Positions 1 through 64,000 of a DNA stretch of 64,000 nucleotides are shown in pieces. The DNA lies in IMG/VR virus record IMGVR_UViG_3300043447_000408, positions 1-64,000 of that record. One strand, given 5' to 3'. A model generated the notes under the pieces. The model was given only the letters and a program-made list of their open reading frames with translations. It was not told the origin of the DNA and ran no database searches. This DNA is from a virus. Lineage: Duplodnaviria; Heunggongvirae; Uroviricota; Caudoviricetes. The number at the start of each line of letters is the position of its first letter. Position 1 is the first letter of the stretch. The translations under genes were made by a program, and so were the position numbers.

Positions 1-118
1 ACTCTAAAACATCTATTAAATTTAAGACATTTTGTGTGTCGGTTTTAAGTTCTTTTATCTTTGACATTTTTAAAAAGTTTTTAATAAAAATATAGGGGTT
101 TTATTTTGTAATAACAAA

Positions 119-607
119 TTATTTGAGGTTATTTGTTCTGTCCCATTTAGCTTTTCTTGCTTCAGGTGATAACATATGCGTCTCATCAATTGTATGTGGG
201 ATTTGAACTCTCACACACGTTTGAGGTAATCTACTATTCATAAAATAATTGTTGATGTACCCCATCATATTTGCGGAACCAATTGGGTTTGCTGAGTGGA
301 TGTATATCTGTGGTAAGGGTATGTTTTTATTCATACTCTCAGCAACTAACCACTTACAACAATCATAACCTGTTTTCTCATTAACTATATTATCATAGTT
401 TAATGTGTAGTTATTTTTTACGTTTGTATAGTATTCAACCATTGAGAGTTCACCTAAGTCGTGGTCCAATGATATAACTTCATAGTTTTCCAAACCATTA
501 AGTCTTATTTGGGTAACAAACTCATCATAGTTTCTTACTACTTTCCAATCACCTTCTGTTGGTGTTCTTACATCGTCAAGATATAAGTAAATTTTATTTT
601 TATTCAT
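119..607 (-). CDS. hypothetical protein with receiver-like acidic motifs
   Basis: 162-aa ORF; motifs YLDDVRTP and ISLDHDLGE resemble a REC-fold acidic pocket; 8-nt overlap with downstream RNA ligase gene. Confidence 0.5.
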   Translation of the reverse strand: MNKNKIYLYLDDVRTPTEGDWKVVRNYDEFVTQIRLNGLENYEVISLDHDLGELSMVEYYTNVKNNYTLNYDNIVNEKTGYDCCKWLVAESMNKNIPLPQIYIHSANPIGSANMMGYINNYFMNSRLPQTCVRVQIPHTIDETHMLSPEARKAKWDRTNNLK

Positions 608-1796
608 CTTTTTTAAATGGTTTTGAATATTTTGGATAAAGATTTTTCCAAATCAAATCCGTGTAATCTTTATTATCTAACATCCTAAATAGGAGTGACT
701 GTAAATCTAATTTTTGTTCTTTTATAATTAGGGCAGACTCCTTTCTAGACATTTCAGGTTTTATAAATTTCATAAATGTTAACTCCGCCATTGTTTTTGT
801 GATATTAAACATTTGTGTAAATTTATTTTCTTCACTCTTTACCCAATCATAGAATTCGTCCGGTACTTTATCTAATATTTCATCAAGTGGTTTACCAGCT
901 CTTAGATATTCCCATATGTCACGATTGGATACATTGGTTAAAATTCTGTGAAGTCGCTTGTATTCCTCTCCTTTGATTTTCATACGAAAACCATTCTTGA
1001 AACGAACAACATATCCCTCTCTATCATTTGATATTTCCTCCTTCAACAAATCATAACCTTCTCCCCAAGTTTTATATAACATAACAACACGGAATCCGAT
1101 ATTGGAAATCATATTTTGGAAACGAATATCTTCATTGCTGTTACGAATATCAACTTCATTACCTGATTTTGTTTCAATCATTCCTAACAAAACAATATCT
1201 TCATAATCATATTCACATACTATTCTATTCTCTTTGTAAATTATCTCAAACAAATATGTGTAACCCTTATGTAGTCTCTCGAAATCATATCTATCTAAAA
1301 GTTCTTTTCCTTTAATAGATTGTGATGATGTGAATGAACCACGAGTTGCCATTATCCACTCACCTTTTGTTTTTGGTGTTGGTTCATAATATGGGTTATC
1401 AAAATCAGGTAAGTTGTTTGGGTCAAAGAACCTTTCCATACCTGTTTCATAATTGTTATTAAACCATATGTTATATCTTTTCTCGTCACTCAATTCATAT
1501 TCGTAATAGAAAAGAATACCTAATGAACCATCCATCTTTTCATAAACCTCAAAAGTTTCATTTGGTAAATCTTCTGGTTTATGTTCTTCGTAGTTGAAGA
1601 ATTTCTTAAAGGGTCGTGCAACAATATCACCTTTTGAATTGGTGACCAATCCACGACATTGGATTGTAACATCGTCCCACAACTTTTCGTATTGAACTCT
1701 TGGACCATAATTCCAAATAGTTAAATCGAGAGTTGGGTGAGTCTGTTTATGTAACAACCCGTCTTTGTGATATTTTTCTAATGTCTCTAATTTCAT
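600..1796 (-). CDS. RNA ligase (Rnl2-like nucleotidyltransferase)
   Basis: 398 aa; covalent nucleotidyltransferase KxDG motif in YEKMDGSLGILFY; size and layout like T4 RnlB-type ligases. Confidence 0.8.
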   Translation of the reverse strand: MKLETLEKYHKDGLLHKQTHPTLDLTIWNYGPRVQYEKLWDDVTIQCRGLVTNSKGDIVARPFKKFFNYEEHKPEDLPNETFEVYEKMDGSLGILFYYEYELSDEKRYNIWFNNNYETGMERFFDPNNLPDFDNPYYEPTPKTKGEWIMATRGSFTSSQSIKGKELLDRYDFERLHKGYTYLFEIIYKENRIVCEYDYEDIVLLGMIETKSGNEVDIRNSNEDIRFQNMISNIGFRVVMLYKTWGEGYDLLKEEISNDREGYVVRFKNGFRMKIKGEEYKRLHRILTNVSNRDIWEYLRAGKPLDEILDKVPDEFYDWVKSEENKFTQMFNITKTMAELTFMKFIKPEMSRKESALIIKEQKLDLQSLLFRMLDNKDYTDLIWKNLYPKYSKPFKKDE

Positions 1797-2446
1797 CTGT
1801 CAACGTTTAACATATCATCTACGTGATGGTCATCGGCACCAAGTTCTGAACCTATCTCTCTTTTCTTCATATCGTTCAATACCTTCTTCAAATCGTATGG
1901 TGCGAACTCAAGGTTACCATCCATACCAACATCCATTCTACGTCCATTACTATACTTTTTATGGTTAGGTAAATGACAATGTCCGTGAAGATGAACACGT
2001 CCTTTACGAAGTCCATTCCACGATGATATTGGATAGTGGCACATTTCTATTGTTTCACCTTGGTATGAGAATTGTTCAAACCAATTAACACTTAGAAATT
2101 TATTACGGATATCGTCTCGATTTCTATCGATGTGGTGGTCGTGATTACCCAAAACTAAATGAATATTCTTACAGATTAATCTATTGTAAAATTCTTCTAT
2201 TTGTTCAAACCCACCAAACGACCAATCACCCAAATGTATTAATACATCATCTTGACCTACCAATTCATTGATGTTGTTTACAATTGAGGAATTCATTTTA
2301 TCGATAGTTTCAAAATCTCTTGTTTGTGCTATCGGTATCGAACCATCAGGCATTCTCCATTTGGTAGTTCCGCGACATATATTACTATGATTGTAATGTG
2401 TGTCAGATGTTATCCAAACTTTCACATTATTATCTATCTTTATCAT
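1793..2446 (-). CDS. calcineurin-like metallophosphoesterase
   Basis: motifs SDTHYNH, GDWSFGG, GNHDHH, HLHGHCH typical of the MPP superfamily; ATGA overlap with ligase gene. Confidence 0.8.
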   Translation of the reverse strand: MIKIDNNVKVWITSDTHYNHSNICRGTTKWRMPDGSIPIAQTRDFETIDKMNSSIVNNINELVGQDDVLIHLGDWSFGGFEQIEEFYNRLICKNIHLVLGNHDHHIDRNRDDIRNKFLSVNWFEQFSYQGETIEMCHYPISSWNGLRKGRVHLHGHCHLPNHKKYSNGRRMDVGMDGNLEFAPYDLKKVLNDMKKREIGSELGADDHHVDDMLNVDR

Positions 2447-2877
2447 CCTCTGAAAAATTTAAATTCTTTATTTTTAGGTCTTCTGTTTGGTGGTTCTATC
2501 CTTTCTATTGCTGACCTAATCGCAACTTCTCTTTCTGATTGTGCTTGAGCAATTCGTGATATTGGTGGTGGAGGTGGAATGGATTTCCAATAATTTGGAA
2601 TTGCATTTTTATTAATTAATCCTAATGTTTGAAACCATTTCTTGTGTCTATCATTAGATTCACTTTCTTTCTTTCGTTTTTCTTTTATGATTTTTTCCTC
2701 GTCATCTCCAATTAATAAGGCCAATATTGGACCTAATATTATTGCACCCATTATTATCTCCCAAGTTAATCTCCAACGTTTACTGTGATAGACCATCACA
2801 TATGTTGCGGATATCATCCAAAAAAATGATAATACAAAAATTAATTCATTACTCATTTGATAAAATTTATTTAACAA
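2443..2877 (-). CDS. membrane protein (two TM segments, Pro-rich tail)
   Basis: hydrophobic segments plus basic/Pro-rich C-terminus; ATGA overlap upstream. Confidence 0.45.
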   Translation of the reverse strand: MLNKFYQMSNELIFVLSFFWMISATYVMVYHSKRWRLTWEIIMGAIILGPILALLIGDDEEKIIKEKRKKESESNDRHKKWFQTLGLINKNAIPNYWKSIPPPPPISRIAQAQSEREVAIRSAIERIEPPNRRPKNKEFKFFRG

Positions 2878-3371
2878 AAATCAGTTGATGAACTTACTCG
2901 AAGTCCATCGATTATTAAATCGTCATATTTTTCACTATCAGTCCAAAATGACCCGTGACCTTTTAGTCTTTCTTGTTTACGATACTCTTTATTAACAACC
3001 AAACCATCAGGTTCTCCCCAATTAAGAGCCATCACAATAAATTCATTCACATCTAACTCTTCTCCATATTCATCAACAACACGACCATCTCGAATGAATT
3101 TAAGTAATTCTTCTTTATTGGAGTAGTATTTGTTATCGTGAAAATTCCAACAGAATTTCCAACCACCACTTCGTTTACCTAAATGAATGTTAGTGCCGTC
3201 AATAAATGTATCCCAAGGTGATTCTGAACCCCATTGGTCGTCAATTGGGACTCTAAATCCACATTCAATGTTAGATGGTGATATATCTAAATTGGTGACA
3301 CCACGAATTAGTTTGGTCTTTTTGTTTTCCATCTCTTCCACCGTTGGAATTCGATAATAATTTGTTCCCAT
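2871..3371 (-). CDS. hypothetical protein
   Basis: 166-aa ORF in co-oriented block. Confidence 0.5.
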   Translation of the reverse strand: MGTNYYRIPTVEEMENKKTKLIRGVTNLDISPSNIECGFRVPIDDQWGSESPWDTFIDGTNIHLGKRSGGWKFCWNFHDNKYYSNKEELLKFIRDGRVVDEYGEELDVNEFIVMALNWGEPDGLVVNKEYRKQERLKGHGSFWTDSEKYDDLIIDGLRVSSSTDFC

Positions 3372-3427
3372 TGTTAGTAAGTTCTTTTACGTAAAAATAC
3401 ATATTATTATTGATATTACAAAATATC

Positions 3428-3454
3428 AAAAAAAATCCCCGAAAAATCGGGGAT
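3428..3454 (-). terminator. rho-independent terminator (minus strand)
   Basis: inverted repeat tccccg/cgggga with 6-nt loop; plus-strand A8 run gives T8 after the hairpin on the minus strand; lies immediately downstream of gene 3459-3893. Confidence 0.6.
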
Positions 3455-3458
3455 TGAA

Positions 3459-3893
3459 TTATAATTTAACATTGAATCGGTCTCTCATTTGTTCGACCTT
3501 TTCATCTGGTACCCCGTGTACATTACTACTTCCGTGACGATTCTCCACAACAAGAGTATGGACACGATATTTGTATCTTTCCGCAATTTCAAAGTACTTC
3601 TCCATTTCCCACTCCTCGGTAAATGTATTTGCAACAACGATTCTACTGAACTCATTCTTCATTCTCTCAGCACATTTCAAAAGACAATCATTATGTGCCT
3701 CTTTCAATTTTGAACCATCGAAATTGTAAATTCCTTTATCAGACATAAAGAAGTTATCCGCAGATAAAACATCGGGATTATCACCTCTCACACATCTCAA
3801 AATAACCTCACCAACCGTAGTTTTACCTGAACCAGGTACCCCTCGTAGTAAGATTAAATCACCAACATATTCTTTATCTTCCATATTGTACAT
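3459..3893 (-). CDS. P-loop nucleotide kinase (AAA_33/Pnk-kinase-like)
   Basis: Walker A GVPGSGKTT near N-terminus, 144 aa. Confidence 0.7.
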   Translation of the reverse strand: MYNMEDKEYVGDLILLRGVPGSGKTTVGEVILRCVRGDNPDVLSADNFFMSDKGIYNFDGSKLKEAHNDCLLKCAERMKNEFSRIVVANTFTEEWEMEKYFEIAERYKYRVHTLVVENRHGSSNVHGVPDEKVEQMRDRFNVKL

Positions 3894-3906
3894 TTTTATA
3901 AATACC

Positions 3907-4446
3907 CTACAAAGATATAAAACTTGGTAATTCTAAATCCTTATCTGATATTCTTTTTTGATTTTCTGGTATTTTCCAATCTATTTTTAAGGTTTCGTCA
4001 TTGTAAACAATTCCACCTTCAGACTCCTTATTGTATTGATTATCAACCTTGTATTGAAAGATTGCGTTAGTACTCAATACTGAGAATCCGTGAGCACATC
4101 CCCTTGGAACGAAGAGTTGTCTATTCAAAGACCATCCCAACTCCACCTTAACAACCTCACCATAGGTTGGGGAGTCCTTTCTAATATCCACCACAACGTC
4201 CAAAACACGTCCTTGTGTACACGTTACTAACTTGGCCTGTTCATACTCCCCCTTTTGAAAATGAAGTCCTCTAATGGTCCCATAATGGGAATATGACATA
4301 TTATCCTGAACGAACTCAACATCATATCCCACATTTCGATTAAAGTCTTCTTTATTGTACGGTACTGAGAAGAATCCTCTATCGTCGTGAAACGATTCGT
4401 ATGTGATAAGAAAACACCCTTCGATGTCTGTCTTAATAAATTTCAT
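3907..4446 (-). CDS. rmlC: dTDP-4-dehydrorhamnose 3,5-epimerase (RmlC-type cupin)
   Basis: 179 aa; N-terminal EGCFLI..FHDDRGFF and later RGLHFQ, CAHGF motifs characteristic of RmlC. Confidence 0.75.
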   Translation of the reverse strand: MKFIKTDIEGCFLITYESFHDDRGFFSVPYNKEDFNRNVGYDVEFVQDNMSYSHYGTIRGLHFQKGEYEQAKLVTCTQGRVLDVVVDIRKDSPTYGEVVKVELGWSLNRQLFVPRGCAHGFSVLSTNAIFQYKVDNQYNKESEGGIVYNDETLKIDWKIPENQKRISDKDLELPSFISL

Positions 4447-5390
4447 TATTGGATATTTTTAAACATTTGAGGTACTGTTCCATATACCGGTAACTTACCA
4501 TCCCACTTATTAATGTACTCTAATTGTAATAATAATGGGGTTAATGTTTGTTGTTTCATTCTATTTGATTCCGCCTCAGCCTTTGCGGATGTTAACATAG
4601 CTTGAGCATTACCCTCAGCAGTTGCTACTTTAATCTTTGCCTGTGCTTCCGCAGTTTTAACTTCATTCTCTGCCCTTAACGCTGCTTGGACTGCGTTGTT
4701 CTTAGCTTCGATTGATTTCTTAAATGTTTCAGGATAAATCAAATTAGAAGTGAATTGATTAATTACGAATCCCTCTTTTAATAATTGCCCATCTAATAAT
4801 CTACGAACTTCAATTTCAAATACCGCTCTGTTACTAATCAACTCATCAGCAGTATATTTGTTAGTTGCAAGTCTGAACGCGTCATATACCGCAGTCTTTA
4901 AAAATCCTTCTTCGATATCCTCCAATGGTCTACGATACTTACTAAAAATTGTCGGTACTTTATCTCTTTGAACTGAGTAGTTCATAATAGGTGACACACT
5001 GAACTCTGAACCGTCTTTACTGTTTACAACAAATGAATTTTCACCCTTATATTCTTTGTGTTGAATGAATGTTGGGAACTCATAAACTGTAGTTGTGAAT
5101 GGGTTGTAAAACACCATACCTGTAACTGCCACCACATCATCAACACCTTTGTTATCACCATACTGATTCACTTTGACACCAACGTGTCCTGCGTCAATTC
5201 TCTCACACGAGAAAAATAAAAAAGTTAATGTAAAAAATAATCCTACTCCGATTAAAATGTTTCTCATAATTTGTTTTCTTTTTTGTTGTTGTTGTTGATT
5301 AAATTCGCTCTCCATTCGGTCGAGCTCTTCTTTTGTTCTACGATTTCCGTATCTATCGTACTGATTATCGTATCTACTAAATGATGCCAT
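4446..5390 (-). CDS. SPFH/band-7 (prohibitin/flotillin-like) protein
   Basis: N-terminal TM, SPFH core, C-terminal Ala/Glu/Lys-rich coiled coil (AAL RAENEVKTAEAQAKIKVATAEGNAQA). Confidence 0.75.
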   Translation of the reverse strand: MASFSRYDNQYDRYGNRRTKEELDRMESEFNQQQQQKRKQIMRNILIGVGLFFTLTFLFFSCERIDAGHVGVKVNQYGDNKGVDDVVAVTGMVFYNPFTTTVYEFPTFIQHKEYKGENSFVVNSKDGSEFSVSPIMNYSVQRDKVPTIFSKYRRPLEDIEEGFLKTAVYDAFRLATNKYTADELISNRAVFEIEVRRLLDGQLLKEGFVINQFTSNLIYPETFKKSIEAKNNAVQAALRAENEVKTAEAQAKIKVATAEGNAQAMLTSAKAEAESNRMKQQTLTPLLLQLEYINKWDGKLPVYGTVPQMFKNIQ

Positions 5391-5391
5391 A

Positions 5392-5790
5392 TTATTTTGT
5401 TTTATTTATTGTTGAGTGATGAGGTTTCATTGGAAACTCAGGTTTGTTTTTCTTTCTGGTTTTCACGAAAGGTTCATCGGTCTTAACGCCATCGAATTGT
5501 TTTGAGTTTCTTTTTTTCTTTGGTTTCAATTCGTCAGGATTGATGTAATCAAGTTCGGTTTCTCCGGGTTCAATATTCATTAAACCATCAACAAACTTAT
5601 CCATATTAATGTAGTAGTAAACAAACATTAAACTAAACAAACCAAGTACTCCCGATAAGATATTGAGAATTGTACTTGATGCCGTTAGTCCTGGAAATAC
5701 AATGAATGTAAAAATTGCGAACGTTCCGAAACCAACAAAGATTGGTGAAGATGTTTTCTTAGAGAAAACTTTTTTAAAAGTGTCTTTCAT
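5392..5790 (-). CDS. membrane protein, possible NfeD-like partner of SPFH protein
   Basis: two hydrophobic helices then a soluble Lys-rich tail; immediately upstream of and co-oriented with the SPFH gene. Confidence 0.45.
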   Translation of the reverse strand: MKDTFKKVFSKKTSSPIFVGFGTFAIFTFIVFPGLTASSTILNILSGVLGLFSLMFVYYYINMDKFVDGLMNIEPGETELDYINPDELKPKKKRNSKQFDGVKTDEPFVKTRKKNKPEFPMKPHHSTINKTK

Positions 5791-5839
5791 AGTTAGTAAG
5801 TTTTATTAAAATATATTAAATAATTTTGGAATTTCCAAA

Positions 5840-6160
5840 TTATTGTTCGAATTTTTTATATGTCATCCCATAAAATCCGTAATTGGTAATTACCGATTCT
5901 TTGTCCCCCATTGAAACTGCAACTTCTTCTGTTGGGAATATTGCATCAACAGGACATTCCGGTTCACAAGCACCACAATCAATACAGGTATCGGGGTTTA
6001 TGTATAGTTGTTTACCGAATAATTCCTCCTTCGACATTGTAGAAATCTCAGAAGCAATTCTATCAATATGAATTGGTCCATTGATTGCATCCACAGGGCA
6101 CACAGATACACAACTGGTGTCCAAACAATTAATACATTTTTTTCCAATAATATATGACAT
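5840..6160 (-). CDS. 2x[4Fe-4S] ferredoxin
   Basis: cysteine clusters [14 protein letters not shown] and [12 protein letters not shown], each followed by VDAI. Confidence 0.8.
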
Positions 6161-6169
6161 ATAATAATT

Positions 6170-6586
6170 TTAACTATCGAACCAAAAGACAAATCGAGGA
6201 ACCATACCACGATTATCCAATGATTTCATTATATCTAATACAAGATGATAATCAGTACCAACAAACACATCCTCATCTTCATTCTTTAACATCTCCTCAA
6301 TTAACATTTCATATTCATTTAATGATAACCAAGAGTGTGAATGGTTATATTCATCATCCCCATTAGCTTCCCTAACTTCGAAACTTAGGTTACCTTTTGG
6401 TAGTCCTTTTGGTCTCACACCAAATTCTAATTCAGGTTCGTATCTAACAGCACCATCGGTTAAATAACCAAATAGGTTATAGTTTCTACCTAAACTAAGT
6501 TCTTCCGATACCGCATTCCATTGTGGTTCATCTCTTTTATCGTCCTTACTACGATACTCAATAAATCCGTGAATATCACAACCCAT
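6170..6586 (-). CDS. hypothetical protein
   Basis: 138-aa ORF, acidic. Confidence 0.5.
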   Translation of the reverse strand: MGCDIHGFIEYRSKDDKRDEPQWNAVSEELSLGRNYNLFGYLTDGAVRYEPELEFGVRPKGLPKGNLSFEVREANGDDEYNHSHSWLSLNEYEMLIEEMLKNEDEDVFVGTDYHLVLDIMKSLDNRGMVPRFVFWFDS

Positions 6587-7172
6587 AATTCATTTTTTTT
6601 GATTGGTAAATTACTTTATTCATTGTACTTGTTTCTTTCTTTATCACATCATTAAAGAACATCCAATCGTTTGGATATTCCTTTTTTAATTTATCCAACA
6701 ATTCTTTTTTTGTTAAATAAATTCTGTTGTATTCAAAATCATATTCTTTTTTATTATGTGGGAATTTCCCATCGAATAATGTAGATAGATTTTTTAGATT
6801 TATAAACTCAAACTTTATTTTGCTTTGAGTAATTTCTTTTAATAAAGTACTCCACAGATTTGTTGACCAATGTTCTGCGTCATTTATTTTAAACAGTTTT
6901 ATAACTGGTTTTAAATCTAATTCGTCGAGAGTACGTTCTCTACAATACGTTAAGACTTCAGTGTGGAATGCCGTTATGAAATGTTCCTCCGGTTGTCGAT
7001 AAACAAAGTAATTTGTTTTCTCGTTTCCCGTGTAATTTTTTGTTAAATCATAATGCGAATCGTACTTTGAAAATGCTAATGGTTTAGTATAGTCATAGAG
7101 CCATCTTGTCCCACTCTTTAAAGGAGCAAGAACACTAACACCATCCCCATACCAATACCTTTTTAATACCAT
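6576..7172 (-). CDS. hypothetical protein
   Basis: 198-aa ORF overlapping neighbours by a few nt. Confidence 0.5.
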   Translation of the reverse strand: MVLKRYWYGDGVSVLAPLKSGTRWLYDYTKPLAFSKYDSHYDLTKNYTGNEKTNYFVYRQPEEHFITAFHTEVLTYCRERTLDELDLKPVIKLFKINDAEHWSTNLWSTLLKEITQSKIKFEFINLKNLSTLFDGKFPHNKKEYDFEYNRIYLTKKELLDKLKKEYPNDWMFFNDVIKKETSTMNKVIYQSKKMNYGL

Positions 7173-7831
7173 CTTCTCAATACTTCAATAACATCCCACG
7201 CATCTTCCAATGCATTATGTGTAACAATACCTTTAACACCCGCACGTTCTTTACAAACTGTTAAGTTTGGTAATGACTTATCGTTTACCCAATCGACCAT
7301 TAAGATTGCCGGGTCCAAAACTCTTTGACGAGTACGAATTAACTTTTGCCACCAAGGAAGTTCTTGTAAAAATAGTTTATCAAACGTTCCAAAGTTTTTA
7401 CCCGCAACATTTAATGTGATTGGTTTGGTACCACCATTAATCATTGGTCTGGTTACACCATCAACAACTTCGGCATAACCACCACTGTTGGTTAGTCCGT
7501 GGCCAAATCCATTCTTATCTAAGAAGTAATAAAATTCTTTAATCACATCTTCTTTCTCATAAAAACTATAATCAGAATGTGTGTTCATTAAATGTCTAGT
7601 CTCATTAGTCCCTTCAAGATATTCACCAATCATTGCAATGATTTCTTTGTTCATCGTGATTGCTCTTGGTGAACCTGTGATTTCGTTTTGAAGGACTATT
7701 GCATTGAACTTGGGACATTCTTCATATGGTAACTTCTTTTCAGTATCTTCGATGATTGCACCGATGGATAATACTTTGTGTTTCTCGTGGTCAAGACCGG
7801 ATGTCTCAATATCAATTGATACGTAAATCAT
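7163..7831 (-). CDS. DEDDh 3'-5' exonuclease (DnaQ/RNase T-like)
   Basis: Exo I motif VSIDIETSGLD, C-terminal THNALEDAWDV (Exo III H-x4-D). Confidence 0.7.
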   Translation of the reverse strand: MIYVSIDIETSGLDHEKHKVLSIGAIIEDTEKKLPYEECPKFNAIVLQNEITGSPRAITMNKEIIAMIGEYLEGTNETRHLMNTHSDYSFYEKEDVIKEFYYFLDKNGFGHGLTNSGGYAEVVDGVTRPMINGGTKPITLNVAGKNFGTFDKLFLQELPWWQKLIRTRQRVLDPAILMVDWVNDKSLPNLTVCKERAGVKGIVTHNALEDAWDVIEVLRRWY

Positions 7832-7997
7832 TTTTTATGAAATTAAAGGTGTGAATAACAGATGTAAAAAATATAACAAAAAAAATCAACAATCCAAAAT
7901 CCATATTGATTTTCGGGTAAAAAATGATGAACAATCCGGGTGATGCCATCACTAAGAGTAATTTGAGGAGTTTACTTGTATTTTTCATAATATTCAA
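7812..7997 (-). CDS. small membrane protein
   Basis: 61-aa hydrophobic ORF. Confidence 0.3.
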   Translation of the reverse strand: MNIMKNTSKLLKLLLVMASPGLFIIFYPKINMDFGLLIFFVIFFTSVIHTFNFIKNDLRIN

Positions 7998-8065
7998 TTA
8001 AAATACAAATATAAAATATATTCTTGAATAACAAAAAAAAACCTCACATTTGTGAGGTTAATTTT

Positions 8066-8308
8066 TTACATAAATAATTGATGTTTGGAGTGTAGTTTCA
8101 TAACGTGTTTACAATCAGGTAGATTGTCCTTTCCTTCACACCATCTAATTGCTAAATTGGTTAGTAAAGATGCATCATCACGAGACATCGAAACCTCACT
8201 TTCTTTATTAGATTGGTAGTTTTTCAACATTTCATCCCAAGTATAGTCTTCAACTAATTTTACTACATTTTTAAGTTGTGATTCGGTAATTGCTATTTTC
8301 TTTGACAT
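8066..8308 (-). CDS. hypothetical protein
   Basis: 80-aa ORF. Confidence 0.4.
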   Translation of the reverse strand: MSKKIAITESQLKNVVKLVEDYTWDEMLKNYQSNKESEVSMSRDDASLLTNLAIRWCEGKDNLPDCKHVMKLHSKHQLFM

Positions 8309-8337
8309 TTTATATGTATTTTTTTTATTATATTATT

Positions 8338-9639
8338 TTAATCAACGTTTGTAACCTCATTTGGTTCAAATAATAATTTCTCAAGGACACTATCAGGGTT
8401 AACCTCTAAAATTTTCGAAGTTAGCTCTTGGAATAATTCTAAATATAATTGTTTAAATATGTCCAAATTCTGAACACAATTCATTGAATTTGAGTCCATA
8501 TCACCAAGTGGATATGTTACACTCGCTCTAATTGGGTCAAATAAATTTCCTCTTTTAGATGCAAATGTTTGTTGGACTGTTCTAACCGAATTTGTTGCAG
8601 TGAATATTGCATTTAATTTATAAACATCACCTGTAACGTTTCCAATAACGGTTAAGTCAGAAATAACATTAAAAGCTTTTTCACCTTTTTGAACCGCTTG
8701 TTTATATAATTTTAAAATTGGGGTTAATTCAAATTGTGATTTATCATATGCTCTTTGTTGTGGGTCCCACTTTCCGCCTGAGTAAACTTGACCAGCATAA
8801 TTTCTAACCATTTTACTCGGGTCTGGTCTTTTACCTTTTGGTTTTGCACCAGTCTCTAATGACATTCTAAAATCAAGGATTTTTTCAATTGCGTCTTGAA
8901 TATCGTTATCATCTCTAACAGTATGGTAGTTGAAATATATTTCGGGTCCACAAAACTTAGATTCTTTATCTCTGTATGGAGATAAAATATTAATGTTTGA
9001 AGTTGGTTCGGTAAAAGTTGATTCTCCCTTTAATTCAGGAATTCCACATTTATCTAAATGTGTTATTATACTTTTTTGATTAAAGAACGCATTTATTAAT
9101 GGATTAACAAGTGTTCTTTTAGCCATAGAATCGTTTTTACTTAATCCAAGTCTTTCTCTTACTTTGGCTCTTTGTTCCTCATCTTCTTTATTCCAACCGA
9201 ATTTCTTTTGTCTTGCGGCTAATTTATCAATTCTTCTATCCACTTTTACTTCAGTATCTACAGGACCTTCGTAACTTGTACCATACTTAGGTGTTCTTGG
9301 CGGGAATTTAAATGTATTAATTACATTATCATTTCCATCAATCTCAACATATCTTGTTTCTCGTTTTCCATTTTCCAAATTAAGGAATGGTACTAATCTG
9401 TGTTCTAATGGACCGGTTCTCACCGTATGAGATTTAATAGTACCTGGCTCTAATTGTTCACCTGTCTTTGAATCAATAGCATTTACGGGAATTCCTCTTA
9501 TGGAATCCACGTTAAATGTCATTTGTTGAGGTAATTCAGAGGGTGCCCACATTGCATTGAGGGCCATTTCCGATAACTCATAACTTTGAACTTCTTCAAG
9601 TATAAGTTTAGATATAAATTCTTTAGTTAAAAATTCCAT
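8338..9639 (-). CDS. hypothetical protein (433 aa)
   Basis: long ORF, no recognisable motif. Confidence 0.55.
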   Translation of the reverse strand: MEFLTKEFISKLILEEVQSYELSEMALNAMWAPSELPQQMTFNVDSIRGIPVNAIDSKTGEQLEPGTIKSHTVRTGPLEHRLVPFLNLENGKRETRYVEIDGNDNVINTFKFPPRTPKYGTSYEGPVDTEVKVDRRIDKLAARQKKFGWNKEDEEQRAKVRERLGLSKNDSMAKRTLVNPLINAFFNQKSIITHLDKCGIPELKGESTFTEPTSNINILSPYRDKESKFCGPEIYFNYHTVRDDNDIQDAIEKILDFRMSLETGAKPKGKRPDPSKMVRNYAGQVYSGGKWDPQQRAYDKSQFELTPILKLYKQAVQKGEKAFNVISDLTVIGNVTGDVYKLNAIFTATNSVRTVQQTFASKRGNLFDPIRASVTYPLGDMDSNSMNCVQNLDIFKQLYLELFQELTSKILEVNPDSVLEKLLFEPNEVTNVD

Positions 9640-9712
9640 TATGTTTTGGTTTTATTCTATAAATATACCAAAACGTACTTTAATTCTTTATATTAGTAAA
9701 GCTATAGGAACT

Positions 9713-9859
9713 TTATTTCTTTTTCTTGAATAGGTCTGATAGTTTTTTACCCGGTTTTAGGATTCTTCCGGTTTTTTCATCCATCATAGGGGCTCTGTAG
9801 ATTTCAAAAGCCGTCCATAGACCTACTACAATCATACCAATTCCAATGTAGAAAAACAT
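9713..9859 (-). CDS. small single-TM protein (48 aa), not in ORF track
   Basis: ATG at 9859, frame MFFYIGIGMIVVGLWTAFEIYRAP...KKKK, stop at 9713-9715; fills an otherwise empty gap. Confidence 0.3.
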   Translation of the reverse strand: MFFYIGIGMIVVGLWTAFEIYRAPMMDEKTGRILKPGKKLSDLFKKKK

Positions 9860-9861
9860 AG

Positions 9862-10134
9862 TTATTCGGTTTCGTGATTAAGATAATTCTCGTATTCGAG
9901 TTGAAGGTTTTTGTGTTTTTCGAAAAAAAAGTCTCTGGTTAATTCGTGTCTACCCAACTCAACAGATTTAATGAAATTCTCATCATAAAGACTGTCTTTT
10001 GTGTTGTTGAGGTTATCTATTGTGGTTTTTTGTACTTGAATGGTTGATATGTCGTTATTCCACATAACCGTCATCCACAATAGGATTAATACTAATAGTA
10101 CAATAACACCTCTTAATTTAGTTTCTAATTTCAT
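9862..10134 (-). CDS. membrane-anchored hypothetical protein
   Basis: N-terminal TM helix. Confidence 0.4.
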   Translation of the reverse strand: MKLETKLRGVIVLLVLILLWMTVMWNNDISTIQVQKTTIDNLNNTKDSLYDENFIKSVELGRHELTRDFFFEKHKNLQLEYENYLNHETE

Positions 10135-10136
10135 AG

Positions 10137-10427
10137 TTATTTAATTTTCCAAAATTGCCACCATTTTTTCTCTTTAGGTGGTAAACATTGTGAGAATGGG
10201 TTATCACCGAATGACACCTTACCATAGTATTTTGAGGTCATCATATTTAAAAAAACCTCGTGGTACTTTTCAGGTATGGTACTAAAATCAGCGGTTATTT
10301 TAACATCCAACGTTATGTCTTCAGTATCGTCTGTCAAAAGTAATGCGTTTCTTAATTCGACAGGTTTTGACGTGGTCACACCAATGTGGTCACCTTGTCC
10401 TATATGTCTTAAATCGAAGTTGTTCAT
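10137..10427 (-). CDS. hypothetical protein
   Basis: 96-aa ORF. Confidence 0.45.
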   Translation of the reverse strand: MNNFDLRHIGQGDHIGVTTSKPVELRNALLLTDDTEDITLDVKITADFSTIPEKYHEVFLNMMTSKYYGKVSFGDNPFSQCLPPKEKKWWQFWKIK

Positions 10428-10489
10428 AAGTCAAATATAAGAATATATTTGATAAATCCAAAACGATATTGAAAAATTTTAAGAAATAA

Positions 10490-12088
10490 TTAAGCCATAC
10501 TGCTAACAATCTTCTCAATCTTTCTACCTCCTTGTGCAATTAGACTGTTAGATGCTTTATTGGAAGAGCTCCAATTCTTTCTTGTTTCAACTGCAATATT
10601 TAAAAGTTCTTTAGGGTCAGTTATTCCCGAAGCCACTTTTTCATTCATAACCCTTGCAAATCTTTGGAACCAACCCGGTCCATTCCAAACAGCATATACG
10701 AAATTAAACGTAAGTCCTGCGTCACTCATTACAATTGCTCTTGCTGGTTCGGACATATAACTTCCCATATATTTTTGGAATAATGGTTTCATCATTTTAG
10801 GAACCAACTCTCTAAGTTTTGATTCTAAAGGACCACCCATATATCCATATTTCCAATTAGTTCTTGCACCCGCTTCATCAATTAGTCTCCAAAACTCTCT
10901 AGCGTCAGGACCTTGTGTTTCCCAACCACCCGTTTTTCTATCCATACCCATCATAGTCTCACCCGATGCTCCGTATCTTGAATCTTTGATTCTACCGTCA
11001 GCTAACATATCAGGATGATAATAACCACCCTCCAAATTATCGATTACGATGTTAGCCATTTTTTCAAAATCAGTTGCCGCAACACCTTTTAAGTCAACCG
11101 CACCTTTCAATCCTTTCATAGATGCATTACTTAATTTTGCAATATCTTCTTTTGTAACATTTTTAAGTTTAAGAAGTTCAATCATTTTAAGTAACATCTC
11201 TCTCGAAGCTTTAACCATATTCAATGAACTTCCACCACCCGATGCTGCAGTTGAACCTCCGGTTGCCTTTGTTAATCCATTTACATAGTCTGCTAAGTTA
11301 CCACTTGATAAACCTACGTGAACGTGAGAAGCCATACCTGGTAATGTCATAATCTTACCAATAACATCACCCTCTTTTACTTGGTCTCCTTTTTTTACAT
11401 TACTTTCAATGTGTGTGTAGAAAACATCTGGTTTACCATCAGAACTTTGTACTTTTACTTGGTCACCGTATATTTTTTTAACACCTACCTTTTTAAGTCC
11501 ACCACTACCTTTAACGAATCCCGTAACGGTTCCATTTGTTATGGAATAAACATCAGTACCCGCAGGTGCTGCAACATCCCAAGCATTATGACTTGGCCAC
11601 CCTTCAGCACTATGAGTACCTTGACCAGGATAACCAATCAAAGAACCACCACCCGCACTTGTTAAGTTTACAGCTTCGTTTACTGTTTTACCTGATTGAG
11701 TATTGGTGCTACCTGATGTTACATAATCATTTGTAAACTTTTGAACTGCCGCCGCAGTTTCAGGACCAAATAAACCGTCAATACCATAATTTGGTAATTC
11801 GTATCCTAATAATTTTAAACCGATTTGCATTGATTCAACCTCATTTTTAAATGATATTGAACCTTTTTCTTGTTGAGTTATTCCTTCTCCAGCTGCTGCC
11901 TTTTCTAAAGTTTCATAAAAGTTAGCTAGGTCATCCTTTACCGTATCTGCTTTCTTTGGGTCTGCACCATTTTCAGTTGTACCTGTAGTTGAAGCTACTT
12001 CCATTACCTTACCCAATAAATCTTCCGATAATACTCCGTAAGTTAATGTATGTATTCTTGTAATCTCCTCAAGTAATGTTCTTTTCAT
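10490..12088 (-). CDS. multidomain peptidoglycan hydrolase (PG-binding + M23 peptidase + GH108-like muramidase)
   Basis: PG_binding_1-like LKLLGYELPNYGIDGLFGPETAAAVQKF; M23 motifs HNAWDVAAPAGTDV and HVHVGL; C-terminal EGGYYHPD...GETMMGMD resembling the GH108 motif. Confidence 0.75.
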   Translation of the reverse strand: MKRTLLEEITRIHTLTYGVLSEDLLGKVMEVASTTGTTENGADPKKADTVKDDLANFYETLEKAAAGEGITQQEKGSISFKNEVESMQIGLKLLGYELPNYGIDGLFGPETAAAVQKFTNDYVTSGSTNTQSGKTVNEAVNLTSAGGGSLIGYPGQGTHSAEGWPSHNAWDVAAPAGTDVYSITNGTVTGFVKGSGGLKKVGVKKIYGDQVKVQSSDGKPDVFYTHIESNVKKGDQVKEGDVIGKIMTLPGMASHVHVGLSSGNLADYVNGLTKATGGSTAASGGGSSLNMVKASREMLLKMIELLKLKNVTKEDIAKLSNASMKGLKGAVDLKGVAATDFEKMANIVIDNLEGGYYHPDMLADGRIKDSRYGASGETMMGMDRKTGGWETQGPDAREFWRLIDEAGARTNWKYGYMGGPLESKLRELVPKMMKPLFQKYMGSYMSEPARAIVMSDAGLTFNFVYAVWNGPGWFQRFARVMNEKVASGITDPKELLNIAVETRKNWSSSNKASNSLIAQGGRKIEKIVSSMA

Positions 12089-12115
12089 AATAATATAAAT
12101 ATGTAAACATTACAA

Positions 12116-12319
12116 TTAATACCCATAATGAGAATCCATATTTCTCTTATGTTGTTGGTTAGTTTTTTCGGGTTTTTTAATGTCCCAATTTAGGAAATCC
12201 TCTCCTTTATAATCGGGATGGTTCTTTTGCATATGGTCAATACCTCTTACCCAAAAAAATGAGATGATTGCTGCTAATCCAAAACTGCAACCAATTCCAA
12301 TTAAATAACTTTCCATCAT
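12116..12319 (-). CDS. small membrane protein
   Basis: 67 aa, one TM. Confidence 0.4.
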   Translation of the reverse strand: MMESYLIGIGCSFGLAAIISFFWVRGIDHMQKNHPDYKGEDFLNWDIKKPEKTNQQHKRNMDSHYGY

Positions 12320-12912
12320 TTGTTTTCTGTTAAGTAGTTTAAAATTTTCTCTTTAATACCTGATTGTTTAATACCTTCCATACGCTTAGGTGTTAGAACA
12401 AAATTGGATAATCCCCAATCCATTTCCATATCTCCCCACGATTCGTGAACTTGAGGGATTCCCATATTCAAGTCATCAATCGCAACCCAGTGAGTAATCT
12501 CAGGATGGTCGTGTAGATATTGTGTAATTTCAATTGAACGTTCCTGCTCTAACATCCATCTCGGTGACCACACGAATGTGTGTTCGTTATAGTAAGTACA
12601 ATCGGATACCCTCTTTGTGAATGCTATTGGTTTCTTTATGATTCCTTGTGATTCATAATACTCACCCATTTCATCAACATCAGCCCATTTCTTCCAATCA
12701 GATGATACAACAATTTCCGCACCTGTCTCTTCAAGTATTTCATTTAATACTTCAATGGCTTTCTTATTAAAATTATCAAATCTCACATCAACAGGTAAAG
12801 ATAATACCGATTGACTCAACTTACGTTTTGCCTTTTGTTGTTTTTTAACTCTACCTCCCCACTCGGTTGCTAAACATATAACACCGTCGTGGTCTAAAAA
12901 AATAACTTTCAT
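12316..12912 (-). CDS. HAD-superfamily phosphatase-like protein
   Basis: motif I VIFLDHDGVI (DxDGV) at N-terminus. Confidence 0.5.
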   Translation of the reverse strand: MKVIFLDHDGVICLATEWGGRVKKQQKAKRKLSQSVLSLPVDVRFDNFNKKAIEVLNEILEETGAEIVVSSDWKKWADVDEMGEYYESQGIIKKPIAFTKRVSDCTYYNEHTFVWSPRWMLEQERSIEITQYLHDHPEITHWVAIDDLNMGIPQVHESWGDMEMDWGLSNFVLTPKRMEGIKQSGIKEKILNYLTENK

Positions 12913-12968
12913 AGTATTTTTAATTAATAGTTCAAATATACTAATAATTTCTAAAAAAAAAGAAACTA

Positions 12969-13385
12969 TTAATCAATATGTTCGGGTTGAGGTGTCCATT
13001 TACCTTCAGATATAATAGCTGGTGAGTTATTTCTATCAATCATAACCCACTCCGCTTCAACGATTCCCCAAGGTTCAAACTGTTCCATAACGTCTTGTAA
13101 TGTGAAACATTTACAACTGTAAATGTCAAATTGAGCCATTGCCGGTTGGTGGTGGTCCCAAATGTGTATTGATGAATGTGATGTTGCTAAAGTTACTGTA
13201 CCTGTTAAACCTTCATTACCAGGATAATCTACATAAACACTTGTTGGTCCCCCAACAACCTCCATCTTAACTTTGTGAACTAAGTCAACAAACCATTTAT
13301 TTAAAACTTCTACCTCTTTAGGGGGATTCTTAATCCAAATCTTCATTAAAAGATGTTGGTGGTAGGGTTCAAACTTTTCAATCAT
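12969..13385 (-). CDS. S-adenosylmethionine decarboxylase-like pyruvoyl enzyme (SpeH/SpeD class 1 fold)
   Basis: LATSHSSIHIWDHH aligns with the ESHxxIHTWPE self-cleavage motif; later FDIYSC resembles VDVFTCG. Confidence 0.55.
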   Translation of the reverse strand: MIEKFEPYHQHLLMKIWIKNPPKEVEVLNKWFVDLVHKVKMEVVGGPTSVYVDYPGNEGLTGTVTLATSHSSIHIWDHHQPAMAQFDIYSCKCFTLQDVMEQFEPWGIVEAEWVMIDRNNSPAIISEGKWTPQPEHID

Positions 13386-13428
13386 ATATGTCTTTTTACA
13401 TTACATATATATAACGAAATTTGTATTT

Positions 13429-14106
13429 TTATAAGAATTTTTTAAAATTTCTAATAAATTCTTTTTCGTATTTTTTTAGTTCTTTGGTGTCCAATCCATT
13501 ATATAAACCGGTTGACATAAATGCATTAATCTCATCATCAATAATTTTCTTGTCATCCACATATCCCATCTTCGTTAATTTCTTTTTTAACTTTTCGTAA
13601 TGTGATGGTTTTATCTTATTGATAAGTTTTTCAACTTCCTTCTTATATTCTTTATTAGTGTAATATAATCCGTGTGCGATTTCGTGGTCCAAAGTTTTCA
13701 GGTCTTTACTACTAGCACCAATTAGATACCAATTACATCTTGTCCCACTATTCTTTTCCATCGAGTCATTCGCACAATAAAAATAAATGTCGTTCATAAT
13801 ATGGTCGTATTCGGTTTCTTTATAAAAAGTGTCTATTCCCTTTTCCACCACATTACTTGGGATGTTATAACCTGACCAATCTTCAGGATATGTGAACACC
13901 CTCTTCTTCCAAGCACTTTTATAAAATCTCATATACTCCATCCAACTGAATTTTTTACCTCTAAACTCTTTGTATGGAGATTCATAAAATTCTTGATAAC
14001 GGCAAAATAACATTGCTCTGTCATAGTCGTCATCGACTAATACGCAATAAATTTTTGGTTTAATTTCTTTAACTTTCCCTTTAACTAAAGGATGTTTAAT
14101 CTTCAT
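13429..14106 (-). CDS. hypothetical protein with HExxH motif
   Basis: LDHEIAHGL zinc-metallopeptidase-like motif. Confidence 0.45.
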   Translation of the reverse strand: MKIKHPLVKGKVKEIKPKIYCVLVDDDYDRAMLFCRYQEFYESPYKEFRGKKFSWMEYMRFYKSAWKKRVFTYPEDWSGYNIPSNVVEKGIDTFYKETEYDHIMNDIYFYCANDSMEKNSGTRCNWYLIGASSKDLKTLDHEIAHGLYYTNKEYKKEVEKLINKIKPSHYEKLKKKLTKMGYVDDKKIIDDEINAFMSTGLYNGLDTKELKKYEKEFIRNFKKFL

Positions 14107-14525
14107 TATATAAGTAAATTTGTAATGTCGTTACCGTCCTTATATATGTCAAGATACCCCACGACTTTGGGTATCTTATTAGTATTCTCAAATTCAGTTG
14201 TTTTTGGCATCATACCAATAACCCATTCAGGTTCTTCAATCTTTTTTAGATTAAATGAAAAAATACCTTGTGGTGTTGAGTTAATATAATATACAGACCC
14301 CTTTTGAATAAGAGAATCCCATTTTATTTTTTCTATCAATAAATCAGAATAATCCGCTCGTCTACACTTTAACTCATAGACTTTTTTTCTAAGAGTACTA
14401 AATGCATCCGTCGGATTATACTGGTCAGTCTTTTCCAAATCAGGAATCAACTTAGTTTTAAGAAGATTAAAAAGTTTTTCTTCGTTTAAATTGATAAGAA
14501 GTCTTTTCTTTTCAATCGATAACAT
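14106..14525 (-). CDS. hypothetical protein
   Basis: 139-aa ORF. Confidence 0.45.
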   Translation of the reverse strand: MLSIEKKRLLINLNEEKLFNLLKTKLIPDLEKTDQYNPTDAFSTLRKKVYELKCRRADYSDLLIEKIKWDSLIQKGSVYYINSTPQGIFSFNLKKIEEPEWVIGMMPKTTEFENTNKIPKVVGYLDIYKDGNDITNLLI

Positions 14526-14806
14526 TAACGCAAGTATTTGAATCTATCTGCCAAGTTATTAATAAATTGTTCTTCAGTAACTGTAAGAAGGTCTCTACAC
14601 TTAGCTAACTTATCAAGACTATCCCAAAAACGTTGGTCGTTAATGTTTGGTCTGCGAACACCCGTACCTTTTTGTTTACTCGATTGGGGTGGTTCAATGT
14701 GTCCATCCTCTTCTAAGATTTCTACTAATCTTGTAAGTTCTCTTTTACTACAAGAGTCAACAAATTCACTCGGGTCGATGTCAATTTCGGTTGTAAATTC
14801 TGGCAT
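14525..14806 (-). CDS. hypothetical protein
   Basis: 93-aa ORF. Confidence 0.45.
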   Translation of the reverse strand: MPEFTTEIDIDPSEFVDSCSKRELTRLVEILEEDGHIEPPQSSKQKGTGVRRPNINDQRFWDSLDKLAKCRDLLTVTEEQFINNLADRFKYLR

Positions 14807-14810
14807 ACTA

Positions 14811-15002
14811 TTATTTTTTAGTTTCTATCAAAATGGATTTTAATGAATCCGCTTTCTTTAAATCCACTTCTTTAACAATGTTAACATTTTTCTCAGCTCT
14901 TAATTTGGCTAATTCTTTTTGTTGGAAGAAGCAGATAACCAATAAAGCAATTGCACCACCCATAGTGATGTTCTTTTGATTATTTTTAATAAATTCTATC
15001 AT
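14811..15002 (-). CDS. small membrane protein
   Basis: 63 aa, one TM. Confidence 0.35.
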   Translation of the reverse strand: MIEFIKNNQKNITMGGAIALLVICFFQQKELAKLRAEKNVNIVKEVDLKKADSLKSILIETKK

Positions 15003-15149
15003 ACTATTTGTTTTTACAATTCTTCAACAATCCCTAATAACTCCGCTAATCCTAATAGTATTGCAGTGTTGCCAAATTGTTCGTTAAATAAAAACCAACA
15101 AGCTGTCAATCTTAACACACTCTTGACTAAACTAATCCAAAAATGTGAA

Positions 15150-15416
15150 TTACTTTTTGATTCTTTTGGTTGCATTTGTTTTCTTTTTAAAACTTTTCTT
15201 CAATGTATAAATTATCTCATCAACCTCATTGACTGCCATTCCGAGACCAAGTGAAACTTCACTTGATAGTTGGAAATTTTCGTTATCCCCAAGTTTAAGA
15301 TATCTTAAAGATTCTTTACGAAAACCTGAAGCTTGTCTTTTAAGGTCTTCTTTTTTGTTTCTTAACTCTGCATATACTTTGTTAAGAGTTCTTTGGTCGT
15401 AAGTAAGTGCTTTCAT
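15150..15416 (-). CDS. hypothetical basic protein
   Basis: 88-aa ORF. Confidence 0.4.
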   Translation of the reverse strand: MKALTYDQRTLNKVYAELRNKKEDLKRQASGFRKESLRYLKLGDNENFQLSSEVSLGLGMAVNEVDEIIYTLKKSFKKKTNATKRIKK

Positions 15417-15433
15417 AATAAAAATATATTAAA

Positions 15434-16387
15434 TTATTTTGAAGATTCCAAATAATTGTGAATAAAATTTATTCTTTGACCAATCCAATACATAACATTA
15501 ACTGTCATTGAATTACCCACAGCACCTTTTACATTAGAATAACTTGGTTTTTTCCCGTTAATTTCAAAATCTAAATAACCATCAGGAAACCCTTGTAATC
15601 TTTCTAGTTCTCTTTCAGTAAATGTTCTGATACCTTTATCATCCACCCAATAGTTTGCGGTAGACACTTTACCAAACCCATCAACCAATGTTCTTGCATA
15701 GGATTTGGTTACCGTACCAGCGAGTTTAATTTGTCCGAGAATATTTTTGGTGTACTCATCCCTCTTGAGTTTATTCTTTTCTTCAACGCTTTCAAAACAT
15801 CCTTCTTCAAATAATACTGAGAATGGGACTCTCCAGTCTTTTCCACGATATCCGACAATATAGATTCTTTTGCGTCGTTGGGGAACTCCGAAGTATTGCG
15901 AGTCGAAAACCCTATAAGCGATTGAGTAGTTTTCCCCTTGGACAACCCCTTGTTTTTCGATGTCTTCTGGTCTGAAGTCAACTCCTGTAAAAGAGGAGAT
16001 GATTTCACATAAGGCTTTTTTGTGTTGACTTTTAAAAACGCCTTCGACATTTTCCCAAATGAACCACTTAGGTCGTTTTTCTTTAAGAATTTGTCCATAG
16101 CTAAGGGCGATTTGACCACGGATATCATCCATTCCTTTGTTGAGTCCTGCATCGGAAAAAGATTGACAAGGCGTTCCTCCGACCAATAAGTCGAATTTTG
16201 TTTTTTTGTACGTTTCATTCGTGTTGAGTTTAGTAATGTCAGTAAATAAAGGTGTGTTTGGGTAGTGATGCGATAGAACTTGTTGTGGGAACTTTGCAAA
16301 GTCACATACACCTTTACATTCCCAACCAAGTGGTGACCAAGCAACAGTTGCCGCTTCGATTCCACTACAGACAGATAGGTATTTCAT
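15434..16387 (-). CDS. DNA (cytosine-5)-methyltransferase
   Basis: motif I LSVCSGIEAATVA, motif IV GTPCQSFSDAG (PCQ), motif VI WENVEGV (ENV), QRRKRIYIVG. Confidence 0.85.
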   Translation of the reverse strand: MKYLSVCSGIEAATVAWSPLGWECKGVCDFAKFPQQVLSHHYPNTPLFTDITKLNTNETYKKTKFDLLVGGTPCQSFSDAGLNKGMDDIRGQIALSYGQILKEKRPKWFIWENVEGVFKSQHKKALCEIISSFTGVDFRPEDIEKQGVVQGENYSIAYRVFDSQYFGVPQRRKRIYIVGYRGKDWRVPFSVLFEEGCFESVEEKNKLKRDEYTKNILGQIKLAGTVTKSYARTLVDGFGKVSTANYWVDDKGIRTFTERELERLQGFPDGYLDFEINGKKPSYSNVKGAVGNSMTVNVMYWIGQRINFIHNYLESSK

Positions 16388-16483
16388 TGTGTTATAGTTT
16401 AGTTAAACAAATCTAACAATAAAAAAATAAAATTGAAAATTTTTTTGAAATCTTTTTTAATATATCATATAATCAACTATAAA

Positions 16484-17881
16484 TCAATTAGTTATGATTT
16501 CGTATTTCTCTTTTTTCCACACCAAATATGGATATTCTTTCAAACGTTCACATAAAATTCCCATTGCATCATCGAATATTTCTTTGTTGACCGGTGTATT
16601 TGCTTTTCCATATGCTTGTACGAATGAACCTCTTCGATATTGTAAATTAATTCTTTTTCTACCATATGATAATGCAACGTAAATGTATAATGCTCCGTGA
16701 AAAAATTGTTTGGACATACAGTTCTTCATCAATGTTCCTTCGAGAATAAAATCATCTTCAGATAAAATTACTTTTGGTATGTAAACATTATCATCAAGAA
16801 CAATCGGTTCTTCAATTGCGTTAACAACATCATCTGGTATATTATATTTTAATTTATATCCAAGAGACAAATGTTTTTTAAGTAAGGACCATTCACTTAT
16901 TAAGTAATCAATATCATCAGGTTTCTTCAACCTGATTTTTAATTCATATCCTCTTTCCTCTAAGTAATGTCTGAGGGTAAACAAATCGTAAATAACGTTG
17001 AAGGGACTTTCTAATCTATCATCATCTGACATCCATTTCTCAAGAACCTTTGTTACTGATTCCTTTTCCGCATCATTCTTACATACGAATATTTTTCTTG
17101 GTGTATTTTGAACATTACATACTGACCACCAATCAAATCGTTTGATGTATTCAATATAGTTGTCACCAAACAATTTACAAAGAAAACTTAGACATTTGAT
17201 ATTAACTTTACCATATTTGTTTGAGGATAACGCTCCCACCAAGTACTTTGATTTAATGCCGTATGAATCTAATACTGATGGTAAAAACTTGTTGTCGTTT
17301 AATTTAAGATATTTCTTTTTTGGGTACTCATCCATAATGTTTAGATAAACATTATCGTGAAATTTAATTCCCTTTTTGTGTAAATGAAAATCAACAATCA
17401 AATCAAATAAAGGATTGATTTTGGTTTTCTCATCGTAAGTTTTGTTCTTAATGAATTCATCATCTACATTTAATAGTAATTCATTTTTAATATGAGTAAA
17501 GATGGTCTCAGTAATTCTTTTGTACTTGACTCCCCAATAGTTTAATCTTTTCTCACCATAGTAAAATCCCCTATCAACTAAATCACACAACTTATCGAAG
17601 TTGTTCTTTTTTACTGTTAAAACTGATTTAACGGCCTCACCATTCTTTATGCGGTCATTTTGTAATCTATAAGTTACCTGTATATCACCTGTTACCTTAT
17701 TGATTATTAATTCGTGACAAAACCTTAATTTATTACCATCACCGAGTCTGGTGTAGTTAATGTAGAAGTCCGCGTAGTAAACTAATGTGGTATCATCAGA
17801 ACCGAGTCTTAATTCACAAGTTGAACTTGATTGTTTATTTCTCTCTACCTTTTCTTGAAAATAATGTTCTTGTGTTATCAT
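16484..17881 (-). CDS. hypothetical protein, paralog of 17920-19806
   Basis: shared blocks PKKKYLKLNDNKFLPSVLDSYGIKSK and C-terminal EEPI...EG..M.NC with the neighbouring 628-aa protein. Confidence 0.6.
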   Translation of the reverse strand: MITQEHYFQEKVERNKQSSSTCELRLGSDDTTLVYYADFYINYTRLGDGNKLRFCHELIINKVTGDIQVTYRLQNDRIKNGEAVKSVLTVKKNNFDKLCDLVDRGFYYGEKRLNYWGVKYKRITETIFTHIKNELLLNVDDEFIKNKTYDEKTKINPLFDLIVDFHLHKKGIKFHDNVYLNIMDEYPKKKYLKLNDNKFLPSVLDSYGIKSKYLVGALSSNKYGKVNIKCLSFLCKLFGDNYIEYIKRFDWWSVCNVQNTPRKIFVCKNDAEKESVTKVLEKWMSDDDRLESPFNVIYDLFTLRHYLEERGYELKIRLKKPDDIDYLISEWSLLKKHLSLGYKLKYNIPDDVVNAIEEPIVLDDNVYIPKVILSEDDFILEGTLMKNCMSKQFFHGALYIYVALSYGRKRINLQYRRGSFVQAYGKANTPVNKEIFDDAMGILCERLKEYPYLVWKKEKYEIITN

Positions 17882-17919
17882 CTACATAAAATGTAGAGAA
17901 TAACATTTACATTGTGTAG

Positions 17920-19806
17920 TTAAAATAGTCCTAACACATCATCAGTAGGAAGTGTTGTCTTTGTAACATCTATACCATTGATGGTTAAAGGGATAACTCT
18001 TTTTTCGATTGATTTGATTGGATACTTGTATTTCCCTATTCTTCTTTTTAGTGCATCCAACGCATCCTCAAAGTGTTCAGGTGGTACTTGATTACAGAAA
18101 TATCTTGATTGTGTACAACTCTTATCTCTAACATCAAACTCATTAGTAACTCTTTCACTACCAATTACACTGTCGGCTCTTAATGATACAATTATAGATA
18201 TTTCTTTATTTGAATATGACGCAACACAATGATGCATATGTGAACCCTCCTCAGAATATTCCATTTCCTGTTTCAATAATACAGGATAGTACATTCTATA
18301 TTTTTCCATACTTGGGTAGATACCATCTAATTCCCAAACTTTAATTGGTTCTTCTATCATTGAAATTAATTTCTCATCAAAGACATATTCAATTACGCTA
18401 CCCTTTTTTATCAATCTGTCAAGACGTGATAATTCTAAGTGTTCATTATGAAACTCTTTCCAGTTCTTAGCTCTCAACATCATATCAGGATAATAATCCC
18501 TCAACTTTTTAATCATTAAAAAATGGTCATCAATTTGATTTAACTGACTGTTTAAAACGGTATCCATTCTATGATTGTTTTCATTTACCGTTGCGTACTC
18601 ATTAAATAATTTAATTAGATTATATTTCTCAGTATCGTTTAAATAAAACGTATTATCATATGTGACCTTTTCTTTGTAGAAATTATTAGTGTAAGGTGAA
18701 ATAGTCTTATCTGACATATTTTTACAAAAAATATCAATATTAATATTTGATAGGTACTTAAACATCTCCTCACCAAAATATCTTTTTAATCTGAATAGAC
18801 TTGTAATATCAATATCGGGATTTTTATGTAGAAGTTTAATTGTTTGTTTAGATTTAATTCCTAATCTATCTAATATTGCGGCAACTAATTTATTATCGTT
18901 CTTTTTAAGAAAGGGTTTTGTTGGGTAACAAAACGTAATTAAATTTCTGTAATTATCGGGTGTTTTAATACCTTTAATCATCACGAACAAGTCGATTAAA
19001 TTGTTATATATCCATTGGTTAGAATCCCTTTTCACACCATAATTTGGTTCTGTCGTTTTATGGTTTTGGAAGGTATTGAAGAAATGGTATAATGTTTCAA
19101 AGAAAACCTTATCACTAAATTCTTCAGATAGTTCTTTTTGTATCTTTATTGAACTTTTAAAATCGTTATTAGTAATAAACTTATCTACTCTAGCACCAAA
19201 ATGAGTTAATAAAGAATCTAATGACATCCACAAATTACCAAAAGTATTCTTTCTGGCTTTCATTACGTTTGAATTGTACACCTTATCAAATGTTGTGATA
19301 TCACCTGTCTTTAAGTTTAAACAAATTCCATTGATGGTCGTTGCTTTTTTAAAGTACTTACAATTTACAAATCGCTTCTTTGTTTGAGCATACAATTTAA
19401 TTGTTAATTTATCCCCGTTCTGAACTATTGACCTTTCGTAATAATATGTTTCAATAGAACTGAACGCTCTACCAAAGTGTTGTTTTATTTGTCTATCATT
19501 TTTTGTATAATATGCACCGTTTTTTTTGAAGTACCCATTTAATTGTACATTAATACCGGTAGACTCAGGAGAATAAAAAAACTTAGTGTTCTTTTTTCTC
19601 ATTTCTGACTTATTCTCTAATTCAATTGTATGAGTACTATATGAACGTACGAATATATTATTCATAGATTCACTGTCGAAATCCCAATTATCTACTTTGA
19701 AAGTATTAAATGCGTTGTTTTTCGGTTTTTCAGAAAGCTTACAATAATCCCTGTATGGGTGAATTTCAGTGAAAGAGTATCTTTGAGCGAGAATTTCTTT
19801 TTTCAT
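17920..19806 (-). CDS. hypothetical protein, paralog of 16484-17881
   Basis: PTKPFLKKNDNKLVAAILDRLGIKSK and EEGSHMHHCVASY blocks. Confidence 0.6.
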   Translation of the reverse strand: MKKEILAQRYSFTEIHPYRDYCKLSEKPKNNAFNTFKVDNWDFDSESMNNIFVRSYSTHTIELENKSEMRKKNTKFFYSPESTGINVQLNGYFKKNGAYYTKNDRQIKQHFGRAFSSIETYYYERSIVQNGDKLTIKLYAQTKKRFVNCKYFKKATTINGICLNLKTGDITTFDKVYNSNVMKARKNTFGNLWMSLDSLLTHFGARVDKFITNNDFKSSIKIQKELSEEFSDKVFFETLYHFFNTFQNHKTTEPNYGVKRDSNQWIYNNLIDLFVMIKGIKTPDNYRNLITFCYPTKPFLKKNDNKLVAAILDRLGIKSKQTIKLLHKNPDIDITSLFRLKRYFGEEMFKYLSNINIDIFCKNMSDKTISPYTNNFYKEKVTYDNTFYLNDTEKYNLIKLFNEYATVNENNHRMDTVLNSQLNQIDDHFLMIKKLRDYYPDMMLRAKNWKEFHNEHLELSRLDRLIKKGSVIEYVFDEKLISMIEEPIKVWELDGIYPSMEKYRMYYPVLLKQEMEYSEEGSHMHHCVASYSNKEISIIVSLRADSVIGSERVTNEFDVRDKSCTQSRYFCNQVPPEHFEDALDALKRRIGKYKYPIKSIEKRVIPLTINGIDVTKTTLPTDDVLGLF

Positions 19807-19883
19807 ATAAGTGTATAATTAGTAGAATTCAAATATAGGAAAAAAACTGGAATATCACTATTTATTTAAAAACTTTTATATAT

Positions 19884-20012
19884 ATGGCAAAGTCTAAGGG
19901 AAGTTCTACATCAATGAAGGTATCATTTGGTAAGAAAAGTACAGGTAAAGCTCGTAAATCTTATGGTCCAAAAGACCAAAAACCAAAAAGATACAAAGGT
20001 CAAGGACGTTAA
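19884..20012 (+). CDS. small lysine-rich basic protein (42 aa), not in ORF track
   Basis: ATG preceded by ttttatatat; MAKSKGSSTSMKVSFGKKSTGKARKSYGPKDQKPKRYKGQGR; sits in gap between two minus-strand genes. Confidence 0.35.
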   Translation: MAKSKGSSTSMKVSFGKKSTGKARKSYGPKDQKPKRYKGQGR

Positions 20013-20260
20013 TCTTCTTCGTTTATCGGATATATGTGAATCGGTGTGTACTCCCCAACATACGCATTTAGTATGTTGAATTCAACCCATTCGTAAGCAT
20101 CTTCGTACGTAAACTCATTTATCCTTTGAGTTTCGGATATCAGTTTATTAATATCATAGACTGCCCTACCTTCCTGTGTAAAACCGATAATGGCCAAGTC
20201 TAACTCGTCCCATAGAATTGCGTCAGGATTAATTTCCGATATTTTTTCTCTTGTTATCAT
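20009..20260 (-). CDS. hypothetical acidic protein
   Basis: 83-aa ORF. Confidence 0.45.
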   Translation of the reverse strand: MITREKISEINPDAILWDELDLAIIGFTQEGRAVYDINKLISETQRINEFTYEDAYEWVEFNILNAYVGEYTPIHIYPINEED

Positions 20261-20799
20261 AGTCTTCCAGCTCCTTTATATGATTTTTTATATTTTGGTT
20301 CACTTAAACTACTAATCTTAACACCTTCAGCTTTATTTGCTGCGTGGACAAATTTATCATTACCAATGTAAATTCCACAATGCCAACCACTTGGGCTAAT
20401 TCGAGTATTAAAGAATACGATATCACCAATGATTAAATTAGTCTTGGTTATTCTATTAGTTTGTGACCATTGTTTATATGCAACATCTTTTAATTCTAAT
20501 CCGTAAACATCACGGTATAATCTTTTAGTGAATTGGGAACAGTCAATCCCACTTTTTGTTCGACCACCTAGTCTATACTTAACACCTAACCAATCTCTAA
20601 TGAAGGCGTCTAATTTTGCACTATCAGTTAAAGTTATTATTTCAGTTTTACCTTTAACCATAACATAAACATAATCACCATCAACCAGTGACTTTTGATA
20701 ATTTACATAATCAGAAAATTGATTCTGACTAAACGCCGATATTGTTAATAGGGTTAAAACAATTATTAACCATATTATTTCTTTAAATTTTTTATTCAT
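20257..20799 (-). CDS. secreted NlpC/P60 family cell-wall peptidase
   Basis: N-terminal signal peptide; Cys in GIDCSQF, His in HCGIYIG...FVHA. Confidence 0.75.
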   Translation of the reverse strand: MNKKFKEIIWLIIVLTLLTISAFSQNQFSDYVNYQKSLVDGDYVYVMVKGKTEIITLTDSAKLDAFIRDWLGVKYRLGGRTKSGIDCSQFTKRLYRDVYGLELKDVAYKQWSQTNRITKTNLIIGDIVFFNTRISPSGWHCGIYIGNDKFVHAANKAEGVKISSLSEPKYKKSYKGAGRL

Positions 20800-20802
20800 A
20801 TT

Positions 20803-21897
20803 TTAATTACTTATTGGTGCTTTAATTGTTGAGTGTGATTGGTAATTCTCTAATATCACATCCCGACCCCCAAATGAAAATATACCATCTCTAACGTGTA
20901 CCGTCGGTAAATCAAATGGTTCTCTCTTTATTTGTTCTTTTGCTTGTTCTATGTGGTTCTTATATAAATGCACATCTCCCAAATTCCCTATTAATTCATC
21001 GGGTACCATATTCATTTCATCCGCAATCATCATAAGTAATAAACCATATGATGCTATATTGAATGGTAGTCCTAAAAATGTGTCCACTGAACGTTGATTC
21101 CACATTAATGAAATTGCTCTTTTTGGGATATTGTACGCTTGTAATTCTTCACTTAACCCTCCACCGAATGGAACTATATCATCAACCATCAATTGAAACC
21201 TTTCATCACCAACTTTCTTCTTTAACAAATCCCATCTTTCTTCTCCTGTTAACTCTCTAGTGTATACTTGAAACCCATAATGACAAGGAGGAAGAATCAT
21301 ATGGTTTAACTCACCAACATTCCAAGCAGATACCATTAATCTTCTACTATCAGGATTTGATTTAAGTTCATCGATTAGGTTTTGAATTTGGTCAATCTCT
21401 TCACCAACTTTTAACCAACTTCTCCATTGTTTACCATATATTGGGCCTAACTCACCCCAATGTTCGGCAAACTCATCATTCATTTTTATTTTATCAATAA
21501 ACTCTTCTTGAGTTAATGGAGTTAATTTATCAGAATCACTAAACCACTCTTCTACGTGTGGTTGCATTCCCATTATATCACCACACTTGTATCCATCAAT
21601 AATGTCATTAATTTTTTTAGTGTAGTTCTTAAATGCATCACCATTCCAAATATTACATCCATTCATTACCAGATACTTGATGTTGGTGCTTCCACTTAAG
21701 AACCAAATCAACTCGGTCACCATTGTCTTCCAAGCCATCTTCTTGGTTGTAAGTAATGGAAACCCTTGTGACATTCGATGTCTTATTTGACGACCAAATA
21801 CTGATATCGTACCAGTACCTGTTCTGTCAGTTTTAACAACACCGTTATCTAAAATGTCTTGTAATAATTCTTGATACTTACTATCTATTGTGTTCAT
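20803..21897 (-). CDS. thyA: thymidylate synthase family enzyme (ThyA-type; dCMP/dUMP hydroxymethylase not excluded)
   Basis: DRTGTGT, RH, FPLLTTKK, catalytic LPPCH; 364 aa, longer than typical ThyA. Confidence 0.7.
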   Translation of the reverse strand: MNTIDSKYQELLQDILDNGVVKTDRTGTGTISVFGRQIRHRMSQGFPLLTTKKMAWKTMVTELIWFLSGSTNIKYLVMNGCNIWNGDAFKNYTKKINDIIDGYKCGDIMGMQPHVEEWFSDSDKLTPLTQEEFIDKIKMNDEFAEHWGELGPIYGKQWRSWLKVGEEIDQIQNLIDELKSNPDSRRLMVSAWNVGELNHMILPPCHYGFQVYTRELTGEERWDLLKKKVGDERFQLMVDDIVPFGGGLSEELQAYNIPKRAISLMWNQRSVDTFLGLPFNIASYGLLLMMIADEMNMVPDELIGNLGDVHLYKNHIEQAKEQIKREPFDLPTVHVRDGIFSFGGRDVILENYQSHSTIKAPISN

Positions 21898-22246
21898 AAA
21901 TGTTTAATCTTTTTTCGTTTTCAATTTTATCTTGATTGGTATATCTTTCTTTGTAAGATATAATTCTATGAAATTCTTTATATGCCGATGGGTGAGTTTC
22001 TTTTATCCTATCTAAACCATACTCATATTCAAAAAGTACGTCTTCATATCTTCTTTCTTTTTTATCAAAACCATCCTCTAGTTGTTCTAATTGTCCTTGT
22101 AAATTAATTACTTCATTTCGTAATGAATCTTCATTACAAATCGAATCAGATTTTATAGGTGTATTGTCCGGTTTATTCAGTGTAATAATTAGTAAAGTCA
22201 TTATTACAATTATTGCAATAGAAAGTCTGATTGCTACATTTTTCAT
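21881..22246 (-). CDS. membrane-anchored coiled-coil protein
   Basis: N-terminal TM, then heptad-like region. Confidence 0.4.
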   Translation of the reverse strand: MKNVAIRLSIAIIVIMTLLIITLNKPDNTPIKSDSICNEDSLRNEVINLQGQLEQLEDGFDKKERRYEDVLFEYEYGLDRIKETHPSAYKEFHRIISYKERYTNQDKIENEKRLNIYEHNR

Positions 22247-22905
22247 ATTAATTTATCTTTTAGTAATTCAAAAAATATATTGGTAAGAGTTTTATGTGCA
22301 TTCTCACCATAATGATTATCATTAACAATATTATTACTATCCATTTTTATTGTTTCAAGTTTCAATAACTTATGTACATTTAAATCAACATTATCATCAA
22401 ATGGTGTCCAATGAATTATTTTATTTTTCTTCATTGTATGATTAATAAAATGAATCCAATTATTAACTTCTCTATAATAAATTGGGTTATCTCTATTAAC
22501 AAAAATCTCCTCAATTGTGTTTCTTGACATATCGGTGTGATGAGTGATGTGATAATCCGTTACGGTGCCAGGTACAAATTTCACCCAATCACCATCTTTA
22601 GCAGCAAGTCTAAATCTAATCACACTCGACCAACCAATAATTACAATATCATTTTCTTTAATTCTATGTACGTTATTACACAAGGTTCCGAAAATAGAAT
22701 AATTATCATATCCCCCAACTCCTAAGTTCTCACTTTCAATCCCCAATTTTTCACCTAAAAAATCACAATAAACTTTTGGTAAATAACCTTTATAATCGAT
22801 GTAACTTTTACACCAATCGACGTTTGGGTTATATCTTTGTGTATAGCTATCACCAAAACACCACAACTTATTTTTTGTAGTATGCATTTTTTTGTATTTG
22901 TACAC
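22243..22905 (-). CDS. SGNH/GDSL hydrolase-like protein
   Basis: block I LWCFGDSYT, block V DNHYGENAH. Confidence 0.55.
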   Translation of the reverse strand: MYKYKKMHTTKNKLWCFGDSYTQRYNPNVDWCKSYIDYKGYLPKVYCDFLGEKLGIESENLGVGGYDNYSIFGTLCNNVHRIKENDIVIIGWSSVIRFRLAAKDGDWVKFVPGTVTDYHITHHTDMSRNTIEEIFVNRDNPIYYREVNNWIHFINHTMKKNKIIHWTPFDDNVDLNVHKLLKLETIKMDSNNIVNDNHYGENAHKTLTNIFFELLKDKLI

Positions 22906-23066
22906 CCATAAAAAATGTTAACCATCTAAACGATAAACCACACGCTGGCATCGATATACCGGTCTCAAAAAAAGTTTCTTTATTGTAAAAGAAAACAATT
23001 GTTGGTATCATAAACCAATGATGTTTCTTTTTATATATAAAAAAATCAGTTAGGTATTTTGGTTCT

Positions 23067-23369
23067 TTAATCATCTTTCTTTTTGAAAAGTGGTTTTAGT
23101 TTTTCTTTTGTTTTTTCGTAGTGTACCATTGCAAACCATTTACCTATGATACTCCCAATGATGTAAAATACTACTCCGAGATAATCTCCTTTGAATAAAC
23201 TGTCCAAGGAATAATATGTTGCACCTAACGACACTAAACTTGTCCAAACACTATTAAGTAATAAACTTCTAATCTTGTTTTCATATGTGTACTTAATCTC
23301 CATAACTTTGAAGATATTAAACATAATTTGAAAAAATAAGATTAGAAGATAATTTTTAATCATCATCAC
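23067..23369 (-). CDS. membrane protein
   Basis: three hydrophobic segments. Confidence 0.4.
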   Translation of the reverse strand: MMMIKNYLLILFFQIMFNIFKVMEIKYTYENKIRSLLLNSVWTSLVSLGATYYSLDSLFKGDYLGVVFYIIGSIIGKWFAMVHYEKTKEKLKPLFKKKDD

Positions 23370-23649
23370 CGTAATTTCCTGTTGTTCTTCTTAATAATCG
23401 GTCCACCTCATCTTCCTTCTCTCTCATTTCAATCATACGGATATAATAGGTATCAGAGCTGTTAGTTTCGGTCTTCATATTCTTATCAAACCATTTACTA
23501 AACCATTTACCTTTATATGCAAGAACTTGACATCTGTCAGAAAATTCATCTGCATCATCTTGGTCCAATAAACCTTCGTCAACAAGTTTCGCAAGTACAA
23601 TGTCTTTTACCTTGTTGTAATTTTCCATTTCTGCCGTTAAATCAATCAT
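23356..23649 (-). CDS. hypothetical acidic protein
   Basis: 97-aa ORF. Confidence 0.4.
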   Translation of the reverse strand: MIDLTAEMENYNKVKDIVLAKLVDEGLLDQDDADEFSDRCQVLAYKGKWFSKWFDKNMKTETNSSDTYYIRMIEMREKEDEVDRLLRRTTGNYGDDD

Positions 23650-23860
23650 TATCTACGTTTTTAGTTTCTTCTTTTAATTTATTTAAACATTTGTACAATG
23701 TGTGTGACTCGGCCAAAGTATAGGCACCCTGACCCTGTAAAGTCTCAATTGAGAGTTCTATAATTTTGAGTGCAGTCTCCTTATCCAACTTATCAACCAA
23801 ATAGGTATCCAACTCTTGGGATGTCCTATATTCCAAAAAATTATTAAAAATACTTGCCAT
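23642..23860 (-). CDS. hypothetical protein
   Basis: 72-aa ORF. Confidence 0.4.
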   Translation of the reverse strand: MASIFNNFLEYRTSQELDTYLVDKLDKETALKIIELSIETLQGQGAYTLAESHTLYKCLNKLKEETKNVDND

Positions 23861-23907
23861 AATTTAATATTACGAATTTATTTTGAGAAAACCAAATAAT
23901 TATAGGT

Positions 23908-24267
23908 ATGTCAGTCTTAATTAACAACCAAACATTTCCTGCAGAGTATCTATCCCAACCAGACGAACTACAAAGAGGTATGATGGGTAGAGAGTCCCTA
24001 AACGGGTGTATGGTGTTTAAAATGGGTATGGGGACACATTCATTTTGGATGAAGAAGTGTCTAATACCACTTGATATTGTTTTTGTTAATAAAAACAGAA
24101 TAAGTAACATACATCGTGATTGTCAACCTTGTGAGGACGATTGTGATAAAAGATACAGGGGTATCGGTGACCACGTAATCGAATTCCCATCAGGAACCTG
24201 TTCCAATTTCAAAATTGGTGATAAAGTTAAAATGTATCTTGGGACTCCACAGAATCCTGTTCAATAA
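23908..24267 (+). CDS. DUF192-like protein on opposite strand
   Basis: CLIPLDIVFVNKN resembles the DUF192 PLD[IV][IVA]F core; own upstream AT-rich region. Confidence 0.45.
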   Translation: MSVLINNQTFPAEYLSQPDELQRGMMGRESLNGCMVFKMGMGTHSFWMKKCLIPLDIVFVNKNRISNIHRDCQPCEDDCDKRYRGIGDHVIEFPSGTCSNFKIGDKVKMYLGTPQNPVQ

Positions 24268-24928
24268 AACTATCAACCGCATTTATAAAATCGTACTTAA
24301 CTTTTGGTTTTACCTTTTCAAATACCCAAAAGTAACTATGATATTTTCTGGCGTGTTCTTGTTTAGTCCATTTAGTACCAAAACTATTGATTCTCACATT
24401 GGAAGTAAGTACAAACATATCTCTCGGGTAAAATCCAATCTGTAAAGCCATATTCATAATTAAACAATGGGTGAAGTGGTTCTTACCACCTGATACAGTG
24501 TCCTGACATTTCATTACCACATATCCACCTTTATCACAAATTCTATACAATTCCTTTAAAGTGTTGAAGTAATTGACTTTCAAGTCATTATATGTTGTGT
24601 AACCCTCAAATCTCTTCGCAATAATGGAGCTACCTTCCTTATTACCTTTATACGATGCTCCCGCAACCACGAATGGCGGGTCGTACATAATACTCTTCAT
24701 TGAGTTGTTCTCAAATGGTAGGTTCTCAGAGTCGGCCTCTACAACTGACTCATTTACAGGGAATAAATCACTTTTGTATGTTGGGCCTGGTAAGTCTTTC
24801 CAAAAATTACCTTTCGAATAGGTACAATCCAAATCGAATCTTTCGATTTTGTACAAATCCATAATGTTTCTAATCGCCTCAAAGTTAGATGTGTAAACAC
24901 TTTTGACCGGTTTAAAGTCTTTTTCCAT
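24227..24928 (-). CDS. DPP[FYW]-motif amino-methyltransferase-like protein (MT-A70 / N6-N4 MTase-like)
   Basis: SIMYDPPFVVAG followed by LKELYRICDKGGYVV; no clear FxGxG motif seen. Confidence 0.45.
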   Translation of the reverse strand: MEKDFKPVKSVYTSNFEAIRNIMDLYKIERFDLDCTYSKGNFWKDLPGPTYKSDLFPVNESVVEADSENLPFENNSMKSIMYDPPFVVAGASYKGNKEGSSIIAKRFEGYTTYNDLKVNYFNTLKELYRICDKGGYVVMKCQDTVSGGKNHFTHCLIMNMALQIGFYPRDMFVLTSNVRINSFGTKWTKQEHARKYHSYFWVFEKVKPKVKYDFINAVDSFIEQDSVESQDTF

Positions 24929-24929
24929 T

Positions 24930-25622
24930 TTAAATTAAGTTTTTAAGTTGTGGGTATATGAAATTATCGAATATTATTTTTTGTGATTCATTTCCAAAAT
25001 GTGAGTCCTTCGGTATTGGTGGTACATTATTGTTTTTTGTGAAGTCATCAACTGTACCATAAAGTATACGTATTTTTTTTATCAATTCCAAATAACCTGA
25101 TTTTTCAGCCAATTGATGGATGTCCTCGTACCAACTAAAGAATATCACTTTTTTACCATATGATTCACAAATGTGATGTACTAACAATATTGTATGTAGA
25201 ATCTTAATTTCGAGATTATATTTTGAAATTATGGATTGTTGATAGATAAAATCTAAAACTTTATTAGTATCGTACCATTTACTAAATTCAGTTTCAAACG
25301 CCTTTTCATTCCTCATTGTGGTGAAGTTAAAATACTTAACACCGTTCACGTTTGATGGTGAATGTAATCCCCTTTCATCGGATTTAATCATCGAAGCTCC
25401 CATCATAGTTCTAGCGGGGTGAGTTAATTGAAAAACGAATAAATCTAAGTCGGGATTGTTTTCAATAATGTATTTTACTTTCTCAATATTAACTTCATTT
25501 GACCCTCCTCTCGATGAGGAATCAATAATTTCCGCATTTAGAGTTTCACCCATATGAAACCACCAAGGTTCTCCTCCGTAATTTCTTGAACTATGTGAAC
25601 ACCCTGTCACACCTATTTTCAT
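24930..25622 (-). CDS. SGNH hydrolase-like protein (GCS variant)
   Basis: likely start at MKIGVTGCSHSS (internal Met of the 275-aa track ORF); block V KDSHFGNESQ. Confidence 0.5.
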   Translation of the reverse strand: MKIGVTGCSHSSRNYGGEPWWFHMGETLNAEIIDSSSRGGSNEVNIEKVKYIIENNPDLDLFVFQLTHPARTMMGASMIKSDERGLHSPSNVNGVKYFNFTTMRNEKAFETEFSKWYDTNKVLDFIYQQSIISKYNLEIKILHTILLVHHICESYGKKVIFFSWYEDIHQLAEKSGYLELIKKIRILYGTVDDFTKNNNVPPIPKDSHFGNESQKIIFDNFIYPQLKNLI

Positions 25623-25718
25623 ATTCACTTGATTTTTAAATAAATCTTTGTTAGATTTTATTAAAATATAGTGAATAAAAAACAATAAACCAAAATATTT
25701 ATATAAAAAGAAAACAAT

Positions 25719-25907
25719 ATGGGATGCGGATGTAAAAAAAGAAATGTTCAACCACAAAACACACCTCTACCGGTTGAAGTACAAATAAACTTTTCGGAAG
25801 AAACTACCTCTACCGAATTAGGTCCTGTCACTGAAGAACAAAGTACTCTTATCAATGAAATTGCTAATAAGTTAAGAGAGATTAATTCATCAGAAGAACC
25901 TCAATAA
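25719..25907 (+). CDS. small protein beginning MGCGCKK
   Basis: 62-aa ORF followed 4 nt later by a strong intrinsic terminator. Confidence 0.35.
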   Translation: MGCGCKKRNVQPQNTPLPVEVQINFSEETTSTELGPVTEEQSTLINEIANKLREINSSEEPQ

Positions 25908-25910
25908 AGT

Positions 25911-25940
25911 TAACAATATCGGACTTCTGTCCGATATTTT
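25911..25940 (+). terminator. rho-independent terminator
   Basis: 10-bp perfect stem aatatcggac/gtccgatatt, loop ttct, then tttttt. Confidence 0.6.
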
Positions 25941-25975
25941 TTATCTATATAATATATAAAAATTTATATACAAAT

Positions 25976-26173
25976 ATGAAAGCTGAAGTTAAATTAACTA
26001 GTGTAAACATTTTAGATGATGTTTATAAAAAATTCAAAATTAAATCGATTGATGGTTCAATCAACCTACAAAAACTCGTAAACAGGTCTTTAGATTTATA
26101 TACTAAAAGTGAAGATTTCAAAGACAAGATTGACAATCATAATGGGTTAGCATCTAGCGGTTCAAAGTTTTAA
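25976..26173 (+). CDS. hypothetical protein
   Basis: 65-aa ORF leading the plus-strand glycosyltransferase block. Confidence 0.45.
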   Translation: MKAEVKLTSVNILDDVYKKFKIKSIDGSINLQKLVNRSLDLYTKSEDFKDKIDNHNGLASSGSKF

Positions 26174-26176
26174 TTA

Positions 26177-27532
26177 ATGAAAAAAAAGATATTATTATTA
26201 TCTGATGATTTGAGAATGACATCAGGTATATCTACTATGTCAAGGGAACTTGTGTTGGGGACAATTCACAAGTACGATTGGGTACAGTTGGGTGCTGCAA
26301 TTCAACATCCTGAGTTTGGTAAAGTGGTGGATGTAAATCAAGATGTGAGAGATAGAACAGGTATTGAAGATGCAAATCTTAAAATATATCCTAGCCACGG
26401 TTATGGTGATATTAATATTTTAAGAACATTATTAGCAATTGAAAAACCAGACGCAATCTTACATTTTACTGACCCACATTATTGGCAATGGTTATATGAT
26501 AATGAACACGAGATAAGACAACAAGTTCCGATATTGTATTATCACATTTGGGATGATTTACCTGACCCAAAGTACAACAGAGATTACTACGAGAGTTGTG
26601 ATTGGGTTGGTTGTATATCTAAACAAACTTATGGTATTGTTCATCGAGTTGGTAAAATGATTGATGAGGTTACACATAAACCATTGGAAGATTGGCAAAT
26701 TAGTTATGTACCTCACGGAATCAATCCAAAAGTATTCAAACCTTTAGATGATGTTAGTGATGATATTAAAAAACTAATGTTTGGTGACAAGGAATATGAT
26801 TTTGTGTTATTCTATAACAACAGAAACATAAGAAGAAAACAACCATCGGATGTAATCTACTCTTATAAATTATTCTGTGATAAATTACCAAAAGAACAAT
26901 CGGACAAATGTTTATTATTAATGCATACAGCCGCTGTTGATGAGAACGGAACTGATTTACCTGCTGTGATTGATGCGTTGTGTCCTTATGATGTTAAGTT
27001 CACAGGTTTAAAATTAGAACAAGATAAGTTAAATGAAATTTACAATCTTGTTGATTGTACCATTAACATAGCAAACAACGAAGGGTTTGGTTTAACAACT
27101 GCAGAATCATTAATGGCAGGTACACCAATCATTGTAAATGTGACTGGTGGTTTACAAGACCAATGTGGATTTAATTATAGTGCCGATGACTACATTACAT
27201 TTGGTACTCTACACGATAAGAAGACGCACGGTTCAACATTACACGGTGAATGGGTTCTTCCTATTTGGCCGGCAGCAATTAACTTAAATGGTTCAGTGCC
27301 CACACCTTACATCTTTGACGATAGAGTTAATGATGATGAGGTCGCAAATAAAATTGCCACAGTTTATTCTTGGGGTAAGGAAGAGAGAAAAAGAAGAGGT
27401 TTGTTAGGTAGAGAATTTATGATTGAGAATTTATCTTCAGACAATATGAATAACTCATTGATTGAAGGTATTGAAAGAGTTTTTGAAAACTATAAACCAA
27501 GAAAAAGATTTGACTTATATAAGATAGTATAA
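26177..27532 (+). CDS. glycosyltransferase, GT-B fold (GT4/group 1)
   Basis: NNEGFGLTTAESLMAGTPIIVNVTGG (E-x7-E-like motif). Confidence 0.8.
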   Translation: MKKKILLLSDDLRMTSGISTMSRELVLGTIHKYDWVQLGAAIQHPEFGKVVDVNQDVRDRTGIEDANLKIYPSHGYGDINILRTLLAIEKPDAILHFTDPHYWQWLYDNEHEIRQQVPILYYHIWDDLPDPKYNRDYYESCDWVGCISKQTYGIVHRVGKMIDEVTHKPLEDWQISYVPHGINPKVFKPLDDVSDDIKKLMFGDKEYDFVLFYNNRNIRRKQPSDVIYSYKLFCDKLPKEQSDKCLLLMHTAAVDENGTDLPAVIDALCPYDVKFTGLKLEQDKLNEIYNLVDCTINIANNEGFGLTTAESLMAGTPIIVNVTGGLQDQCGFNYSADDYITFGTLHDKKTHGSTLHGEWVLPIWPAAINLNGSVPTPYIFDDRVNDDEVANKIATVYSWGKEERKRRGLLGREFMIENLSSDNMNNSLIEGIERVFENYKPRKRFDLYKIV

Positions 27533-27533
27533 T

Positions 27534-28781
27534 ATGAAACCATTTTTATTATTTAGAGGACCTGTAAAAACAAGAAGTGGATATGGTGCACATTCAAGAG
27601 ATTTGTTGCAAGCATTATATGAAATGGATTTGTTTGAGATTAAGATAGATAGTTGTATGTGGGGGTCAACTCCGATGACTGCGTTAGAAAAAGATAATCA
27701 GTTTCATATGTGGATTGAATCTAACATAATTAACCCTGCCGGTGTTACCTCTGATTTTTATGTTCAAGTAACTGTACCTAATGAATTTGAAAGGAGAGGT
27801 AAGTTTAATGTTGGTATAACTGCAGGAATCGAAACTACAGTTGCACCTAAAGAGTGGATTGATGGTTGTAATAGAATGGATTTAGTTATAACGACATCGA
27901 AGTTCTCAAAAGAAGTGTTGTTATCAACTGTATACAATGAGAATGAAAACAACACAGGAAAATTAATTAAACAACATAAGATACAAAAACCGATAGAAGT
28001 TCTATTTGAAGGTGTTGATGTTTCTACATTCAATAATGAATATAATGGTATTGATTTGGATATCAAAGAAGATTTTGCGTACTTGTTTGTTGGTCATTGG
28101 TTAAAGGGTTCACTTGGTCAAGATAGAAAGGATGTGGGAATGATGATTAAATGTTTTATGGAATCATTCAAAGATATTGAAGATAAACCTGCACTTATAC
28201 TTAAGACTTCTTCGGCAACATTCTCAATTAAAGAACGTGAGAATATGAGAAGAAAGATTGAAGAGTTAACAAAAGGATATGATAATCCTCCATCCGTTTA
28301 TCTATTGTTTGGTGAATTAACTAATCAAGAAATGAATGAATTGTATAATCATCCTAAGATTAAATCGATGGTATCAATCACAAAGGGTGAAGGTTTTGGT
28401 AGACCTCTATTAGAATTTTCAATGACAGGAAAGCCAATCATAGCGTCTAACTGGTCAGGTCATAAAGATTTCTTACCAATGGATAAAGCGATTATGATTG
28501 GTGGTTCATTAACTGATGTACACGAAAGTGCTGCTGATAGTTTTATACTAAGAGGGTCTAAATGGTTTACCGCAAACTATAATGAGTTCGCAGAAGTGTT
28601 AAGATTAGTTAAAAATGATTATGACAAATTCAAAGAAAAATCTGAAACACTAAGAGAAGAAAATAAAGAAAAGTTCTCAATGGAAAAAATGAAAGATGTG
28701 TTTATGAATTTGATTAAACCATATACCGTTCAACCTAAAGAACATAATTTGGTTTTACCAAAACTTACAAAAATTAAGTAA
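27534..28781 (+). CDS. glycosyltransferase, GT-B fold (GT4/group 1)
   Basis: TKGEGFGRPLLEFSMTGKPIIASNWSG. Confidence 0.7.
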   Translation: MKPFLLFRGPVKTRSGYGAHSRDLLQALYEMDLFEIKIDSCMWGSTPMTALEKDNQFHMWIESNIINPAGVTSDFYVQVTVPNEFERRGKFNVGITAGIETTVAPKEWIDGCNRMDLVITTSKFSKEVLLSTVYNENENNTGKLIKQHKIQKPIEVLFEGVDVSTFNNEYNGIDLDIKEDFAYLFVGHWLKGSLGQDRKDVGMMIKCFMESFKDIEDKPALILKTSSATFSIKERENMRRKIEELTKGYDNPPSVYLLFGELTNQEMNELYNHPKIKSMVSITKGEGFGRPLLEFSMTGKPIIASNWSGHKDFLPMDKAIMIGGSLTDVHESAADSFILRGSKWFTANYNEFAEVLRLVKNDYDKFKEKSETLREENKEKFSMEKMKDVFMNLIKPYTVQPKEHNLVLPKLTKIK

Positions 28782-29044
28782 TGTCGTTTAAATTTTTAAG
28801 GGATAATAATAGTTTATTTTCAGATTTAGAACCGACACAAATTTTAACATTAAGTCGAGCAGCGTACTATCCTGAAAATGTTGAGTTTTGTTTTCAATTT
28901 GGTGATAATGAACCTACAGTGTTTGCCACGGGTCCTAATGAATGTACCATTCGTTTATCACCGAGTCCCAATGGTAATGTAACATTTACAAGTAATGAAG
29001 GTTCAACATTTAAATTATTTGCAAGGGAGATTCAAAATGGTTAG
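28781..29044 (+). CDS. hypothetical protein
   Basis: 87-aa ORF, ATGA coupling. Confidence 0.4.
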   Translation: MSFKFLRDNNSLFSDLEPTQILTLSRAAYYPENVEFCFQFGDNEPTVFATGPNECTIRLSPSPNGNVTFTSNEGSTFKLFAREIQNG

Positions 29045-29255
29045 TGAATTTAAATTTTTTCGAGGTATTCCTAAAAAGGCAAGAGTGTTACGTGTAGATT
29101 GGAGACCAGAATTAGTGGATGATGGTGTCAATTATACTGATATTGTATCAGAATTATCGAGAGCACTTTCTGAAACAATTTCTCGTGAAATTGATAACGA
29201 CATTGTGAATCAACTAACAAGAAGAATAAACGGAGGATTTAATCAAAGAGCATAA
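29037..29255 (+). CDS. hypothetical protein
   Basis: start chosen at MVSEFKF (ATGGTTAG overlap) rather than upstream Met of track ORF. Confidence 0.4.
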   Translation: MVSEFKFFRGIPKKARVLRVDWRPELVDDGVNYTDIVSELSRALSETISREIDNDIVNQLTRRINGGFNQRA

Positions 29256-29258
29256 AAT

Positions 29259-29879
29259 ATGATATTAAGTTACGCAATTACAGTTTGTAATGAATTAGAC
29301 GAAATCAAAAGATTGTTACCTTTCCTGATTGAGAAAAAAGGAATCAATGATGAAGTGGTAATTCTTTTTGATGAGAAAAATGGTTCTCCTGAAGTACTTG
29401 AATATTTGTTAAATTTTAATAAATTACCGAATGTACAGACTTGGAGAGGATTAGATTTTGGAAATAACTTTGCAGATTGGAAGAACAAATTATCTGACTA
29501 TTGTAAAGGTGATTACATATTCCAATTGGATGCTGATGAGTTGATTGGTGAAATGTTTATGTTAAACATTAAACCGATACTCGAAACTAATCCTGAGGTT
29601 GATTTATATTATCTATCAAGAATAAACATAGTTGATGGGATAACTGATGAACACATAAGGAAGTGGGGTTGGAGTGTAAACCAAAAGGGTTGGATAAACT
29701 TTCCTGATAAACAGGGTAGAATATTCAGGAAGAATTTAAAATGGTTTGGTAATGTTCACGAAAGAATTATGGGTGCCGAAACAATTACCTCGTTACCTGA
29801 TAGTGAAGATTTTTGTATAATCCATCATAAAAAAATTGAAAGGCAAGAAAAACAAAATAACTTTTACATAACATTATAA
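29259..29879 (+). CDS. glycosyltransferase family 2-like
   Basis: N-terminal ILSYAITVCNE, DAD motif in FQLDADELI. Confidence 0.65.
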   Translation: MILSYAITVCNELDEIKRLLPFLIEKKGINDEVVILFDEKNGSPEVLEYLLNFNKLPNVQTWRGLDFGNNFADWKNKLSDYCKGDYIFQLDADELIGEMFMLNIKPILETNPEVDLYYLSRINIVDGITDEHIRKWGWSVNQKGWINFPDKQGRIFRKNLKWFGNVHERIMGAETITSLPDSEDFCIIHHKKIERQEKQNNFYITL

Positions 29880-29880
29880 A

Positions 29881-30879
29881 ATGAAGATATTAATAACAGG
29901 AGTTGCAGGATTATTAGGGTCAAGATTAGCAGACTATATTGCTGAGAATCATCCAGATGTACACATAGTCGGTATGGATGATTTGAGTGGTGGTTACAAA
30001 GAAAATGTAAATCCAAAGGTTGAGTTTTGGCAAATGAATTTGGTTGAACATCCAATTGAAAATTGTTTCGAGGTTCATAAGTTTGATTACGTTTATCACT
30101 TTGCAGCATACGCAGCAGAAGGGTTATCACCATTCATTCGAACTTACAACTATCAAAACAATTTAGTTGCAACATCGAGAATCATAACACAATGTATCAA
30201 ACACGATGTTAAACGTTTAGTGTTTACATCAACGTTAGCGGTGTATGGTCACCAAGACGGTAATATGTTTGATGAGGTTCAAGTACCTAAACCTATTGAC
30301 CCATATGGTGTTGCTAAGTATGGTTGTGAAATGGATATTCAAATTGCTGGTGAACAACACGGATTAGATTGGTGTATCATTCGTCCTCATAATGTATTTG
30401 GAGTTAAACAAAACATATGGGACAAGTATAGAAACGTATTGGGTATTTGGATGTATCAACATATGATTGGTGAACCGATGACAATCTTTGGTGATGGTAC
30501 ACAAACAAGAGCATTTAGTTATATTGATGATAGTCTTGGACCATTATGGAAAGCGTCTCAAGATATTAGAGCAAGTAAACAAATTATAAATCTTGGTGGT
30601 ATCAAAGAATATTCAATCAATGAAGCTAACGAAATATTAAGAGAAGTTGTTGGTGGTGGTTCTGTTCAATATTATGAACAAAGACACGAAGTTAAACATT
30701 CAATACCTACTTGGCAAAAATCGATAGACCTATTAGATTTTGAGTTTAAAACGGATTTAAAAGAGGGACTAACAAAGATGTGGGATTGGGCAAAACAACA
30801 ACCTGTAAGAGAAAGATTTGTTTGGCCGTTCTATGAGTTAGATAAAGGAATTTATTCATTTTGGAAAAATAAAAAATAA
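29881..30879 (+). CDS. NAD-dependent sugar epimerase/dehydratase (SDR)
   Basis: Rossmann MKILITGVAGLLGS, catalytic YGVAKYGCE (YxxxK). Confidence 0.8.
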   Translation: MKILITGVAGLLGSRLADYIAENHPDVHIVGMDDLSGGYKENVNPKVEFWQMNLVEHPIENCFEVHKFDYVYHFAAYAAEGLSPFIRTYNYQNNLVATSRIITQCIKHDVKRLVFTSTLAVYGHQDGNMFDEVQVPKPIDPYGVAKYGCEMDIQIAGEQHGLDWCIIRPHNVFGVKQNIWDKYRNVLGIWMYQHMIGEPMTIFGDGTQTRAFSYIDDSLGPLWKASQDIRASKQIINLGGIKEYSINEANEILREVVGGGSVQYYEQRHEVKHSIPTWQKSIDLLDFEFKTDLKEGLTKMWDWAKQQPVRERFVWPFYELDKGIYSFWKNKK

Positions 30880-30882
30880 TAT

Positions 30883-31506
30883 ATGATAAGTGTAATAATG
30901 CCGACGATGTTCGTGCCTGATGGTGTTGTTGAACTAGTTAAAGAAGTTACTTCACATCCTTTAGTTAGTGAATTGATTTTGATTGATAACACAAATGATG
31001 ATGAGATTCACATAAAAGAAGAGATACCAAAATTAGTTTACATTAAAGAAGGTAGAAACACATATGTGAATCCCGCTTGGAATAAAGGTTATTCAATTGC
31101 AAAAGAAGATAAGTTAATGTTTCTTAATGATGACATAACAACTGACTGGTCTTTACTTGATAAAATTCACGATAGCATAACTGAAGATAAGGGTATCATT
31201 GGATTAGGTGATGGGTGTTGGACAGAACCTAAGGGTAGATTTTTATTAACTCCAATTTATCAATTGATTGGTGGGTTTGCTTGTTTATTCTTCATACATA
31301 AAAATTCATATCGACCTATACCTGAAGAATTAAAAGTATGGTATGGTGATAATTTTTTAATTCATAAAGGACCTAAACAAGCATTTCAAATGTTAAACTG
31401 GAAAATGGGTGGACACATATCAAAAACGGTATTAAAAGCTGAGTTTAGTCCTGTTATTAGAGAAGACGGAATTGCTTGGTCGAATGTAATAAGTAAAATG
31501 AGATGA
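30883..31506 (+). CDS. glycosyltransferase-like (GT-A)
   Basis: N-terminal ISVIMPT; LNDDIT. Confidence 0.45.
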   Translation: MISVIMPTMFVPDGVVELVKEVTSHPLVSELILIDNTNDDEIHIKEEIPKLVYIKEGRNTYVNPAWNKGYSIAKEDKLMFLNDDITTDWSLLDKIHDSITEDKGIIGLGDGCWTEPKGRFLLTPIYQLIGGFACLFFIHKNSYRPIPEELKVWYGDNFLIHKGPKQAFQMLNWKMGGHISKTVLKAEFSPVIREDGIAWSNVISKMR

Positions 31507-32615
31507 GTATATCGTTAGTAATGGCGGTCTACAATAAATTAGACCTAACAAAAAAATGTTATGAGAGGGTTCGTCTGTTATATCCCGAAGCACCATTTGT
31601 AATTAGTAGTGGTGGTTCAAGTGATGGAACGAAAGAGTGGTTAGAGTCATTAAATGATGATAACTTATCATTCATACACGATGATGATAGAATAACATTC
31701 TCGGACACATATAACGCAGGAATCAAGTTGGTTGATACTGATAAATTAGTGTTGATTCACAACGATATGATTTTAGGTGAATACTTTCTTGAAAACTTAG
31801 AATTGTTATTAGATGAGAATCCGAATACTCTTATCTCTTACACCACAATAGAACCCCCAATATTCAAAGGTCACTTAAGACCAGGTAAAGTATTGTTGAA
31901 TTTAGGTTCAAGTTTTGATGACTTCGATTACTTCCATTTTAACAGTTATGTAAATCAATGGAAGGATAGTAAAAACTTATATGATGGTGCGGTATTCTTT
32001 ATGAGTGGAACTAAAAAGATGTTTGATGATGTGGGTGGATTCGATGGATTTAGTTTCGTTCCGTGTTTCTGTGAAGATGACGATTTCTTGGTTCGTGCGA
32101 AACTAAAAGGTTACGAACTAAAAACTTGTGATTCCGCAATTGTTTATCATTTTGTTTCGCAGACTTCAAGATTCAGTGATGATATGAGAGTTGATAGAAG
32201 AATTATCGAAGTATCATCCAATAGAAACTTTGTTAGAAAGTGGGGTATACCATTCTCAGCATTCAATGAACTAAGATATTGGGAAGAGAAGAACTTTAAG
32301 TATAAAACCTTCACAATGGGTTTAACCACCAACAATAGAAATCGTTTTATGGAGATTGAACCATTCTTCGATAAAATCGAAATAGGGACGATTCCTGAGG
32401 ACTATATTGAAAATGAACAGAAGAATACCCGTTATGATTTAAGGTCGAAATTTACGTTCACAGATAACGTAGATGTGATGATTTATGAAACTGCACCATT
32501 TGATGATATGGATATTAGAACCTTACATAAATTGAGGTTATCGATACCCTACTATGAGGTGGGTGAATATCAAATTGGTAATATGATGATAGAAATAAGA
32601 AAGGAGGTTATTTAA
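31503..32615 (+). CDS. glycosyltransferase family 2
   Basis: SISLVMAVYNKLDLTKKCYERV, CEDDDF. Confidence 0.7.
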   Translation: MSISLVMAVYNKLDLTKKCYERVRLLYPEAPFVISSGGSSDGTKEWLESLNDDNLSFIHDDDRITFSDTYNAGIKLVDTDKLVLIHNDMILGEYFLENLELLLDENPNTLISYTTIEPPIFKGHLRPGKVLLNLGSSFDDFDYFHFNSYVNQWKDSKNLYDGAVFFMSGTKKMFDDVGGFDGFSFVPCFCEDDDFLVRAKLKGYELKTCDSAIVYHFVSQTSRFSDDMRVDRRIIEVSSNRNFVRKWGIPFSAFNELRYWEEKNFKYKTFTMGLTTNNRNRFMEIEPFFDKIEIGTIPEDYIENEQKNTRYDLRSKFTFTDNVDVMIYETAPFDDMDIRTLHKLRLSIPYYEVGEYQIGNMMIEIRKEVI

Positions 32616-32630
32616 CCTCCTTATTTTTTA
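32591..32630. terminator. bidirectional hairpin terminator between convergent genes
   Basis: stem aggaggtt/aacctcct, loop attt, flanked by A-run upstream and T-run downstream; spans both stop codons. Confidence 0.5.
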
Positions 32631-33075
32631 TTAGTCTGAATAAAACTATATAATTGTCTTTTGTTTTTCCTGCATTTACTAAATCCTCTTTTGTAATTTC
32701 GGGGTATTCTACCTCAATCTCTTTATCTAATAATTGGGTGTATTCCTTTTCAAATTCTAAGTAATCGGGATTTAATTTTTTTGAGATAATGACACCATTT
32801 TCGTCTTTTTCGAAAATATGCATATTAACAACAATTCTACTATTATTGTCCATCTTACCATATTTGGTTACTAATTCATCTCTCAATCCATCTACTTTTT
32901 TTCTTTCAGTTTCTAAAAATTTAGTAGTTTCAGTCAAATCGTATTTTAAGATGATTGATAATTTTTGATTTATAAATCCTTCATAATATTTTTCACCAGT
33001 CTCAGGATTAGTAAATCCGTTAATTTCACTTTCTAATTGAAGTACGTCTTTTAATTTTAATGATATCTTTTCCAT
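32608..33075 (-). CDS. hypothetical protein
   Basis: 155-aa ORF. Confidence 0.5.
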   Translation of the reverse strand: MEKISLKLKDVLQLESEINGFTNPETGEKYYEGFINQKLSIILKYDLTETTKFLETERKKVDGLRDELVTKYGKMDNNSRIVVNMHIFEKDENGVIISKKLNPDYLEFEKEYTQLLDKEIEVEYPEITKEDLVNAGKTKDNYIVLFRLIKNKEVK

Positions 33076-33112
33076 AAATTAATTATACTAAAAATTTTTA
33101 TAAATGTCAATG

Positions 33113-33484
33113 TTATTCTTCGTCCTTAGGAAACTGAGTTTTAACATCACTGATAGATTGAAACCATTGTCCTGAAGATGATATCGAACCATTTTCATTT
33201 ATTTCGTGCCATAACATATCCAATTGTTCTCCTAAATCAGGATAACTCATCTTTCTTAATGCACCGTATGGTGGGACATATGAAGGGTCAGGGTACGGCA
33301 TATATTCAATATTATCTTCAACCCAGTCTTCTTCAGGTTCTGCATCAAATAATATAGTATGGATATCACCATTTGGTGCTCTATATCTTTTATATTGGTC
33401 AATGACCTCTGTCCAAGTTTCTTGTGGTGTTTCACCATCAAGTAATAAATGAAACACTCCTAAATTATCAATAAATCTTCTCAT
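33113..33484 (-). CDS. hypothetical acidic protein
   Basis: 123-aa ORF downstream of fiber-associated paralogs. Confidence 0.5.
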   Translation of the reverse strand: MRRFIDNLGVFHLLLDGETPQETWTEVIDQYKRYRAPNGDIHTILFDAEPEEDWVEDNIEYMPYPDPSYVPPYGALRKMSYPDLGEQLDMLWHEINENGSISSSGQWFQSISDVKTQFPKDEE

Positions 33485-33496
33485 ATATTTTTAATT

Positions 33497-33985
33497 TTAT
33501 TGTACCGGTCCTCCATAATAGTTACCACTATCACTTGTTTGAACGGCTGCGATTATACTTACATTTGATTGGGTTACATCACTTCTTGTTGCGTATGCAT
33601 TCAATGTAAATCCGTTATAATAATTACTACCATTTGCATATGCTCTCAATACAATATATCCATCAGACGCAATATAAACTCCGTGTGCAGACATACCAGG
33701 GTATTGATTTCTCAAACCTATATTGTAAAGGAAACCATTAGTATACGGCATACCTGCGGTACTAATATGAAAACCCCAAGAACATCTAATAGGTGCAGCA
33801 ACTCCGTAATTATAACCAACCGCTTCGAACATCCACATATTATATGTTGTTGCACCAATTAAATTAGTCTTCATATGGATATACAATGGACTACCCGCAG
33901 TGGTGTTAAAAGTGTAGATGTACTTTTGTTGAAAGTACCAACTACTTACTGAACCTATTCTAAATGGTGGTGTTAATATTGCCAT
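33497..33985 (-). CDS. tail-fiber-associated Tyr/Gly-rich protein, paralog 3
   Basis: shares EAVGYNYG, PIRC.W.F, SAHGVY..SDGY.V.RA, FTLNAY, AVQTS..GNYY with two upstream genes. Confidence 0.6.
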   Translation of the reverse strand: MAILTPPFRIGSVSSWYFQQKYIYTFNTTAGSPLYIHMKTNLIGATTYNMWMFEAVGYNYGVAAPIRCSWGFHISTAGMPYTNGFLYNIGLRNQYPGMSAHGVYIASDGYIVLRAYANGSNYYNGFTLNAYATRSDVTQSNVSIIAAVQTSDSGNYYGGPVQ

Positions 33986-33988
33986 AGT

Positions 33989-34426
33989 TTAATAATATGT
34001 TGCCGCTGATGTTTGAACCGCAGATACTACGGACGTTATGGTTCCATAACCATTTCCTGCGGTATTATACGCATTTAACGTAAACCCACAATAATATAAA
34101 CTACTTGCATATGCTACAATCACAATTTTGTTGTCCGCAGCAACATAGTGACTATGTGCTGTTAATCCGTCATATGCTGAGTTTTGAACATTACCAAAAA
34201 AGTAACTATAACAATAAAAATTCCAAGCACATCTAATGGGTGCTGAAGTTCCGTAATTATAACCAACAGCCTCAATCATTATCATTGCATATGACTGATG
34301 GGTAATGTTCAATTTCATATGATAATATTGACCACCTCCCGATGACAAATTGGCAACATTATATATTCCAAGTTGTTCTAAGTAACCATTTTCAGGATAT
34401 ATTCCAGTTCCTTGTAAATTAGCCAT
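33989..34426 (-). CDS. tail-fiber-associated Tyr/Gly-rich protein, paralog 2
   Basis: same conserved blocks as 33497-33985 and 34426-34854. Confidence 0.6.
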   Translation of the reverse strand: MANLQGTGIYPENGYLEQLGIYNVANLSSGGGQYYHMKLNITHQSYAMIMIEAVGYNYGTSAPIRCAWNFYCYSYFFGNVQNSAYDGLTAHSHYVAADNKIVIVAYASSLYYCGFTLNAYNTAGNGYGTITSVVSAVQTSAATYY

Positions 34427-34854
34427 TAGTAGTAGTTTCCTGCATTATCTGTTTGAACGCTAGCTGTTACACTAACTACAAAATTATATCCTGTTGGATT
34501 TAAACAATACGCATTAAGAATCCATCCACTATAGTACGATGCACAGTTTGCTCTTATAACTACATATCCATCTGATGATGTGTAAACTCCGTGTGCACTT
34601 AGACCACCGTAAACATTTGATGTCCCGATTTGTATTGTTGAATTAGAACCAGCGTAAGCGTAAAAACTCCAAGCGGCTCTAATTGCTTGATTTGCACCAT
34701 ACGCATAACCAACAGCTTCAATAGTGCACATAATATTGTTCATATTGATGTTTGTTTTATAGTGAAAATAATTGTTTCCACCATAATACCTATCTCTAAA
34801 AAATCCCAACTGAACGCCAGGTGCTGGTCTCGTATTTGCTAAAAAATTAGCCAT
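34426..34854 (-). CDS. tail-fiber-associated Tyr/Gly-rich protein, paralog 1
   Basis: same conserved blocks; ATGA-type overlaps with neighbours. Confidence 0.6.
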   Translation of the reverse strand: MANFLANTRPAPGVQLGFFRDRYYGGNNYFHYKTNINMNNIMCTIEAVGYAYGANQAIRAAWSFYAYAGSNSTIQIGTSNVYGGLSAHGVYTSSDGYVVIRANCASYYSGWILNAYCLNPTGYNFVVSVTASVQTDNAGNYY

Positions 34855-37800
34855 TATTCTTTAATTCGTTTATTTCTTTTTTCAAATCTTTTATCGCCTC
34901 GATTAACACCGCTGTAATTCTACCATAAGATACGGAATCTACTTTACCTTCTGAATCGTAAAGTACCACATCAGGTAAAATTTCGGCAATTTCTTCTGCA
35001 ATAACACCCATTTCTTTAACGTTATTCTCTTTTTTAACGTAAGTAACACCTCTTAATTGTAAAACTTTATCCAAACCATAACTAATGGTTTCGATATCTT
35101 TCTTATATCTGATTGACGAGTTTTCCGTAATTGTTCCTGAAGTTGTTAAATTACCGTTTGAACCTAAAGTAATCACCGCGGAGCCGCCTCTATTTGCCGA
35201 AAAAATACGAACACCAGCACTAAATCTCATAGAACAATATGCGTCGTTTAAATCAACAATATCACCATCATCAGCCAAAATAATACCTCCACCGGTTGCA
35301 TTATTTGTTGAGATGGTTATACTACCTTCAACGGATAAACCATTCGATGTTGTTGATGTCGACACTAGACCTGAACCAATAGTCATTCCTCCGTGAACGT
35401 GTAATTTTTTACCACTCACATTTGAGCCTCCTCCACCAATCGCAAACGTTTGTGCTCCTCCGTGGTACCAAATATAGTCAGGTGAACTATTGGTATCGTC
35501 AAATTCCATACCCGCCCACGTATCGGTACTTCTTAACGAGATTTGCCAATCACTCGCACCTGACGTGAAAATTCCAGTACCATTAACAGTTAATGTTCCA
35601 TTTGAGGTTAGTCCTGCAAATGTTGGGGCGTTACTTGTTCCAACGCTTTGATTAATTGTATACGATGTAATGTTAGATGCAGTTCCTGTCGTGTTTTGAT
35701 TCCACGTAGGTATATTTCCTGCGTGATATATCGTATTTCCTCTCCAATAAGGTGCAGTTGCGTTTACTTGAAAATAAATTTCATTTATAGTACCGTTTGT
35801 TCTATAGAATCTAAAGTCTCCACTATGTTGAACTAAGGATGTTACGTCTCCTGCTGTGATGTCTCCCGCGGCGTTATTAGGGTTACCTCGGAGAATCATT
35901 CCGTGATAATTGTCAGTAAATGCTATTCTACCATAACCACTATTGTTAAATCTAAGGTCACCAGTTAATGTTCCACCCGCTAATGGTAATGCATCAGTAA
36001 TCCCATACCCAGTTAGAGTTGTTGGTTTTGATGAGACGTTTGCAAATGAAATACCTGTTATGTAACCGTTTGGATTAGTTGCGTTATATGGTGTATATCC
36101 TAATGCCGTAGTTACTGCACTTGAATTAATTCCTGTTATATAACCATTTGGATTAGTTGCGTTATATGGTGTATAACCTAAAGCAGTTGTAACAGCACTT
36201 GAGTTAATTCCTGTTATATAACCAGGTCCGTTTGTTAATTGATTAAGGTTAGTCAAGTTACCTGAATCCCAAATTGTATATCTTGTTGCTTTATTACCAC
36301 GATATATGACACCTGCAGGATTTAAATATATGTTGGCGGTAGATTCTATGGCTAAGTTATCTTCCACATTACCTACACCATCATTAGATGTACCTATTCT
36401 AAGTACTGACCTTTCAGTACCGCCAGCATCACTATAAGTTGTACTGTTATTATCAAATGTTATATAACCATAATCGTCACCGCCTGTATTAGAACCACCA
36501 AAAGATTCTTCCCTACCAAAATATAATGCATTACCTGCATCTACACCTAAATCAGAACTCATTCTTAACTTACCCGAAAGAGTAATTTGTGTGGACGAAC
36601 TTGCCCCACGTGCGGTTACCGACGCCAGTGTATCAGTTTCAGTGTATGAACTAATATATCCATTTGGATTGGTTGCGTTATATGGTGTGTATCCTAAACC
36701 ATTGGTAACTTGTGTACTTGTTAATGTAATTTGTGAACTACCAGACACTAGACCACTTGGTATACTACTAATACTTAAGAAAGTAATTTGTGAACTACCA
36801 GACACTAATGCCGGTTTATCGGTTATACCATTAAATGAAATTTGAGCGGAACCTGACACAACAGAAATTCCGTTAAAGAAACTACCCGAATGTATTGTTG
36901 TTCCTGCTAATACCTGTGAACTTCCTGATACTAAACCACTCGGTATACTACTAATACTTAAGAAAGTAATTTGTGACGAACCTGATACCACACCTGATGG
37001 TAATTGTGCGGAACCCGACCAAACTCCACTTCCGTTTAATACTTGTGAAGAACCTGAAACCAACGTAGGTTTATCAGTGATTCCGTTAAAAGATATTTGA
37101 CCAGAACCTGACACGACAGATATTCCATTAAAGAATGCACCTGAATGTATTGTTGTCCCTGCAAGTACTTGAGAAGAACCTGATACAGTTCCTGATGGTA
37201 AATTTGCTATAACCTGAGCGGAACCACTAACAACTCCTGACGGTAATTGAGCAGAACCCGACCAAACACCTGTGGATGTTAATATTGTTGCCGCAGTTAT
37301 TGAGCCACCTAATGATGTACTTGTACCTGCAATTGATATTGAACTATTTGTAAGTGAAGAGTTACCAATATTTGATAATGTGTTAGAACCTCCACTAATT
37401 GTTTTGTTTGTTAATGCTTGTGATGCTGTCTTTAACACAACTTCATCCTCAGAACCTAATGGACCGGCAACCCACTTATCGTTTGTTGAGTCCCAAAGGA
37501 ATGAACCCGAAGTAAGTGTTGGTGATGTCGCATCTCTAACAACAATACCTGCATTAGTTGCCCCTGTACCATTTAATTGAATAATGTTATCACCAATATT
37601 AACAGTTGTCGAATCAACTTGAGTTGTGGAACCTTGTACGGTTAAATTACCTTTAACGGTAACGTTTGCACCACTTAAACCAAATGCAGTATTAAATGAT
37701 GTGGTAAATGAATTCAACGCAGTAATTGCGGTTGTGTTACTACTTGTGTAAGAATTTAAACTACTTGATGCAGTTTCTAACGCGGTTAATCTACCCGAAG

Positions 37801-38677
37801 CACTACTTGTAAAACTATTCAAACTACTTGTTGCAGTATGAATAGCATTTATGTTTGTAGTGTTTGAACTTGTATATGAATTTAAACTACTTGTTGCAGT
37901 ATGAATCGAATTAATATTGGTAGTGTTACTACTCGTGTAAGAATTCAATGCATTGATTGCGGTGTTGTTCGAACCTGTATATGTGTTTAACGCCGCAATT
38001 GAACCGGTTACCCCCTCAATAGAAGTTAATCTACCATCAGCACTTGAAGAGAATGAATTCAAACTTGCGGTTGCGGTGTGAATTGCATTTATATTTGTAG
38101 TGTTTGAACTTGTATAGGTGTTCAAACTTCCTGTTGATGTTTGTAACGTACCAATAATAGTATTGTTACTTCCTGTATATGTATTCAAACTCGCAGTTGA
38201 GGTATGAATAGCATTAATATTGGTTGTATTAGATGATGTATAGGTGTTTATCGAACCTGTAGATGTCTCCAATGCGACTAACCTATCCGAAGCACTTGAT
38301 GTGAATGTGTTTAAACTTGCTGTTGAGGTTTGTAATGTACCGATAACAGTATTATTACTTCCTGTATATGTGTTTAACGAGGATATTGAACCAGTAACTC
38401 CTTCAATTGAATTTAATCTACCGTGAGCACTTGATGTGAATGTGTTTAAACTTGCTGTTGAGGTTTCTATTGCAGTTAGTCTACCGTTGGTAGTTCCTGA
38501 GTAAGCGTAAAAACTTGAGGTTAGGGTATATCTCGGAGCAAAAGATGCGGTATCTGCACTTGTGGTGTTACCACTAATGGTCGCATTAATTATTCCAAGT
38601 ACCGTTAAGTTTCCCTGAATCTCCGCTGAAGAGGATACCGACAGGGAACCCGATATGTGTGCGTCAAATATATTCAT
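34847..38677 (-). CDS. tail fiber protein with C-terminal intramolecular chaperone (peptidase S74-like) domain
   Basis: 1276 aa; about 20-aa Ser/Thr/Asn repeats; GYTPYNATNPNGYI x3; C-terminal SSIRYKKDIETISYGLDKVLQLRGVTYVKK...coiled coil typical of S74 autoproteolytic chaperone domains. Confidence 0.85.
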   Translation of the reverse strand: MNIFDAHISGSLSVSSSAEIQGNLTVLGIINATISGNTTSADTASFAPRYTLTSSFYAYSGTTNGRLTAIETSTASLNTFTSSAHGRLNSIEGVTGSISSLNTYTGSNNTVIGTLQTSTASLNTFTSSASDRLVALETSTGSINTYTSSNTTNINAIHTSTASLNTYTGSNNTIIGTLQTSTGSLNTYTSSNTTNINAIHTATASLNSFSSSADGRLTSIEGVTGSIAALNTYTGSNNTAINALNSYTSSNTTNINSIHTATSSLNSYTSSNTTNINAIHTATSSLNSFTSSASGRLTALETASSSLNSYTSSNTTAITALNSFTTSFNTAFGLSGANVTVKGNLTVQGSTTQVDSTTVNIGDNIIQLNGTGATNAGIVVRDATSPTLTSGSFLWDSTNDKWVAGPLGSEDEVVLKTASQALTNKTISGGSNTLSNIGNSSLTNSSISIAGTSTSLGGSITAATILTSTGVWSGSAQLPSGVVSGSAQVIANLPSGTVSGSSQVLAGTTIHSGAFFNGISVVSGSGQISFNGITDKPTLVSGSSQVLNGSGVWSGSAQLPSGVVSGSSQITFLSISSIPSGLVSGSSQVLAGTTIHSGSFFNGISVVSGSAQISFNGITDKPALVSGSSQITFLSISSIPSGLVSGSSQITLTSTQVTNGLGYTPYNATNPNGYISSYTETDTLASVTARGASSSTQITLSGKLRMSSDLGVDAGNALYFGREESFGGSNTGGDDYGYITFDNNSTTYSDAGGTERSVLRIGTSNDGVGNVEDNLAIESTANIYLNPAGVIYRGNKATRYTIWDSGNLTNLNQLTNGPGYITGINSSAVTTALGYTPYNATNPNGYITGINSSAVTTALGYTPYNATNPNGYITGISFANVSSKPTTLTGYGITDALPLAGGTLTGDLRFNNSGYGRIAFTDNYHGMILRGNPNNAAGDITAGDVTSLVQHSGDFRFYRTNGTINEIYFQVNATAPYWRGNTIYHAGNIPTWNQNTTGTASNITSYTINQSVGTSNAPTFAGLTSNGTLTVNGTGIFTSGASDWQISLRSTDTWAGMEFDDTNSSPDYIWYHGGAQTFAIGGGGSNVSGKKLHVHGGMTIGSGLVSTSTTSNGLSVEGSITISTNNATGGGIILADDGDIVDLNDAYCSMRFSAGVRIFSANRGGSAVITLGSNGNLTTSGTITENSSIRYKKDIETISYGLDKVLQLRGVTYVKKENNVKEMGVIAEEIAEILPDVVLYDSEGKVDSVSYGRITAVLIEAIKDLKKEINELKNNG
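37690..38500 (-). repeat. intragenic tandem repeats encoding SLNTYTGSNNT-type units
   Basis: near-identical nucleotide blocks recur, e.g. cacttgatgtgaatgtgtttaaacttgctgttgaggttt twice near 38290 and 38420. Confidence 0.6.
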
Positions 38678-38731
38678 CTAATATGTTATTATACTTAGAT
38701 AAATACTTTGTTTGTCGGTTATGACTTCCGT

Positions 38732-39505
38732 TTATTTAGGTAAATAATCGGGAAAATTGGATTTTACAAACTGAAGTAGTTTTTTGGAGTATTCTTCGTT
38801 GTGTTTTGGTGTTGCGTGTTTACCATCAATTGAGAATTCACGGAAATCTCCGTAGTCACCATCGAACCGATATTTGTCAGAATATTCGTTATCCATCAGG
38901 AAAGAACCGTTCCATATATATGGGATGCTCCTATTCTCCAAATAATTGGTGATTAGAAGATGGTTTTTGTACCAATTGATTAAATCGTTCTCGTCGTGGG
39001 TAATCCTTGCAATTGATTTGTACTCCTCTTTCCCCTCACTATCTTCCTTAAAATAACCCCAAGGAGTCATATGAAATGGTTCCAACTCTCCGTTGTATCG
39101 ATAGTATTCTTTACGGGATGGGTAGGTGTACATTAAGTTAACCAAATTAGGTCTTATCTTTTGGGTTAAGGTGATTACACATCTAGCAATGTAATCATTA
39201 CTACGTCCACCAAACCCCAAATTTAAATCTACCCCGTTCTGTATCTGTCTTGAGAAATAGTGAGGCCAAGTTTGGTTATCACTAACCCCTACACCTTCGG
39301 TGTGGGAACAACCAACTGACATTATTCTAAACCCATCCTTATATAATGAATCTCCCCTGAACCCCATTTCATTGTATGTGTAGGTATTCGTTTCGGAAAT
39401 GTCGGAACCTGATGTGTTAAATGTTTTATTCCTACGTTCATCTAATCTCCAAGAATGGTTACCCACCTCAAACCCCGAACTTGTCCAAAACTTCATTGAT
39501 TTCAT
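38732..39505 (-). CDS. SGNH hydrolase-like protein (GCS variant)
   Basis: block I SVGCSHTEGVGV, block V DGKHATPKHNEE. Confidence 0.55.
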   Translation of the reverse strand: MKSMKFWTSSGFEVGNHSWRLDERRNKTFNTSGSDISETNTYTYNEMGFRGDSLYKDGFRIMSVGCSHTEGVGVSDNQTWPHYFSRQIQNGVDLNLGFGGRSNDYIARCVITLTQKIRPNLVNLMYTYPSRKEYYRYNGELEPFHMTPWGYFKEDSEGKEEYKSIARITHDENDLINWYKNHLLITNYLENRSIPYIWNGSFLMDNEYSDKYRFDGDYGDFREFSIDGKHATPKHNEEYSKKLLQFVKSNFPDYLPK

Positions 39506-40200
39506 ATTAAATTCTTGTTTCTAATGAAATGACTAACTTTATTTTTATCCGCAATGTGACAAACCCCATTCATTGATAACTCATCAAACGATGGGTTATG
39601 TTTATATAGGTAATTTATATCATCAAAGTATAAATTTAAATATTGTTGATTTAAAGTTATTGGTGGTATCCCGTGGTAACGTTTGTTAAAAAAATCGTAA
39701 TTTGACTCAATAACATCTAAAACTTCGGAATATGCTTTATTCACATTTCTAAAGTTGCGAGACGCAATTATTGAGGTGTTATTCAATTCCATATAATCTA
39801 ACGAGGTATTTGAATATAGTTTATGTAGTTCGGTAAAATGTTCAATTTGTGAACTCGATAAAGGATGTTTGTAACATAAATTTAGTTTATCCTTTTTAAT
39901 TATATCTAATAATTTTTTAATATCCTCAACTACTAAATCATTATCCAAATGTATAAAAGGAAACTGAATTTCGGATAGTACTTTTAATTTAGGATATGAC
40001 CATATTGTTGGTTTTCGGTATCTATCCGATAGGGACAATTCAACCCAATCATATACTAAGTCTAAATTTTTAAAATAATCAATATCGGAATATATTATAG
40101 GAACTTCACCCTGTATATTCAAACTTTGAATTGAGTACTTTAAGTAAATTTCAGTAATCTCTTTGAGTCTGGTTGGTAGATATGTGAATACTATTCTCAT
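39502..40200 (-). CDS. hypothetical protein
   Basis: 232-aa ORF, ends NLI. Confidence 0.5.
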   Translation of the reverse strand: MRIVFTYLPTRLKEITEIYLKYSIQSLNIQGEVPIIYSDIDYFKNLDLVYDWVELSLSDRYRKPTIWSYPKLKVLSEIQFPFIHLDNDLVVEDIKKLLDIIKKDKLNLCYKHPLSSSQIEHFTELHKLYSNTSLDYMELNNTSIIASRNFRNVNKAYSEVLDVIESNYDFFNKRYHGIPPITLNQQYLNLYFDDINYLYKHNPSFDELSMNGVCHIADKNKVSHFIRNKNLI

Positions 40201-41444
40201 TATAGTAATGGTCGTTTTGGTATGGGTTCGTTAGATATTGTACCATTAACCATCATATCTAACATTGAATTTTCTTTATGTAATCTATCAATAAAAATGT
40301 CGTGACATTCTTTAATCCAATCCTTACATAGTTGATAATTGTTGTCAAAATCACTAATGAATGTTCTTACAAAATCCGCAAATAGTTTAGCATTTCCTTG
40401 ATATTGTTTGGACTCATCATAAAAAGGATGTTTTCTAATCCCAACCAAATCCATAATACAATCGTATGGATATGAATGAGTGGAAATGAAAGGAACGTTT
40501 GCTAAAATTAATCCTAATGACTTTTCACTTAGGTATTGACTGTGGTAATCAGCAGAATTATGAGCCCAAGATTCGTCACATATTTGAATTTTAGACATTG
40601 GTAAAATCCTCAAGAAAAAGTCAAGACCTACAGTTATGTTTGTTAATATCCTTAAGTTCTGAAAATCAATTTCAGAATCGTAATCATTTAAGTAAGCTCC
40701 TTCAATTTTTCTATATTTTGGTTGGACTGAGTTATGTTCAATAACATTCGTTTGTGAAACAAATATATCTTCTATTTGTGTTAACTCTTCAGCTATTTTA
40801 ACTCTGAGGGGTTTATGTGCTCTAACCGAATAGCCCATTTTATATTTTGGAACTATAACATCACTAACATTTTTATAATCATAAAACCACCTAATACTAA
40901 TCATTTCATTCCATTGAAAAATAATGTTAGTGAATGGATTGTATAAGTTTGGGTGTTTACTTAATACTATTTTATTAGTAAAAATATTATCAGTTAATAT
41001 ATAATGATTTGATAATCTAAGAATTTGATTCTCAATTTCTTCAATTTGTATTGTTCCGTCTGTCTTTACTTTTGCGTTATCATTCTTAATGAATATTTTT
41101 TCAGTTCTAAATAAAGATACCACCCAATTCTTTTTGTCTTCAATGAGGTCCGCCATTCTTTCGATTATGGCAAAAGAATCCGAACCTTTATGTTCGGTGT
41201 TTTCAAAATTTGTATCTTGACCTCTTTGTCTAAGTGCTCCAAAGAAATCAATTATGTGAATCCCCTCATCATCATTTATCTCAGGATTAAATGACACTTC
41301 AAAGTTCTTTCCTCCGTACTCAAATGTGATATCCCTAATCGCACCGTTAGTGTTATCCACTTCAACCATCTCTTTGTTCTTAACATTATGAAAGAACTTT
41401 TGAAATAACATATCGGTATAATAATGATGAACGAATATTTTCAT
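40200..41444 (-). CDS. hypothetical protein (414 aa)
   Basis: long ORF, no motif recognised. Confidence 0.5.
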   Translation of the reverse strand: MKIFVHHYYTDMLFQKFFHNVKNKEMVEVDNTNGAIRDITFEYGGKNFEVSFNPEINDDEGIHIIDFFGALRQRGQDTNFENTEHKGSDSFAIIERMADLIEDKKNWVVSLFRTEKIFIKNDNAKVKTDGTIQIEEIENQILRLSNHYILTDNIFTNKIVLSKHPNLYNPFTNIIFQWNEMISIRWFYDYKNVSDVIVPKYKMGYSVRAHKPLRVKIAEELTQIEDIFVSQTNVIEHNSVQPKYRKIEGAYLNDYDSEIDFQNLRILTNITVGLDFFLRILPMSKIQICDESWAHNSADYHSQYLSEKSLGLILANVPFISTHSYPYDCIMDLVGIRKHPFYDESKQYQGNAKLFADFVRTFISDFDNNYQLCKDWIKECHDIFIDRLHKENSMLDMMVNGTISNEPIPKRPLL

Positions 41445-41447
41445 AGG

Positions 41448-41945
41448 TTAAATTAATTTCTTGATTGTTTTATCTCTATCACCTTTTCTTAATCTCTCCT
41501 CACTGTTGAAATCAAAAATATCTTCATAATACGTAATTGGGACATTAAGTTTGGTGGATAAGTCACTTAACTCCTTATTCCATTTTATAATGTCGTTGTG
41601 GCACAGTTCAAAAATATCTGTAGGTATCTCTTCATAAACATAAGGTTTGTTTGAGTCATAATTTTTAATCTTTGAGAAGTATGTTTGGTAAGCGTGTGAT
41701 TCTGTACACTCTTTAACGTTTCTTCTCGTTAATAATATCACCTCATCAAAGTTTTTTGATAGTTGTATATTATCGTTGTGATGACATATTATTGTTTTAA
41801 CCACAACATTCTTTTCACTATTATATTCAACTCTACCAGTACCATCAAACGGTTCAAACAAAGGTTTTAAATTTTTCTCTTTTGCTAATTTGTGTAACAA
41901 TGAAGTAGAACCTGTTCTTGGTAGGGAGATTATTAATACACTCAT
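41448..41945 (-). CDS. NodH/Stf0-like sulfotransferase
   Basis: 5'-PSB-like loop IISLPRTGSTSLL at N-terminus; LLTRRN..ES 3'-PB-like; short (165 aa). Confidence 0.5.
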   Translation of the reverse strand: MSVLIISLPRTGSTSLLHKLAKEKNLKPLFEPFDGTGRVEYNSEKNVVVKTIICHHNDNIQLSKNFDEVILLTRRNVKECTESHAYQTYFSKIKNYDSNKPYVYEEIPTDIFELCHNDIIKWNKELSDLSTKLNVPITYYEDIFDFNSEERLRKGDRDKTIKKLI

Positions 41946-42508
41946 AACAATGTTTTATTACTTTTAACTCTCGGATAATCAAAATCAGTTTCGGTCATCC
42001 ACACATTTAACGCATATCTTATTCCCTTAGTTACCGGTAAAACTCCGTGATATGTTTCCGAACCATTGAATGAAATACTATCACCCAATTTCAAATCACA
42101 TAATGTTAAACCGTCCAATTTCTCAAAGTTGTATGGTGGATTCTCATCTTGGGTTAACACAAATTGACCACCTTCAAAATCGTCAGAAAGAACGATAACA
42201 GTCGTCAACTCACTTGACTTGTCTTTATGTAGATTAAGGTACCTACCATCATAGTACGATGTTAAACTTATATTGAAATTTTTTAAATTAAATGTTGAAT
42301 AATCAAACCATAATTTAAACTCTCCATTTTTGTAATTGGTTGTTAATAAATTAATAATTCTTTCTTTAAAATTGGAATCGTACATTCTTCTACAATCCCA
42401 TACTTCGGTTGGTTTATATGAAAAGGGTTCACCGAACTCAAGACAAAAATCAATTATATCTTTAGCGGTTTCTCTATCACAAAAATTATTGTTTATGTTA
42501 TAATTCAT
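41942..42508 (-). CDS. 2OG-Fe(II) oxygenase (prolyl-4-hydroxylase-like)
   Basis: HKD (HxD), distal YHGV His, RYALNVW Arg. Confidence 0.7.
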   Translation of the reverse strand: MNYNINNNFCDRETAKDIIDFCLEFGEPFSYKPTEVWDCRRMYDSNFKERIINLLTTNYKNGEFKLWFDYSTFNLKNFNISLTSYYDGRYLNLHKDKSSELTTVIVLSDDFEGGQFVLTQDENPPYNFEKLDGLTLCDLKLGDSISFNGSETYHGVLPVTKGIRYALNVWMTETDFDYPRVKSNKTLL

Positions 42509-43326
42509 AGTAGATATGAATTTTTCTTTTTATTATGAATTAGTAAATTACCTTCATTTATGAATTTATACAATTCCTCAGCAATTAATTTATATCCATT
42601 GTTACTTGGATGTTTACCTGCGGTTGTGTCCACCCATCGATTATTATCCTCCCAAACATCTTTTCTATTTGTGTCGATTAACAAATTAGCCATTGTTTTA
42701 TCTCTATAACCCCAATATCTTTCACCCTCAATCAAATGAGTTTTATCAACCAGAACATCAATATTTTTGTTAATCATAGTATCAAACGCATCACAAAAAA
42801 CATATCTAATCCCCAACTCTTTAAACATAAATTGTAAGTGTAGAATGTAGTTTTGGTTAACTATGTCATAGTACGTGTCATTAAACAAATTACTAATGTA
42901 GTAATCTCTAAAATTTTTTTCTGCTCTATTATAGTTTACATTATCCCCACTAACACCGTCGAAAATATATTTGAAAAGATGTTGTTTACTCTTATATCGT
43001 TGACCCCAAATATGAAAACTATTCTCGTTCGGAAAAAATGGTAATTGGTCTCTTAATGAGGAGGACCACATAATAACAACAAAATCATCTTGAGTGATGA
43101 TTTCATTTTTTAATTGATAACAAACTGTATTGAATATTGAGTTGTTTGAAAAAGCCCCAACTCCGTTATTTTTAACTTCACATTCAAGTAGTTCTGATAA
43201 GTGTTTTGGCCAACAATATTTTTGTCTTATGTTAGTTCTTTCCTCAGGAATTTCTGTTGTTAATTCTTCCTCAACATTACCCCCAACACCTTCTGTCCAA
43301 CTATCTCCATATGTGAATAACTTCAT
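42505..43326 (-). CDS. SGNH/GDSL hydrolase
   Basis: block I LFTYGDSWTEGVGG, block V AGKHPSNNGYKLIAE. Confidence 0.6.
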   Translation of the reverse strand: MKLFTYGDSWTEGVGGNVEEELTTEIPEERTNIRQKYCWPKHLSELLECEVKNNGVGAFSNNSIFNTVCYQLKNEIITQDDFVVIMWSSSLRDQLPFFPNENSFHIWGQRYKSKQHLFKYIFDGVSGDNVNYNRAEKNFRDYYISNLFNDTYYDIVNQNYILHLQFMFKELGIRYVFCDAFDTMINKNIDVLVDKTHLIEGERYWGYRDKTMANLLIDTNRKDVWEDNNRWVDTTAGKHPSNNGYKLIAEELYKFINEGNLLIHNKKKNSYLL

Positions 43327-43337
43327 AAAACATTATC

Positions 43338-43481
43338 TTATTCCCCCAAGTGTTTAACCTTAATAGCAGTTACAACCGCCTCAAACGCAGTTGCTACTTT
43401 TGTTTTTAGTTCACTTGAAATGGGTGCAACAATTGCTTTAATTGTTTGTGCGGGTCTTTCTATTCTTTCTTTTTGTGCCAT
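43338..43481 (-). CDS. small hypothetical protein (47 aa), not in ORF track
   Basis: MAQKERIERPAQTIKAIVAPISSELKTKVATAFEAVVTAIKVKHLGE fills the gap between flanking genes. Confidence 0.3.
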   Translation of the reverse strand: MAQKERIERPAQTIKAIVAPISSELKTKVATAFEAVVTAIKVKHLGE

Positions 43482-43493
43482 AATAAATTAGTT

Positions 43494-44987
43494 TTAGATT
43501 TTAGGTAATGGTACGTTACTACAACTTGGGCAGTACCAAGAATTACACCAATGTCCACAATAGTTCCAAGGACACCAACAAGTGTTGTGCATCACACTGA
43601 AATCACCGTCACCAATGTCGACTAAGAATAAATCCGAAGATTCAAAGTCCAAACTGTAAATGGTTTTTTGTGCGTGTTCCATTTCCAAACCAGTAATTTC
43701 AACAGTTGTTAATAGATTGGTATTCGCGTCTGTGATTACCAATTTGTCACCAACATACATTTTATTGACTTTTTCAAATCTGGTTGAAGTTGAGTCTTTC
43801 TCCTCAATATAATAAGTTGCTGACGGTGCGTCGGTCCAAGTTCTACCATCAGATAATGTTATTCTGATGTAAATCGTATCAACAGCGCCAGACACCATCG
43901 CATTTAATGTGGTTCCGGTTTGAATTAATGTTGAGTTGTCTTGTGCAACTGTACTATCCCACCCAAATGTTTCAATCTTACTTTGCTCAAATTTAGCTGC
44001 GTGGTTATCATTTAAGTCTACGTAATCAATTGAACGAACATAATCACCCAATTCTATGGTATCAACATCTAATAATGTTCCGTCATATTTTAATATAACA
44101 CTATCATCATCAGTGTGATAATCATTCTTTGCGTAGTTACCTAATTCCTTAGTAATATATTTGTATCTACTTTTCTGATTTAACTTATTAGTTCCCGTAA
44201 CAAATTCATCATCTGAGAATGTTAATGGTATAATTGTTGATTGTGTATATCCACCCATATGGATAACATCCAATTCAGGTCCATATATAATGTCAATACT
44301 TCTTATTATTGAATATCTACCTTGGACTAAGTTGTTTTCGGAAAAAATGAATTCTTGAGCTAAGTGATTTGGTTCTACTAAATTTGCCTTCATAGATTCT
44401 AAATCCTCATTATTTGATATTCTATATAGTGCAGGATAATCCATTGGATTATAAGAAGGGTTTCTTGGTTTTATTAAAATATTTGGGGTCGATGTGGTTG
44501 TATAATCCACTGAATCTATTGTATCAAAATTTATTTCACTAGTCTCAAAATATGTTTTTGGGATAAACTCTGACTGACCCATTAAATTAAAAAATTCAAA
44601 CTTATCCGCACAGTAGGTTTCATCGACTAAAGCGGTGGTATCAAAGGATTGTCTCAGTATAAACTTGTGAACATCGTCTTCAATGTATGGTACCGTAACA
44701 GAACCCACTGGCACAATAAATTCAGTGAATGACATATTATTTTCTTGACACTTTTCTTCTAAAATTTTCTTAAATCTATATTGTTCGGTTAAGGGTTTAT
44801 ATGCATCCCCTTCGGTCCATATTAAATAGAATTCAGTAATGTTGTTGTCAACCAACATCGTAAATAACGAGGTATAATCAAGGAAATCAGCACCCTCATT
44901 ATAAATTGTGGTGTTTGTGTTTATTTCCAAAAACTTCACCGAGTCTCCTGTTTGTAGTAAGTCACTACCAATTATAGTTGCTTTCAT
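43494..44987 (-). CDS. hypothetical protein with C-terminal Cys/Trp-rich tail
   Basis: 497 aa ending HNTCWCPWNYCGHWCNSWYCPSCSNVPLPKI. Confidence 0.55.
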   Translation of the reverse strand: MKATIIGSDLLQTGDSVKFLEINTNTTIYNEGADFLDYTSLFTMLVDNNITEFYLIWTEGDAYKPLTEQYRFKKILEEKCQENNMSFTEFIVPVGSVTVPYIEDDVHKFILRQSFDTTALVDETYCADKFEFFNLMGQSEFIPKTYFETSEINFDTIDSVDYTTTSTPNILIKPRNPSYNPMDYPALYRISNNEDLESMKANLVEPNHLAQEFIFSENNLVQGRYSIIRSIDIIYGPELDVIHMGGYTQSTIIPLTFSDDEFVTGTNKLNQKSRYKYITKELGNYAKNDYHTDDDSVILKYDGTLLDVDTIELGDYVRSIDYVDLNDNHAAKFEQSKIETFGWDSTVAQDNSTLIQTGTTLNAMVSGAVDTIYIRITLSDGRTWTDAPSATYYIEEKDSTSTRFEKVNKMYVGDKLVITDANTNLLTTVEITGLEMEHAQKTIYSLDFESSDLFLVDIGDGDFSVMHNTCWCPWNYCGHWCNSWYCPSCSNVPLPKI

Positions 44988-45078
44988 AAATTTTGTTTCC
45001 TTACAATAAATATATCTATAAAAATATTATTAGAAAAGGATATTTATAATGTTTATTTTTTTATTATATATGTATATA

Positions 45079-45366
45079 TTAAATTAAAGTACTATTTTTC
45101 TTACTCATAATGGGTGTTATATATTCTGAATCAACCTCTTCCCAATAACCTTTGGTACAAGGATTAAAATTCTTCGAAAAAACTTTTTTGTTTAATGGGC
45201 ATCCACAATCACCACAATAAGCAGACCATTTTACACCTTTCAAAACTTCTTTCCTATATTCACAACCCAAACAAACATTTAATCTTTTTTCTGCCAACTC
45301 CTCTTCTATCGGGGTTGGGTTGAATGATGTTTTCCAAGCTTCAAAAATTTCTTTATAGTCTATCAT
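45079..45366 (-). CDS. small Cys-rich (zinc-ribbon-like) protein
   Basis: CLGCEY...YCGDCGCP...NPC. Confidence 0.45.
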   Translation of the reverse strand: MIDYKEIFEAWKTSFNPTPIEEELAEKRLNVCLGCEYRKEVLKGVKWSAYCGDCGCPLNKKVFSKNFNPCTKGYWEEVDSEYITPIMSKKNSTLI

Positions 45367-46154
45367 ATTAATGTCTTGGTTAATTTTGGTAGGTCGTAAT
45401 AATCATAAATACTGTTGTATTTTTTTATAAAATCATCATCTAAATTCACAACACATTTCATATGTTTACTTGAATTAACCGAATGAAGCTCAAATGGTTT
45501 TTCTAAAATATTTGATACCCATTCCTCTAACTTATCTAATTCATCAAAATCAAACCAAATTATTGTTTGGTCATTATTTGTCCAATTTGATACGGGGGTT
45601 AATAGAATGTCAATCATATTAACTGCATATCCCTTGGTGTTAGATTTAAAATATTCTTCTTCTGATTTTTTAAATTTTGATGTTACTGAGATATCTATTT
45701 TTTCATCAATCAATTTCAAATCCATTAGAAATTCACAAATTTTATTCCATCTTTGTTTTTTAGTTGCAACATCTTCTTTTGTAAAAAAGAATAATTCATC
45801 CAATGATAGTTTGGAGAACTTTTTATAAATCTTACTAAATCCCATCCTTTTTAAATCAAATAAGACGTGTTTATATAATGAATAAAATCTTTCGTGTCTT
45901 TGTCTTTTAACAGCAATAATCGGGTAGTTTCTACCAAATTTAGTCTGTAAATCAATTAAAGATTCGTGTCCGTGATAGATATAATTCATTAAGTCTTTTG
46001 TATCTACCGATTTAAAATCAATGTCTGAATTTGCTAATTCCCACTCACCATTATGTGTCTGTACTTTAACATCATTAACTAAACAAGAATAATGAAATGC
46101 GGTAGACGCACATCTCGGTAAACTCAAATAAAAAAACTTATTTTCAACTAACAT
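45363..46154 (-). CDS. sulfotransferase-like protein
   Basis: N-terminal FYLSLPRCASTAF resembles the PSB loop of the 41448-41945 protein. Confidence 0.4.
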   Translation of the reverse strand: MLVENKFFYLSLPRCASTAFHYSCLVNDVKVQTHNGEWELANSDIDFKSVDTKDLMNYIYHGHESLIDLQTKFGRNYPIIAVKRQRHERFYSLYKHVLFDLKRMGFSKIYKKFSKLSLDELFFFTKEDVATKKQRWNKICEFLMDLKLIDEKIDISVTSKFKKSEEEYFKSNTKGYAVNMIDILLTPVSNWTNNDQTIIWFDFDELDKLEEWVSNILEKPFELHSVNSSKHMKCVVNLDDDFIKKYNSIYDYYDLPKLTKTLI

Positions 46155-46723
46155 TATATTAAGGATTTTTTAATTATTTTGGAGGGCCATACATTTATGG
46201 AGTATCTAACTCCGCTTGTTATTTCTTTTACTGAATGTACGATGTTTGAATCAAAAATGAATACACTACCTTCTTTTTTAGGTACCGAATACTCAGTTTC
46301 GTTTATCATATACTTAACATCTCCATCCTCGTATTGGTCGTTTAATTGAATTATATAAGTTATTGTTGCACCATTTACAATTTCGTGACTATCGGGATGC
46401 CAATCTAAAAAATCACCTTCCCCATATCTGTTAAATGAATAATTGTGTATTCGATTATACGTGATTCCATTATATGGGTTTAATTCATTAGATAAAGTAA
46501 TGATTTTATCGGTTAACTCTTTTAGTATTGGTAAGTCTAATAATCCGTTAGTAAAATATGTTCCCATTCTTTTATTACCACTATACTCAGTATTTTCTGT
46601 TAATACTTTCCCGTTAACCACTAATGATGATTTCATTTGTACTAAATTAGTTGATTCACCTAACTTTATTAAAGACTTGCACTCATCAGGAGTTAAAAAA
46701 TTTTCAATGTACCTCGTAAACAT
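46154..46723 (-). CDS. 2OG-Fe(II) oxygenase (P4H-like)
   Basis: WHPDSHE, HSVKE, RYSINVW. Confidence 0.7.
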   Translation of the reverse strand: MFTRYIENFLTPDECKSLIKLGESTNLVQMKSSLVVNGKVLTENTEYSGNKRMGTYFTNGLLDLPILKELTDKIITLSNELNPYNGITYNRIHNYSFNRYGEGDFLDWHPDSHEIVNGATITYIIQLNDQYEDGDVKYMINETEYSVPKKEGSVFIFDSNIVHSVKEITSGVRYSINVWPSKIIKKSLI

Positions 46724-47377
46724 TTATATCAGAGATTTTTCTTTTTTTATATAATCGAACCCAACATTACCGGCAACCACAATTCTATCTATAGTTGAGT
46801 TAGGTGCATTATTTGGGCTATGTGGCATATCCGCCTCCATAATAATTAAATCATCTTCTTCGGGTCTAATCCAATATTCTTTTTTATTGTTTCCTTTAAA
46901 ATATAAAACTCCGTCTTCACCATTCATAACATCAGGCATTTGAATATAATAAACGTACGTATAATGAGGAATAAATGATTTAATTTCTTTGTTTATGTCT
47001 GTGTGTACGTGATATTTGTCTACCCCTTTCAATTCCTCGTGTTTGAATTGTATTTGAACTGGGTCAGTCGAGCGGACAACGTTAACCCAAGCATCTGTAT
47101 TAATTTTATTATATAAAATATTTTTTTCTTTGTATAAATCTTTACAACGGTCAATTCCAATTTGAATGATTTCATCCATTTTTGTTTTAATATCAATTTC
47201 ACCAGTAAAATTGATATTCTGATTCCATTCTTTTACAAAACCATACCCATCAGTTTTAACATCTGGTTGGGATTCTATAATAGAATTGGCTTCTTTTAAT
47301 AAATCCGTTTTATCAGATAAACGATTTAATTTACCTCTCCAAATATATGTCTCTTCGTCAAAGTATAATTTCTCCAT
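46724..47377 (-). CDS. putative cupin/2OG-Fe(II) oxygenase-like protein
   Basis: HVHTD and distal MPHSP, RIVVAG; weaker match. Confidence 0.4.
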   Translation of the reverse strand: MEKLYFDEETYIWRGKLNRLSDKTDLLKEANSIIESQPDVKTDGYGFVKEWNQNINFTGEIDIKTKMDEIIQIGIDRCKDLYKEKNILYNKINTDAWVNVVRSTDPVQIQFKHEELKGVDKYHVHTDINKEIKSFIPHYTYVYYIQMPDVMNGEDGVLYFKGNNKKEYWIRPEEDDLIIMEADMPHSPNNAPNSTIDRIVVAGNVGFDYIKKEKSLI

Positions 47378-47378
47378 A

Positions 47379-48623
47379 CTATATCAATTCTTTTTTAAGT
47401 ACTTTTTTGTTCTTTCTGAAAATGGTTAGATAATTGTTTACAAAAAAAGTAAGTTCGTTTGGTGTAATATCTTCCAATTCAAATGATGATAGTAATTCCA
47501 CATCACTTCTAACTGTGATTGAGTTATTTTTGTCTAATATCTTTTTTAGTTTTGAAGGTATCGGCATTGATGTACAGTCTTTCCAAAACTGCGTGTCATC
47601 TCTCTCACACAAATAATGATATCTTATGAAATTTAAATTCTGTTCGTTTATTTGATAACACCATTTATTATATCTCTCAACATATTGTTCATCGAAGTTT
47701 AAATCAATTAACTTCTTTAACTGCATTATAGTCGACATCAATGATGTCGCTTCTAAAGGTTCAATAAACCCATAAGATAGTCCTATCGATATACTATTCC
47801 CAATCCAACTTCTTTTATGTGTACCAGGATTAAAGTTAAAAACTTTTTGTAAAGTTACTTCGTGACCTAAACGATTCTCAATCTCTTTCTTTGCATCTTC
47901 TACGGTTATATATTTGTCATTGAAAACATAACCGCAACCCCATCTATGTTGTAATGGGATTTTAAACATCCAACCACAATCCATCGACACCATCTCGGTA
48001 TATGTCTTATCATTTAATTGATATTTGTTTTCTTGTGGTAAAAAGAACGCTATTGCCTTATTCATCATCAAGTAATCGGTATACCCAATCCACTCTTCTT
48101 TATGTACACCATCAATAACGATTTTAGCAAATCCACTACAATCAAATACAAAATCTAAATCAATGGTTGTACCATCTTTCATTTTTAATTCTGAAATGAT
48201 ACTATTTTCATTTTTTATCTCACTCACCTCACCGTCAACCCAATTAACTCCTCTACTAATTGCAATTTCTTTAAAGTATTGTGCAACTAATCTTGCATCA
48301 AAATGATAAGCATACGATTTATTAAATTCGCTTGGTCCGTCACCAAAGAAAAGATGCTTTGATAATTCATTATTACCTGTCCAATTATATAAATGTAATC
48401 CACCTTTTACTGTTGATTTAGTTTTCTCAAAGAATTCATTCTGATTAATATCTAATAACACGAGCATCTTACCGAAGTTGGATGTTCCTCCTTCACCAGC
48501 ACCCAATATTCCAATTTTAGAACTCTCTACTAATGTAACACTAACATCCTTCCAAAATTTATTAACCACCAATGAGGTTAACCATCCCGCAGTACCACCG
48601 CCAATTATTACAACTTTTTTCAT
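47379..48623 (-). CDS. flavin-dependent halogenase (tryptophan halogenase family)
   Basis: N-terminal VVIIGGGTAGWLTS; GWMFKIPL resembling the WxWxIP motif (second W is F); AGEGG near N-terminus. Confidence 0.65.
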   Translation of the reverse strand: MKKVVIIGGGTAGWLTSLVVNKFWKDVSVTLVESSKIGILGAGEGGTSNFGKMLVLLDINQNEFFEKTKSTVKGGLHLYNWTGNNELSKHLFFGDGPSEFNKSYAYHFDARLVAQYFKEIAISRGVNWVDGEVSEIKNENSIISELKMKDGTTIDLDFVFDCSGFAKIVIDGVHKEEWIGYTDYLMMNKAIAFFLPQENKYQLNDKTYTEMVSMDCGWMFKIPLQHRWGCGYVFNDKYITVEDAKKEIENRLGHEVTLQKVFNFNPGTHKRSWIGNSISIGLSYGFIEPLEATSLMSTIMQLKKLIDLNFDEQYVERYNKWCYQINEQNLNFIRYHYLCERDDTQFWKDCTSMPIPSKLKKILDKNNSITVRSDVELLSSFELEDITPNELTFFVNNYLTIFRKNKKVLKKELI

Positions 48624-49168
48624 ATTAAATTTTGTTTATTTGGGGTAGTCTTAATTATCGATACCCAATTTACTAATGAATATCTTGTACCCGATTCAAC
48701 CGGTGTGACTCTATGTCTTAAACCCGATTCGAAAACATATAATGTACCTGCTCTTTTTTGTGAGGGTATGTTGTCACCTTTCGAATCTTTTATTTCTAAA
48801 AATCCACCTTCATAATCATCGTTTAAAAGAATGACAGTTGACACGATTCTTTCTTTAAAGGTGGTTGAGTCCTTATCGGTATGCCAACCATAATACTCCC
48901 CGACTTTGTATTCAGTAAATTGAAAAGAGCCGAGACCTGTGACCTCAGCACCATTCAATTTAAAAGATTCTCTTAATATTTCTTTTAATCTAATATTAAC
49001 ATCACCCAAATCATTAATCCAAGATACTGAAGATTTTCTTTCGTTCGGATTTCCGTTCGCAACTCCTGCAGTTTCTAATGTTAATTCTTTGTGACACTTG
49101 TTTAACACATAATGACATTCATCATTTGATAAAAAGTTTTCAAATATGTAGAATTCATTATTTGTCAT
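48620..49168 (-). CDS. 2OG-Fe(II) oxygenase (P4H-like)
   Basis: WHTDKD, HRVTPV, RYSLVNW. Confidence 0.7.
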   Translation of the reverse strand: MTNNEFYIFENFLSNDECHYVLNKCHKELTLETAGVANGNPNERKSSVSWINDLGDVNIRLKEILRESFKLNGAEVTGLGSFQFTEYKVGEYYGWHTDKDSTTFKERIVSTVILLNDDYEGGFLEIKDSKGDNIPSQKRAGTLYVFESGLRHRVTPVESGTRYSLVNWVSIIKTTPNKQNLI

Positions 49169-49379
49169 TTTCCTTTCTTAATCCAAATTTTATCCACTTA
49201 TACCATATCCTTTCGTGAATATAATATTGAATTGGTTTATATACAAGTTCAGCAATACCAAATGCAGCTCCGACTTTAATATCACCACTAACCCACCACA
49301 TAATTACAAATCCGATTAATGTACTTATAACTCTGTAGGATATAGTTTTGGCTATATGTCGTTTACGTTCTACTACCAT
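49158..49379 (-). CDS. small two-TM membrane protein
   Basis: 73 aa, two hydrophobic helices. Confidence 0.45.
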   Translation of the reverse strand: MVVERKRHIAKTISYRVISTLIGFVIMWWVSGDIKVGAAFGIAELVYKPIQYYIHERIWYKWIKFGLRKENDK

Positions 49380-49725
49380 CGTTGTTTATTTCTCCATTAC
49401 GGATTTTAGTACCACTTATTGCCGCAACATCTGCAGGTGGTTCGTGATAGATTACTTCATACCCAACTCCTCTACCATAATTCACCGATTCAATGTCAGG
49501 AATAATTGATAATAATAACTTATCGAAATTGTCATTAAAGAAAGGTTCTTTAATTAATTCTTCAAACACTTCTCGTGCCGTTTTGGGATTGTTTTCATCA
49601 ACTTCAACATCTCTAATTGCCACCCATACATTTTTACCTTGGTCTAATTGTTGTCTAATTAACCATTCGTGTCCTTTGTGCCAATTCTGCCATCTTCCGA
49701 TGTACAGTGCATACTTTTTACTCAT
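49363..49725 (-). CDS. HxGH nucleotidyltransferase (NMNAT/cytidylyltransferase-like)
   Basis: YIGRWQNWHKGHEWLI (HxGH) and C-terminal ISGTKIRN (ISxTxIR) motifs. Confidence 0.6.
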   Translation of the reverse strand: MSKKYALYIGRWQNWHKGHEWLIRQQLDQGKNVWVAIRDVEVDENNPKTAREVFEELIKEPFFNDNFDKLLLSIIPDIESVNYGRGVGYEVIYHEPPADVAAISGTKIRNGEINNDGSRT

Positions 49726-50156
49726 AAAAATAATTTATTGATTAATTCTGTGTACGATACCATTAATTCGGTATCGGTTGTGTTAATTGATATATAATTT
49801 TCGGTTGGGGGTTCGTAGTCCTTAACGTGAAAGTTTTCCCTACCTCTAATGTCAGTTGTATGAACGTATATTTCAATTGCACCGGATTTACCTTTAAGGT
49901 CATCCCTTAAATCTTTATATGGTGACACTAACGACGCCACCACATTGTATCCTTTTTCATTTAGAAAATATGCAATATCCATAGCCTTTTGAATATTTGC
50001 ACGTCTTCCATTTTCAGAATAATCTTTATTTTTAAAGATGTCTCTTAAATCGTCACCATCAATGTGAATGGTGTTTCCAACATTTAAATACCCAACTAAC
50101 TTTTTAGCTAAGGTTGTTTTACCTGCACCAGGTTGTCCTGTAAACCAATAAATCAT
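49722..50156 (-). CDS. cysC: adenylylsulfate (APS) kinase
   Basis: FTGQPGAGKTTLA, IDGDDLR, RRANIQKAMDIAYFL, SLVSPYKDLRDD match the CysC consensus throughout. Confidence 0.8.
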   Translation of the reverse strand: MIYWFTGQPGAGKTTLAKKLVGYLNVGNTIHIDGDDLRDIFKNKDYSENGRRANIQKAMDIAYFLNEKGYNVVASLVSPYKDLRDDLKGKSGAIEIYVHTTDIRGRENFHVKDYEPPTENYISINTTDTELMVSYTELINKLFL

Positions 50157-50188
50157 ATAATATAATATAAAGAAAAAAAACTAAAAAG

Positions 50189-51133
50189 TCAAATTCGTAA
50201 AAGATTCAAATAGTCCTCATATCCGTTTGTAATCACAATATGTGTCCATTCGTTAATTCTTTCTGTCCTATATTCCTCATTATTAACGATGTGTGATTTT
50301 TTCAACCATATGTGGTCATATTCTATTTTGGGTGTATTCCTTACAGTACCTTCATATTCCATCCAATCGGAAATGTACCCTTGTTTAAACCTGTTGTCGT
50401 ATGGGTCGGCAAATTGTATGAAAAGTCTGTTCTCAATATCACCTACCTTCAAGTCTAAATGTCTGATTGTGTATCCTAAAATATTTTGGTCCGACATTAA
50501 CCATAACCAATCTAAAACATTGTCATAAGTTTTATTTACAATTCTCATATGAAGTTCACGATACTTGTTAAGTAACAACTTATTATTAACAAATAAGAAT
50601 GATGTATTTGGTATTGCCATCCTTTCCTCAAACTCAGGCATATGTAACTTAACATCATTTAATTGATAGTCGTGGATGTACATATGACCTCTTAACATTT
50701 CCCAATGTGTATGAACAACATCATAATTAAATAACCATTTAGGTAATGGTGTCTTAATTATTAAATCTAAATCTAAAAACACAAATGGTGGTTTTTCGTG
50801 ACAAATAGAAAATATTTTACCACTAGTCCAAAATTGTGCAGGATTGACTAATGTCTTATCTAATTTATTCAATACATCAACATCAATTTCATCAAATAAA
50901 TCGATAAACCCTACCTTCTTGTAGTATTCATAACCAACGGTATCAGTATACAGTTTAATAGGGACTCCTCCATATTTTTTAGCACTGGTTATTGCCGCTA
51001 ATTGCATATACAACTCGTATGGTTGTAATTTATAATCATCCGTTTCGTCCGCAATTGTTATGTCTTTTTTATATCCATTGAATTTGTCTCGATGGAAAAA
51101 TGGTTTTGTCCAATTTACAAAAATTATTTTCAT
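50189..51133 (-). CDS. putative DXD glycosyltransferase
   Basis: FVFLDLDLI DxD-like motif. Confidence 0.4.
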   Translation of the reverse strand: MKIIFVNWTKPFFHRDKFNGYKKDITIADETDDYKLQPYELYMQLAAITSAKKYGGVPIKLYTDTVGYEYYKKVGFIDLFDEIDVDVLNKLDKTLVNPAQFWTSGKIFSICHEKPPFVFLDLDLIIKTPLPKWLFNYDVVHTHWEMLRGHMYIHDYQLNDVKLHMPEFEERMAIPNTSFLFVNNKLLLNKYRELHMRIVNKTYDNVLDWLWLMSDQNILGYTIRHLDLKVGDIENRLFIQFADPYDNRFKQGYISDWMEYEGTVRNTPKIEYDHIWLKKSHIVNNEEYRTERINEWTHIVITNGYEDYLNLLRI

Positions 51134-51759
51134 TATATATCAATTTTTGTAAATGGAATATCATTATTAGTTAAAACTATTGAAAGTGCCAACCCTTCCG
51201 CAGAACCTAATACAAATGGTCTTATATATGTATTATCATTCATTACAGAAATGTAATCAAATACTGTTTGTAGGATTTGTAATTCTTTATTAATCAGTTT
51301 ATAATTAATGGTTTTTTTAAAGACCATAACCTGTTCTAAAATTGTTGGGTAATCGATAATGGGTATGTTTTTGTAACGAAAATACTCAAACAAATATCTA
51401 AAACAAGGGTCGTCTTCATATCCATAAAAATTACCCTTTGGCCAATTCGACGTGTATATGAAGTCGGATTCCGAACGAGATGATATGTTTGTAAGAATAT
51501 GTTTAGGTAATGCAGATGTACCGTCCATATAAATGACATTCTTACCATATTCTTCAACTATTTTTAATGAAAAATGTATTTTATCAAAATAATTAAAAAT
51601 TGGTCTATTATATAATGATATATCATTTATATCATAATGTGATGGTTCGTCTGTTAGTACTTTGATAGTAAAACCTGAGTTTTTTAAGTCCCAATAATAA
51701 TCTTTTATTTCTTGGTTATAATACTCACCAACCGCCACTAATACAATAATGTCGTCCAT
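51133..51759 (-). CDS. hypothetical protein
   Basis: 208-aa ORF. Confidence 0.45.
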   Translation of the reverse strand: MDDIIVLVAVGEYYNQEIKDYYWDLKNSGFTIKVLTDEPSHYDINDISLYNRPIFNYFDKIHFSLKIVEEYGKNVIYMDGTSALPKHILTNISSRSESDFIYTSNWPKGNFYGYEDDPCFRYLFEYFRYKNIPIIDYPTILEQVMVFKKTINYKLINKELQILQTVFDYISVMNDNTYIRPFVLGSAEGLALSIVLTNNDIPFTKIDI

Positions 51760-51760
51760 T

Positions 51761-51877
51761 TTAGTGTTTATAAATGAATGGGTCTCTTTTTTTAAGTTCG
51801 GCTAATTTCTTTTTAAATTCTTTTTTCTTTTTCCATTCTACCCATTTGTGGGTTAACCATCCAATAAATGCTTTCAT
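51761..51877 (-). CDS. small basic protein (38 aa), not in ORF track
   Basis: ATG overlaps the TGA of the upstream carbamoyltransferase gene (ATGA); MKAFIGWLTHKWVEWKKKKEF... Confidence 0.3.
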   Translation of the reverse strand: MKAFIGWLTHKWVEWKKKKEFKKKLAELKKRDPFIYKH

Positions 51878-53511
51878 TTGTTTCCGTTTTTATAGATAAT
51901 ATAATCACCAATCACCAATATGTCCATAGCAGTGTCCAAATATGTTAGTATAGCATCTTCTGGTGTTAAAACCATTGTTTTATCTTTAACATTAAAAGAT
52001 GTATTCAATAATATTGGGTAATCAGTTCTCTCTTCAAATTCTTTTAATAGATGATAAATTGGGTTATTTGGTGTGACAGATTGAACTCTAGCACTACCAT
52101 CAACGTGTGTAACCGCAGGTAACTTATCTCTATATTTTTTTAACACATTAACCACTTGATTCATATATGGAATATATTCTTTTGAATCAAAGAACTCACT
52201 TTGACGTTCAAAAATTACCATAGGGGCAAATGGTCTAAACCCTTCTCTTTTTTTAATAACTTTATTAATCCTTTCTTGCATATCGGGTACTGTTGGATTT
52301 GCCAATATTGACCTATTACCCAACGCCCTTGCACCAAATTCTATTTTATCTTGGAACCACCCAACAACTAACCCCATACTTAAATATTGTGCAGTTCTTT
52401 TATATAATCTTTCTTTTGTATGTTTTCTATAAAATATTTTATGTCCGTATTTGTTTAATGTATTTTGAATTTCATTATGACTATAAGAAGGACCTAAAAA
52501 TGGTGTTGGTGAAATTCTCACATTAAGTCCTTTAACTTTTGATAGGTAGTCTAAACAAGAACCAATACAAGAACCTGCGTCAGAAGGTGCCGGTGGAACC
52601 CATACCTTTTTAAAAATTCCGTTTTTAATTATTTTACCATTAGCACATCCATTATATGCACAACCACCCCCAATACAAATGTTATCTGAATAATAAAACA
52701 ATTTCGCATCTTTTATTAATTGAAAAAACAACTCTTCATATCTTTCCTGTACTGATGCTGCTAAGTCTTTGTGGTCATCGGTAAGAGGTGTATTTGGTAA
52801 TCTGTTTTCAATACCTAACAAATCAGCTAATTTGTAATTAAACATTGTGTCATCGGATTTATTCCATATGAAACAATCCATATTACAGGATAATTTATAT
52901 CCATCAAAATTAATTAACTGAGCAACTTTACTTCTAAATCTTTCGGGGTCACCATATGCGGCCAAACCCATTACTTTATACTCACCTTCGTTTGGTTTAA
53001 AACCCAGAAAAGCAGTCATTGCAGAATAATATAACCCTAATGAATCAGGGTATTCGATTGTCTTAATATTATGAACCACTCCATTAATACCTTTACCAAA
53101 TGAAACCGTTGAAGTTTCACCAACACCGTCAACAGATACTATAACCGCCTTATCAAAATTCGATGATAAATACGAATAAGCCATATGTGACATATGGTGT
53201 GAGGTATAGTGTATCTTATCAGATATCTTTCTTAAATTCCACCAAACTTTAATGTTGGTTTTTAGTGAGGTAAAAAAAGATTTCTTTCTTTTGAATCTGA
53301 GTCTTGGGTTTTCATAATAACAAACCGCTTCAATGTCCGATTTTTTTAAATTGAAGTGGTCAAAAATGTATTCTATGGTCTTTTCAGGAAATGAACTATC
53401 GTGTTTGATTCCAGTGAACTTTTCTTCCTCACAAGCAAAGACTAATTCCCCATCTTTAAAAAGACAAGCAGAAGAATCGTGATAATATGCGGATACTCCA
53501 ATAATATACAT
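51874..53511 (-). CDS. carbamoyltransferase (NodU/CmcH family)
   Basis: 545 aa; N-terminal IIGVSAYYHDSSACL signature. Confidence 0.8.
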   Translation of the reverse strand: MYIIGVSAYYHDSSACLFKDGELVFACEEEKFTGIKHDSSFPEKTIEYIFDHFNLKKSDIEAVCYYENPRLRFKRKKSFFTSLKTNIKVWWNLRKISDKIHYTSHHMSHMAYSYLSSNFDKAVIVSVDGVGETSTVSFGKGINGVVHNIKTIEYPDSLGLYYSAMTAFLGFKPNEGEYKVMGLAAYGDPERFRSKVAQLINFDGYKLSCNMDCFIWNKSDDTMFNYKLADLLGIENRLPNTPLTDDHKDLAASVQERYEELFFQLIKDAKLFYYSDNICIGGGCAYNGCANGKIIKNGIFKKVWVPPAPSDAGSCIGSCLDYLSKVKGLNVRISPTPFLGPSYSHNEIQNTLNKYGHKIFYRKHTKERLYKRTAQYLSMGLVVGWFQDKIEFGARALGNRSILANPTVPDMQERINKVIKKREGFRPFAPMVIFERQSEFFDSKEYIPYMNQVVNVLKKYRDKLPAVTHVDGSARVQSVTPNNPIYHLLKEFEERTDYPILLNTSFNVKDKTMVLTPEDAILTYLDTAMDILVIGDYIIYKNGNK

Positions 53512-53520
53512 CTATTATAA

Positions 53521-54546
53521 TTATTTAGTTTTCATTATTAGACCGTTAAGTCTGTTGGTTAATGATAATAAGTACTTATAGTACATTAAACTAATCTCAT
53601 CAGACTTTGTCTGTTTAGGAAACATATTATCAATAATTGCAATGTAGTTTAGACCATTAAAATCTTCAATGATGCGTTCTTTTATTAAGAAAATAATCTC
53701 TTCAAAATTTTTATATCCATTCAAATGTAAAAATCCATTAAAGTCGAACATCACTCTTTTAAATAAATTGTGATAATCATCAACCATAGTTAAATCTTCA
53801 CCAGACCTTATTCCAAAAGGAAAATCCCAATCTTTACCTTTACTAAACTCAATATATGTTGGATTATATTCAAATAGGAATTTGAAGTTTTCTAAATTGT
53901 GGTCACCCTTTATCATTCTCATCGCTGCAGGAATGAATAGTTGTTCAATGATACAAGCGTTATAATAATTTGAATCGAAAAAGTCAGTATGGTTTTGGTA
54001 TAGTTCTAAACAATATTTTGAAGATTCTTTAATCAATTCAAAGTTATGTCCACCAAATACTGACATATTCGGAACATTATTGAACTTAACGTATTTTAAA
54101 AACTCTTCGGGTAACTTACTTTGGATTTCAAAACTTCTTTTTACGTATGTTGTATAAAAAGAAGTATTTGTTCTTTCAAAGTTAAGTATGTCTCCACTAC
54201 CTTCCGCAAAGGTGGAGTATATGTTTTCAAAATCATTGAAGAATATCTTTTTAAAAATAAAAGTATCTAAATCAATGTGAATGTAAGGTTCAGTTTGTTG
54301 TGAATAAACAACTAATTTAGGTACTGAAAAGGTTTTAACATTCACGTCTTTTAAAACGTCAGTGTTGATTTCATCATAGGGTAAACCTATCTTTTTAACG
54401 ATATCACCCACCTCTTGATTTGTATACAACACAACATACCCATAATGTCTTTTAGCTAACAATAGAGATAATGACATTAAATAAAATATATTTTTATTTA
54501 ATGGACCGCTATTTCCTGTTTGTATGTATGTGTGTACTATTTTCAT
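53521..54546 (-). CDS. putative DXD glycosyltransferase
   Basis: YIHIDLDTFIF. Confidence 0.4.
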   Translation of the reverse strand: MKIVHTYIQTGNSGPLNKNIFYLMSLSLLLAKRHYGYVVLYTNQEVGDIVKKIGLPYDEINTDVLKDVNVKTFSVPKLVVYSQQTEPYIHIDLDTFIFKKIFFNDFENIYSTFAEGSGDILNFERTNTSFYTTYVKRSFEIQSKLPEEFLKYVKFNNVPNMSVFGGHNFELIKESSKYCLELYQNHTDFFDSNYYNACIIEQLFIPAAMRMIKGDHNLENFKFLFEYNPTYIEFSKGKDWDFPFGIRSGEDLTMVDDYHNLFKRVMFDFNGFLHLNGYKNFEEIIFLIKERIIEDFNGLNYIAIIDNMFPKQTKSDEISLMYYKYLLSLTNRLNGLIMKTK

Positions 54547-55283
54547 ATACTTTTAAAGTCAGAGAAATCTCCACTTTTTTCAACTAATTGTTTGAAGTTA
54601 ATATATGTATTTTTTTTGTCTTTTTCAACCAATGACTCCCATTTTTCCGCAATCATATCCATACTTTCAGTATAATACTCAGGTAACCTTGTCTTTACCC
54701 AATCCAAATGGGTTGTTATTGTTGGATGTGAATCAAATTCATCAATAAAGTTATATTGTGGTTTGCCTTCATTAAAATCCATTAAATTATCTGCGGTTAA
54801 TATTTTTTGTAGTTCGTTACTACAATTAACCATTCTTTTTGGTATGTTTTCTAATGTCCCCTTTTGTGATGATATGTCAAATGCTGACATAAACTTATAC
54901 TCACAACCAATACTATCTAATAAGTACTTTACACTCAATATGTTGTACCAACTCATAAAATATCCGTGTTCATCGGTCCAATATTTGGTGACAAAATCGT
55001 GACCATATAAAGTTTGATTGTAAAGATTGCCAGCGTTTATCCAATTGGAATTTTTATCAATCATATCATTTCTGAAATATTGACTAAACATCACCAATAC
55101 TGTATCATCCTTAGTAAACTTATTTACTGAATTACATTCAAATAGTCTCGATGATATAAAATAGTTACCAGCACCAGCATTAGCCCAATTTTGATGGGTG
55201 TCAAAATTTAGTGCAACAAAATCTGCCCAAGTGGGCCAAATATAACTCGTAAAACTACAACCAAATGTAAAAAGTCTACCCAT
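54543..55283 (-). CDS. SGNH hydrolase-like protein (GCS variant)
   Basis: block I LFTFGCSFTSY, block V DSHPTITTH. Confidence 0.55.
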   Translation of the reverse strand: MGRLFTFGCSFTSYIWPTWADFVALNFDTHQNWANAGAGNYFISSRLFECNSVNKFTKDDTVLVMFSQYFRNDMIDKNSNWINAGNLYNQTLYGHDFVTKYWTDEHGYFMSWYNILSVKYLLDSIGCEYKFMSAFDISSQKGTLENIPKRMVNCSNELQKILTADNLMDFNEGKPQYNFIDEFDSHPTITTHLDWVKTRLPEYYTESMDMIAEKWESLVEKDKKNTYINFKQLVEKSGDFSDFKSI

Positions 55284-56547
55284 TTAATTCATTCCACATT
55301 TCTAATAAAACTTCCCTTATTGTTGATGATTGGTCACTCTCACTATACTTCTCTTTATAGATTCGATTATAGTTTTCTTTATTGTGAACTAATACCTCTT
55401 GTATCTCTTCTCTAATTTTAATTAACTCTTCTTTCGATTTCTGCTTCAATTTTAATAGTTCATCAACTATCATTTTACTTCTCTTATCTCTATCAGGTTC
55501 ACTATCATAACTTTCGTCCCACCATCTATCAAAAGTTTTATAACCAATTGATTTTAAATACTTTAATGAACCTTCATTACCATATAATAAGAACGGATGA
55601 CCAACCATAATCGGTTTCCATATCTTTTCCGAAAAGAATAGTGTACCAGTGTCTACCAATGTTTCAGTAACAACTGAAACAAAAGTTCTTTCAAAATCTT
55701 CAGTGGTTATGTTACACGCGAGATTGAATCGTAGTTCTGGCATACTATCAATCATAAATGGTGTGTTGTTGAAGAAAAAGTGATGAACTTCAGGAGGTAC
55801 AGGATAAGGTAACGGATGTACGATTTTATCTAAACTTATTAACCCGTCATATATTAATCCCTTTTCATATAAATCAATCATAAAACGTAATCTATGGTGT
55901 CTGGGTTGACGATTGTAGGATAGGAATAGGTATTTGTCATCACTTGGTTTAAAGTCCACCATTGGTCCTTTATATTGATTCCACGGTTCAAAATAGTGAA
56001 TACCTCTTGCTTGGTATCCAAGACCTTTGTTTTTAACAATTTGTTCAGATAATAGATTACCACAGACGTAGTAAATTGAATCGATTGGGAAATTCATCTG
56101 TAATCTCCACTTTTCAATCATTTCAAAATCATAGTTGTTTTGGATACCAGAATAACCCTCATAAATGAAGAACATCAATATTTTACACTTACCATTTCTA
56201 ATATCTTCAATATACTCAGGAGATATACACTTCAACCCAATCTCGTTGTTAAGTGTGAAAAAATCGTGACTATACACGTTGATTATGTATATGTGTTTGG
56301 AATCACCAATCTCCTCTTTTGGGGTGTATTTTATCAGACTACTATGGGTTGGTGTGATGGAATTTCTCATATGTCCGTCTTGAAACATCTCACCTTGTTC
56401 GGTGTACACATTCCATTGACCCCACATATGTGGTATTGCCAATCTCTTTAACTCCTTAATGTACCAGGTTTTGGACGAACCGTTTGGTCTATAATAGTTT
56501 AGAATACTGTCCCAATCCTCTAAACTGCAAATAATTTTTTCTTTCAC
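55276..56547 (-). CDS. putative fucosyltransferase-like glycosyltransferase, paralog of 58758-60041
   Basis: LSYNRQPRHHR, FSEKIWKPIMVGHPFLLYG (GT10-like EKxW), WDESYDSEPDRDKR shared with paralog. Confidence 0.45.
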   Translation of the reverse strand: MKEKIICSLEDWDSILNYYRPNGSSKTWYIKELKRLAIPHMWGQWNVYTEQGEMFQDGHMRNSITPTHSSLIKYTPKEEIGDSKHIYIINVYSHDFFTLNNEIGLKCISPEYIEDIRNGKCKILMFFIYEGYSGIQNNYDFEMIEKWRLQMNFPIDSIYYVCGNLLSEQIVKNKGLGYQARGIHYFEPWNQYKGPMVDFKPSDDKYLFLSYNRQPRHHRLRFMIDLYEKGLIYDGLISLDKIVHPLPYPVPPEVHHFFFNNTPFMIDSMPELRFNLACNITTEDFERTFVSVVTETLVDTGTLFFSEKIWKPIMVGHPFLLYGNEGSLKYLKSIGYKTFDRWWDESYDSEPDRDKRSKMIVDELLKLKQKSKEELIKIREEIQEVLVHNKENYNRIYKEKYSESDQSSTIREVLLEMWNELNG

Positions 56548-56628
56548 AGTTTAAATATAAAAAATTTTTTCTTAAATTTAAAGTGGTTGACTATTGATAA
56601 AAAATTATTTAAATTAGTGTTTACAGAT
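56548..56628. promoter_or_regulatory. divergent intergenic region at strand switch
   Basis: AT-rich 81-nt gap between minus and plus gene blocks. Confidence 0.25.
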
Positions 56629-57597
56629 ATGAAAATTTTAATCACAGGAGGTGCTGGATACTTAGGTTCAGTGATAACAAAAAAACTACTCGATTTGGGT
56701 CATAAAGTGACTGTAATTGACACGTTATTGTTCAATCAGATTTCCCCACTCCAATTTACTTACAATCCAAATTATAACTTCATTTATGGTGATGTTAGAA
56801 ACCTAACCCTGTTTGAAAGGGAAGTTAAATCTCACGATGTTATAATTCCACTAGCCGCAATTGTTGGGTTCCCTGCTTGTAAAAAAGACCCTGAATTAGC
56901 AACACAAATCAACTATAACCAAATCATTAATTTGATGAACTTCATTAGTCCAAATCAAATGATTATCTATCCAAACACAAATAGTGGATATGGTGTTGGT
57001 AAAGATGATAAGTTTTGCACTGAAGAATCACCATTGAATCCGATATCGGTATATGGTGAAACTAAATGTGCTGCGGAAAGACATTTACTTAATTACACCA
57101 ATGCGACTTGTTTTAGATTAGCAACTGTATTTGGTTCTTCTCCAAGAATGAGAACTGATTTGTTGGTAAATGAGTTTGTTTATAAAGCAATGACAGACAA
57201 GTACATTGTTGTATTTGAAAAACATTTCAAACGTAACTTCATTCATATTCAAGATGTTGGTGATGTGTTTACATTCGCTCTTGAAAATTATGAAACAATG
57301 AAAGAGAATGTTTACAATGTTGGGTTGAGTGACGCTAATTTAAGTAAACAAGAATTATTAGAAAAAATAAAATTATACATTCCTGATTTTGCAATCACTT
57401 ACTCAGATTTCTATGAAGACCCTGACAAAAGGGATTACATAGTTTCAAATGAAAAGATTGAAAAGACGGGATGGAAACCAAAGTGGTCTTTGGATGATGG
57501 TATTAAAGAACTGATGAAAACATATCAAGTACTAATACCAAAAATGACATCGGAATTTAGAAATGGATTTCCATTAGGATACGCAAACAATACATAA
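56629..57597 (+). CDS. NAD-dependent sugar epimerase/dehydratase
   Basis: start at ATG giving MKILITGGAGYLGS (track ORF begins at upstream TTG); YGETKCAAE. Confidence 0.8.
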   Translation: MKILITGGAGYLGSVITKKLLDLGHKVTVIDTLLFNQISPLQFTYNPNYNFIYGDVRNLTLFEREVKSHDVIIPLAAIVGFPACKKDPELATQINYNQIINLMNFISPNQMIIYPNTNSGYGVGKDDKFCTEESPLNPISVYGETKCAAERHLLNYTNATCFRLATVFGSSPRMRTDLLVNEFVYKAMTDKYIVVFEKHFKRNFIHIQDVGDVFTFALENYETMKENVYNVGLSDANLSKQELLEKIKLYIPDFAITYSDFYEDPDKRDYIVSNEKIEKTGWKPKWSLDDGIKELMKTYQVLIPKMTSEFRNGFPLGYANNT

Positions 57598-57598
57598 T

Positions 57599-58144
57599 AT
57601 GAGTAATAAATGGGATGAGTTTGTTGAAACTCCATCAAAAGTTTTTGGTTATGAAGTACCAATTTTCACTCCTTCGATTTATAGAGAATATAGGGGTGAA
57701 ATTTTTACCACGTTTCATAGTGAAGAACATCCTGTGATGAAACATATTCATTATGATAAAAGTGAAATCTCAATTCACGGAAGATTTTCAAAATCATATA
57801 AGGGTGTTCTAAGAGGATTACATTACGATACTAAAACTTGGAAATTAGTTCAGGCTGCTGTTGGTGACATTTACTTGGTTGTGTTAGATATGAGACCATC
57901 ATCACCGACATATGGTGATTGGGAATCATTTATGATAACTGAGAAAGATAGAAACCAAGTATTAGTTCCACCAGGTTTTGCAAACGGACATTACGCACTA
58001 ACTGATTGTATGTTTCACTATAATCTATTCTATAAAGATGGTTATGTGGATGCAAATGAACAAGGTGTAGTTAAATGGAATGACCCTGAGTATCAAATGG
58101 AATGGCCGACAGATAAACCAATATTACAAAAAAGAGACAGATGA
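57599..58144 (+). CDS. RmlC-like cupin sugar 3,5-epimerase
   Basis: EYRGEIFTTFH, KGVLRGLHYD, HYALTD. Confidence 0.75.
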   Translation: MSNKWDEFVETPSKVFGYEVPIFTPSIYREYRGEIFTTFHSEEHPVMKHIHYDKSEISIHGRFSKSYKGVLRGLHYDTKTWKLVQAAVGDIYLVVLDMRPSSPTYGDWESFMITEKDRNQVLVPPGFANGHYALTDCMFHYNLFYKDGYVDANEQGVVKWNDPEYQMEWPTDKPILQKRDR

Positions 58145-58773
58145 TAAAAAATTTAGATGACCATCTACCAATTGTTAGGGAGATGTTATGGGATAAAGAA
58201 GGACTTATACAATTTGAGAGAAAAATGGCCGACCATTGGGAAGCTGGTAGAGTTCGTGGACCGATTCACTTAAGTGGTGGAAATGAAGATGAACTAATTG
58301 AAATTTTCAAAAGAGTTAAAACAACAGATTGGGTATTCTCAACTTGGAGGTCTCATTATCACGCATTGTTAAAAGGTGTACCTTCTGAATGGTTAGAAGA
58401 GGAGATATTAGCTGGTAGGTCAATTACAATTGTGAATAAAGACGAGAAGTTTTATTCATCCGCAATTGTTGGTGGTACAATTCCAATTGCTGTTGGTGTT
58501 GCTATGGCTTTGAAACAACAAGGTAGTAAAGATAAGGTGTGGTGTTTCGTTGGTGATATGTCTTTCGAGACTGGTGGTTTTATGGAAAACTACAAATACG
58601 CCAAGAACTTTGACCTCCCAATTCAATTTGTAGTTGAGGATAATGGTGTATCAACAAACACTCCAACAATTGAAACTTGGAAAGTAAAAACTGAAGCACC
58701 TGAGGGTGTAATTTGGTATAATTATATTAAACAATGGCCGCACTACGGAACAGGTAAATGGGTAATTTTTTAA
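58141..58773 (+). CDS. TPP-binding subunit of split transketolase/E1-like enzyme
   Basis: thiamine-diphosphate motif GDMSFETGG...FVVEDNG. Confidence 0.7.
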   Translation: MIKNLDDHLPIVREMLWDKEGLIQFERKMADHWEAGRVRGPIHLSGGNEDELIEIFKRVKTTDWVFSTWRSHYHALLKGVPSEWLEEEILAGRSITIVNKDEKFYSSAIVGGTIPIAVGVAMALKQQGSKDKVWCFVGDMSFETGGFMENYKYAKNFDLPIQFVVEDNGVSTNTPTIETWKVKTEAPEGVIWYNYIKQWPHYGTGKWVIF

Positions 58774-60041
58774 ATTTAGTATATGACGATTGGCACCACA
58801 ATGCAACTCATCCAAATATTAATGGTGAGAAGGAATTTGGTGCGAATAATTTCAGAAGATTCGATGGTTTGATGAATTTTTATGAATTTAATAATTTCAA
58901 AAGATTTAGGATAACGGAGGTTAAGAATCATCCTAATGAAAATTTCTATTATGTTATTGGCCATATTCACGAGATTGGTCACGCATTAAAAGCTCATAAC
59001 ATATTACCATTACCAACCAAGGTAATTAAACATTTAAAAGAAAATCCAAACCTCTATGTTATTTTTCTAAATGAACACGAGGTGGAAACTGAAGAAACCG
59101 TTATTGGAATTGAAAAATGGGTAATTGATAAGGGAATCGACCCAAAACAAATATATGTTATCAACAACAATTACAATTTAAAGAAGTATAAAGAGGATAA
59201 CAATTTAAGTTTGAATGTCCATACAATTAAGTTCTTACCAATTAAAGTTGCTAAGGAGTTAGATATGTACGATACTGATTTCATAACTGATAAACAATCT
59301 GAATTTTTTGTTTCACATAACAGGACACCAAAAGTTCATAGATACGCTCTTTTAGTTTTACTTAAAAAGAACAAATTGTTACAGGAAGTTGATTGGTCTT
59401 TGGTGATGGGGTGGAATCATAAAATGGATATGAAACACACAACAATAAACACCTTCTATCACGAATTATTCACAGAAAAGGAAATTCAAAAAATGAAATC
59501 TGAGATTGATTTTTTTGAGGATATTGATATCAAGAAAAGTAAGTACGAAGACAATATTGATTGGTTTGATAGGGATTGGGATAGTCACGTAAGGAGTCTT
59601 CCGTTTCACATTGAATGGAATCGAGTTTATGAGAAGCAAACATATGAGAACTCATACGTTAACATAACTACGGAATCTTGTTTTAAAAGAGATAATGTTG
59701 TCCATTTAAGTGAGAAAACATTCAAACCTCTTTTCTTTAATCAATATCCGCTTTATGTTGCAAGTATGGACCACGTAAAGACTGTAAAAGATGTTTATGG
59801 GTTTGATGTGTTCGAAGATATATTAGACCATTCATATGATTCTGAATCTGACCAAAGAAAACGATTATTCAAATTGTTTGATGAGATAAAGAGAATATAT
59901 AAAAATAAAAACAAGTTCATTTCAAATTACATTAACCTAAAAGATAGGTTTGAAAATAATAAAAAGTTAGTACTGGAATTATTAAATAACAAAGATGATG
60001 TGGAGTTTTTCACATCACTAATCGAAAATAAGAAAAAATAA
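58758..60041 (+). CDS. putative fucosyltransferase-like glycosyltransferase, paralog of 55276-56547
   Basis: FVSHNRTPKVHR, LSEKTFKPLFFNQYPLYVAS, LDHSYDSESDQRKR. Confidence 0.45.
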   Translation: MGNFLNLVYDDWHHNATHPNINGEKEFGANNFRRFDGLMNFYEFNNFKRFRITEVKNHPNENFYYVIGHIHEIGHALKAHNILPLPTKVIKHLKENPNLYVIFLNEHEVETEETVIGIEKWVIDKGIDPKQIYVINNNYNLKKYKEDNNLSLNVHTIKFLPIKVAKELDMYDTDFITDKQSEFFVSHNRTPKVHRYALLVLLKKNKLLQEVDWSLVMGWNHKMDMKHTTINTFYHELFTEKEIQKMKSEIDFFEDIDIKKSKYEDNIDWFDRDWDSHVRSLPFHIEWNRVYEKQTYENSYVNITTESCFKRDNVVHLSEKTFKPLFFNQYPLYVASMDHVKTVKDVYGFDVFEDILDHSYDSESDQRKRLFKLFDEIKRIYKNKNKFISNYINLKDRFENNKKLVLELLNNKDDVEFFTSLIENKKK

Positions 60042-61814
60042 ATGAAAAAAATTTTAATTACAGGTTGTTCAGGTTTAGTCGGTGTTCATTTGGTTAAGGA
60101 ATCGATTATGAGAAACCATTTAGTCATTGGTGTTGACAAAGTTAAATCGGAGCATTTACCAGAATCTGATAGGTTTAAGTTTTATGAATTAGACCTTATG
60201 AATGAGGAGAACATTACAAAATTATTTGAAGAAGAAAAACCAGACGCAGTATTCAACTGCTTCGGTGTTAAGGGTTCACCATTAAAAGCTAAAACTCAAC
60301 CGGTGGACTTTCTATATCCATCACAAAAAATCAATACTGAAATAATTCACCAATGTGCCAAAAATAACGTTTGGTTAGTTTTTGTAAGTTCTGTTGGTGT
60401 TTACTCTCCTGCTGAGAAATTCTTAGAAACTGATGTATGGAAGACATTACCTTCTGAAAATGATTGGTTTCCTGCTTGGTCAAAAAGAATTGGTGAGTTA
60501 TTGGTAGGTGCATATAGAAAACAATATGGTTATAAAAAATGGACTATTGTTAGACCCGCAAACATATTTGGTGAGTATGATGATTGGAGTGGTAATGGTA
60601 CTGTAATCTCAAGTATTATTAAGAAAGTATATGAAGCCGAGGATGGTGGTGAAATTGAAGCTTGGGGAGATGGTACACCTGTTAGAGATTTTATTTATGC
60701 TAATGACGTTGCAGTTGCTATTTTAAATTGTTATAAGAATAGAGTGAATGACGTAGTTAATTTAGGTTCTGGTGAAACGATAACAATTCAATCAATGATT
60801 GAAGAGGTTATTAAAATTAGTGGTAAAAATTTAACCATTAAATGGGATAAATCAAAACCAAATGGAGATATGCGTAGACAAATGGATACCAGTCTTCAAA
60901 ACGGTTATCAACTATTACCTTTTGTAGGATTTAAGGAAGCACTTAGAAGAACGTATAGTTATTATGAAAAACACTATGGTACACTTGAATTGAATATGGA
61001 CATTGAAGAGTATCTTGAAAAGGGATTTTATGTTGGTAAAGTTAAAGAATTTATTAAAAAACACGAATGGGATGATTATCTAAAAAGATTAGAAAATATT
61101 AGAAAAAAATCTGAAGATAAGAAAGGTTATGGATATCGTTTTGAATTTAGAATACCAACAGACTATTCTGAAGAAGGATTTGATTATGTTAGAACAATAC
61201 CCGCAGATGAGATAGAAGAAAGAGAAAAATTCGTTACCGAAAAAGGTTGGGATGTTGTTCAGCGTTGGTGGGAGTTGAGGGATAGTGAAGGAAATTTCAA
61301 TGACGATATATTCTACTTTAGAGATAAGGTATCAAGATTTGTTCATAAGATATATCCTGAAGTAAAAGAATGGAATATTGGGCACAACGATGGGTTAACA
61401 ATTTATGAAAATGGTGACTTTATTGAACCTCATATTGATGGTCAAAATCCTGATAGATATTGTGTGGTATTAATTTACTTATCAGACGAAAAAGACTATA
61501 TTGATGGTGGAGGAAAATTAATATTACAAGATAAGGGATATTATGATGAAGTAATTCCAATCCATTTAAATTTTGCAATGTTAGATTTCTCAAAAAATAA
61601 TTCAAATCACACAGTTGAAATGGTTAAGAATGATTTTAAAAGATTTACATACATTAATTTCATTCAAGTTAGACCTTATAGTCCTCCCGCAAGATACAAT
61701 GGTAATGAAAAAATTGAAGAGGTGTGGGAACCTGATACTGATGTATGTTATGGTAAACCATTTGAGATTCCACAAACTAATGATGTAAAAAAAGTTAAAA
61801 AAAGTTTAATATGA
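60042..61814 (+). CDS. fusion protein: NAD-dependent epimerase/reductase + 2OG-Fe(II) oxygenase
   Basis: N-terminal MKKILITGCSGLVGVHLV Rossmann; C-terminal EPHIDG, NHTVEMV, RFTYINF; ends KKSLI like other oxygenase paralogs. Confidence 0.7.
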   Translation: MKKILITGCSGLVGVHLVKESIMRNHLVIGVDKVKSEHLPESDRFKFYELDLMNEENITKLFEEEKPDAVFNCFGVKGSPLKAKTQPVDFLYPSQKINTEIIHQCAKNNVWLVFVSSVGVYSPAEKFLETDVWKTLPSENDWFPAWSKRIGELLVGAYRKQYGYKKWTIVRPANIFGEYDDWSGNGTVISSIIKKVYEAEDGGEIEAWGDGTPVRDFIYANDVAVAILNCYKNRVNDVVNLGSGETITIQSMIEEVIKISGKNLTIKWDKSKPNGDMRRQMDTSLQNGYQLLPFVGFKEALRRTYSYYEKHYGTLELNMDIEEYLEKGFYVGKVKEFIKKHEWDDYLKRLENIRKKSEDKKGYGYRFEFRIPTDYSEEGFDYVRTIPADEIEEREKFVTEKGWDVVQRWWELRDSEGNFNDDIFYFRDKVSRFVHKIYPEVKEWNIGHNDGLTIYENGDFIEPHIDGQNPDRYCVVLIYLSDEKDYIDGGGKLILQDKGYYDEVIPIHLNFAMLDFSKNNSNHTVEMVKNDFKRFTYINFIQVRPYSPPARYNGNEKIEEVWEPDTDVCYGKPFEIPQTNDVKKVKKSLI

Positions 61815-62785
61815 TAAATAAAAATTCAAAAATTTTAATAACCGGTGGTTCTGGTTTGGTTGGGCAAAACTTAACAAATAGGTTAGTGTCCGAAGGATAC
61901 AACAACATAAGAGTTTCTTTACACGCTAGAGAACCAAGAATAAAACATATGGATGTAGAATATTGGTATTCTGATTTACAAACACAAGAAGGTTGTAAAA
62001 CTATTACCAAAGATGTTGATGTTGTTTTTCATTGTGCAGCATCTACTTCAAATGCTGTTGATACTGTCAATGACCCATTAGCTCACGTAACTCCAAATGT
62101 TGCAATGAACAATTTTTTAATTGATGCCGCTTGGAGAAATAACGTTAAACATTATGTATTTATTTCATCGAACACTGTGTATCCACCTAAAGGTGATGAA
62201 CCTGTGGTTGAAACTGATTTCTTATTTGATGAACCTTATCCTGTTTATTTCCCTGTTGGTTGGATGAAACGTTACGCTGAGGTTCAATGTGAATTGTATG
62301 CAAAATACTTACCACGAACAATGAAATGTACTGTCATCAGACCTGCTAATTTGTTTGGCCCTCACGATAAGTACGATTTCAATAAGTGTCACGTAACACC
62401 CGCAACTATTCGTAAAGTTGCTGACCAATTAAATCCAATTCCTGTTTGGGGTGATGGTACTGAGTTAAGAGACTTACTATATGTTGAAGATTTTGTTGAA
62501 TCTTTACAAGTTGTAATGGAAAATGAAACTGAAATGTTCCAAGTATATAACGTTGGTTCAAATAAAGTTTATTCAGTACTTGAAGTATTGGATGAAATGA
62601 AGAAAATTGCAAACTACGATGCACCTACTGAGTTCATTAGTGGTAAACCTTCAATGATTCCAACAAGAAAAATCGATTCAAATAAAATAAAAGATAAATT
62701 AGGTTGGGAAGCTAAAACTTCATTATCTGAAGGTTTAGAGAAAGCCTACGAATGGTATAACGAAAACAAAAACGAATTTAATTAA
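61811..62785 (+). CDS. NAD-dependent epimerase/reductase (GDP-sugar synthase-like)
   Basis: ILITGGSGLVGQNL, VFHCAAS. Confidence 0.75.
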   Translation: MINKNSKILITGGSGLVGQNLTNRLVSEGYNNIRVSLHAREPRIKHMDVEYWYSDLQTQEGCKTITKDVDVVFHCAASTSNAVDTVNDPLAHVTPNVAMNNFLIDAAWRNNVKHYVFISSNTVYPPKGDEPVVETDFLFDEPYPVYFPVGWMKRYAEVQCELYAKYLPRTMKCTVIRPANLFGPHDKYDFNKCHVTPATIRKVADQLNPIPVWGDGTELRDLLYVEDFVESLQVVMENETEMFQVYNVGSNKVYSVLEVLDEMKKIANYDAPTEFISGKPSMIPTRKIDSNKIKDKLGWEAKTSLSEGLEKAYEWYNENKNEFN

Positions 62786-63594
62786 TGAAAAAGGGAATAG
62801 TATTTGCTGGTTGTTCTTTTACTTGGGGTCAAGGTCTTTATTATTATTCAAAAATGAGTACAGTTAAAGAACCCGCACCCGAACAATTCGAACAAAAATT
62901 AGTAACAGATGCACATAAACGTTTTATGTCTACTTTAAGATTTCCAAGATTAGTCGCAAATCATTTTGAAACATTTGAAATTGTTAAAAAAGAAAATGGT
63001 GGTAGTGAGGACGAGTCGTTATTGTTTTTAGATTACATTTTTACCAATAGAAACGGATTAACTCACTTACTTGAGGAAAAATTTTCATATGAAGAAATAG
63101 GGTATGCCGTTTTCCAAACCAGTCAACCAGGTAGATGTTCATTTACATTTACACATAAGGGAAATGACCACAAAATGAATTGGATTGGTTCGTCTCAAGG
63201 AATCCAAAGAATCTTCTTTGAATGGATGGAAGAAAATGGTATTGGTGGATTTCCTGAATGGTATGTTGAACACTGTAAACAACAAGTTAAAAAAATTAAA
63301 GAGACGTTTGAATTTTTGGAGAGTAAGGGTATTAAGTGTATAATTGTTAATTGGCAAGATGACTATGTTAAGTATGTTAAGGAAGACCCTTATTTACACG
63401 ACAGAATGGTCTATCTAAATTATAACGGTACTGAATATACCAATATCGATTATATGATGAGACTTAATAATGGTTTAACCATTAGAGATGATTTTGATGA
63501 ATTAGGAGAACATCCACCGAAAGATTCTCACCCATCTAAAAAATGTCATAGAATAATTGCAGACGCAGTAATCAAAAAAATAGAATCATTATGA
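62785..63594 (+). CDS. SGNH hydrolase-like protein (GCS variant)
   Basis: block I IVFAGCSFTWGQG, block V KDSHPSKKCHRIIADAV. Confidence 0.55.
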   Translation: MKKGIVFAGCSFTWGQGLYYYSKMSTVKEPAPEQFEQKLVTDAHKRFMSTLRFPRLVANHFETFEIVKKENGGSEDESLLFLDYIFTNRNGLTHLLEEKFSYEEIGYAVFQTSQPGRCSFTFTHKGNDHKMNWIGSSQGIQRIFFEWMEENGIGGFPEWYVEHCKQQVKKIKETFEFLESKGIKCIIVNWQDDYVKYVKEDPYLHDRMVYLNYNGTEYTNIDYMMRLNNGLTIRDDFDELGEHPPKDSHPSKKCHRIIADAVIKKIESL

Positions 63595-64000
63595 GTTCAC
63601 CACAATACACCCCATATAAGGACGCTTTAACCAAATCAATGACTTACCTTGGTCAACAAGAAGATACGGTCTTCTTGGGTCAGCAAATCCTTTGGCACGG
63701 TAATCCAATGAGTACAACTATCGGAGAAGTTCCAAAAGATAAGTTAATTGAACTTCCTGTTATGGAAGAATCGCAAATGGGAATGAGTTTAGGTATGGCA
63801 ATGGCGGGTAAAACTGTTATTACATTTTATCCTCGATGGGATTTTTTAATTTGTGCAACTAATCAATTAGTAAATCACGTAGATAAAATTAAATTAATGA
63901 GTAATCAAGAATGGAATCCTAATATGATTATTCGATTAGGTAAGGGTTCTGATAAGCCATTAGACCCTGGTCATCAACATAGAGGTAGTTATTTAGCATC
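63591..64000 (+). CDS. transketolase C-terminal-like / E1-beta-like subunit (3' truncated by window end)
   Basis: ATGA overlap; ELPVMEESQMGMSLGMAMAGK...LICATNQLVNHVDKIKLMSNQ...IRLGKG matches pyrimidine-binding domain of TPP enzymes. Confidence 0.7.
   Translation, partial: MSSPQYTPYKDALTKSMTYLGQQEDTVFLGQQILWHGNPMSTTIGEVPKDKLIELPVMEESQMGMSLGMAMAGKTVITFYPRWDFLICATNQLVNHVDKIKLMSNQEWNPNMIIRLGKGSDKPLDPGHQHRGSYLA

Follow-up and report, generated by a model that had tools for sequence, protein, structure and literature searches.

A window of 64,000 nucleotides, the whole stretch of DNA analysed from a Caudoviricetes record in IMG/VR, appears to carry a phage-borne sulfation cassette inside a larger island for the decoration of surface glycans or proteins, a reading to which we give somewhat better than even credence. 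The sulfate donor would be supplied by a unit of three coupled genes, built around a small HxGH nucleotidyltransferase (NTase). From its fusions and gene neighbourhoods we infer that the NTase takes part in sulfate activation, its most likely role being that of a non-canonical ATP sulfurylase; the family, which is unnamed and widespread, may represent a novel type of enzyme for activating sulfate.

The pathway would run as follows: the NTase most likely adenylylates sulfate (ATP + SO4 -> APS + PPi); a short-lid kinase, by its family membership and conserved substrate-binding motifs, would phosphorylate the 3'-OH of APS to give PAPS; a DUF2061 protein would accompany the enzymes, and may hold them to the membrane or couple them to the entry of sulfate; finally, two sulfotransferases, ST1 and ST2, would move sulfate from PAPS onto an acceptor. 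A plausible acceptor is a sugar of some glycan that the products of neighbouring genes (carbamoyltransferase, DUF6734, oxygenases, sugar epimerases) make or modify.

Layout of the island

The kinase (49722-50156, 144 aa), the NTase (49363-49725, 120 aa) and the DUF2061 protein (49158-49379, 73 aa) are encoded on the minus strand as one unit of three translationally coupled genes: the stop of the kinase and the start of the NTase share ATGA, and the DUF2061 gene starts 17 nt inside the NTase gene. The initial annotation had located the kinase, the NTase and two sulfotransferase candidates correctly, and had rightly seen that an HxGH nucleotidyltransferase (WHKGH) adjoins the kinase and is coupled to it. 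It overlooked the third gene, the most constant partner of the NTase, which encodes a two-helix membrane protein matching Pfam DUF2061 (PF09834) at 57.3 bits against 23.1 (E 2e-15; profile positions 1-51 of 52).

Also on the minus strand are ST2 (45363-46154, 263 aa, motif LPRCAST), 3.2 kb from the NTase, and ST1 (41448-41945, 165 aa, motif LPRTGST), 7.4 kb from it. The interval between the kinase unit and ST2 (46154-49168, minus strand) is filled by three 2OG-Fe(II) oxygenase-like genes and a flavin-dependent (Trp-type) halogenase gene (Pfam 2OG-FeII_Oxy_3, and Trp_halogenase at E 1.4e-88); both families are found in related islands as well. Coupled to the end of ST2, with a start that overlaps the ST2 stop, is a minus-strand gene for a Cys-rich protein of 95 aa (45079-45366), which matches phrog_13558, a family without assigned function. 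Upstream of the unit, the minus strand carries DUF6734-like genes and a NodU/CmcH-type carbamoyltransferase gene (50189-54546, the carbamoyltransferase at 51874-53511; Pfam Carbam_trans_N/C and DUF6734), and related contigs keep the carbamoyltransferase upstream of the kinase.

The window is phage-like in its other contents: an RnlA-type ligase, ThyA, an M23 peptidase with a peptidoglycan-binding domain and a fibre-like protein of 1276 aa. The carrier is an uncultured aquatic phage; no match to the module region was found among cultured phages.

The kinase and the nucleotidyltransferase

The kinase had been called an APS kinase on its motifs (GQPGAGKTT, IDGDDLR, SLVSPYKD), and its place in the family is borne out. 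Pfam APS_kinase (PF01583) matches at 58.5 bits against a cut-off of 21.1 (E 1e-15), over profile positions 4-110 of 152 only, and all 21 PDB sequence matches at E<=1e-3, which are limited to residues ~2-101, are APS kinases or APS-kinase domains (best 8a8h, E 1e-9). The further description 'unambiguous' was too strong: the protein is divergent and short-lidded, and it falls under the cut-off of every NCBIfam CysC model (best NF004041, 63.9 versus 127 bits; TIGR00455, 59.6 versus 138.7). Both the partial coverage and the low NCBIfam scores are due to a deletion of ~14 aa in the lid helix, evident on alignment with E. coli CysC, where RDxKGLYKKARxGEIxxFTG is replaced in the window kinase by TTDIRGRENFHVKD. 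A full-lid motif test was failed by all 55 viral kinases and by 43 of the 61 cellular kinases partnered with the NTase; the other 18 are canonical full-lid CysC. The P-loop, DGDxxR, Y-S..R..N and SLVSPY elements of the kinase align with E. coli CysC and with the kinase domains of Sat-CysC proteins, KDYSENGRRAN serving as the aromatic-S...R..N motif; the P-loop, DGDxxR, aromatic-S...R..N and S(F/L)(I/V)SP presumably form the contacts to APS and ATP. The kinase would, from these resemblances, convert APS to PAPS.

The deleted lid helix and the missed CysC cut-offs could also mean that the short-lid kinase is not an APS kinase, and that together with the NTase it builds some other 3'-phospho-adenylylated or nucleotide-activated compound, in analogy to PPAT and dephospho-CoA kinase, or else phosphorylates a glycan intermediate. 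The DGD motif is altered in kinases of the Pelagibacter/Salvo type, and the NTase has weak PPAT-like matches, which speaks for the idea. It nevertheless seems improbable: the window kinase keeps the P-loop, DGDxxR, aromatic-S, R..N and SxxSP; canonical CysC and short-lid kinases serve the NTase family as interchangeable partners, even inside Marinimicrobia; and the same conserved island holds two sulfotransferases that would need PAPS.

The NTase has no Pfam match. IMG/VR viral contigs contain 445 relatives, of which three are 99-100% identical, and the best PDB matches of the family profile are NMN adenylyltransferases (NMNATs) of the archaeal/NadM type (1f9a, E 5e-13; 1ej2, 4e-11; 2qjt, 1.6e-10), with GRxQPxHxGH, NPxT and SGTxxR as aligned common motifs; the window protein has N for P in GRWQNWH. 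HxGH, ISxTxxR and several arginines are nearly invariant across the family. The NTase descends from archaeal-type NMN adenylyltransferases and not from Sat. Homology does not place it with the Sat-type ATP sulfurylases (PF01747; hhalign probability 2-5%, Sat motifs absent). In particular, there is no Sat or PAPSS sulfurylase among the PDB matches of the family profile at E<=10; when the NTase family (A4) is compared by hhalign with two authentic Sat-CysC proteins, the probabilities are 2.5% and 4.5%; and the QxRNPxHxxH and GRDHAG motifs, present in real Sat domains as FQTRNPMHRAH and VGRDHAG, are lacking, GRWQNWHKGH and YGRGVGY (GRDVGY in many homologues) being loose resemblances only. The absence of Sat homology and the kinship to NMNATs, which make NAD, count against the sulfurylase reading, and a mediocre structure model of the NTase (pLDDT 72), for which a fold search was uninformative, counts against the main reading, as do the lid loss and the NCBIfam failure of the kinase.

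Kinship to NMNATs, and to NadM and NadR as the closest solved relatives, invites the suggestion that kinase and NTase form a NadR-like pair for NAD+ salvage, a nicotinamide-riboside kinase with an NMN adenylyltransferase, which would have nothing to do with the sulfotransferases and would help the phage to maintain NAD+ levels. NadR does combine an NMNAT-type domain with a P-loop kinase; JGI annotation names some NTase homologues NMNAT, and 'nadM' is listed in virome surveys (PMC8066274). Several observations make this improbable. The kinase matches APS kinases only: NadR chains (1lw7, 6gye) are not among its PDB matches at E<=1e-3, and many cellular fusion partners of the NTase are canonical full-lid CysC. 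The NTase lacks part of the NMNAT fold, the HMM alignment being split (profile 6-76 to 1f9a 4-75, profile 86-130 to 1f9a 110-152), so that ~34 NMNAT residues have no counterpart; a short YGR(G/D)VGY loop stands in their place (profile positions 76-86), and the missing segment is, we assume, the one with the nicotinamide-binding residues. NCBIfam NMNAT models stay far under their cut-offs on the NTase (NF002243, 27.6 versus 127 bits; TIGR01527, 22.5 versus 181.2). The genomic context, unlike that of NadM and NadR, is one of sulfate activation and sulfotransfer: sulfotransferases, APS reductase and sulfite reductase are neighbours, and the 25 families that flank the NTase most often include none related to NAD.

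Genomic associations of the NTase

A sulfate-activating role for the NTase is argued by the company it keeps. It is fused to APS-kinase domains in 34 of 150 best representatives, in both orders (23 kinase-NTase, 11 NTase-kinase), and to DUF2061 in one protein (P0442). In 61 of 80 cellular loci it accompanies an APS kinase, either fused (17) or immediately downstream (44); Sat is found in none of the 80 and CysD/CysN in one. Viral loci have DUF2061 after the NTase in 79 of 80 cases and the kinase before it in 46 of 60; ST1 or ST2 lies within 10 kb in 22 of the 25 with full flanks; Sat, CysD and CysN are missing from all 80, and from the window. Of the specific functions seen among 147 flanking genes, sulfotransferase domains rank first. 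Haloarchaea present a sulfotransferase followed by a CysC-NTase fusion, and Marinimicrobia the order Sulfotransfer_5, kinase, NTase. A Nitrospiraceae operon consists of Rrf2, sulfite reductase, an Fe-S-type APS reductase and the NTase, with no kinase or sulfurylase gene in the operon; here the NTase appears to sit where an ATP sulfurylase would be expected. The initial annotation had left three identities open (NMNAT-like enzyme, cytidylyltransferase, minimal sulfate-activating enzyme); ancestry points to the first, and these associations favour the last.

A second perspective supposes that the kinase is an APS kinase fed with APS made by the host, and that the NTase, rather than being a sulfurylase, either assists the PAPS pathway or performs some activation unrelated to it. 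The NTase might then regulate as a partner that binds nucleotides, or might activate a different small substrate, phosphorylated or anionic, for the same decoration pathway. We regard this as unlikely, though less so than the other two alternatives. An NTase-kinase fusion in an Acidobacteriota locus (L032) adjoins conventional cysD and cysN, and therefore the NTase is not in every setting a mere stand-in for a sulfurylase; Thermodesulfobacteriota and Dadabacteria have NTase homologues alone, in contexts unrelated to sulfur; the kinase is missing from 14 of 60 viral loci, some of which retain NTase and DUF2061; DUF2061 also occurs with conventional NodPQ in Mesorhizobium, a point against the sulfurylase reading; and the lack of detectable Sat homology fits as well. 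Against it, the near-invariant HxGH, ISxTxxR and arginines argue for catalysis by the NTase; Sat and CysDN are missing from 79 of 80 cellular loci and all viral ones; and fusion to APS kinase in both orders, together with the place after APS and sulfite reductases without a kinase, is most simply explained by APS production.

The L032 cysDN genes, the NTase-only loci and the kinase-less viral loci thus count against the sulfation-cassette reading, as does the context in Xylella phage Salvo and Stenotrophomonas phage DLP_6. There the fused gene lies among replication and nucleotide-metabolism genes, a setting that also suits NAD+ salvage, and no annotated sulfotransferase is near it in either phage.

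Known systems offer close parallels to a sulfation cassette. Rhizobial NodP/NodQ/NodH likewise place a PAPS-supply unit beside a sulfotransferase in a glycan-decoration locus, where a NodU-type carbamoyltransferase can also sit, as in the phage island; in Mesorhizobium a DUF2061 gene lies between nodH and nodPQ, and the phage unit too has DUF2061. The differences are that NodPQ is a conventional CysD/CysN-CysC sulfurylase-kinase, in place of which the phage has an NMNAT-derived NTase and no CysD, CysN or Sat, and that Nod genes are carried on a symbiosis plasmid. PAPS synthases (bacterial Sat-CysC, metazoan PAPSS) also fuse or couple an adenylyltransferase-fold domain to APS kinase; both domain orders occur among them, as in the NTase family, and a shared C-terminal ISGTxxR segment comes before the kinase in NTase-kinase fusions. 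Unlike their Sat domains, the NTase clusters with NMNATs, and it is far smaller (~120 aa versus roughly 370-385 aa for the Sat part of two plasmid proteins). A conventional counterpart of the phage module is found on a Serratia plasmid, where Sat/CysC, TauE, sulfotransferase and CysQ form a cluster.

Sulfotransferases and previous reports

Both candidates had been described as 'NodH-type'. The sulfotransferase superfamily holds for both, NodH for neither: ST2 goes with Sulfotransfer_2/HS2ST, and ST1 is closest to Stf0/Sulfotransfer_3. As single sequences neither reaches a Pfam sulfotransferase cut-off, and the window ST2 has no Pfam match at all. The broad ST2 family profile (A7) matches heparan-sulfate 2-O-sulfotransferase (4ndz/3f5f, E 1.6e-5), with the 5'-PSB loop PRCAST, H.H (which offers a candidate catalytic His) and the 3'-PB R-x7-S aligned: PRCASTSF with PKTASTSF, plus HGH and RDPIERLVS. 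P13, H61, H63, R84 and S92 are invariant in the family. One homologue (L003:11263-11964; hhalign probability 99.8% to the ST2 family) passes Pfam Sulfotransfer_2 at 29.8 bits against 22. ST2 is akin to the carbohydrate O-sulfotransferases of HS2ST type.

For ST1, Sulfotransfer_3 is matched by 15 of 25 family members, at a best E of only 0.009, and a small local search with the family HMM recovers, at E 4e-6, a Sulfotransfer_1 domain that Pfam confirms; a PDB profile search with the family found nothing. Its best structural match is Stf0, and it has the features of the sulfotransferase fold, namely a PSB loop without the Walker-A lysine and a 3'-PB element. At 165 aa it is close to a minimal core, a minimal Stf0-like enzyme. 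ST1 and ST2 are much shorter than HS2ST and Stf0, and very divergent from them. The 5'-PSB and 3'-PB elements, proposed as something to look for, are present in both; the LPRxxST proteins are sulfotransferase-superfamily members, and therefore do not belong to non-sulfotransferase families, the outcome that was to have spoken against a sulfation module.

Sulfation encoded by a phage had been thought unusual, but the genes are not unprecedented, because surveys already report them: Sulfotransfer_3 genes in OM43 phages and Synechococcus phage S-SRM01 (PMC10580990), and, from viromes of fresh and marine waters, auxiliary metabolic genes labelled 'cysC' and 'nadM' (PMC8066274, PMC9789665). These viral cysC and nadM calls may include the same gene families as the module. 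The surveys take the two singly, as genes of sulfate assimilation or NAD metabolism; here they form one unit, coupled with DUF2061 and tied to sulfotransferases, which points to sulfation rather than assimilation.

The coupled unit and its distribution among viruses

The sulfation genes lie in a minus-strand block at 38.7-56.5 kb of the window (GC ~32%), where they constitute a real, conserved phage sulfation cassette. Its core is a kinase of the APS-kinase family with a short lid (49722-50156, minus strand; 144 aa), followed by a nucleotidyltransferase with an HxGH motif (49363-49725, minus strand; 120 aa), here called the NTase. The stop codon of the first and the ATG of the second overlap as ATGA, so that the coupling read from the sequence in the initial annotation holds. 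A third coupled gene was overlooked there: a DUF2061 membrane-protein gene (49158-49379, minus strand; 73 aa), which begins 17 nt within the NTase gene.

This arrangement is widely kept. DUF2061 directly follows the NTase in 79 of 80 related viral loci; of the 60 loci with sufficient upstream sequence, 46 have the kinase immediately before the NTase and the other 14 lack it. Where full 10-kb flanks are available, 22 of 25 loci carry one or the other of the window's two sulfotransferase-like genes, ST1 and ST2, and 17 carry both. Homologues of Sat, CysD and CysN were found neither in the 80 viral loci nor in the window. With the sulfotransferases added, the three genes very probably form a PAPS-supply unit together with the enzymes that consume its product.

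The phage origin of the window is accepted on the strength of its other genes and of the 445 relatives of the NTase in IMG/VR (three at 99-100% identity; contigs up to 316 kb). Outside the block are an RnlA-type RNA ligase, a thymidylate synthase, a C5 DNA methylase, glycosyltransferases and sugar epimerases; an M23 peptidase with a peptidoglycan-binding domain is also encoded. The lineage is uncultured and is present in marine and freshwater samples: megablast and blastn with the sulfation region gave no match to cultured-phage DNA, and tblastn with ST1 and ST2 gave none to cultured phages. Fusions of kinase and NTase do occur in cultured phages, annotated as 'kinase' or hypothetical: Xylella phage Salvo gp32 (5578-6324 of retrieved locus L001) and Stenotrophomonas phage DLP_6 AAY80_227 (5590-6321 of L002). 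Both sit amid replication genes (MazG, topoisomerase, DNA ligase), with no annotated sulfotransferase nearby. PHROG 10255 already merges kinase and NTase in one family.

The kinase was first described as an unambiguous CysC-like APS kinase. Its motifs, its Pfam APS_kinase score (58.5 bits; cut-off 21.1) and its PDB matches, which are APS kinases only, uphold the family; every NCBIfam CysC cut-off is nevertheless missed. The reason shows when it is aligned with E. coli CysC and with the kinase domains of two Sat-CysC proteins: the P-loop, DGDxxR, Y-S…R..N and SLVSPY are retained, and ~14 residues of the lid helix are absent. The short-lid form is not peculiar to phages, as it is found in MG-III archaea, some Marinimicrobia and Flavobacteriales.

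Descent and proposed role of the nucleotidyltransferase

The most interesting component of the cassette is the NTase, an uncharacterised and widespread enzyme family. Exhaustive search yields 815 cluster representatives. Cellular members come from Pelagibacteraceae, Marinimicrobia, Flavobacteriales, Acidobacteriota, Omnitrophota, Planctomycetota, CPR, MG-III and others. The window's protein has no Pfam match, and NCBIfam gives weak archaeal NMNAT matches only. Structure modelling, for which the alignment was shallow (80-94% identity), gave a mediocre model (pLDDT 72) whose Foldseek search was uninformative, with nothing at E<=1e-3; a diverse sequence profile was used in its stead. Against PDB this profile finds archaeal NMNATs (1f9a, E 5e-13; 1ej2, 4e-11) and NadM-Nudix (1.6e-10), and no ATP sulfurylase at E<=10.

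One way to understand a nucleotidyltransferase beside an APS kinase is as a cryptic Sat, and BLAST of an NTase-kinase fusion to Sat-CysC does extend into the NTase domain. The idea is rejected: in hhalign comparisons, two genuine Sat domains align to the family with a probability of 2-5%, and what they have in common with it is the ISGTxxR segment only. Taking this together with the profile matches, the NTase is, as judged from sequence, an NMNAT-like enzyme by descent, with archaeal and NadM NMNATs as its closest relatives. Between profile positions 76 and 86 the HMM alignment passes over ~34 residues of the NMNATs, a segment which we take to carry the nicotinamide-binding residues. In its place the family has a short, near-invariant YGR(G/D)VGY loop; the Arg of a V-R-D element after strand 2 is also near-invariant.

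The company the NTase keeps is that of sulfate activation. An APS-kinase-like domain is fused to it in 34 of the 150 best representatives, in both orders (23 kinase-NTase, 11 NTase-kinase), and one further protein joins it to DUF2061. In 80 cellular loci, an APS-kinase homologue is fused to the NTase in 17 and lies immediately upstream of it in 44; none of the 80 has Sat, and a single one has CysD/CysN. In 38 diverse loci the genes up to two places away from the NTase number 147, and sulfotransferase domains are the leading specific function among them: Sulfotransfer_3 seven times, Sulfotransfer_1 five and Sulfotransfer_5 three, as counted with Pfam (a motif regex, which found 3 loci, was far too low). 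Particular cases are instructive. Haloarchaeal megaplasmids of several genera carry canonical CysC fused to the NTase, and in two loci read in detail the fusion directly follows an annotated sulfotransferase; an 80-aa ORF lying between the two in Haladaptatus is not DUF2061. In Marinimicrobia a Sulfotransfer_5 gene (E 4e-48) is followed directly by kinase-NTase. In Mesorhizobium nod loci DUF2061 is found between nodH and nodPQ.

The pair might also be read as NAD salvage of the NadR kind, NadR being matched by the diverse profile at 4.5e-4, or as a CoA-like pair of PPAT and DPCK, PPATs being matched more weakly; both are ranked low. Eighteen of 61 partner kinases are full-lid, canonical CysC. 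A domain of this type is unlikely to take anything but APS as substrate, and this speaks against the NTase supplying it with a different adenylylated compound.

An operon of the Nitrospiraceae MAG NP85 (6191-10432 of L035) bears on the question from another side. It comprises Rrf2, a sulfite reductase (823 aa, fused to HEPN-like and TusA domains), an Fe-S-type APS reductase and, last and without a kinase, the NTase. The CysH carries CC…CxxC and KECGLH, a signature that Kopriva and coworkers reportedly described in 2002 as the mark of APS-dependent reductases. No recognisable sulfurylase is present in the operon, and probes for Sat and CysD/CysN found none in the 20-kb locus; sulfate adenylylation is the sole step of sulfate assimilation for which the operon lacks a gene.

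The simplest reading that covers the fusions, the neighbourhoods, the Nitrospiraceae operon and DUF2061 near nodPQ is that the NTase acts in sulfate activation, most probably by making APS. The NTase would adenylylate sulfate; the kinase would turn APS into PAPS where sulfotransferases require it; alternatively, APS would be used directly by an APS reductase. The sulfurylase reaction is thermodynamically unfavourable, the usual rationale of Sat-CysC fusions; the same equilibrium would account for fusion of NTase and APS kinase in both orders. The closest architectural analogue of kinase-NTase is the bifunctional PAPS synthase; at the level of the system it is NodPQ-NodH (plus NodU), including the Mesorhizobium DUF2061 gene.

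A stronger proposal, that the NTase stands for a third class of ATP sulfurylase, derived from NMNATs, unrelated to Sat or CysDN and absent from Pfam, is put forward tentatively, with the balance tilted somewhat against it by several observations. An Acidobacteriota sulfated-glycan locus (5117-16010 of L032), which also encodes an ABC-2 exporter pair and a protein of 796 aa that fuses Sulfotransfer_1 to GT2, has cysD and cysN directly beside an NTase-kinase fusion, the one cellular locus of the 80 with a conventional sulfurylase. DUF2061 keeps company with conventional NodPQ; NTase homologues of Thermodesulfobacteriota and Dadabacteria are solitary among housekeeping genes; the Salvo and DLP_6 fusions and the kinase-less loci also count here, as does the lack of sequence homology to Sat.

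The recognised sulfate-activating enzymes are of two kinds, Sat and CysDN, and predictions of sulfur metabolism from genomes hinge on detecting one or the other. If the proposal is right, abundant uncultured lineages bearing the NTase, and their phages, could activate sulfate without a recognised sulfurylase gene: SAR11, SAR406/Marinimicrobia, MG-III archaea, haloarchaea, Omnitrophota, Planctomycetota and CPR. Predictions would then shift for very abundant marine and freshwater microbes and viruses, and viral 'cysC' and 'nadM' auxiliary genes would belong to one sulfation unit, not to two unrelated pathways. One view resting on such predictions is that SAR11 is, as far as we know, without assimilatory sulfate reduction; notably, Pelagibacteraceae have the NTase in L091, L050 and ~30 other loci (a complete genome and strain HIMB1483 among them), usually directly after a short APS-kinase-like gene (e.g. 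L091:9534-10351), the pair being flanked by a Rieske ring-hydroxylating oxygenase and an enoyl-CoA hydratase.

Phage-encoded sulfation had been called unusual. Single genes of the kind are not unprecedented, as phage sulfotransferases, viral 'cysC' and viral 'nadM' are already in surveys (PMC10580990, PMC8066274, PMC9789665). Open-access papers and preprints yielded no report of the coupled unit or of a link between the NTase family and sulfate activation, and nothing on an NMNAT-like sulfurylase, on APS-kinase/nucleotidyltransferase fusions, on SAR11 APS kinase, or on experimental work with sulfated decoration in phages.

The sulfotransferases and their acceptor

Two sulfotransferase-like genes had been proposed; one is settled and the other probable. 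As single sequences both fall under Pfam thresholds, each belongs to a large metagenomic family without an assigned name, and PDB searches with single sequences and first profiles gave noise only. ST2 (45363-46154, minus strand; 263 aa, LPRCAST) is settled as a sulfotransferase by profile comparison. A homologue from a related island scores 29.8 bits against Pfam Sulfotransfer_2 (cut-off 22) and aligns to the ST2 family at 99.8% hhalign probability. A broader profile of divergent viral homologues (members down to 18% identity), in which only P13, H61, H63, R84 and S92 are invariant, matches heparan-sulfate 2-O-sulfotransferase (HS2ST) at E 1.6e-5. PKTASTSF, HGH and RDPIERLVS of HS2ST pair with PRCASTSF, H.H and R-x7-S of ST2. 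ST1 (41448-41945, minus strand; 165 aa, LPRTGST) is probably a sulfotransferase. Stf0 is its best structural match, with P-loop kinases scoring nearly equal, as expected from the common fold; its PRTGST loop has no Walker-A lysine, and the R-x7-S element is conserved. Sulfotransfer_3 matches weakly in 15 of 25 family members, and in a small local search the family HMM matches a Pfam-verified Sulfotransfer_1 domain at E 4e-6.

That ST2 is akin to carbohydrate O-sulfotransferases suggests a glycan as acceptor, borne by the virion or by the envelope of the infected cell; the fibre-like gene next door and the surrounding genes for carbamoyltransferase, DUF6734, epimerase/dehydratase and glycosyltransferase proteins suggest the same. 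A PAPS supply of its own together with two sulfotransferases, kept across a large lineage of uncultured phages and adjoining fibre-like and sugar-modifying genes, points to sulfated decoration of the virion or infected cell surface. Protein is a possible target too, given that the block contains a halogenase and many oxygenases of the P4H type.

The surrounding modification island

Genes for carbamoyltransferase, Trp-halogenase-like, radical-SAM, 2OG-oxygenase and DUF6734 proteins recur around the unit in related viral loci. In the window the NodU/CmcH-type carbamoyltransferase (51874-53511, minus strand; Pfam E 5e-62 and 5e-56) is encoded upstream of the kinase, a position kept in related contigs; with the sulfation genes it echoes the decoration chemistry of Nod factors. 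The flavin-dependent tryptophan-halogenase-family gene (47379-48623, minus strand; Pfam E 1.4e-88) is of a family that related viral islands also carry, alongside radical-SAM genes. Interspersed among the sulfotransferases and the halogenase are four genes resembling 2OG-Fe(II) oxygenases (41942-42508, 46154-46723, 46724-47377 and 48620-49168, all minus strand), one of which falls under the Pfam cut-off.

Just downstream of the island is the fibre-like gene (34847-38677). Its product, a repeat-rich protein of 1276 aa, carries 'TSTASLNTYTSSNTTNINAIHT'-type units many times in tandem, and its C-terminal part presumably resembles an intramolecular chaperone domain. A protein of 497 aa, Cys-rich at its C-terminus (…HNTCWCPWNYCGHWCNSWYCPSCS…; 43494-44987), has no family match; in L007 and L008 an ORF of comparable size, 495 aa, directly follows DUF2061. 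Farther off, the thymidylate-synthase-family protein (20803-21897; 364 aa, matching profile positions 29-307 of 335) is unusually long, implying an insertion; it and the C5 cytosine DNA methyltransferase (15434-16387) possibly serve DNA modification.

A short C-terminal tail, [KN]-x-[LI]-[IL]-stop, ends 11 of 13 consecutive, unrelated genes at 39502-49168 (minus strand), including sulfotransferases, 2OG oxygenases, the halogenase and an SGNH-like gene; examples are IKKLI, TKTLI, KKSLI, KKELI and KQNLI, independent of the stop codon used. Either a common C-terminal signal or a side effect of the way the genes join could explain it. Homologues of ST1 and ST2 on other contigs keep the tail; the kinase, NTase and DUF2061 are without it.

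Follow-up and report, generated by a model that had tools for sequence, protein, structure and literature searches.

Gene content of the window

The window analysed here (64,000 nucleotides, positions 1 to 64,000 of the IMG/VR record IMGVR_UViG_3300043447_000408) comes from a tailed phage that is aquatic and uncultured. Its phage origin is supported by a tail fibre with Peptidase_S74, by M23 and NlpC/P60 peptidases and by relatives in IMG/VR. The window also carries a glycan-type gene set (glycosyltransferases, NDP-sugar enzymes, APS kinase, carbamoyltransferase, halogenase and SGNH hydrolases), together with four to five genes for P4H/PKHD-like 2OG-Fe(II) oxygenases.

Four divergent oxygenase paralogues and a distant fifth

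The initial annotation described an expansion of P4H-like 2OG-Fe(II) oxygenases, with four clear paralogues and a weaker fifth. All five ORFs are present, one of the clear paralogues being the C-terminal part of a fusion protein (60042-61814) and the others standing alone:

41942-42508, minus strand: 2OG-Fe(II) oxygenase paralogue A, 188 aa, ending NKTLL (PF13640, 36.4 bits)
46154-46723, minus strand: 2OG-Fe(II) oxygenase paralogue B, 189 aa, ending KKSLI (PF13640, 48.0 bits)
46724-47377, minus strand: divergent 2OG-superfamily member, 217 aa, ending EKSLI (PF13640, 22.2 bits, below cut-off)
48620-49168, minus strand: 2OG-Fe(II) oxygenase paralogue C, 182 aa, ending KQNLI (PF13640, 61.6 bits)

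Paralogues A, B and C and the fused domain pass the cut-off of 27 bits for Pfam 2OG-FeII_Oxy_3 (PF13640) and keep the HxD...H...R motif. The metal triad is not lost in alignments: H96, D98, H152 and R162 are invariant in 20 orthologues of the standalone paralogues, paralogue B included, and H464, D466, H523 and R534 in 50 fusion homologues. In agreement with the P4H-like label, the nearest solved structures are PKHD-type hydroxylases, PiuC, Bacillus P4H and HIF prolyl hydroxylase, the best match being the PKHD-type hydroxylase 3dkq for paralogue C (E = 7e-7) and the HIF prolyl hydroxylase 6ey1 for the fused domain (E = 4e-4). The P4H/PHD/PKHD prolyl hydroxylases (HIF-PHD, Pseudomonas PPHD, Bacillus P4H, PiuC/YbiX) thus share the HxD...H...R arrangement with both standalone and fused domains, but these weak matches (E = 7e-7 to 4e-4) do not extend beyond the core, and the window oxygenases stand in a context of glycan biosynthesis rather than protein regulation.

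An iterative search linked the four clear oxygenase ORFs to one another, whereas the 217-aa protein was not reached. The latter retains H-x-H-T-[D/E]...P-H...D-R, and its hhalign match is weak, yet HxD and the distal His align. Of ten distant relatives, seven match PF13640 or PF13759 (one above the cut-off); this protein belongs to the 2OG superfamily through distant relatives only.

Such a number of oxygenase genes is ordinary for phages of this kind. T4-like marine phages carry 1-5 2OG oxygenase genes per genome, and S-SCSM1 carries 24 (PMC9602691); in the pelagiphage HTVC008M, at least six are found in 41 kb, adjoining a halogenase. Cyanophages and HTVC008M resemble the window in the Pfam family involved (PF13640/PF13759/PF05721, 31-38% identity) and in having several divergent copies per genome, often beside a 'tryptophan halogenase'. 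Since the window paralogues are old and divergent (23-28% identity) and each is kept as an orthologue in related phages, there was no recent burst; the presumed expansion amounts to a multi-copy state already known from T4-like marine phages.

An SDR-oxygenase fusion in a conserved NDP-deoxysugar operon

The fourth clear oxygenase was proposed to be fused to an NAD-dependent sugar reductase. The gene is a single open frame of 590 codons, in which an Epimerase match (residues 4-242) is followed by the oxygenase domain:

56629-63594, plus strand: conserved NDP-deoxysugar operon around the fusion (NCBIfam/Pfam assignments)
60042-60977, plus strand: atypical extended-SDR domain of the fusion, aa 1-312 (Epimerase, 144.9 bits)
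60984-61676, plus strand: P4H/PHD-like 2OG oxygenase domain of the fusion, aa ~315-545 (PF13640, 29.8 bits, residues 452-541)
61677-61814, plus strand: flexible Lys-rich tail of the fusion (pLDDT < 50), with KKSLI at 61797-61811, then the stop codon

This two-domain architecture recurs across over 110 metagenomic protein clusters sharing 46-96% identity, as well as on four IMG/VR contigs (83-98% identity), so that the fusion is no frame or assembly artefact. It was not found in cultured phages or GTDB reference genomes and is absent from all 153 phage records with a match.

The SDR half yields a confident AF2 model for which Foldseek returns SDR matches only. The best match of residues 1-312 in both sequence and fold is GDP-L-fucose synthase (GMER/WcaG/Fcl), an extended SDR (Foldseek E = 1e-22, target TM 0.8; profile match to the E. 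coli enzyme, E = 1e-32). The GxxGxxG motif and the triad Ser and Lys are present as in this enzyme, but Phe143 takes the place of Tyr136, next to a one-residue insertion (F/Y-P-S-W-S-K), the epimerase residues Cys109 and His179 are replaced by Gly and Tyr/Phe, and the C-terminal oxygenase domain is an extra. The catalytic Tyr is lacking in 86 of 120 members, and the NCBIfam equivalog model scores 141 bits against a cut-off of 500. The Tyr to Phe change, the missing epimerase Cys/His and this low score rule out a canonical GDP-fucose synthase; what stands of the proposed reductase is the extended-SDR fold with its GxxGxxG motif.

The operon comprises, in order, genes for an SDR, an RmlC-like protein, a PDH-E1-alpha-like TPP protein, a 427-aa protein, the fusion, a further SDR and an SGNH-like protein, and this order is kept in relatives at 50-67% identity. 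In P0116-118, this atypical SDR has the downstream SDR, and not an oxygenase, as its fusion partner. The conserved operon and this alternative SDR-SDR fusion support the suggested link of the fusion to nucleotide-sugar chemistry.

A C-terminal tag common to unrelated enzymes

All paralogues were initially described as ending in K-x-L-I/L. This is exact for four of the five (KTLL, KSLI, KSLI and KSLI), whereas paralogue C ends in K-Q-N-L-I. The ending, our main finding, is general to unrelated enzymes and not specific to the oxygenases: besides the five oxygenase ORFs, ten other window genes, mostly unrelated, carry it. These genes, and an untagged one in their midst, are as follows:

14106-14525, minus strand: tagged gene, ending TNLLI (C-terminus)
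22243-22887, minus strand: tagged GDSL-like gene outside the cluster, ending KDKLI (C-terminus)
24930-25622, minus strand: tagged gene adjoining the glycosyltransferase block, ending LKNLI (C-terminus)
39502-41945, minus strand: three tagged genes, DUF6734-like (NKNLI), 414-aa (KRPLL) and 165-aa (IKKLI) (C-termini)
42505-43326, minus strand: tagged SGNH/DUF6071-like hydrolase, 273 aa, ending NSYLL (DUF6071, 26.4 bits)
43494-44987, minus strand: untagged, highly conserved 497-aa ORF in mid-cluster, with a Cys/Trp-rich C-terminus (0/10 members tagged)
45079-46154, minus strand: two tagged genes, Cys-rich 95-aa (NSTLI) and 263-aa (TKTLI) (C-termini)
47379-48623, minus strand: flavin-dependent (Trp-type) halogenase, 414 aa, ending KKELI (Trp_halogenase, 298 bits)

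Of the 88 window genes, 15 end in [IL][IL], where 2.3-4.5% would be expected (p = 1e-9). Between 39502 and 49168, 11 of 12 genes in a row are tagged, among them those for the halogenase, the SGNH hydrolase and a zinc-ribbon protein. Among related phages, 80-100% of the members of about 12 families are tagged, against 0% in the neighbouring sugar-precursor enzyme families. The tag is present in all orthologues of paralogue A (9/9), the halogenase (9/9) and the SGNH/DUF6071-like hydrolase (8/8), in 16/16 members of the family common to paralogues B and C, and in 4/4, 6/6 and 11/11 members of the three families at 39502-41945, in the order listed, for which Pfam matches are weak or absent. The families of the 95-aa and 263-aa proteins, which have no Pfam or PDB match, are tagged in 8/9 and 12/12 members. 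The KSLI terminus of the 217-aa protein is kept in 100 of 120 close homologues; among 111 full-length representatives of its family at 50% identity, 62 end in [IL][IL] and the remainder mostly in K-[ST]-hydrophobic-hydrophobic. The untagged 497-aa ORF has 524 homologues, the best 120 of which share at least 63% identity with it, and neither a known domain nor a usable AF2 model was obtained; it may act as a partner or substrate but does not count as an established part of the system.

In the fusion protein, residues 578-590 have pLDDT < 50 within a confident AF2 model. Its homologues end in [IL][IL] in 59 of 115 cases, compared with a frequency of 1% within the tails (p = 4e-85). The tails of this family (12-50 aa) are unalignable, still terminate in the tag and are longer when tagged than when untagged. 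Some families have gained and lost the tag: in L003 and L032, the fusion lacks it though neighbouring genes carry it. The marine phages compared above differ in this respect: the HTVC008M oxygenase homologues examined stop right after the catalytic core, without a K-x-L-I tail, and its halogenase homologue (37% identity to that of the window) is untagged. Cyanophage homologue matches likewise end before the window tail, at residue 167-169 in the case of paralogue C, whose tail is thus an add-on.

Candidate substrates of the oxygenases

We propose that this gene set builds and decorates a glycan or glycoconjugate and that the oxygenases, as old divergent paralogues, work as tailoring hydroxylases. 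The fused oxygenase, located in an NDP-6-deoxyhexose operon, would most likely hydroxylate a sugar, either as free NDP-sugar or after transfer, with its SDR-like half as the putative binding site for nucleotide-sugar and NAD(P)(H). Two observations weigh against this reading: the nearest solved relatives of the oxygenase domain all act on proteins and none on sugars, and the SDR half lacks the canonical catalytic Tyr.

Hydroxylation prepares glycosylation in collagen (LH3), in the case of Mimivirus L230 and in Skp1 with its hydroxyproline glycosylation. It is possible, though we consider it the less probable reading, that the oxygenases, including the fused one, similarly hydroxylate Pro, Lys, Asp or Asn side chains of phage proteins such as the tail fibre or the 497-aa Cys/Trp-rich protein, creating or preparing glycosylation sites, and that the SDR-like domain merely binds or supplies the sugar donor. 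Besides the protein prolyl hydroxylases as nearest solved relatives and the absence of the catalytic Tyr from most SDR halves (86/120), this would fit the tag of the fusion, which is common to polymer-level tailoring enzymes and not to NDP-sugar enzymes. The tagged cluster also lies directly upstream of, and co-oriented with, the gene for the Ser/Thr/Asn-rich 1276-aa tail fibre; this protein, however, has no Pro-rich or collagen-like repeats and no target is identifiable. Moreover, the fusion gene is always found among NDP-sugar enzymes and its SDR half is alternatively fused to the next SDR, both of which argue against this reading.

Alternative origins of the tag

The tag could also act as a degradation or remodelling signal by which the phage limits the lifetime of its tailoring enzymes. 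The MuA-type motif recognized by ClpX (RRKKAI-COOH) places basic residues before an aliphatic C-terminus, and FtsH and Tsp read non-polar C-terminal degrons; the composition K-K-x-[LI]-[IL]-COOH on a disordered tail, selected at the protein level, resembles such signals, and a host receptor would fit the finding of no phage-encoded one in the window. We nevertheless find this explanation doubtful: the tag marks a single functional class within one gene cluster and not regulatory or early proteins, the preference for Ser/Thr at position -3 is foreign to the MuA-type motif, and destabilizing a dozen late-cluster enzymes would gain the phage little.

Far less probable still, and already largely refuted, is a by-product of nucleotide constraints, be it coupling through ATATGA overlaps, A/T-rich leaders devoid of Shine-Dalgarno sequences or AT-rich composition. 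ATGA overlaps with the next start do occur in 40 of 130 tagged 3' ends, but many ATGA-coupled neighbours are untagged and the same peptide is found in every stop-start register (-4, -1, 0, +1, +2, +3, 21-100 and >100 nt). The second-to-last Leu is encoded by all six codons, at frequencies close to those of the genome (TTA.60/.58, TTG.20/.17, CTA.125/.10), Ser/Thr at -3 uses many codons, and the KSLI of orthologues is encoded by TCT CTG ATA, TCA CTA ATC, TCT CTA ATA or TCG TTA ATA. The last two positions have an amino-acid entropy of 0.49 and 0.61 bits versus a codon entropy of 0.98 and 1.47, with ~1.0-1.2 bits in non-tag families. Comparable endings are present in 4.5% of out-of-frame ORFs and in 33 of 1323 ORFs (2.5%) from 76 cellular loci, AT-rich SAR11 loci included. 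The synonymous turnover of its codons, its occurrence whatever the stop-start spacing and this low cellular background show that the tag is selected at the protein level, although the over-use of ATA for the final Ile (.75 vs.36 genome-wide) and the more frequent tagging of tightly packed genes reveal some nucleotide-level pressure at the last codon.

Equally improbable is that the oxygenases are generic auxiliary metabolic genes unrelated to the glycan genes, draining or sensing host 2-oxoglutarate or repairing DNA: this is the usual reading for cyanophage 2OG-Fe(II) oxygenases (PMC9602691) and homologues at 31-38% identity exist in 350 phage records, but the window oxygenase genes lie among those of other tailoring enzymes, with whose products the oxygenases have a dedicated C-terminal tag in common; one oxygenase is physically fused to a sugar-nucleotide-type domain, and Pfam shows no AlkB or Tet_JBP signature.

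A putative docking peptide for tailoring enzymes

The most likely function of the tag is that of a C-terminal docking or targeting peptide, and we hold the whole explanation, combining a glycan-tailoring gene set with such a peptide, with moderate confidence. Gain and loss of the tag in some families, the nucleotide-level pressure on its last codon and the failure to find a receptor weigh against it. The oxygenases and at least seven unrelated tailoring enzymes end in a flexible Lys-rich tail, K-[S/T/x]-[L/I]-[I/L]-COOH, whose free carboxylate and two aliphatic residues may sit in a pocket of a common receptor, as PDZ ligands or encapsulin cargo peptides do. Class I PDZ ligands correspond to [S/T]-x-hydrophobic-COOH. 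These ligands and the MuA-type ClpX C-motif 2 putatively resemble the tag in the aliphatic residues with terminal carboxylate, Ser/Thr at P-2 and upstream basic residues, but P-2 of the tag can also be Asn, Lys, Glu or Tyr, and a Pfam scan of ~70 window ORFs detected neither PDZ nor TPR nor any similar domain that binds peptides. The cargo-loading peptides of family-1 encapsulins are short C-terminal peptides on flexible linkers that bring unrelated, nearby-encoded enzymes to one partner (PMC8346489). The window tag has a similar Ser-Leu-(Ile/Lys) flavour and similar basic residues, but the encapsulin consensus SDGSLGIGSLKRS differs from the K-K-x-K-[ST]-L-I-COOH of the tag; the latter must be at the extreme C-terminus, no shell or receptor gene was found, and the setting is that of a phage genome. 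Encapsulation peptides of BMCs and cellulosome dockerins follow the same logic, and no description of a shared K-x-L-I docking or targeting tag was found in the literature.

Observed directly are the domains with their catalytic residues, the conservation of fusion and operon, the distribution of the tag, its conservation as an amino-acid sequence and the disorder of the tail; binding, receptor, substrate and biological product are inferred. The putative receptor may be a scaffold, an acceptor macromolecule or a virion assembly intermediate, and the tag would bring the tailoring enzymes of the phage, and not those of precursor synthesis, to the site where the product is decorated.

Genomic context

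The window is AT-rich (~32% G+C), and its genes are short, tightly packed and often overlapping. They encode, among others, a Peptidase_S74 tail fibre (1276 aa), M23 and NlpC/P60 peptidases, a thymidylate synthase, an RNA ligase and DNA methylases. Near-identical stretches are present in IMG/VR viral contigs of 62-160 kb, and megablast of the region 41-62 kb against INPHARED phages retrieved no DNA-level match in cultured phages. The phage genes, the IMG/VR relatives and this lack of a cultured match together indicate that the window is part of an uncultured aquatic tailed phage. The 497-aa protein discussed below has an identical copy on two contigs, one of them labelled as an estuary metagenome; tblastn searches with this protein and with a 628-aa protein detected no match among INPHARED phages. 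PHROGs gave almost no matches for the 10 window proteins queried, a promoter and terminator scan of the window remained at chance level, and no link could be made between the lineage of the window and the 'moraphage' paper. Other features of the window are:

119-2446 (-) and 3459-4446 (-), RNA-repair-like set (cREC_REC domain protein, T4-type RNA ligase, metallophosphoesterase, P-loop kinase) and a second RmlC, canonical (216.8 bits) and distant from the sugar operon
5840-6160 (-), 2x[4Fe-4S] ferredoxin
12969-13385 (-), AdoMet decarboxylase-like ORF
15434-16387 (-), C5 cytosine DNA methylase
20803-21897 (-), ThyA homologue of 364 aa covering a 266-position profile, hence with a large insertion
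41448-41945 and 45363-46154, ORFs considered as sulfotransferases from an N-terminal LPRxxST motif, which Pfam and PDB searches did not support, and now classified as function-unknown
49363-50156 (-) and 51874-53511 (-), APS kinase (58.5 bits), adjoining a small cytidylyltransferase-like ORF, and a nearby NodU/CmcH-type carbamoyltransferase

The APS kinase and the carbamoyltransferase would imply sulfated and carbamoylated products.

An old set of 2OG-Fe(II) oxygenases

The initial annotation described an expansion of P4H-like 2OG-Fe(II) oxygenases comprising four clear paralogues and a weaker fifth, and all five ORFs are present in the ORF calls of the window:

41942-42508, standalone oxygenase
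46154-46723, standalone oxygenase
46724-47377 (-), fifth ORF, encoding a 217-aa protein
48620-49168, standalone oxygenase
60042-61814 (+), fusion of a short-chain dehydrogenase/reductase (SDR) with an oxygenase domain

The four clear paralogues match PF13640 with 36.4, 48.0, 61.6 and 29.8 bits (gathering threshold, 27 bits), and iterative searches join them mutually while leaving out the fifth ORF. The metal-binding triad is retained throughout: the Fe(II) ligands and the 2OG-binding Arg are invariant both in 20 orthologues of the standalone genes (H96/D98/H152/R162) and in 50 homologues of the fusion (H464/D466/H523/R534), the position of the fusion's distal His being set by its family alignment, as a five-way MAFFT alignment misplaced it. 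These four window ORFs are predicted to catalyse 2OG- and O2-dependent reactions.

The fifth ORF scores 22.2 bits against PF13640, under the cut-off, and its close homologues carry no precomputed Pfam domain. Its H-x-H-T-[D/E], distal P-H and D-R motifs are kept in nearly all of 120 homologues; they align with those of the clear paralogues, yet hhalign comparison of the family with these paralogues was non-significant (probability 1.8%). Among 1.84 billion representatives, a profile search retrieved 213 relatives; of ten distant ones, seven match PF13640 and/or PF13759 and one exceeds the threshold (35.8 bits). We therefore accept the fifth ORF as a divergent member of the 2OG superfamily by transitivity rather than by direct evidence.

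Several copies are indeed present, but the term expansion should not suggest novelty. The standalone paralogues of the window are mutually only 23-28% identical, and related phages hold separate orthologues of each one, indicating old paralogues rather than a recent burst. Such numbers are ordinary for marine and aquatic phages: T4-like cyanophages hold one to five 2OG oxygenase genes and S-SCSM1 holds 24 (PMC9602691). In the pelagiphage HTVC008M, a 41-kb stretch contains at least six, with a 'tryptophan halogenase' as neighbour. Cyanophage genes from 350 phage records share 31-38% identity with the standalone paralogues. The window also encodes a short (414 aa) flavin-dependent halogenase (47379-48623 (-)), whose gene overlaps an oxygenase gene; its closest relative in cultured phages is the 'tryptophan halogenase' of HTVC008M (37% identity), and it shares 28-31% identity with those of cyanophages. 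The label P4H-like is a fair one, since the nearest solved relatives are PKHD-type hydroxylases, PiuC and bacterial P4H for the standalone paralogues, and HIF prolyl hydroxylase, PPHD and PHD2 for the fused domain. To our knowledge, the latter are all protein-directed.

A widespread SDR-oxygenase fusion in a deoxysugar operon

The fusion is real. Its gene is a single unbroken frame of 590 codons, with no missed stop, and the same architecture recurs on four IMG/VR contigs (83-98% identity) and in more than 110 protein clusters holding both Pfam domains (coverage 91-100%, identity 46-96%, contigs up to 267 kb). None of the 153 INPHARED records matching the fusion is covered beyond the SDR half, and no match in 185,579 GTDB species genomes extends beyond residue 393. 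The AlphaFold2 model is confidently two-domain (pLDDT 86.5, pTM 0.85), with a boundary at about residues 312-320 and a disordered end (residues 578-590). As regards a double-stranded beta-helix fold, residues 446-543 are modelled confidently and as rich in strands; a Foldseek search of the PDB with the whole model ranked SDR chains only (query TM <= 0.47) and is uninformative on the oxygenase half. We found nothing relevant in the literature on SDR-2OG fusions acting on NDP-sugars, and this widespread variant appears to be uncharacterised.

In every relative checked at 50-67% identity, the fusion gene lies in the same operon, which is conserved in the related loci L001, L003 and L032:

56629-63594 (+), deoxysugar operon in the order SDR, RmlC-like, PDH-E1-alpha-like TPP enzyme, ~425 aa protein, fusion, second SDR, SGNH-like, E1-beta-like (Transket_pyr)
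58141-58773, alpha-like gene of the split PDH-E1-like TPP enzyme; its beta-like partner lies just past the window end and follows the SGNH-like gene in relatives
61811-62785, second SDR

By analogy with branched-sugar pathways, the split E1-alpha/beta pair may point to a C-branched or two-carbon-extended NDP-sugar. In three metagenomic protein clusters (P0116-P0118), the atypical SDR (63% identity) lacks the oxygenase domain and is instead fused straight to the counterpart of the downstream SDR (74% identity to 61811-62785). The conserved operon and the SDR-SDR fusion tie the SDR half to nucleotide-sugar metabolism, as the initial annotation proposed, and the latter also marks the oxygenase as a separable module. 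Neither fixes the oxygenase's substrate; we infer both this substrate and the final product.

The initial annotation named the first half an NAD-dependent sugar reductase. It is an extended SDR with an epimerase-type match (PF01370, 144.9 bits, residues 4-242) and an invariant GxxGxxG motif (G8, G11, G14), but not a canonical reductase. GDP-L-fucose synthase (Fcl/GMER) is its closest family (E = 1e-32; Foldseek E = 1e-22), yet it scores 141.3 bits against an NCBIfam equivalog cut-off of 500. From the Fcl/GMER triad Ser107-Tyr136-Lys140, Ser and Lys are kept, whereas Tyr136 falls on Phe143 in the HMMER alignment, and the epimerisation residues Cys109 and His179 are replaced by an invariant Gly and by Tyr/Phe, respectively. 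Phe143 adjoins a one-residue insertion in the motif F/Y-P-S-W-S-K, where 86 of 120 homologues have Phe at this position and the other 34 have Tyr. This motif is also present in standalone cellular SDRs, which argues for a functional subfamily rather than decay. The helices DWFPAWSKR (fusion, 60468-60485, aa 143-148) and VYFPVGWMKR (61811-62785) replace YxxxK at the active site, and DW[FY]PSWSK is one of two patterns that retrieve cellular standalone SDRs, e.g., from Pelagibacteraceae and Patescibacteria-group MAGs.

A C-terminal tag shared by unrelated enzymes

The K-x-L-I ending that the initial annotation ascribed to the oxygenase paralogues is present on them but is not theirs alone: it occurs in 15 of the 88 window genes, where Leu is always second to last and the final residue is Ile in 13 and Leu in 2, against an expectation of 2.3% from internal dipeptide frequency or 4.5% from out-of-frame ORFs (p = 1e-9). 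In the region 39502-49168, 11 of 12 consecutive genes carry this tag, scored as [IL][IL] at the last two positions. They encode the three standalone oxygenases, the fifth ORF, the halogenase, an SGNH/DUF6071-like hydrolase, a DUF6734-like protein, a Cys-rich 95-aa protein and three proteins without known fold.

We surveyed the window together with 25 related loci (574 ORFs from simple calls requiring an ATG start and a length of 50 aa or more; as the phages are related, their sequences do not represent independent samples). About a dozen families are tagged in 80-100% of their members, whereas the tag was never found in the carbamoyltransferase, APS kinase, SDR, RmlC-like, TPP and GT-like families. 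In distant lineages, it is also present on radical-SAM-like proteins and on proteins of ~830-850 aa. In the family of the fifth ORF, 100 of 120 close homologues end in KSLI; among full-length representatives at 50% identity, 62 of 111 end in [IL][IL] and most others in K-[ST]-[LIVF]-[LFIMV]. Turnover of the tag can be seen at 55276-56427 (-), which ends in ...EMWNELNG while the L001 orthologue (5274-6425) ends in ...MWDELKII. Unlike those of the window, the oxygenases and halogenase of HTVC008M stop right after the core and are untagged, and matches to cyanophage homologues end 12-14 residues short of the C-terminus of the window proteins. A literature search for a common C-terminal motif in phage enzymes found nothing relevant.

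Two other causes of the ending were rejected. Base composition does not account for the tag, given its frequency in out-of-frame ORFs and in a cellular control, where 33 of 1323 ORFs (2.5%) from 76 loci, including SAR11 at 26-31% G+C, have such ends. Translational coupling is likewise disfavoured. The tag occurs at all distances to the next start (-4, -1, 0, +1, +2, +3, 21-100 and >100 nt), which excludes a fixed nucleotide signal. Orthologues encode KSLI with synonymous codons (TCT CTG ATA, TCA CTA ATC, TCT CTA ATA, TCG TTA ATA). In tag families, the two C-terminal positions have the lowest amino-acid entropy (0.49 and 0.61 bits) with no matching fall in codon entropy, and no comparable dip in amino-acid entropy is seen in non-tag families. 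Leu codons at -2 match genome usage (TTA.60/.58, TTG.20/.17, CTA.125/.10), many codons are used for Ser, Thr, Lys and Asn at -3, and codon skew is limited to the last Ile, towards ATA. In the fusion family, 59 of 115 otherwise unalignable tails of 12-50 residues end in [IL][IL], compared with 1% within the tails (p = 4e-85), and tagged tails are longer than untagged ones. Judged from these sequence patterns, the ending, with consensus K-K-x-K-[S/T/x]-[L/I]-[I/L]-COOH on a basic tail, is a lineage-wide tag on unrelated, putative tailoring enzymes and is under selection at the protein level.

Possible function of the tag

The tag divides putative product-decorating enzymes, which carry it, from makers of soluble precursors, which do not, and its tail is disordered in the sole model, that of the fusion. 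Most simply, and most likely, the tag would act as a docking or targeting peptide and recruit tailoring enzymes to one common partner. The main rival, suggested by resemblance to the MuA/ClpX motif, is a degron; restriction of the tag to one pathway fits this poorly. The closest analogies of the putative docking peptide are family-1 encapsulin cargo-loading peptides and, in binding mode, class I PDZ ligands ([S/T]-x-hydrophobic-COOH). Of 127 unique tagged ends, 63 have Ser/Thr at P-2 and all have a hydrophobic P0; scanning of ~70 window ORFs detected no domain of the PDZ or TPR kind. Encapsulin cargo-loading peptides are likewise short C-terminal peptides on disordered linkers common to unrelated co-encoded enzymes, but the SDGSLGIGSLKRS-like consensus of family 1 (PMC8346489) is not matched by K-K-x-K-[ST]-[LI]-[IL]-COOH, and the 64-kb window contains no capsid gene for a cognate HK97-fold shell.

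Two candidate partners are encoded nearby; the putative receptor may also be a host protein or an intermediate of virion assembly. The first is the untagged 497-aa ORF (43494-44987 (-)) that sits amid the tagged genes, with 524 metagenomic homologues but no match in Pfam, the PDB or cultured phages. Its conserved Cys/Trp-rich end reads ...VMHN-x-CWCPWNYCGHWCNSWYCPxC, with six Cys in 116 of the 120 homologues listed at >=63% identity, a variable residue after HN (S/T/A/P/G) and the C-terminus x-K-[ILV]. Intein/Hint-like blocks were seen by eye before this peptide (S296-VILKYDGT..., ...LFLVD..VMHN468); Pfam did not support this reading, and the predicted structure is of low confidence (pLDDT 50, pTM 0.32). 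The protein could be self-processing, or a substrate or scaffold of the tagged enzymes. Directly downstream of its gene, in the window as in three related contigs, lies a 47-aa ORF (43338-43481 (-), MAQKERIERPAQTIKAIV...).

The second candidate is the tail fibre (34847-38677 (-)), directly downstream of the tagged cluster and co-oriented with it. It is rich in Ser, Thr and Asn, with many N-x-S/T sites and tandem repeats (TSTASLNTYTSSNTTNINAIH..., and GYTPYNATNPNGYI three times); composition and position make it a candidate glycosylation target.

We tentatively propose, giving it somewhat less than an even chance, that a four-residue code, K-[S/T/x]-[L/I]-[I/L]-COOH at the end of a flexible basic tail, recruits at least a dozen unrelated tailoring enzymes to one receptor in a large group of uncultured aquatic phages. 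Hydroxylases, the halogenase, esterases, radical-SAM proteins and the SDR-oxygenase fusion would all be marked in this way, and this viral system for docking enzymes or loading them as cargo would follow the logic of encapsulin targeting peptides and cellulosome dockerins. Its outcome would be either a 'factory' that decorates glycans or proteins, or virions with enzymes loaded on their surface or inside.

Implications

What phages use 2OG oxygenases and 'tryptophan halogenases' for has been unclear ever since cyanophage genomes first became available. Gene order, the fusion and the tag link these enzymes to a glycan-tailoring pathway, turning the label 'auxiliary metabolic gene' into a testable hypothesis. 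The SDR-2OG fusion and the F/Y-P-S-W-S-K subfamily of SDRs are candidates for new nucleotide-sugar chemistry. The tag is the finding worth pursuing: if it is a docking signal, it would be a compact, portable address label of four residues and a free carboxylate that sets which enzymes cooperate, across the genomes of hundreds of uncultured phages. In that case, it would also provide a sequence rule for finding pathway members without known fold, and could serve to co-localise enzymes in engineered systems.

Follow-up and report, generated by a model that had tools for sequence, protein, structure and literature searches.

A short flavin-dependent halogenase with intact predicted catalytic residues in a conserved gene cassette of uncultured phages

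The window analyzed here, a 64,000-nucleotide stretch from a Caudoviricetes virus (IMG/VR record IMGVR_UViG_3300043447_000408), encodes a 414-amino acid protein which the initial annotation had placed, from two short motifs, in the tryptophan halogenase family (Table 1). This raises the question of whether the protein is a functional halogenase, and which substrate it would act upon. The family assignment holds: the protein matches the Pfam family PF04820 (Trp_halogenase) with an E-value of 1.4e-88 (298 bits, for a cut-off of 21), PHROG 2928 ("tryptophan halogenase") with an E-value of 9e-92, and 30 solved halogenases in the PDB sequences, the best being PrnA (E 3e-55). By these sequence comparisons, the match to the halogenase family is well above chance level.

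Table 1. Features of the halogenase locus, with positions in the window.
Feature	Position	Strand	Evidence and remarks
Flavin-dependent halogenase, short, 414 aa	47379-48623	-	Pfam, PHROG, PDB alignment, clade conservation, AF2 and Foldseek
2OG-Fe(II) oxygenase, prolyl-4-hydroxylase-like (PF13640)	48620-49168	-	E 1.5e-16; phrog_61
217-aa probable 2OG oxygenase, core cassette gene directly after the halogenase	46724-47377	-	PF13640 E 2.9e-4, below cut-off; HxD...H read by eye
189-aa 2OG-Fe(II) oxygenase	46154-46723	-	E 2.6e-12; position varies among cassettes
263-aa core cassette protein	45363-46154	-	Conserved in synteny
95-aa Cys-rich core cassette protein, CxxC...CxxCxC	45079-45366	-	phrog_13558, no function annotated; synteny
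497-aa orphan protein, cassette core	43494-44987	-	524 homologues; 2.4 kb downstream of the halogenase, same strand
47-aa lysine-rich ORF, conserved cassette member	43338-43481	-	Follows the 497-aa gene in practically every locus
273-aa SGNH/GDSL-like protein (DUF6071), frequent cassette neighbour	42505-43326	-	E 6.4e-6, just below cut-off
188-aa 2OG-Fe(II) oxygenase	41942-42508	-	E 1.1e-8
165-aa P-loop-like protein, may be a sulfotransferase	41448-41945	-	Sulfotransfer_3 E 0.11
APS kinase	49722-50156	-	APS_kinase E 1e-15, solid
120-aa HxGH nucleotidyltransferase-like protein	49363-49725	-	NMNAT-like E 1.8e-6, below cut-off
1276-aa tail fibre with C-terminal Peptidase_S74 chaperone	34847-38677	-	E 1.3e-12; closes the co-directional block of genes at its 3' end, context only

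The first of the two motifs, GGGTAGW, corresponds to residues 8–14 (G8-G-G10-T-A-G13-W) and includes the GxGxxG dinucleotide-binding motif, whose glycines are kept in 150 of 151 halogenase relatives. K73 aligns with the catalytic lysine K79 of PrnA and is present in 149 of the 151 sequences, and E291, within the segment F286-I-E-P-L-E291-A-T-S, aligns with the catalytic glutamate E346. Both residues are invariant in 118 close relatives, as well as in all halogenases linked to the cassette, the most divergent being 40% identical. The contrary outcome named in the initial annotation, a generic FAD enzyme having lost the active-site lysine, therefore does not apply. An H90-x-F92 motif is kept family-wide. 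Ser-to-Ala and Gly-to-Ser changes in the FxEPLESTG segment were considered as a special feature and rejected, as most of the 150 nearest cluster representatives carry the same residues.

The second motif, GWMFKIPL, is found at residues 217–224 (W218-M-F220-K-I222-P223), and had been read as a WxWxIP motif with Phe in place of the second Trp. The reading is correct for this protein, but does not extend to the cassette halogenases overall: Phe at this position occurs in only 7 of the 151 relatives and marks the subclade of the window's halogenase, while the more divergent cassette halogenases, and most of them overall, possess the canonical WxWxIP. The second Trp is thought to hold the substrate off the flavin, and variants of the motif are tolerated among known halogenases (PMC8407142).

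An AF2 model of the protein (pLDDT 81, pTM 0.84) possesses the halogenase fold. The best 50 Foldseek matches are all halogenases (TMq 0.77–0.85), with PyrH and PrnA at TMq 0.79–0.85. The sequence thus identifies a genuine, unusually short flavin-dependent halogenase with intact catalytic residues, for which activity is predicted.

The proteins LodB, GoxB and QhpG are flavin monooxygenases acting on protein-bound Trp, which build cysteine tryptophylquinone in Cys-rich peptides. It is conceivable, although very improbable, that the 414-aa protein is an enzyme of this type, or else a degenerate, inactive copy, and not a halogenase in practice. Weak NCBIfam matches to LodB (E 3.4e-8), QhpG and GoxB point in this direction, as do the Phe in the WxWxIP motif and a CWC motif in the 497-aa protein encoded nearby. 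However, these matches reach 33 bits of 400 for LodB, 17 of 240 for QhpG and 14 of 400 for GoxB in the NCBIfam equivalog models, covering the generic FAD module only, compared to the 298 bits obtained for Trp_halogenase. The halogenase-specific Lys and Glu are invariant, the WxWxIP motif is canonical in most cassette halogenases, and the strong conservation of the protein speaks against decay.

The halogenase is ∼100 aa shorter than canonical enzymes, with ∼50 aa absent after the conserved H-x-F and a C-terminus that is cut short, and both deletions fall in substrate-side regions. Only about 14 of the best 150 halogenase representatives (clustered at 50% identity) are below 440 aa, the remainder being ∼500 aa. 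The gap following H-x-F has a median of 56 residues in the ∼500-aa enzymes vs 18 in the short form, and the medians for the residues after position 348 are 101 and 67 respectively. In a neighbor-joining tree, the cassette halogenases fall within a single clade of 56 leaves, all but one of which are short; the halogenases of 399–420 aa are one clade.

HMMER alignments to the solved enzymes end at residues 348–366 of the query, and reach neither the last 50 residues nor the H-x-F region, even with fragments; 48–66 residues are left after the aligned part, compared to about 117–130 in PrnA. Judging from their position, H90 and F92 are probably the counterparts of PrnA H101 and F103. The C-terminal sequence matches Xcc4156 and BrvH best, two enzymes which accept indole rather than tryptophan. 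In PrnA, the substrate module responsible for binding the amino-acid moiety and stacking the indole consists of Y443, Y444, E450, F454, W455, H101 and F103 (PMC5659210). The HMMER alignment provided no assignable counterpart for Y443 or Y444, and the PrnA region containing Y443, Y444, E450, F454 and W455 gave no alignment to the 414-aa protein; the pocket aromatics H90, F92, F393 and Y398 are retained. Judging from its length, the short halogenase may have a more open active site, suited to a bulky substrate rather than free tryptophan. The suggestion in the initial annotation that free tryptophan is not the substrate is in line with this, the missing residues being on the substrate side. A small indole or phenol would be an equally compatible substrate, given that the pocket aromatics are still in place. 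The initial annotation also allowed for a sugar-borne substrate, for which there is no support, flavin halogenases acting on electron-rich aromatics or enolates.

The genes surrounding the halogenase are arranged in a conserved order, namely 2OG oxygenase, halogenase, 2OG-like protein, 263-aa protein, 95-aa Cys protein, 497-aa protein and 47-aa ORF. The upstream oxygenase gene shares 4 nt, at its stop, with the start of the halogenase gene, and in most related loci the halogenase is immediately preceded by a 2OG oxygenase. The initial annotation had the halogenase flanked by 2OG-Fe(II) oxygenases, which is readily confirmed for three genes, with a weaker match for the 217-aa protein (Table 1), whose gene is found in all cassettes, with or without halogenase. 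The sulfotransferases that were also reported are less clear: the 165-aa protein matches this family faintly, as does its homologue (Sulfotransfer_1 E 0.022, Sulfotransfer_3 E 0.038), and the 263-aa protein has no match in Pfam, PHROG, NCBIfam or PDB, so that a sulfotransferase label on it is unsupported. The 120-aa nucleotidyltransferase-like protein is 68–99% identical in nearly all related loci (57% in one), and is often better kept than its neighbours; together with the APS kinase, it could be a source of activated sulfate. The 47-aa ORF, absent from the initial gene list, is devoid of Trp, Tyr and Phe.

All 39 metagenomic phage loci in which a 399–420 aa halogenase is flanked by at least 5.3 kb of sequence also encode a homologue of the 497-aa protein, nearly all with the full core; none of the loci with halogenases of 373–388 aa or of 467 aa and above does so. 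The link that the initial annotation had drawn between the two proteins is therefore real. Conversely, 5 of 35 cassettes are missing the halogenase, with 2OG oxygenases occupying its slot; it is thus an optional, dispensable tailoring enzyme in a cassette of large uncultured phages. The same slot is held by different halogenase lineages (40–46% identical) beside 497-aa proteins that are 73–78% identical, which implies selection for a halogenase at that position. In one locus (L052), a SET-domain methyltransferase (E 2.9e-13) adjoins the halogenase. No near-identical DNA was found among deposited phages.

The homologues of the 497-aa protein are all about 495 aa in length and have no Pfam domain. 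In their alignment, the N-terminal domain is conserved and is followed by a stretch with weak similarity to PKD at ∼331–396, the invariant pair H467-N468, and a tail rich in Cys, Trp, Tyr and Pro. As the initial annotation had noted, the protein of the window does end in such a tail (...HNTCWCPWNYCGHWCNSWYCPSCSNVPLPKI). Six Cys are conserved in the tail across the family, five being invariant and C481 present in at least 90% of sequences, and W471, P473 and W474 are likewise at 90% or above. The family has no match in cultured or deposited phages, cyanophages included, nor in 185,579 bacterial and archaeal species genomes, and for this reason no host can be inferred for the phage.

The AF2 model of the 497-aa protein is poor (pLDDT 47, pTM 0.29), and the window's protein possesses no Peptidase_S74 (PF13884) domain. 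In locus L050, however, a homologue (27% identity, E 7e-48) has its tail replaced by a borderline Peptidase_S74 chaperone-like domain, at 20.4 bits for a cut-off of 22, with a SDIRLKENI...GVMAQEL signature. From this match and the weak PKD-like match, the 497-aa protein is probably fibre- or spike-like.

Two other readings of this protein were considered. An intein, Hint or BIL domain, prompted by the VMHN preceding the tail and a Hint-like DDSVILKYDGT...GDYVRS, was rejected: no Hint profile from Pfam or PDB matches even at E 10, N468 is followed by any of T, S, A, G, D or P, where a Hint domain would need Cys, Ser or Thr, and there is no invariant His between 296 and 467, and so no block-B TxxH. 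An ATP-grasp fold for the N-terminal domain, from motifs seen by eye (LEINTNTT, LIKPR and QEFIF), is unsupported by Pfam and PDB profile searches.

The initial annotation had suggested that the Cys/Trp-rich tail could be a halogenation or oxidation substrate, or else a metal-binding knot; in its specific form, the substrate reading means that the tail Trp are halogenated. The conservation of the tail and the constant sharing of a cassette with the short halogenase are in keeping with this reading, and its Pro, Tyr and Lys would suit hydroxylase-, sulfotransferase- and SET-type neighbours. There is also a precedent in SrpI, a peptide-acting flavin halogenase which brominates the C-terminal Trp of a ribosomal peptide (PMC10858898, PMC10286304). 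Nonetheless, I consider this proposal unlikely. The Trp content of the tail is the same in cassettes with and without halogenase, the five cassettes lacking the enzyme keeping their Trp; L052 combines a halogenase with a tail devoid of Trp; and L050 retains the whole enzyme set, halogenase included, without a Cys/Trp tail. More generally, halogenase lineage and tail sequence are uncoupled across cassettes. Since the Trp do not track the halogenase, and the enzymes persist without the tail, the latter is not an obligate substrate.

A further reading, possible if somewhat doubtful, is that the enzyme acts on free indole, phenol or another host or phage metabolite, as VirX1, BrvH or Xcc4156 do on small molecules; the product of the cassette would then be a secondary metabolite, both halogenated and hydroxylated, with the 497-aa protein as an unrelated or an enzymatic partner. 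The retained pocket aromatics and the indole-type enzymes among the best C-terminal matches are consistent with this, as is the persistence of the halogenase in L050. VirX1 of cyanophage Syn10, homologous to the 414-aa protein (E 1e-50 and 3e-65), halogenates diverse small aromatics in vitro (PMC8407142), and secondary-metabolite synthesis has been proposed for cyanophage oxygenase/halogenase arrays (Iyer et al., 2010, PMC2938197). On the other hand, enzymes that build a scaffold (NRPS, PKS, ATP-grasp or prenyltransferase) did not come up in the searches of the cassette, the adjoining oxygenases are prolyl-hydroxylase-like, a SET domain is found nearby, and the gene strictly accompanying the halogenase encodes an orphan protein of structural appearance.

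The explanation I tentatively favour, at a little below even confidence, is an active flavin-dependent halogenase of a trimmed lineage, serving as optional tailoring enzyme in the cassette, with a bulky and probably protein-borne aromatic substrate. Reduced flavin, presumably from a host reductase, would react with O2 and halide to yield hypohalous acid, which K73 and E291 would steer onto an electron-rich aromatic ring. The trimmed lineage, of about 400–420 aa, keeps the flavin module, the catalytic pair and the pocket aromatics. In the cassette itself, a changing set of prolyl-hydroxylase-like 2OG oxygenases, accompanied or not by the halogenase, precedes a fixed core made of the 217-aa 2OG-like protein, the 263-aa protein, the 95-aa Cys protein, the probably fibre-like 497-aa protein and the 47-aa ORF. 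A protein substrate is favoured because of the PF13640 oxygenases nearby and the SET-domain methyltransferase in L052. Among the proteins encoded by the cassette, the 497-aa protein would be the leading candidate, and the most likely target is a side chain of Trp or Tyr.

Several precedents exist for such a substrate. In addition to SrpI, ChlH is a peptide- or protein-acting flavin halogenase (bioRxiv 10.1101/2025.01.12.632611), and the peptide halogenase MibH is a detectable homologue of the 414-aa protein (E 2.6e-37) and a fold match. Clusters of dioxygenases, halogenases and sulfotransferases have been predicted to modify peptides or co-encoded tail-collar-type proteins (Iyer et al., 2010, PMC2938197). 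Some of the observations described above also run against the favoured explanation, namely the dispensability of the halogenase with unchanged tail Trp content, its retention in both L050 and L052, and the small-molecule activity of VirX1.

A bolder, and improbable, extension is that the phage halogenates its own protein: the probably fibre-like 497-aa protein would have its Pro hydroxylated by the prolyl-hydroxylase-like oxygenases, its Trp or Tyr chlorinated, brominated or iodinated by the short halogenase, and its Tyr possibly sulfated through the products of the APS kinase and sulfotransferase-like genes, with the six-Cys C-terminal knot, rich in Trp, Tyr and Pro, lying within the target in most variants. 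Such a set of hydroxyproline, halogenated aromatics and sulfotyrosine recalls the conotoxins of cone snails. To my knowledge, no virion protein is known to be halogenated after translation; a literature search returned no report of it, nor of pelagiphage or tail-fibre-linked halogenases. If the substrate is indeed a phage structural protein, this would be a new kind of virion modification, which might play a part in receptor binding or in resistance to host proteases.

Flavin halogenases are sought-after biocatalysts, and VirX1 is, as far as I know, the only viral one characterized. The compact subfamily (about 410 aa) is abundant in aquatic metagenomes, and a small halogenase with an open site could serve in peptide and protein labelling. 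Its defined genetic context supplies concrete candidate substrates, making the long-open purpose of phage halogenases directly testable.

How the locus relates to known systems can be summarized as follows. The free-tryptophan enzymes PrnA, PyrH and RebH are the best sequence and fold matches, and share with the 414-aa protein the GxGxxG motif, the equivalents of K79 and E346, and FxEPLE. However, they are about 100–135 aa longer, the ∼50 aa after H-x-F and the full C-terminus being theirs only, and they possess WxWxIP where the window's halogenase has WxFxIP. MibH, SrpI and ChlH halogenate Trp within ribosomal peptides, but MibH is more distant than the free-tryptophan enzymes and is full length (about 540 aa). 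These systems also have recognizable RiPP precursors with leaders; no precursor with a leader and a core bearing a target Trp was seen at the locus, where the only short conserved ORF is the Trp-less 47-aa one, and the Trp-rich sequence is the 497-aa tail.

Among viral enzymes, VirX1 (PDB 6QGM) likewise belongs to the Trp-halogenase family, and both catalytic residues, Lys and Glu, are present. Its active site is accessible, and no native substrate has been established for it (PMC8407142). It is however 531 aa in length, the identity of the window's halogenase to cyanophage halogenases is only about 28%, and deposited phage records, those of cyanophages included, contain no homologue of the 497-aa protein. 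The closest cultured-phage protein is gp079 of Pelagibacter phage HTVC008M (36.6% identity), and the best structural match in BFVD, M1HLT6, is probably the same protein, as both are 464 aa in length. In that phage as well, the start of the halogenase gene is overlapped by a gene for a 2OG-Fe(II) oxygenase, but the halogenase gene lies between structural and terminase genes, and the cassette of 217-, 263-, 95-, 497- and 47-aa proteins is absent. Lastly, the arrays of cyanophages such as Syn9 likewise combine several unrelated 2OG oxygenases with halogenases, and sometimes sulfotransferases, and their predicted targets were peptides or co-encoded proteins of tail-collar or collagen-like type; the paper on them describes neither the short halogenase clade, nor the fixed core around the 497-aa protein, nor an optional halogenase (Iyer et al., 2010, PMC2938197). 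Phage halogenases beside oxygenases are therefore already known, from these arrays and from VirX1, and what is new here is a compact, ∼410-aa subfamily with its fixed cassette.

The minus-strand ORF at 47379–48623 encodes a 414-aa product that the initial annotation had placed in the tryptophan-halogenase family, on the basis of the motifs GGGTAGW (residues 8–14) and GWMFKIPL (residues 217–224). Profile searches agree: the product matches the Pfam Trp_halogenase family (E 1.4e-88, 298 bits for a cut-off of 21) and PHROG 2928, 'tryptophan halogenase' (E 9e-92), and 30 solved halogenases match it, the best being PrnA (E 3e-55). In an AlphaFold2 model built with 31 relatives as input (pLDDT 81, pTM 0.84), all 50 of the best PDB matches are flavin halogenases, with TM-scores of 0.77–0.85 by query length and 0.62–0.72 by target length, lower because the target structures are larger. 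I consider the family assignment secure, with very little doubt.

The catalytic Lys/Glu pair, whose presence had been proposed as a check, was then located in the PrnA alignment, counting from the start positions. K79 of PrnA aligns with K73, and E346 with E291, the second Glu of FIEPLE. Both residues are invariant among 118 close relatives of 63–97% identity, and across all cassette-linked halogenases recovered (see below), down to 40% identity; for this reason, the initially named refutation, a generic flavoprotein lacking the lysine, does not apply. Catalytic competence is likely, and a non-halogenating role is highly improbable. The W-to-F change in the WxWxIP motif is rare (7/151 relatives) and restricted to the query's own subclade. 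Most of the nearest relatives share the Ala and Ser of FIEPLEATS (FLEPLESTG in PrnA); these differences do not set the protein apart.

The architecture is notably shortened. HMMER aligns residues 2–89 with PrnA 6–95, and 101–348 with PrnA 155–408, so that about 59 PrnA residues correspond to 11 query residues between the blocks, and 130 C-terminal residues to 66. Searching 1.84 billion cluster representatives exhaustively yielded 4,689 relatives; of the 150 best, only ∼14 fall below 440 aa, and the remainder are ∼500 aa. Within these 150, positions 85–103 hold 18 residues in the query against a median of 56 in the long forms, and 67 residues follow position 348, against a long-form median of 101. 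In the family alignment, short halogenases lack the ∼50-residue segment after an H-x-F motif, as well as the last helices; they keep the motif itself (H90, F92; in the long forms, His in 118/142 and Phe in 139/142) and likewise a C-terminal F...(S/N)(W/Y) motif (F393, Y398). H90 and F92 are presumably equivalent to PrnA H101 and F103, judging from position and from the sequence of the unaligned PrnA stretch, an equivalence that fragment searches did not confirm. In PrnA, H101 and F103 stack on the indole, and Y443 and Y444 hold the amino-acid carboxylate (PMC5659210); no query counterpart of the two tyrosines could be assigned.

Contigs with halogenase relatives reach 287–333 kb, and their gene order is fixed. 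This cassette comprises a 2OG oxygenase, the halogenase, a 217-aa 2OG-like protein and sometimes another 2OG oxygenase, followed by a ∼250-aa protein, a ∼95-aa Cys-rich protein, a ∼495-aa protein (497 aa in the window, 43494–44987, minus strand) and a ∼47-aa ORF, and often by a GDSL-like protein, another 2OG oxygenase and a 165-aa protein. All 39 loci that combine a 399–420 aa halogenase with 5.3 kb or more of downstream sequence (some being redundant copies of one contig) encode a homologue of the 497-aa protein, and nearly all have the whole core (the 217-, 263-, 95-, 497- and 47-aa genes); two loci, L050 and L052, show a rearranged gene order. The 47-aa ORF, devoid of aromatic residues and of any family match, is present in essentially every related locus, at 38–97% identity. 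Neighbour-joining groups the cassette halogenases in a single clade whose 56 leaves are all short, with one exception, and among the loci compared the cassette was never found with halogenases of 373–388 aa or of at least 467 aa. A second, still shorter group of phage halogenases (373–388 aa; IMG/VR loci L057–L061, L066, L067, L070, L072) has retained the Lys and Glu as well as WxWxIP and falls outside the cassette clade, which looks like an independent shortening.

In several loci (L043, L056, L064, L065, L077) the halogenase is only 40–46% identical to the query, whereas the 497-aa protein is 73–78% identical; the one slot is therefore filled by different halogenase lineages. Among 35 loci located instead through the 497-aa protein and having no less than 4.8 kb of upstream DNA, 30 contain the halogenase and 5 lack it; in the halogenase-free cassettes, extra 2OG oxygenases occupy the slot. 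Upstream of the fixed core, the oxidative array is thus variable, with the halogenase as an optional tailoring enzyme in it. The link to the 497-aa protein made initially holds for all 39 loci with a 399–420 aa halogenase, but only in part in the reverse direction.

For the 497-aa protein, 524 relatives were detected, each ∼495 aa long and lacking any Pfam domain. Searches of PHROGs and NCBIfam gave no match, and neither deposited phages nor 185,579 prokaryotic species genomes yielded a relative. Structure prediction was unsuccessful (pLDDT 47), and the sole profile signal, at residues 331–396, is weak and PKD-like (E 0.26); an intein-like domain, the first suspicion, was rejected. The tail is conserved: H467-N468 is invariant and is followed by a variable residue, by C-W-C-P-W-x-x-C-G-x-x-C-x-x-x-x-C-x-x-C and by a basic C-terminus. 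L050 encodes a divergent 545-aa homologue (7632–9269, plus strand; 27% identical over residues 1–455, E 7e-48) where, after the shared '...HN', 'KWSDIRLKENI...GVMAQEL...YMVDYSKL' replaces the Cys/Trp tail. This C-terminus is a borderline match (E 6.5e-4, 20.4 bits, cut-off 22) to Peptidase_S74, an intramolecular chaperone of phage fibres and spikes, which suggests that the family may be a trimeric fibre- or spike-like protein. Given this tail swap, the C-terminal modules appear exchangeable at the '...HN' junction.

The Cys/Trp tail had been put forward as a possible halogenase substrate. However, its Trp residues are retained in cassettes without halogenase, L052 combines a 399-aa halogenase with a tail containing Tyr and Phe and zero Trp, and L050 keeps the halogenase, 2OG oxygenases and 242-aa and 171-aa proteins with no Cys/Trp tail. 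Tail sequence and halogenase lineage are uncoupled across loci. This speaks against an obligate relationship, and the tail as the specific site, a narrower form of a protein-borne substrate, is improbable. The 497-aa protein as a whole is the best remaining candidate, since it is the invariant partner. The cassette oxygenases belong to the prolyl-4-hydroxylase-like family PF13640, and a SET-domain methyltransferase gene follows the halogenase in L052 (6881–7249, plus strand, E 2.9e-13); these families lean towards a protein substrate. A free small molecule ranks second and seems unlikely, and I tentatively favour a halogenase acting on a bulky, probably protein-borne aromatic group. A SET-domain gene (protein lysine methyltransferase-type, weak match) also lies in or beside the cassette of another locus, L002 (20422–20805, plus strand).

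The window derives from a large tailed phage, as it encodes a 1,276-aa tail fibre with an S74 chaperone (34847–38677, minus strand), an RNA ligase/tail-fibre attachment protein, a thymidylate synthase and a C5 DNA methylase. No near-identical DNA was found among 50,697 deposited phage records. Long runs of near-repeats precede the S74 domain of the fibre, such as 'SLNTYTGSNNT...', 'GSAQLPSGVVSGS...' and 'ALGYTPYNATNPNGYITGINSSAVTT' (twice). The thymidylate synthase must hold ∼100 extra residues inside its domain, given its length relative to the profile. From ∼56.5 kb down to 34.8 kb the genes run in one direction and are closely spaced, overlapping in places by 4 nt or 1 nt. This block contains an APS kinase, a carbamoyltransferase, DUF6734 proteins and four 2OG-Fe(II) oxygenase-type genes, bearing out the flanking oxygenases of the initial annotation, and glycosyltransferases and sugar epimerases are encoded further out; calling the wider region a 'glycan island' is therefore fair. 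Support for a sulfotransferase is faint at 41448–41945 and absent at 45363–46154. The 120-aa HxGH protein is 68–99% identical in nearly all related loci (57% in one), often exceeding its neighbours, and could act as a minimal sulfate adenylyltransferase that, with the APS kinase, makes PAPS. A near-identical whole island, in the same order from carbamoyltransferase to tail fibre, occurs in L158 (NCBI GCA_013565755.1, contig JACCDS012093971.1, 324 kb), whose contig numbering suggests a very fragmented assembly, possibly eukaryotic or holobiont; the source bin of one IMG/VR locus, L032, is labelled a giant-virus MAG.

Coordinates of further features in the window
Feature	Position	Strand	Remarks
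SPFH/Band-7 protein	4446–5390	-	
C5 cytosine DNA methylase	15434–16387	-	
628-aa protein with PcfJ-like domain	17920–19806	-	
Thymidylate synthase	20803–21897	-	364 aa; covers whole 266-position Pfam profile
257-aa island protein	38732–39505	-	Conserved in related loci
414-aa island protein (not the halogenase)	40200–41444	-	No family match in Pfam scan; conserved in related loci
47-aa lysine-rich ORF (MAQKERIERPAQTIKAIVAPISSELKTKVATAFEAVVTAIKVKHLGE)	43338–43481	-	Directly after 497-aa gene in gene order
120-aa HxGH nucleotidyltransferase-like protein	49363–49725	-	NMNAT-like, below cut-off
APS kinase	49722–50156	-	Coupled to 120-aa HxGH protein
423-aa island protein	55276–56547	-	No family match in Pfam scan

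The best-matching halogenase from a cultured phage, that of Pelagibacter phage HTVC008M, is 36.6% identical to the query, and there too a 2OG oxygenase overlaps the halogenase start. Iyer et al. (2010; PMC2938197) described cyanophage arrays in which up to ten dioxygenases accompany two tryptophan halogenases, as well as dioxygenase/sulfotransferase clusters whose predicted targets are tail-collar or collagen-like proteins encoded alongside. Among viral halogenases, VirX1 of cyanophage Syn10 has been characterised; its active site is open and it prefers iodide (PMC8407142). MibH, SrpI and ChlH are established peptide-acting flavin halogenases. The compact halogenase clade, the fixed arrangement of its cassette around an orphan protein, and a halogenase that is both optional and swappable appear to be undescribed; literature searches returned nothing on these three features.
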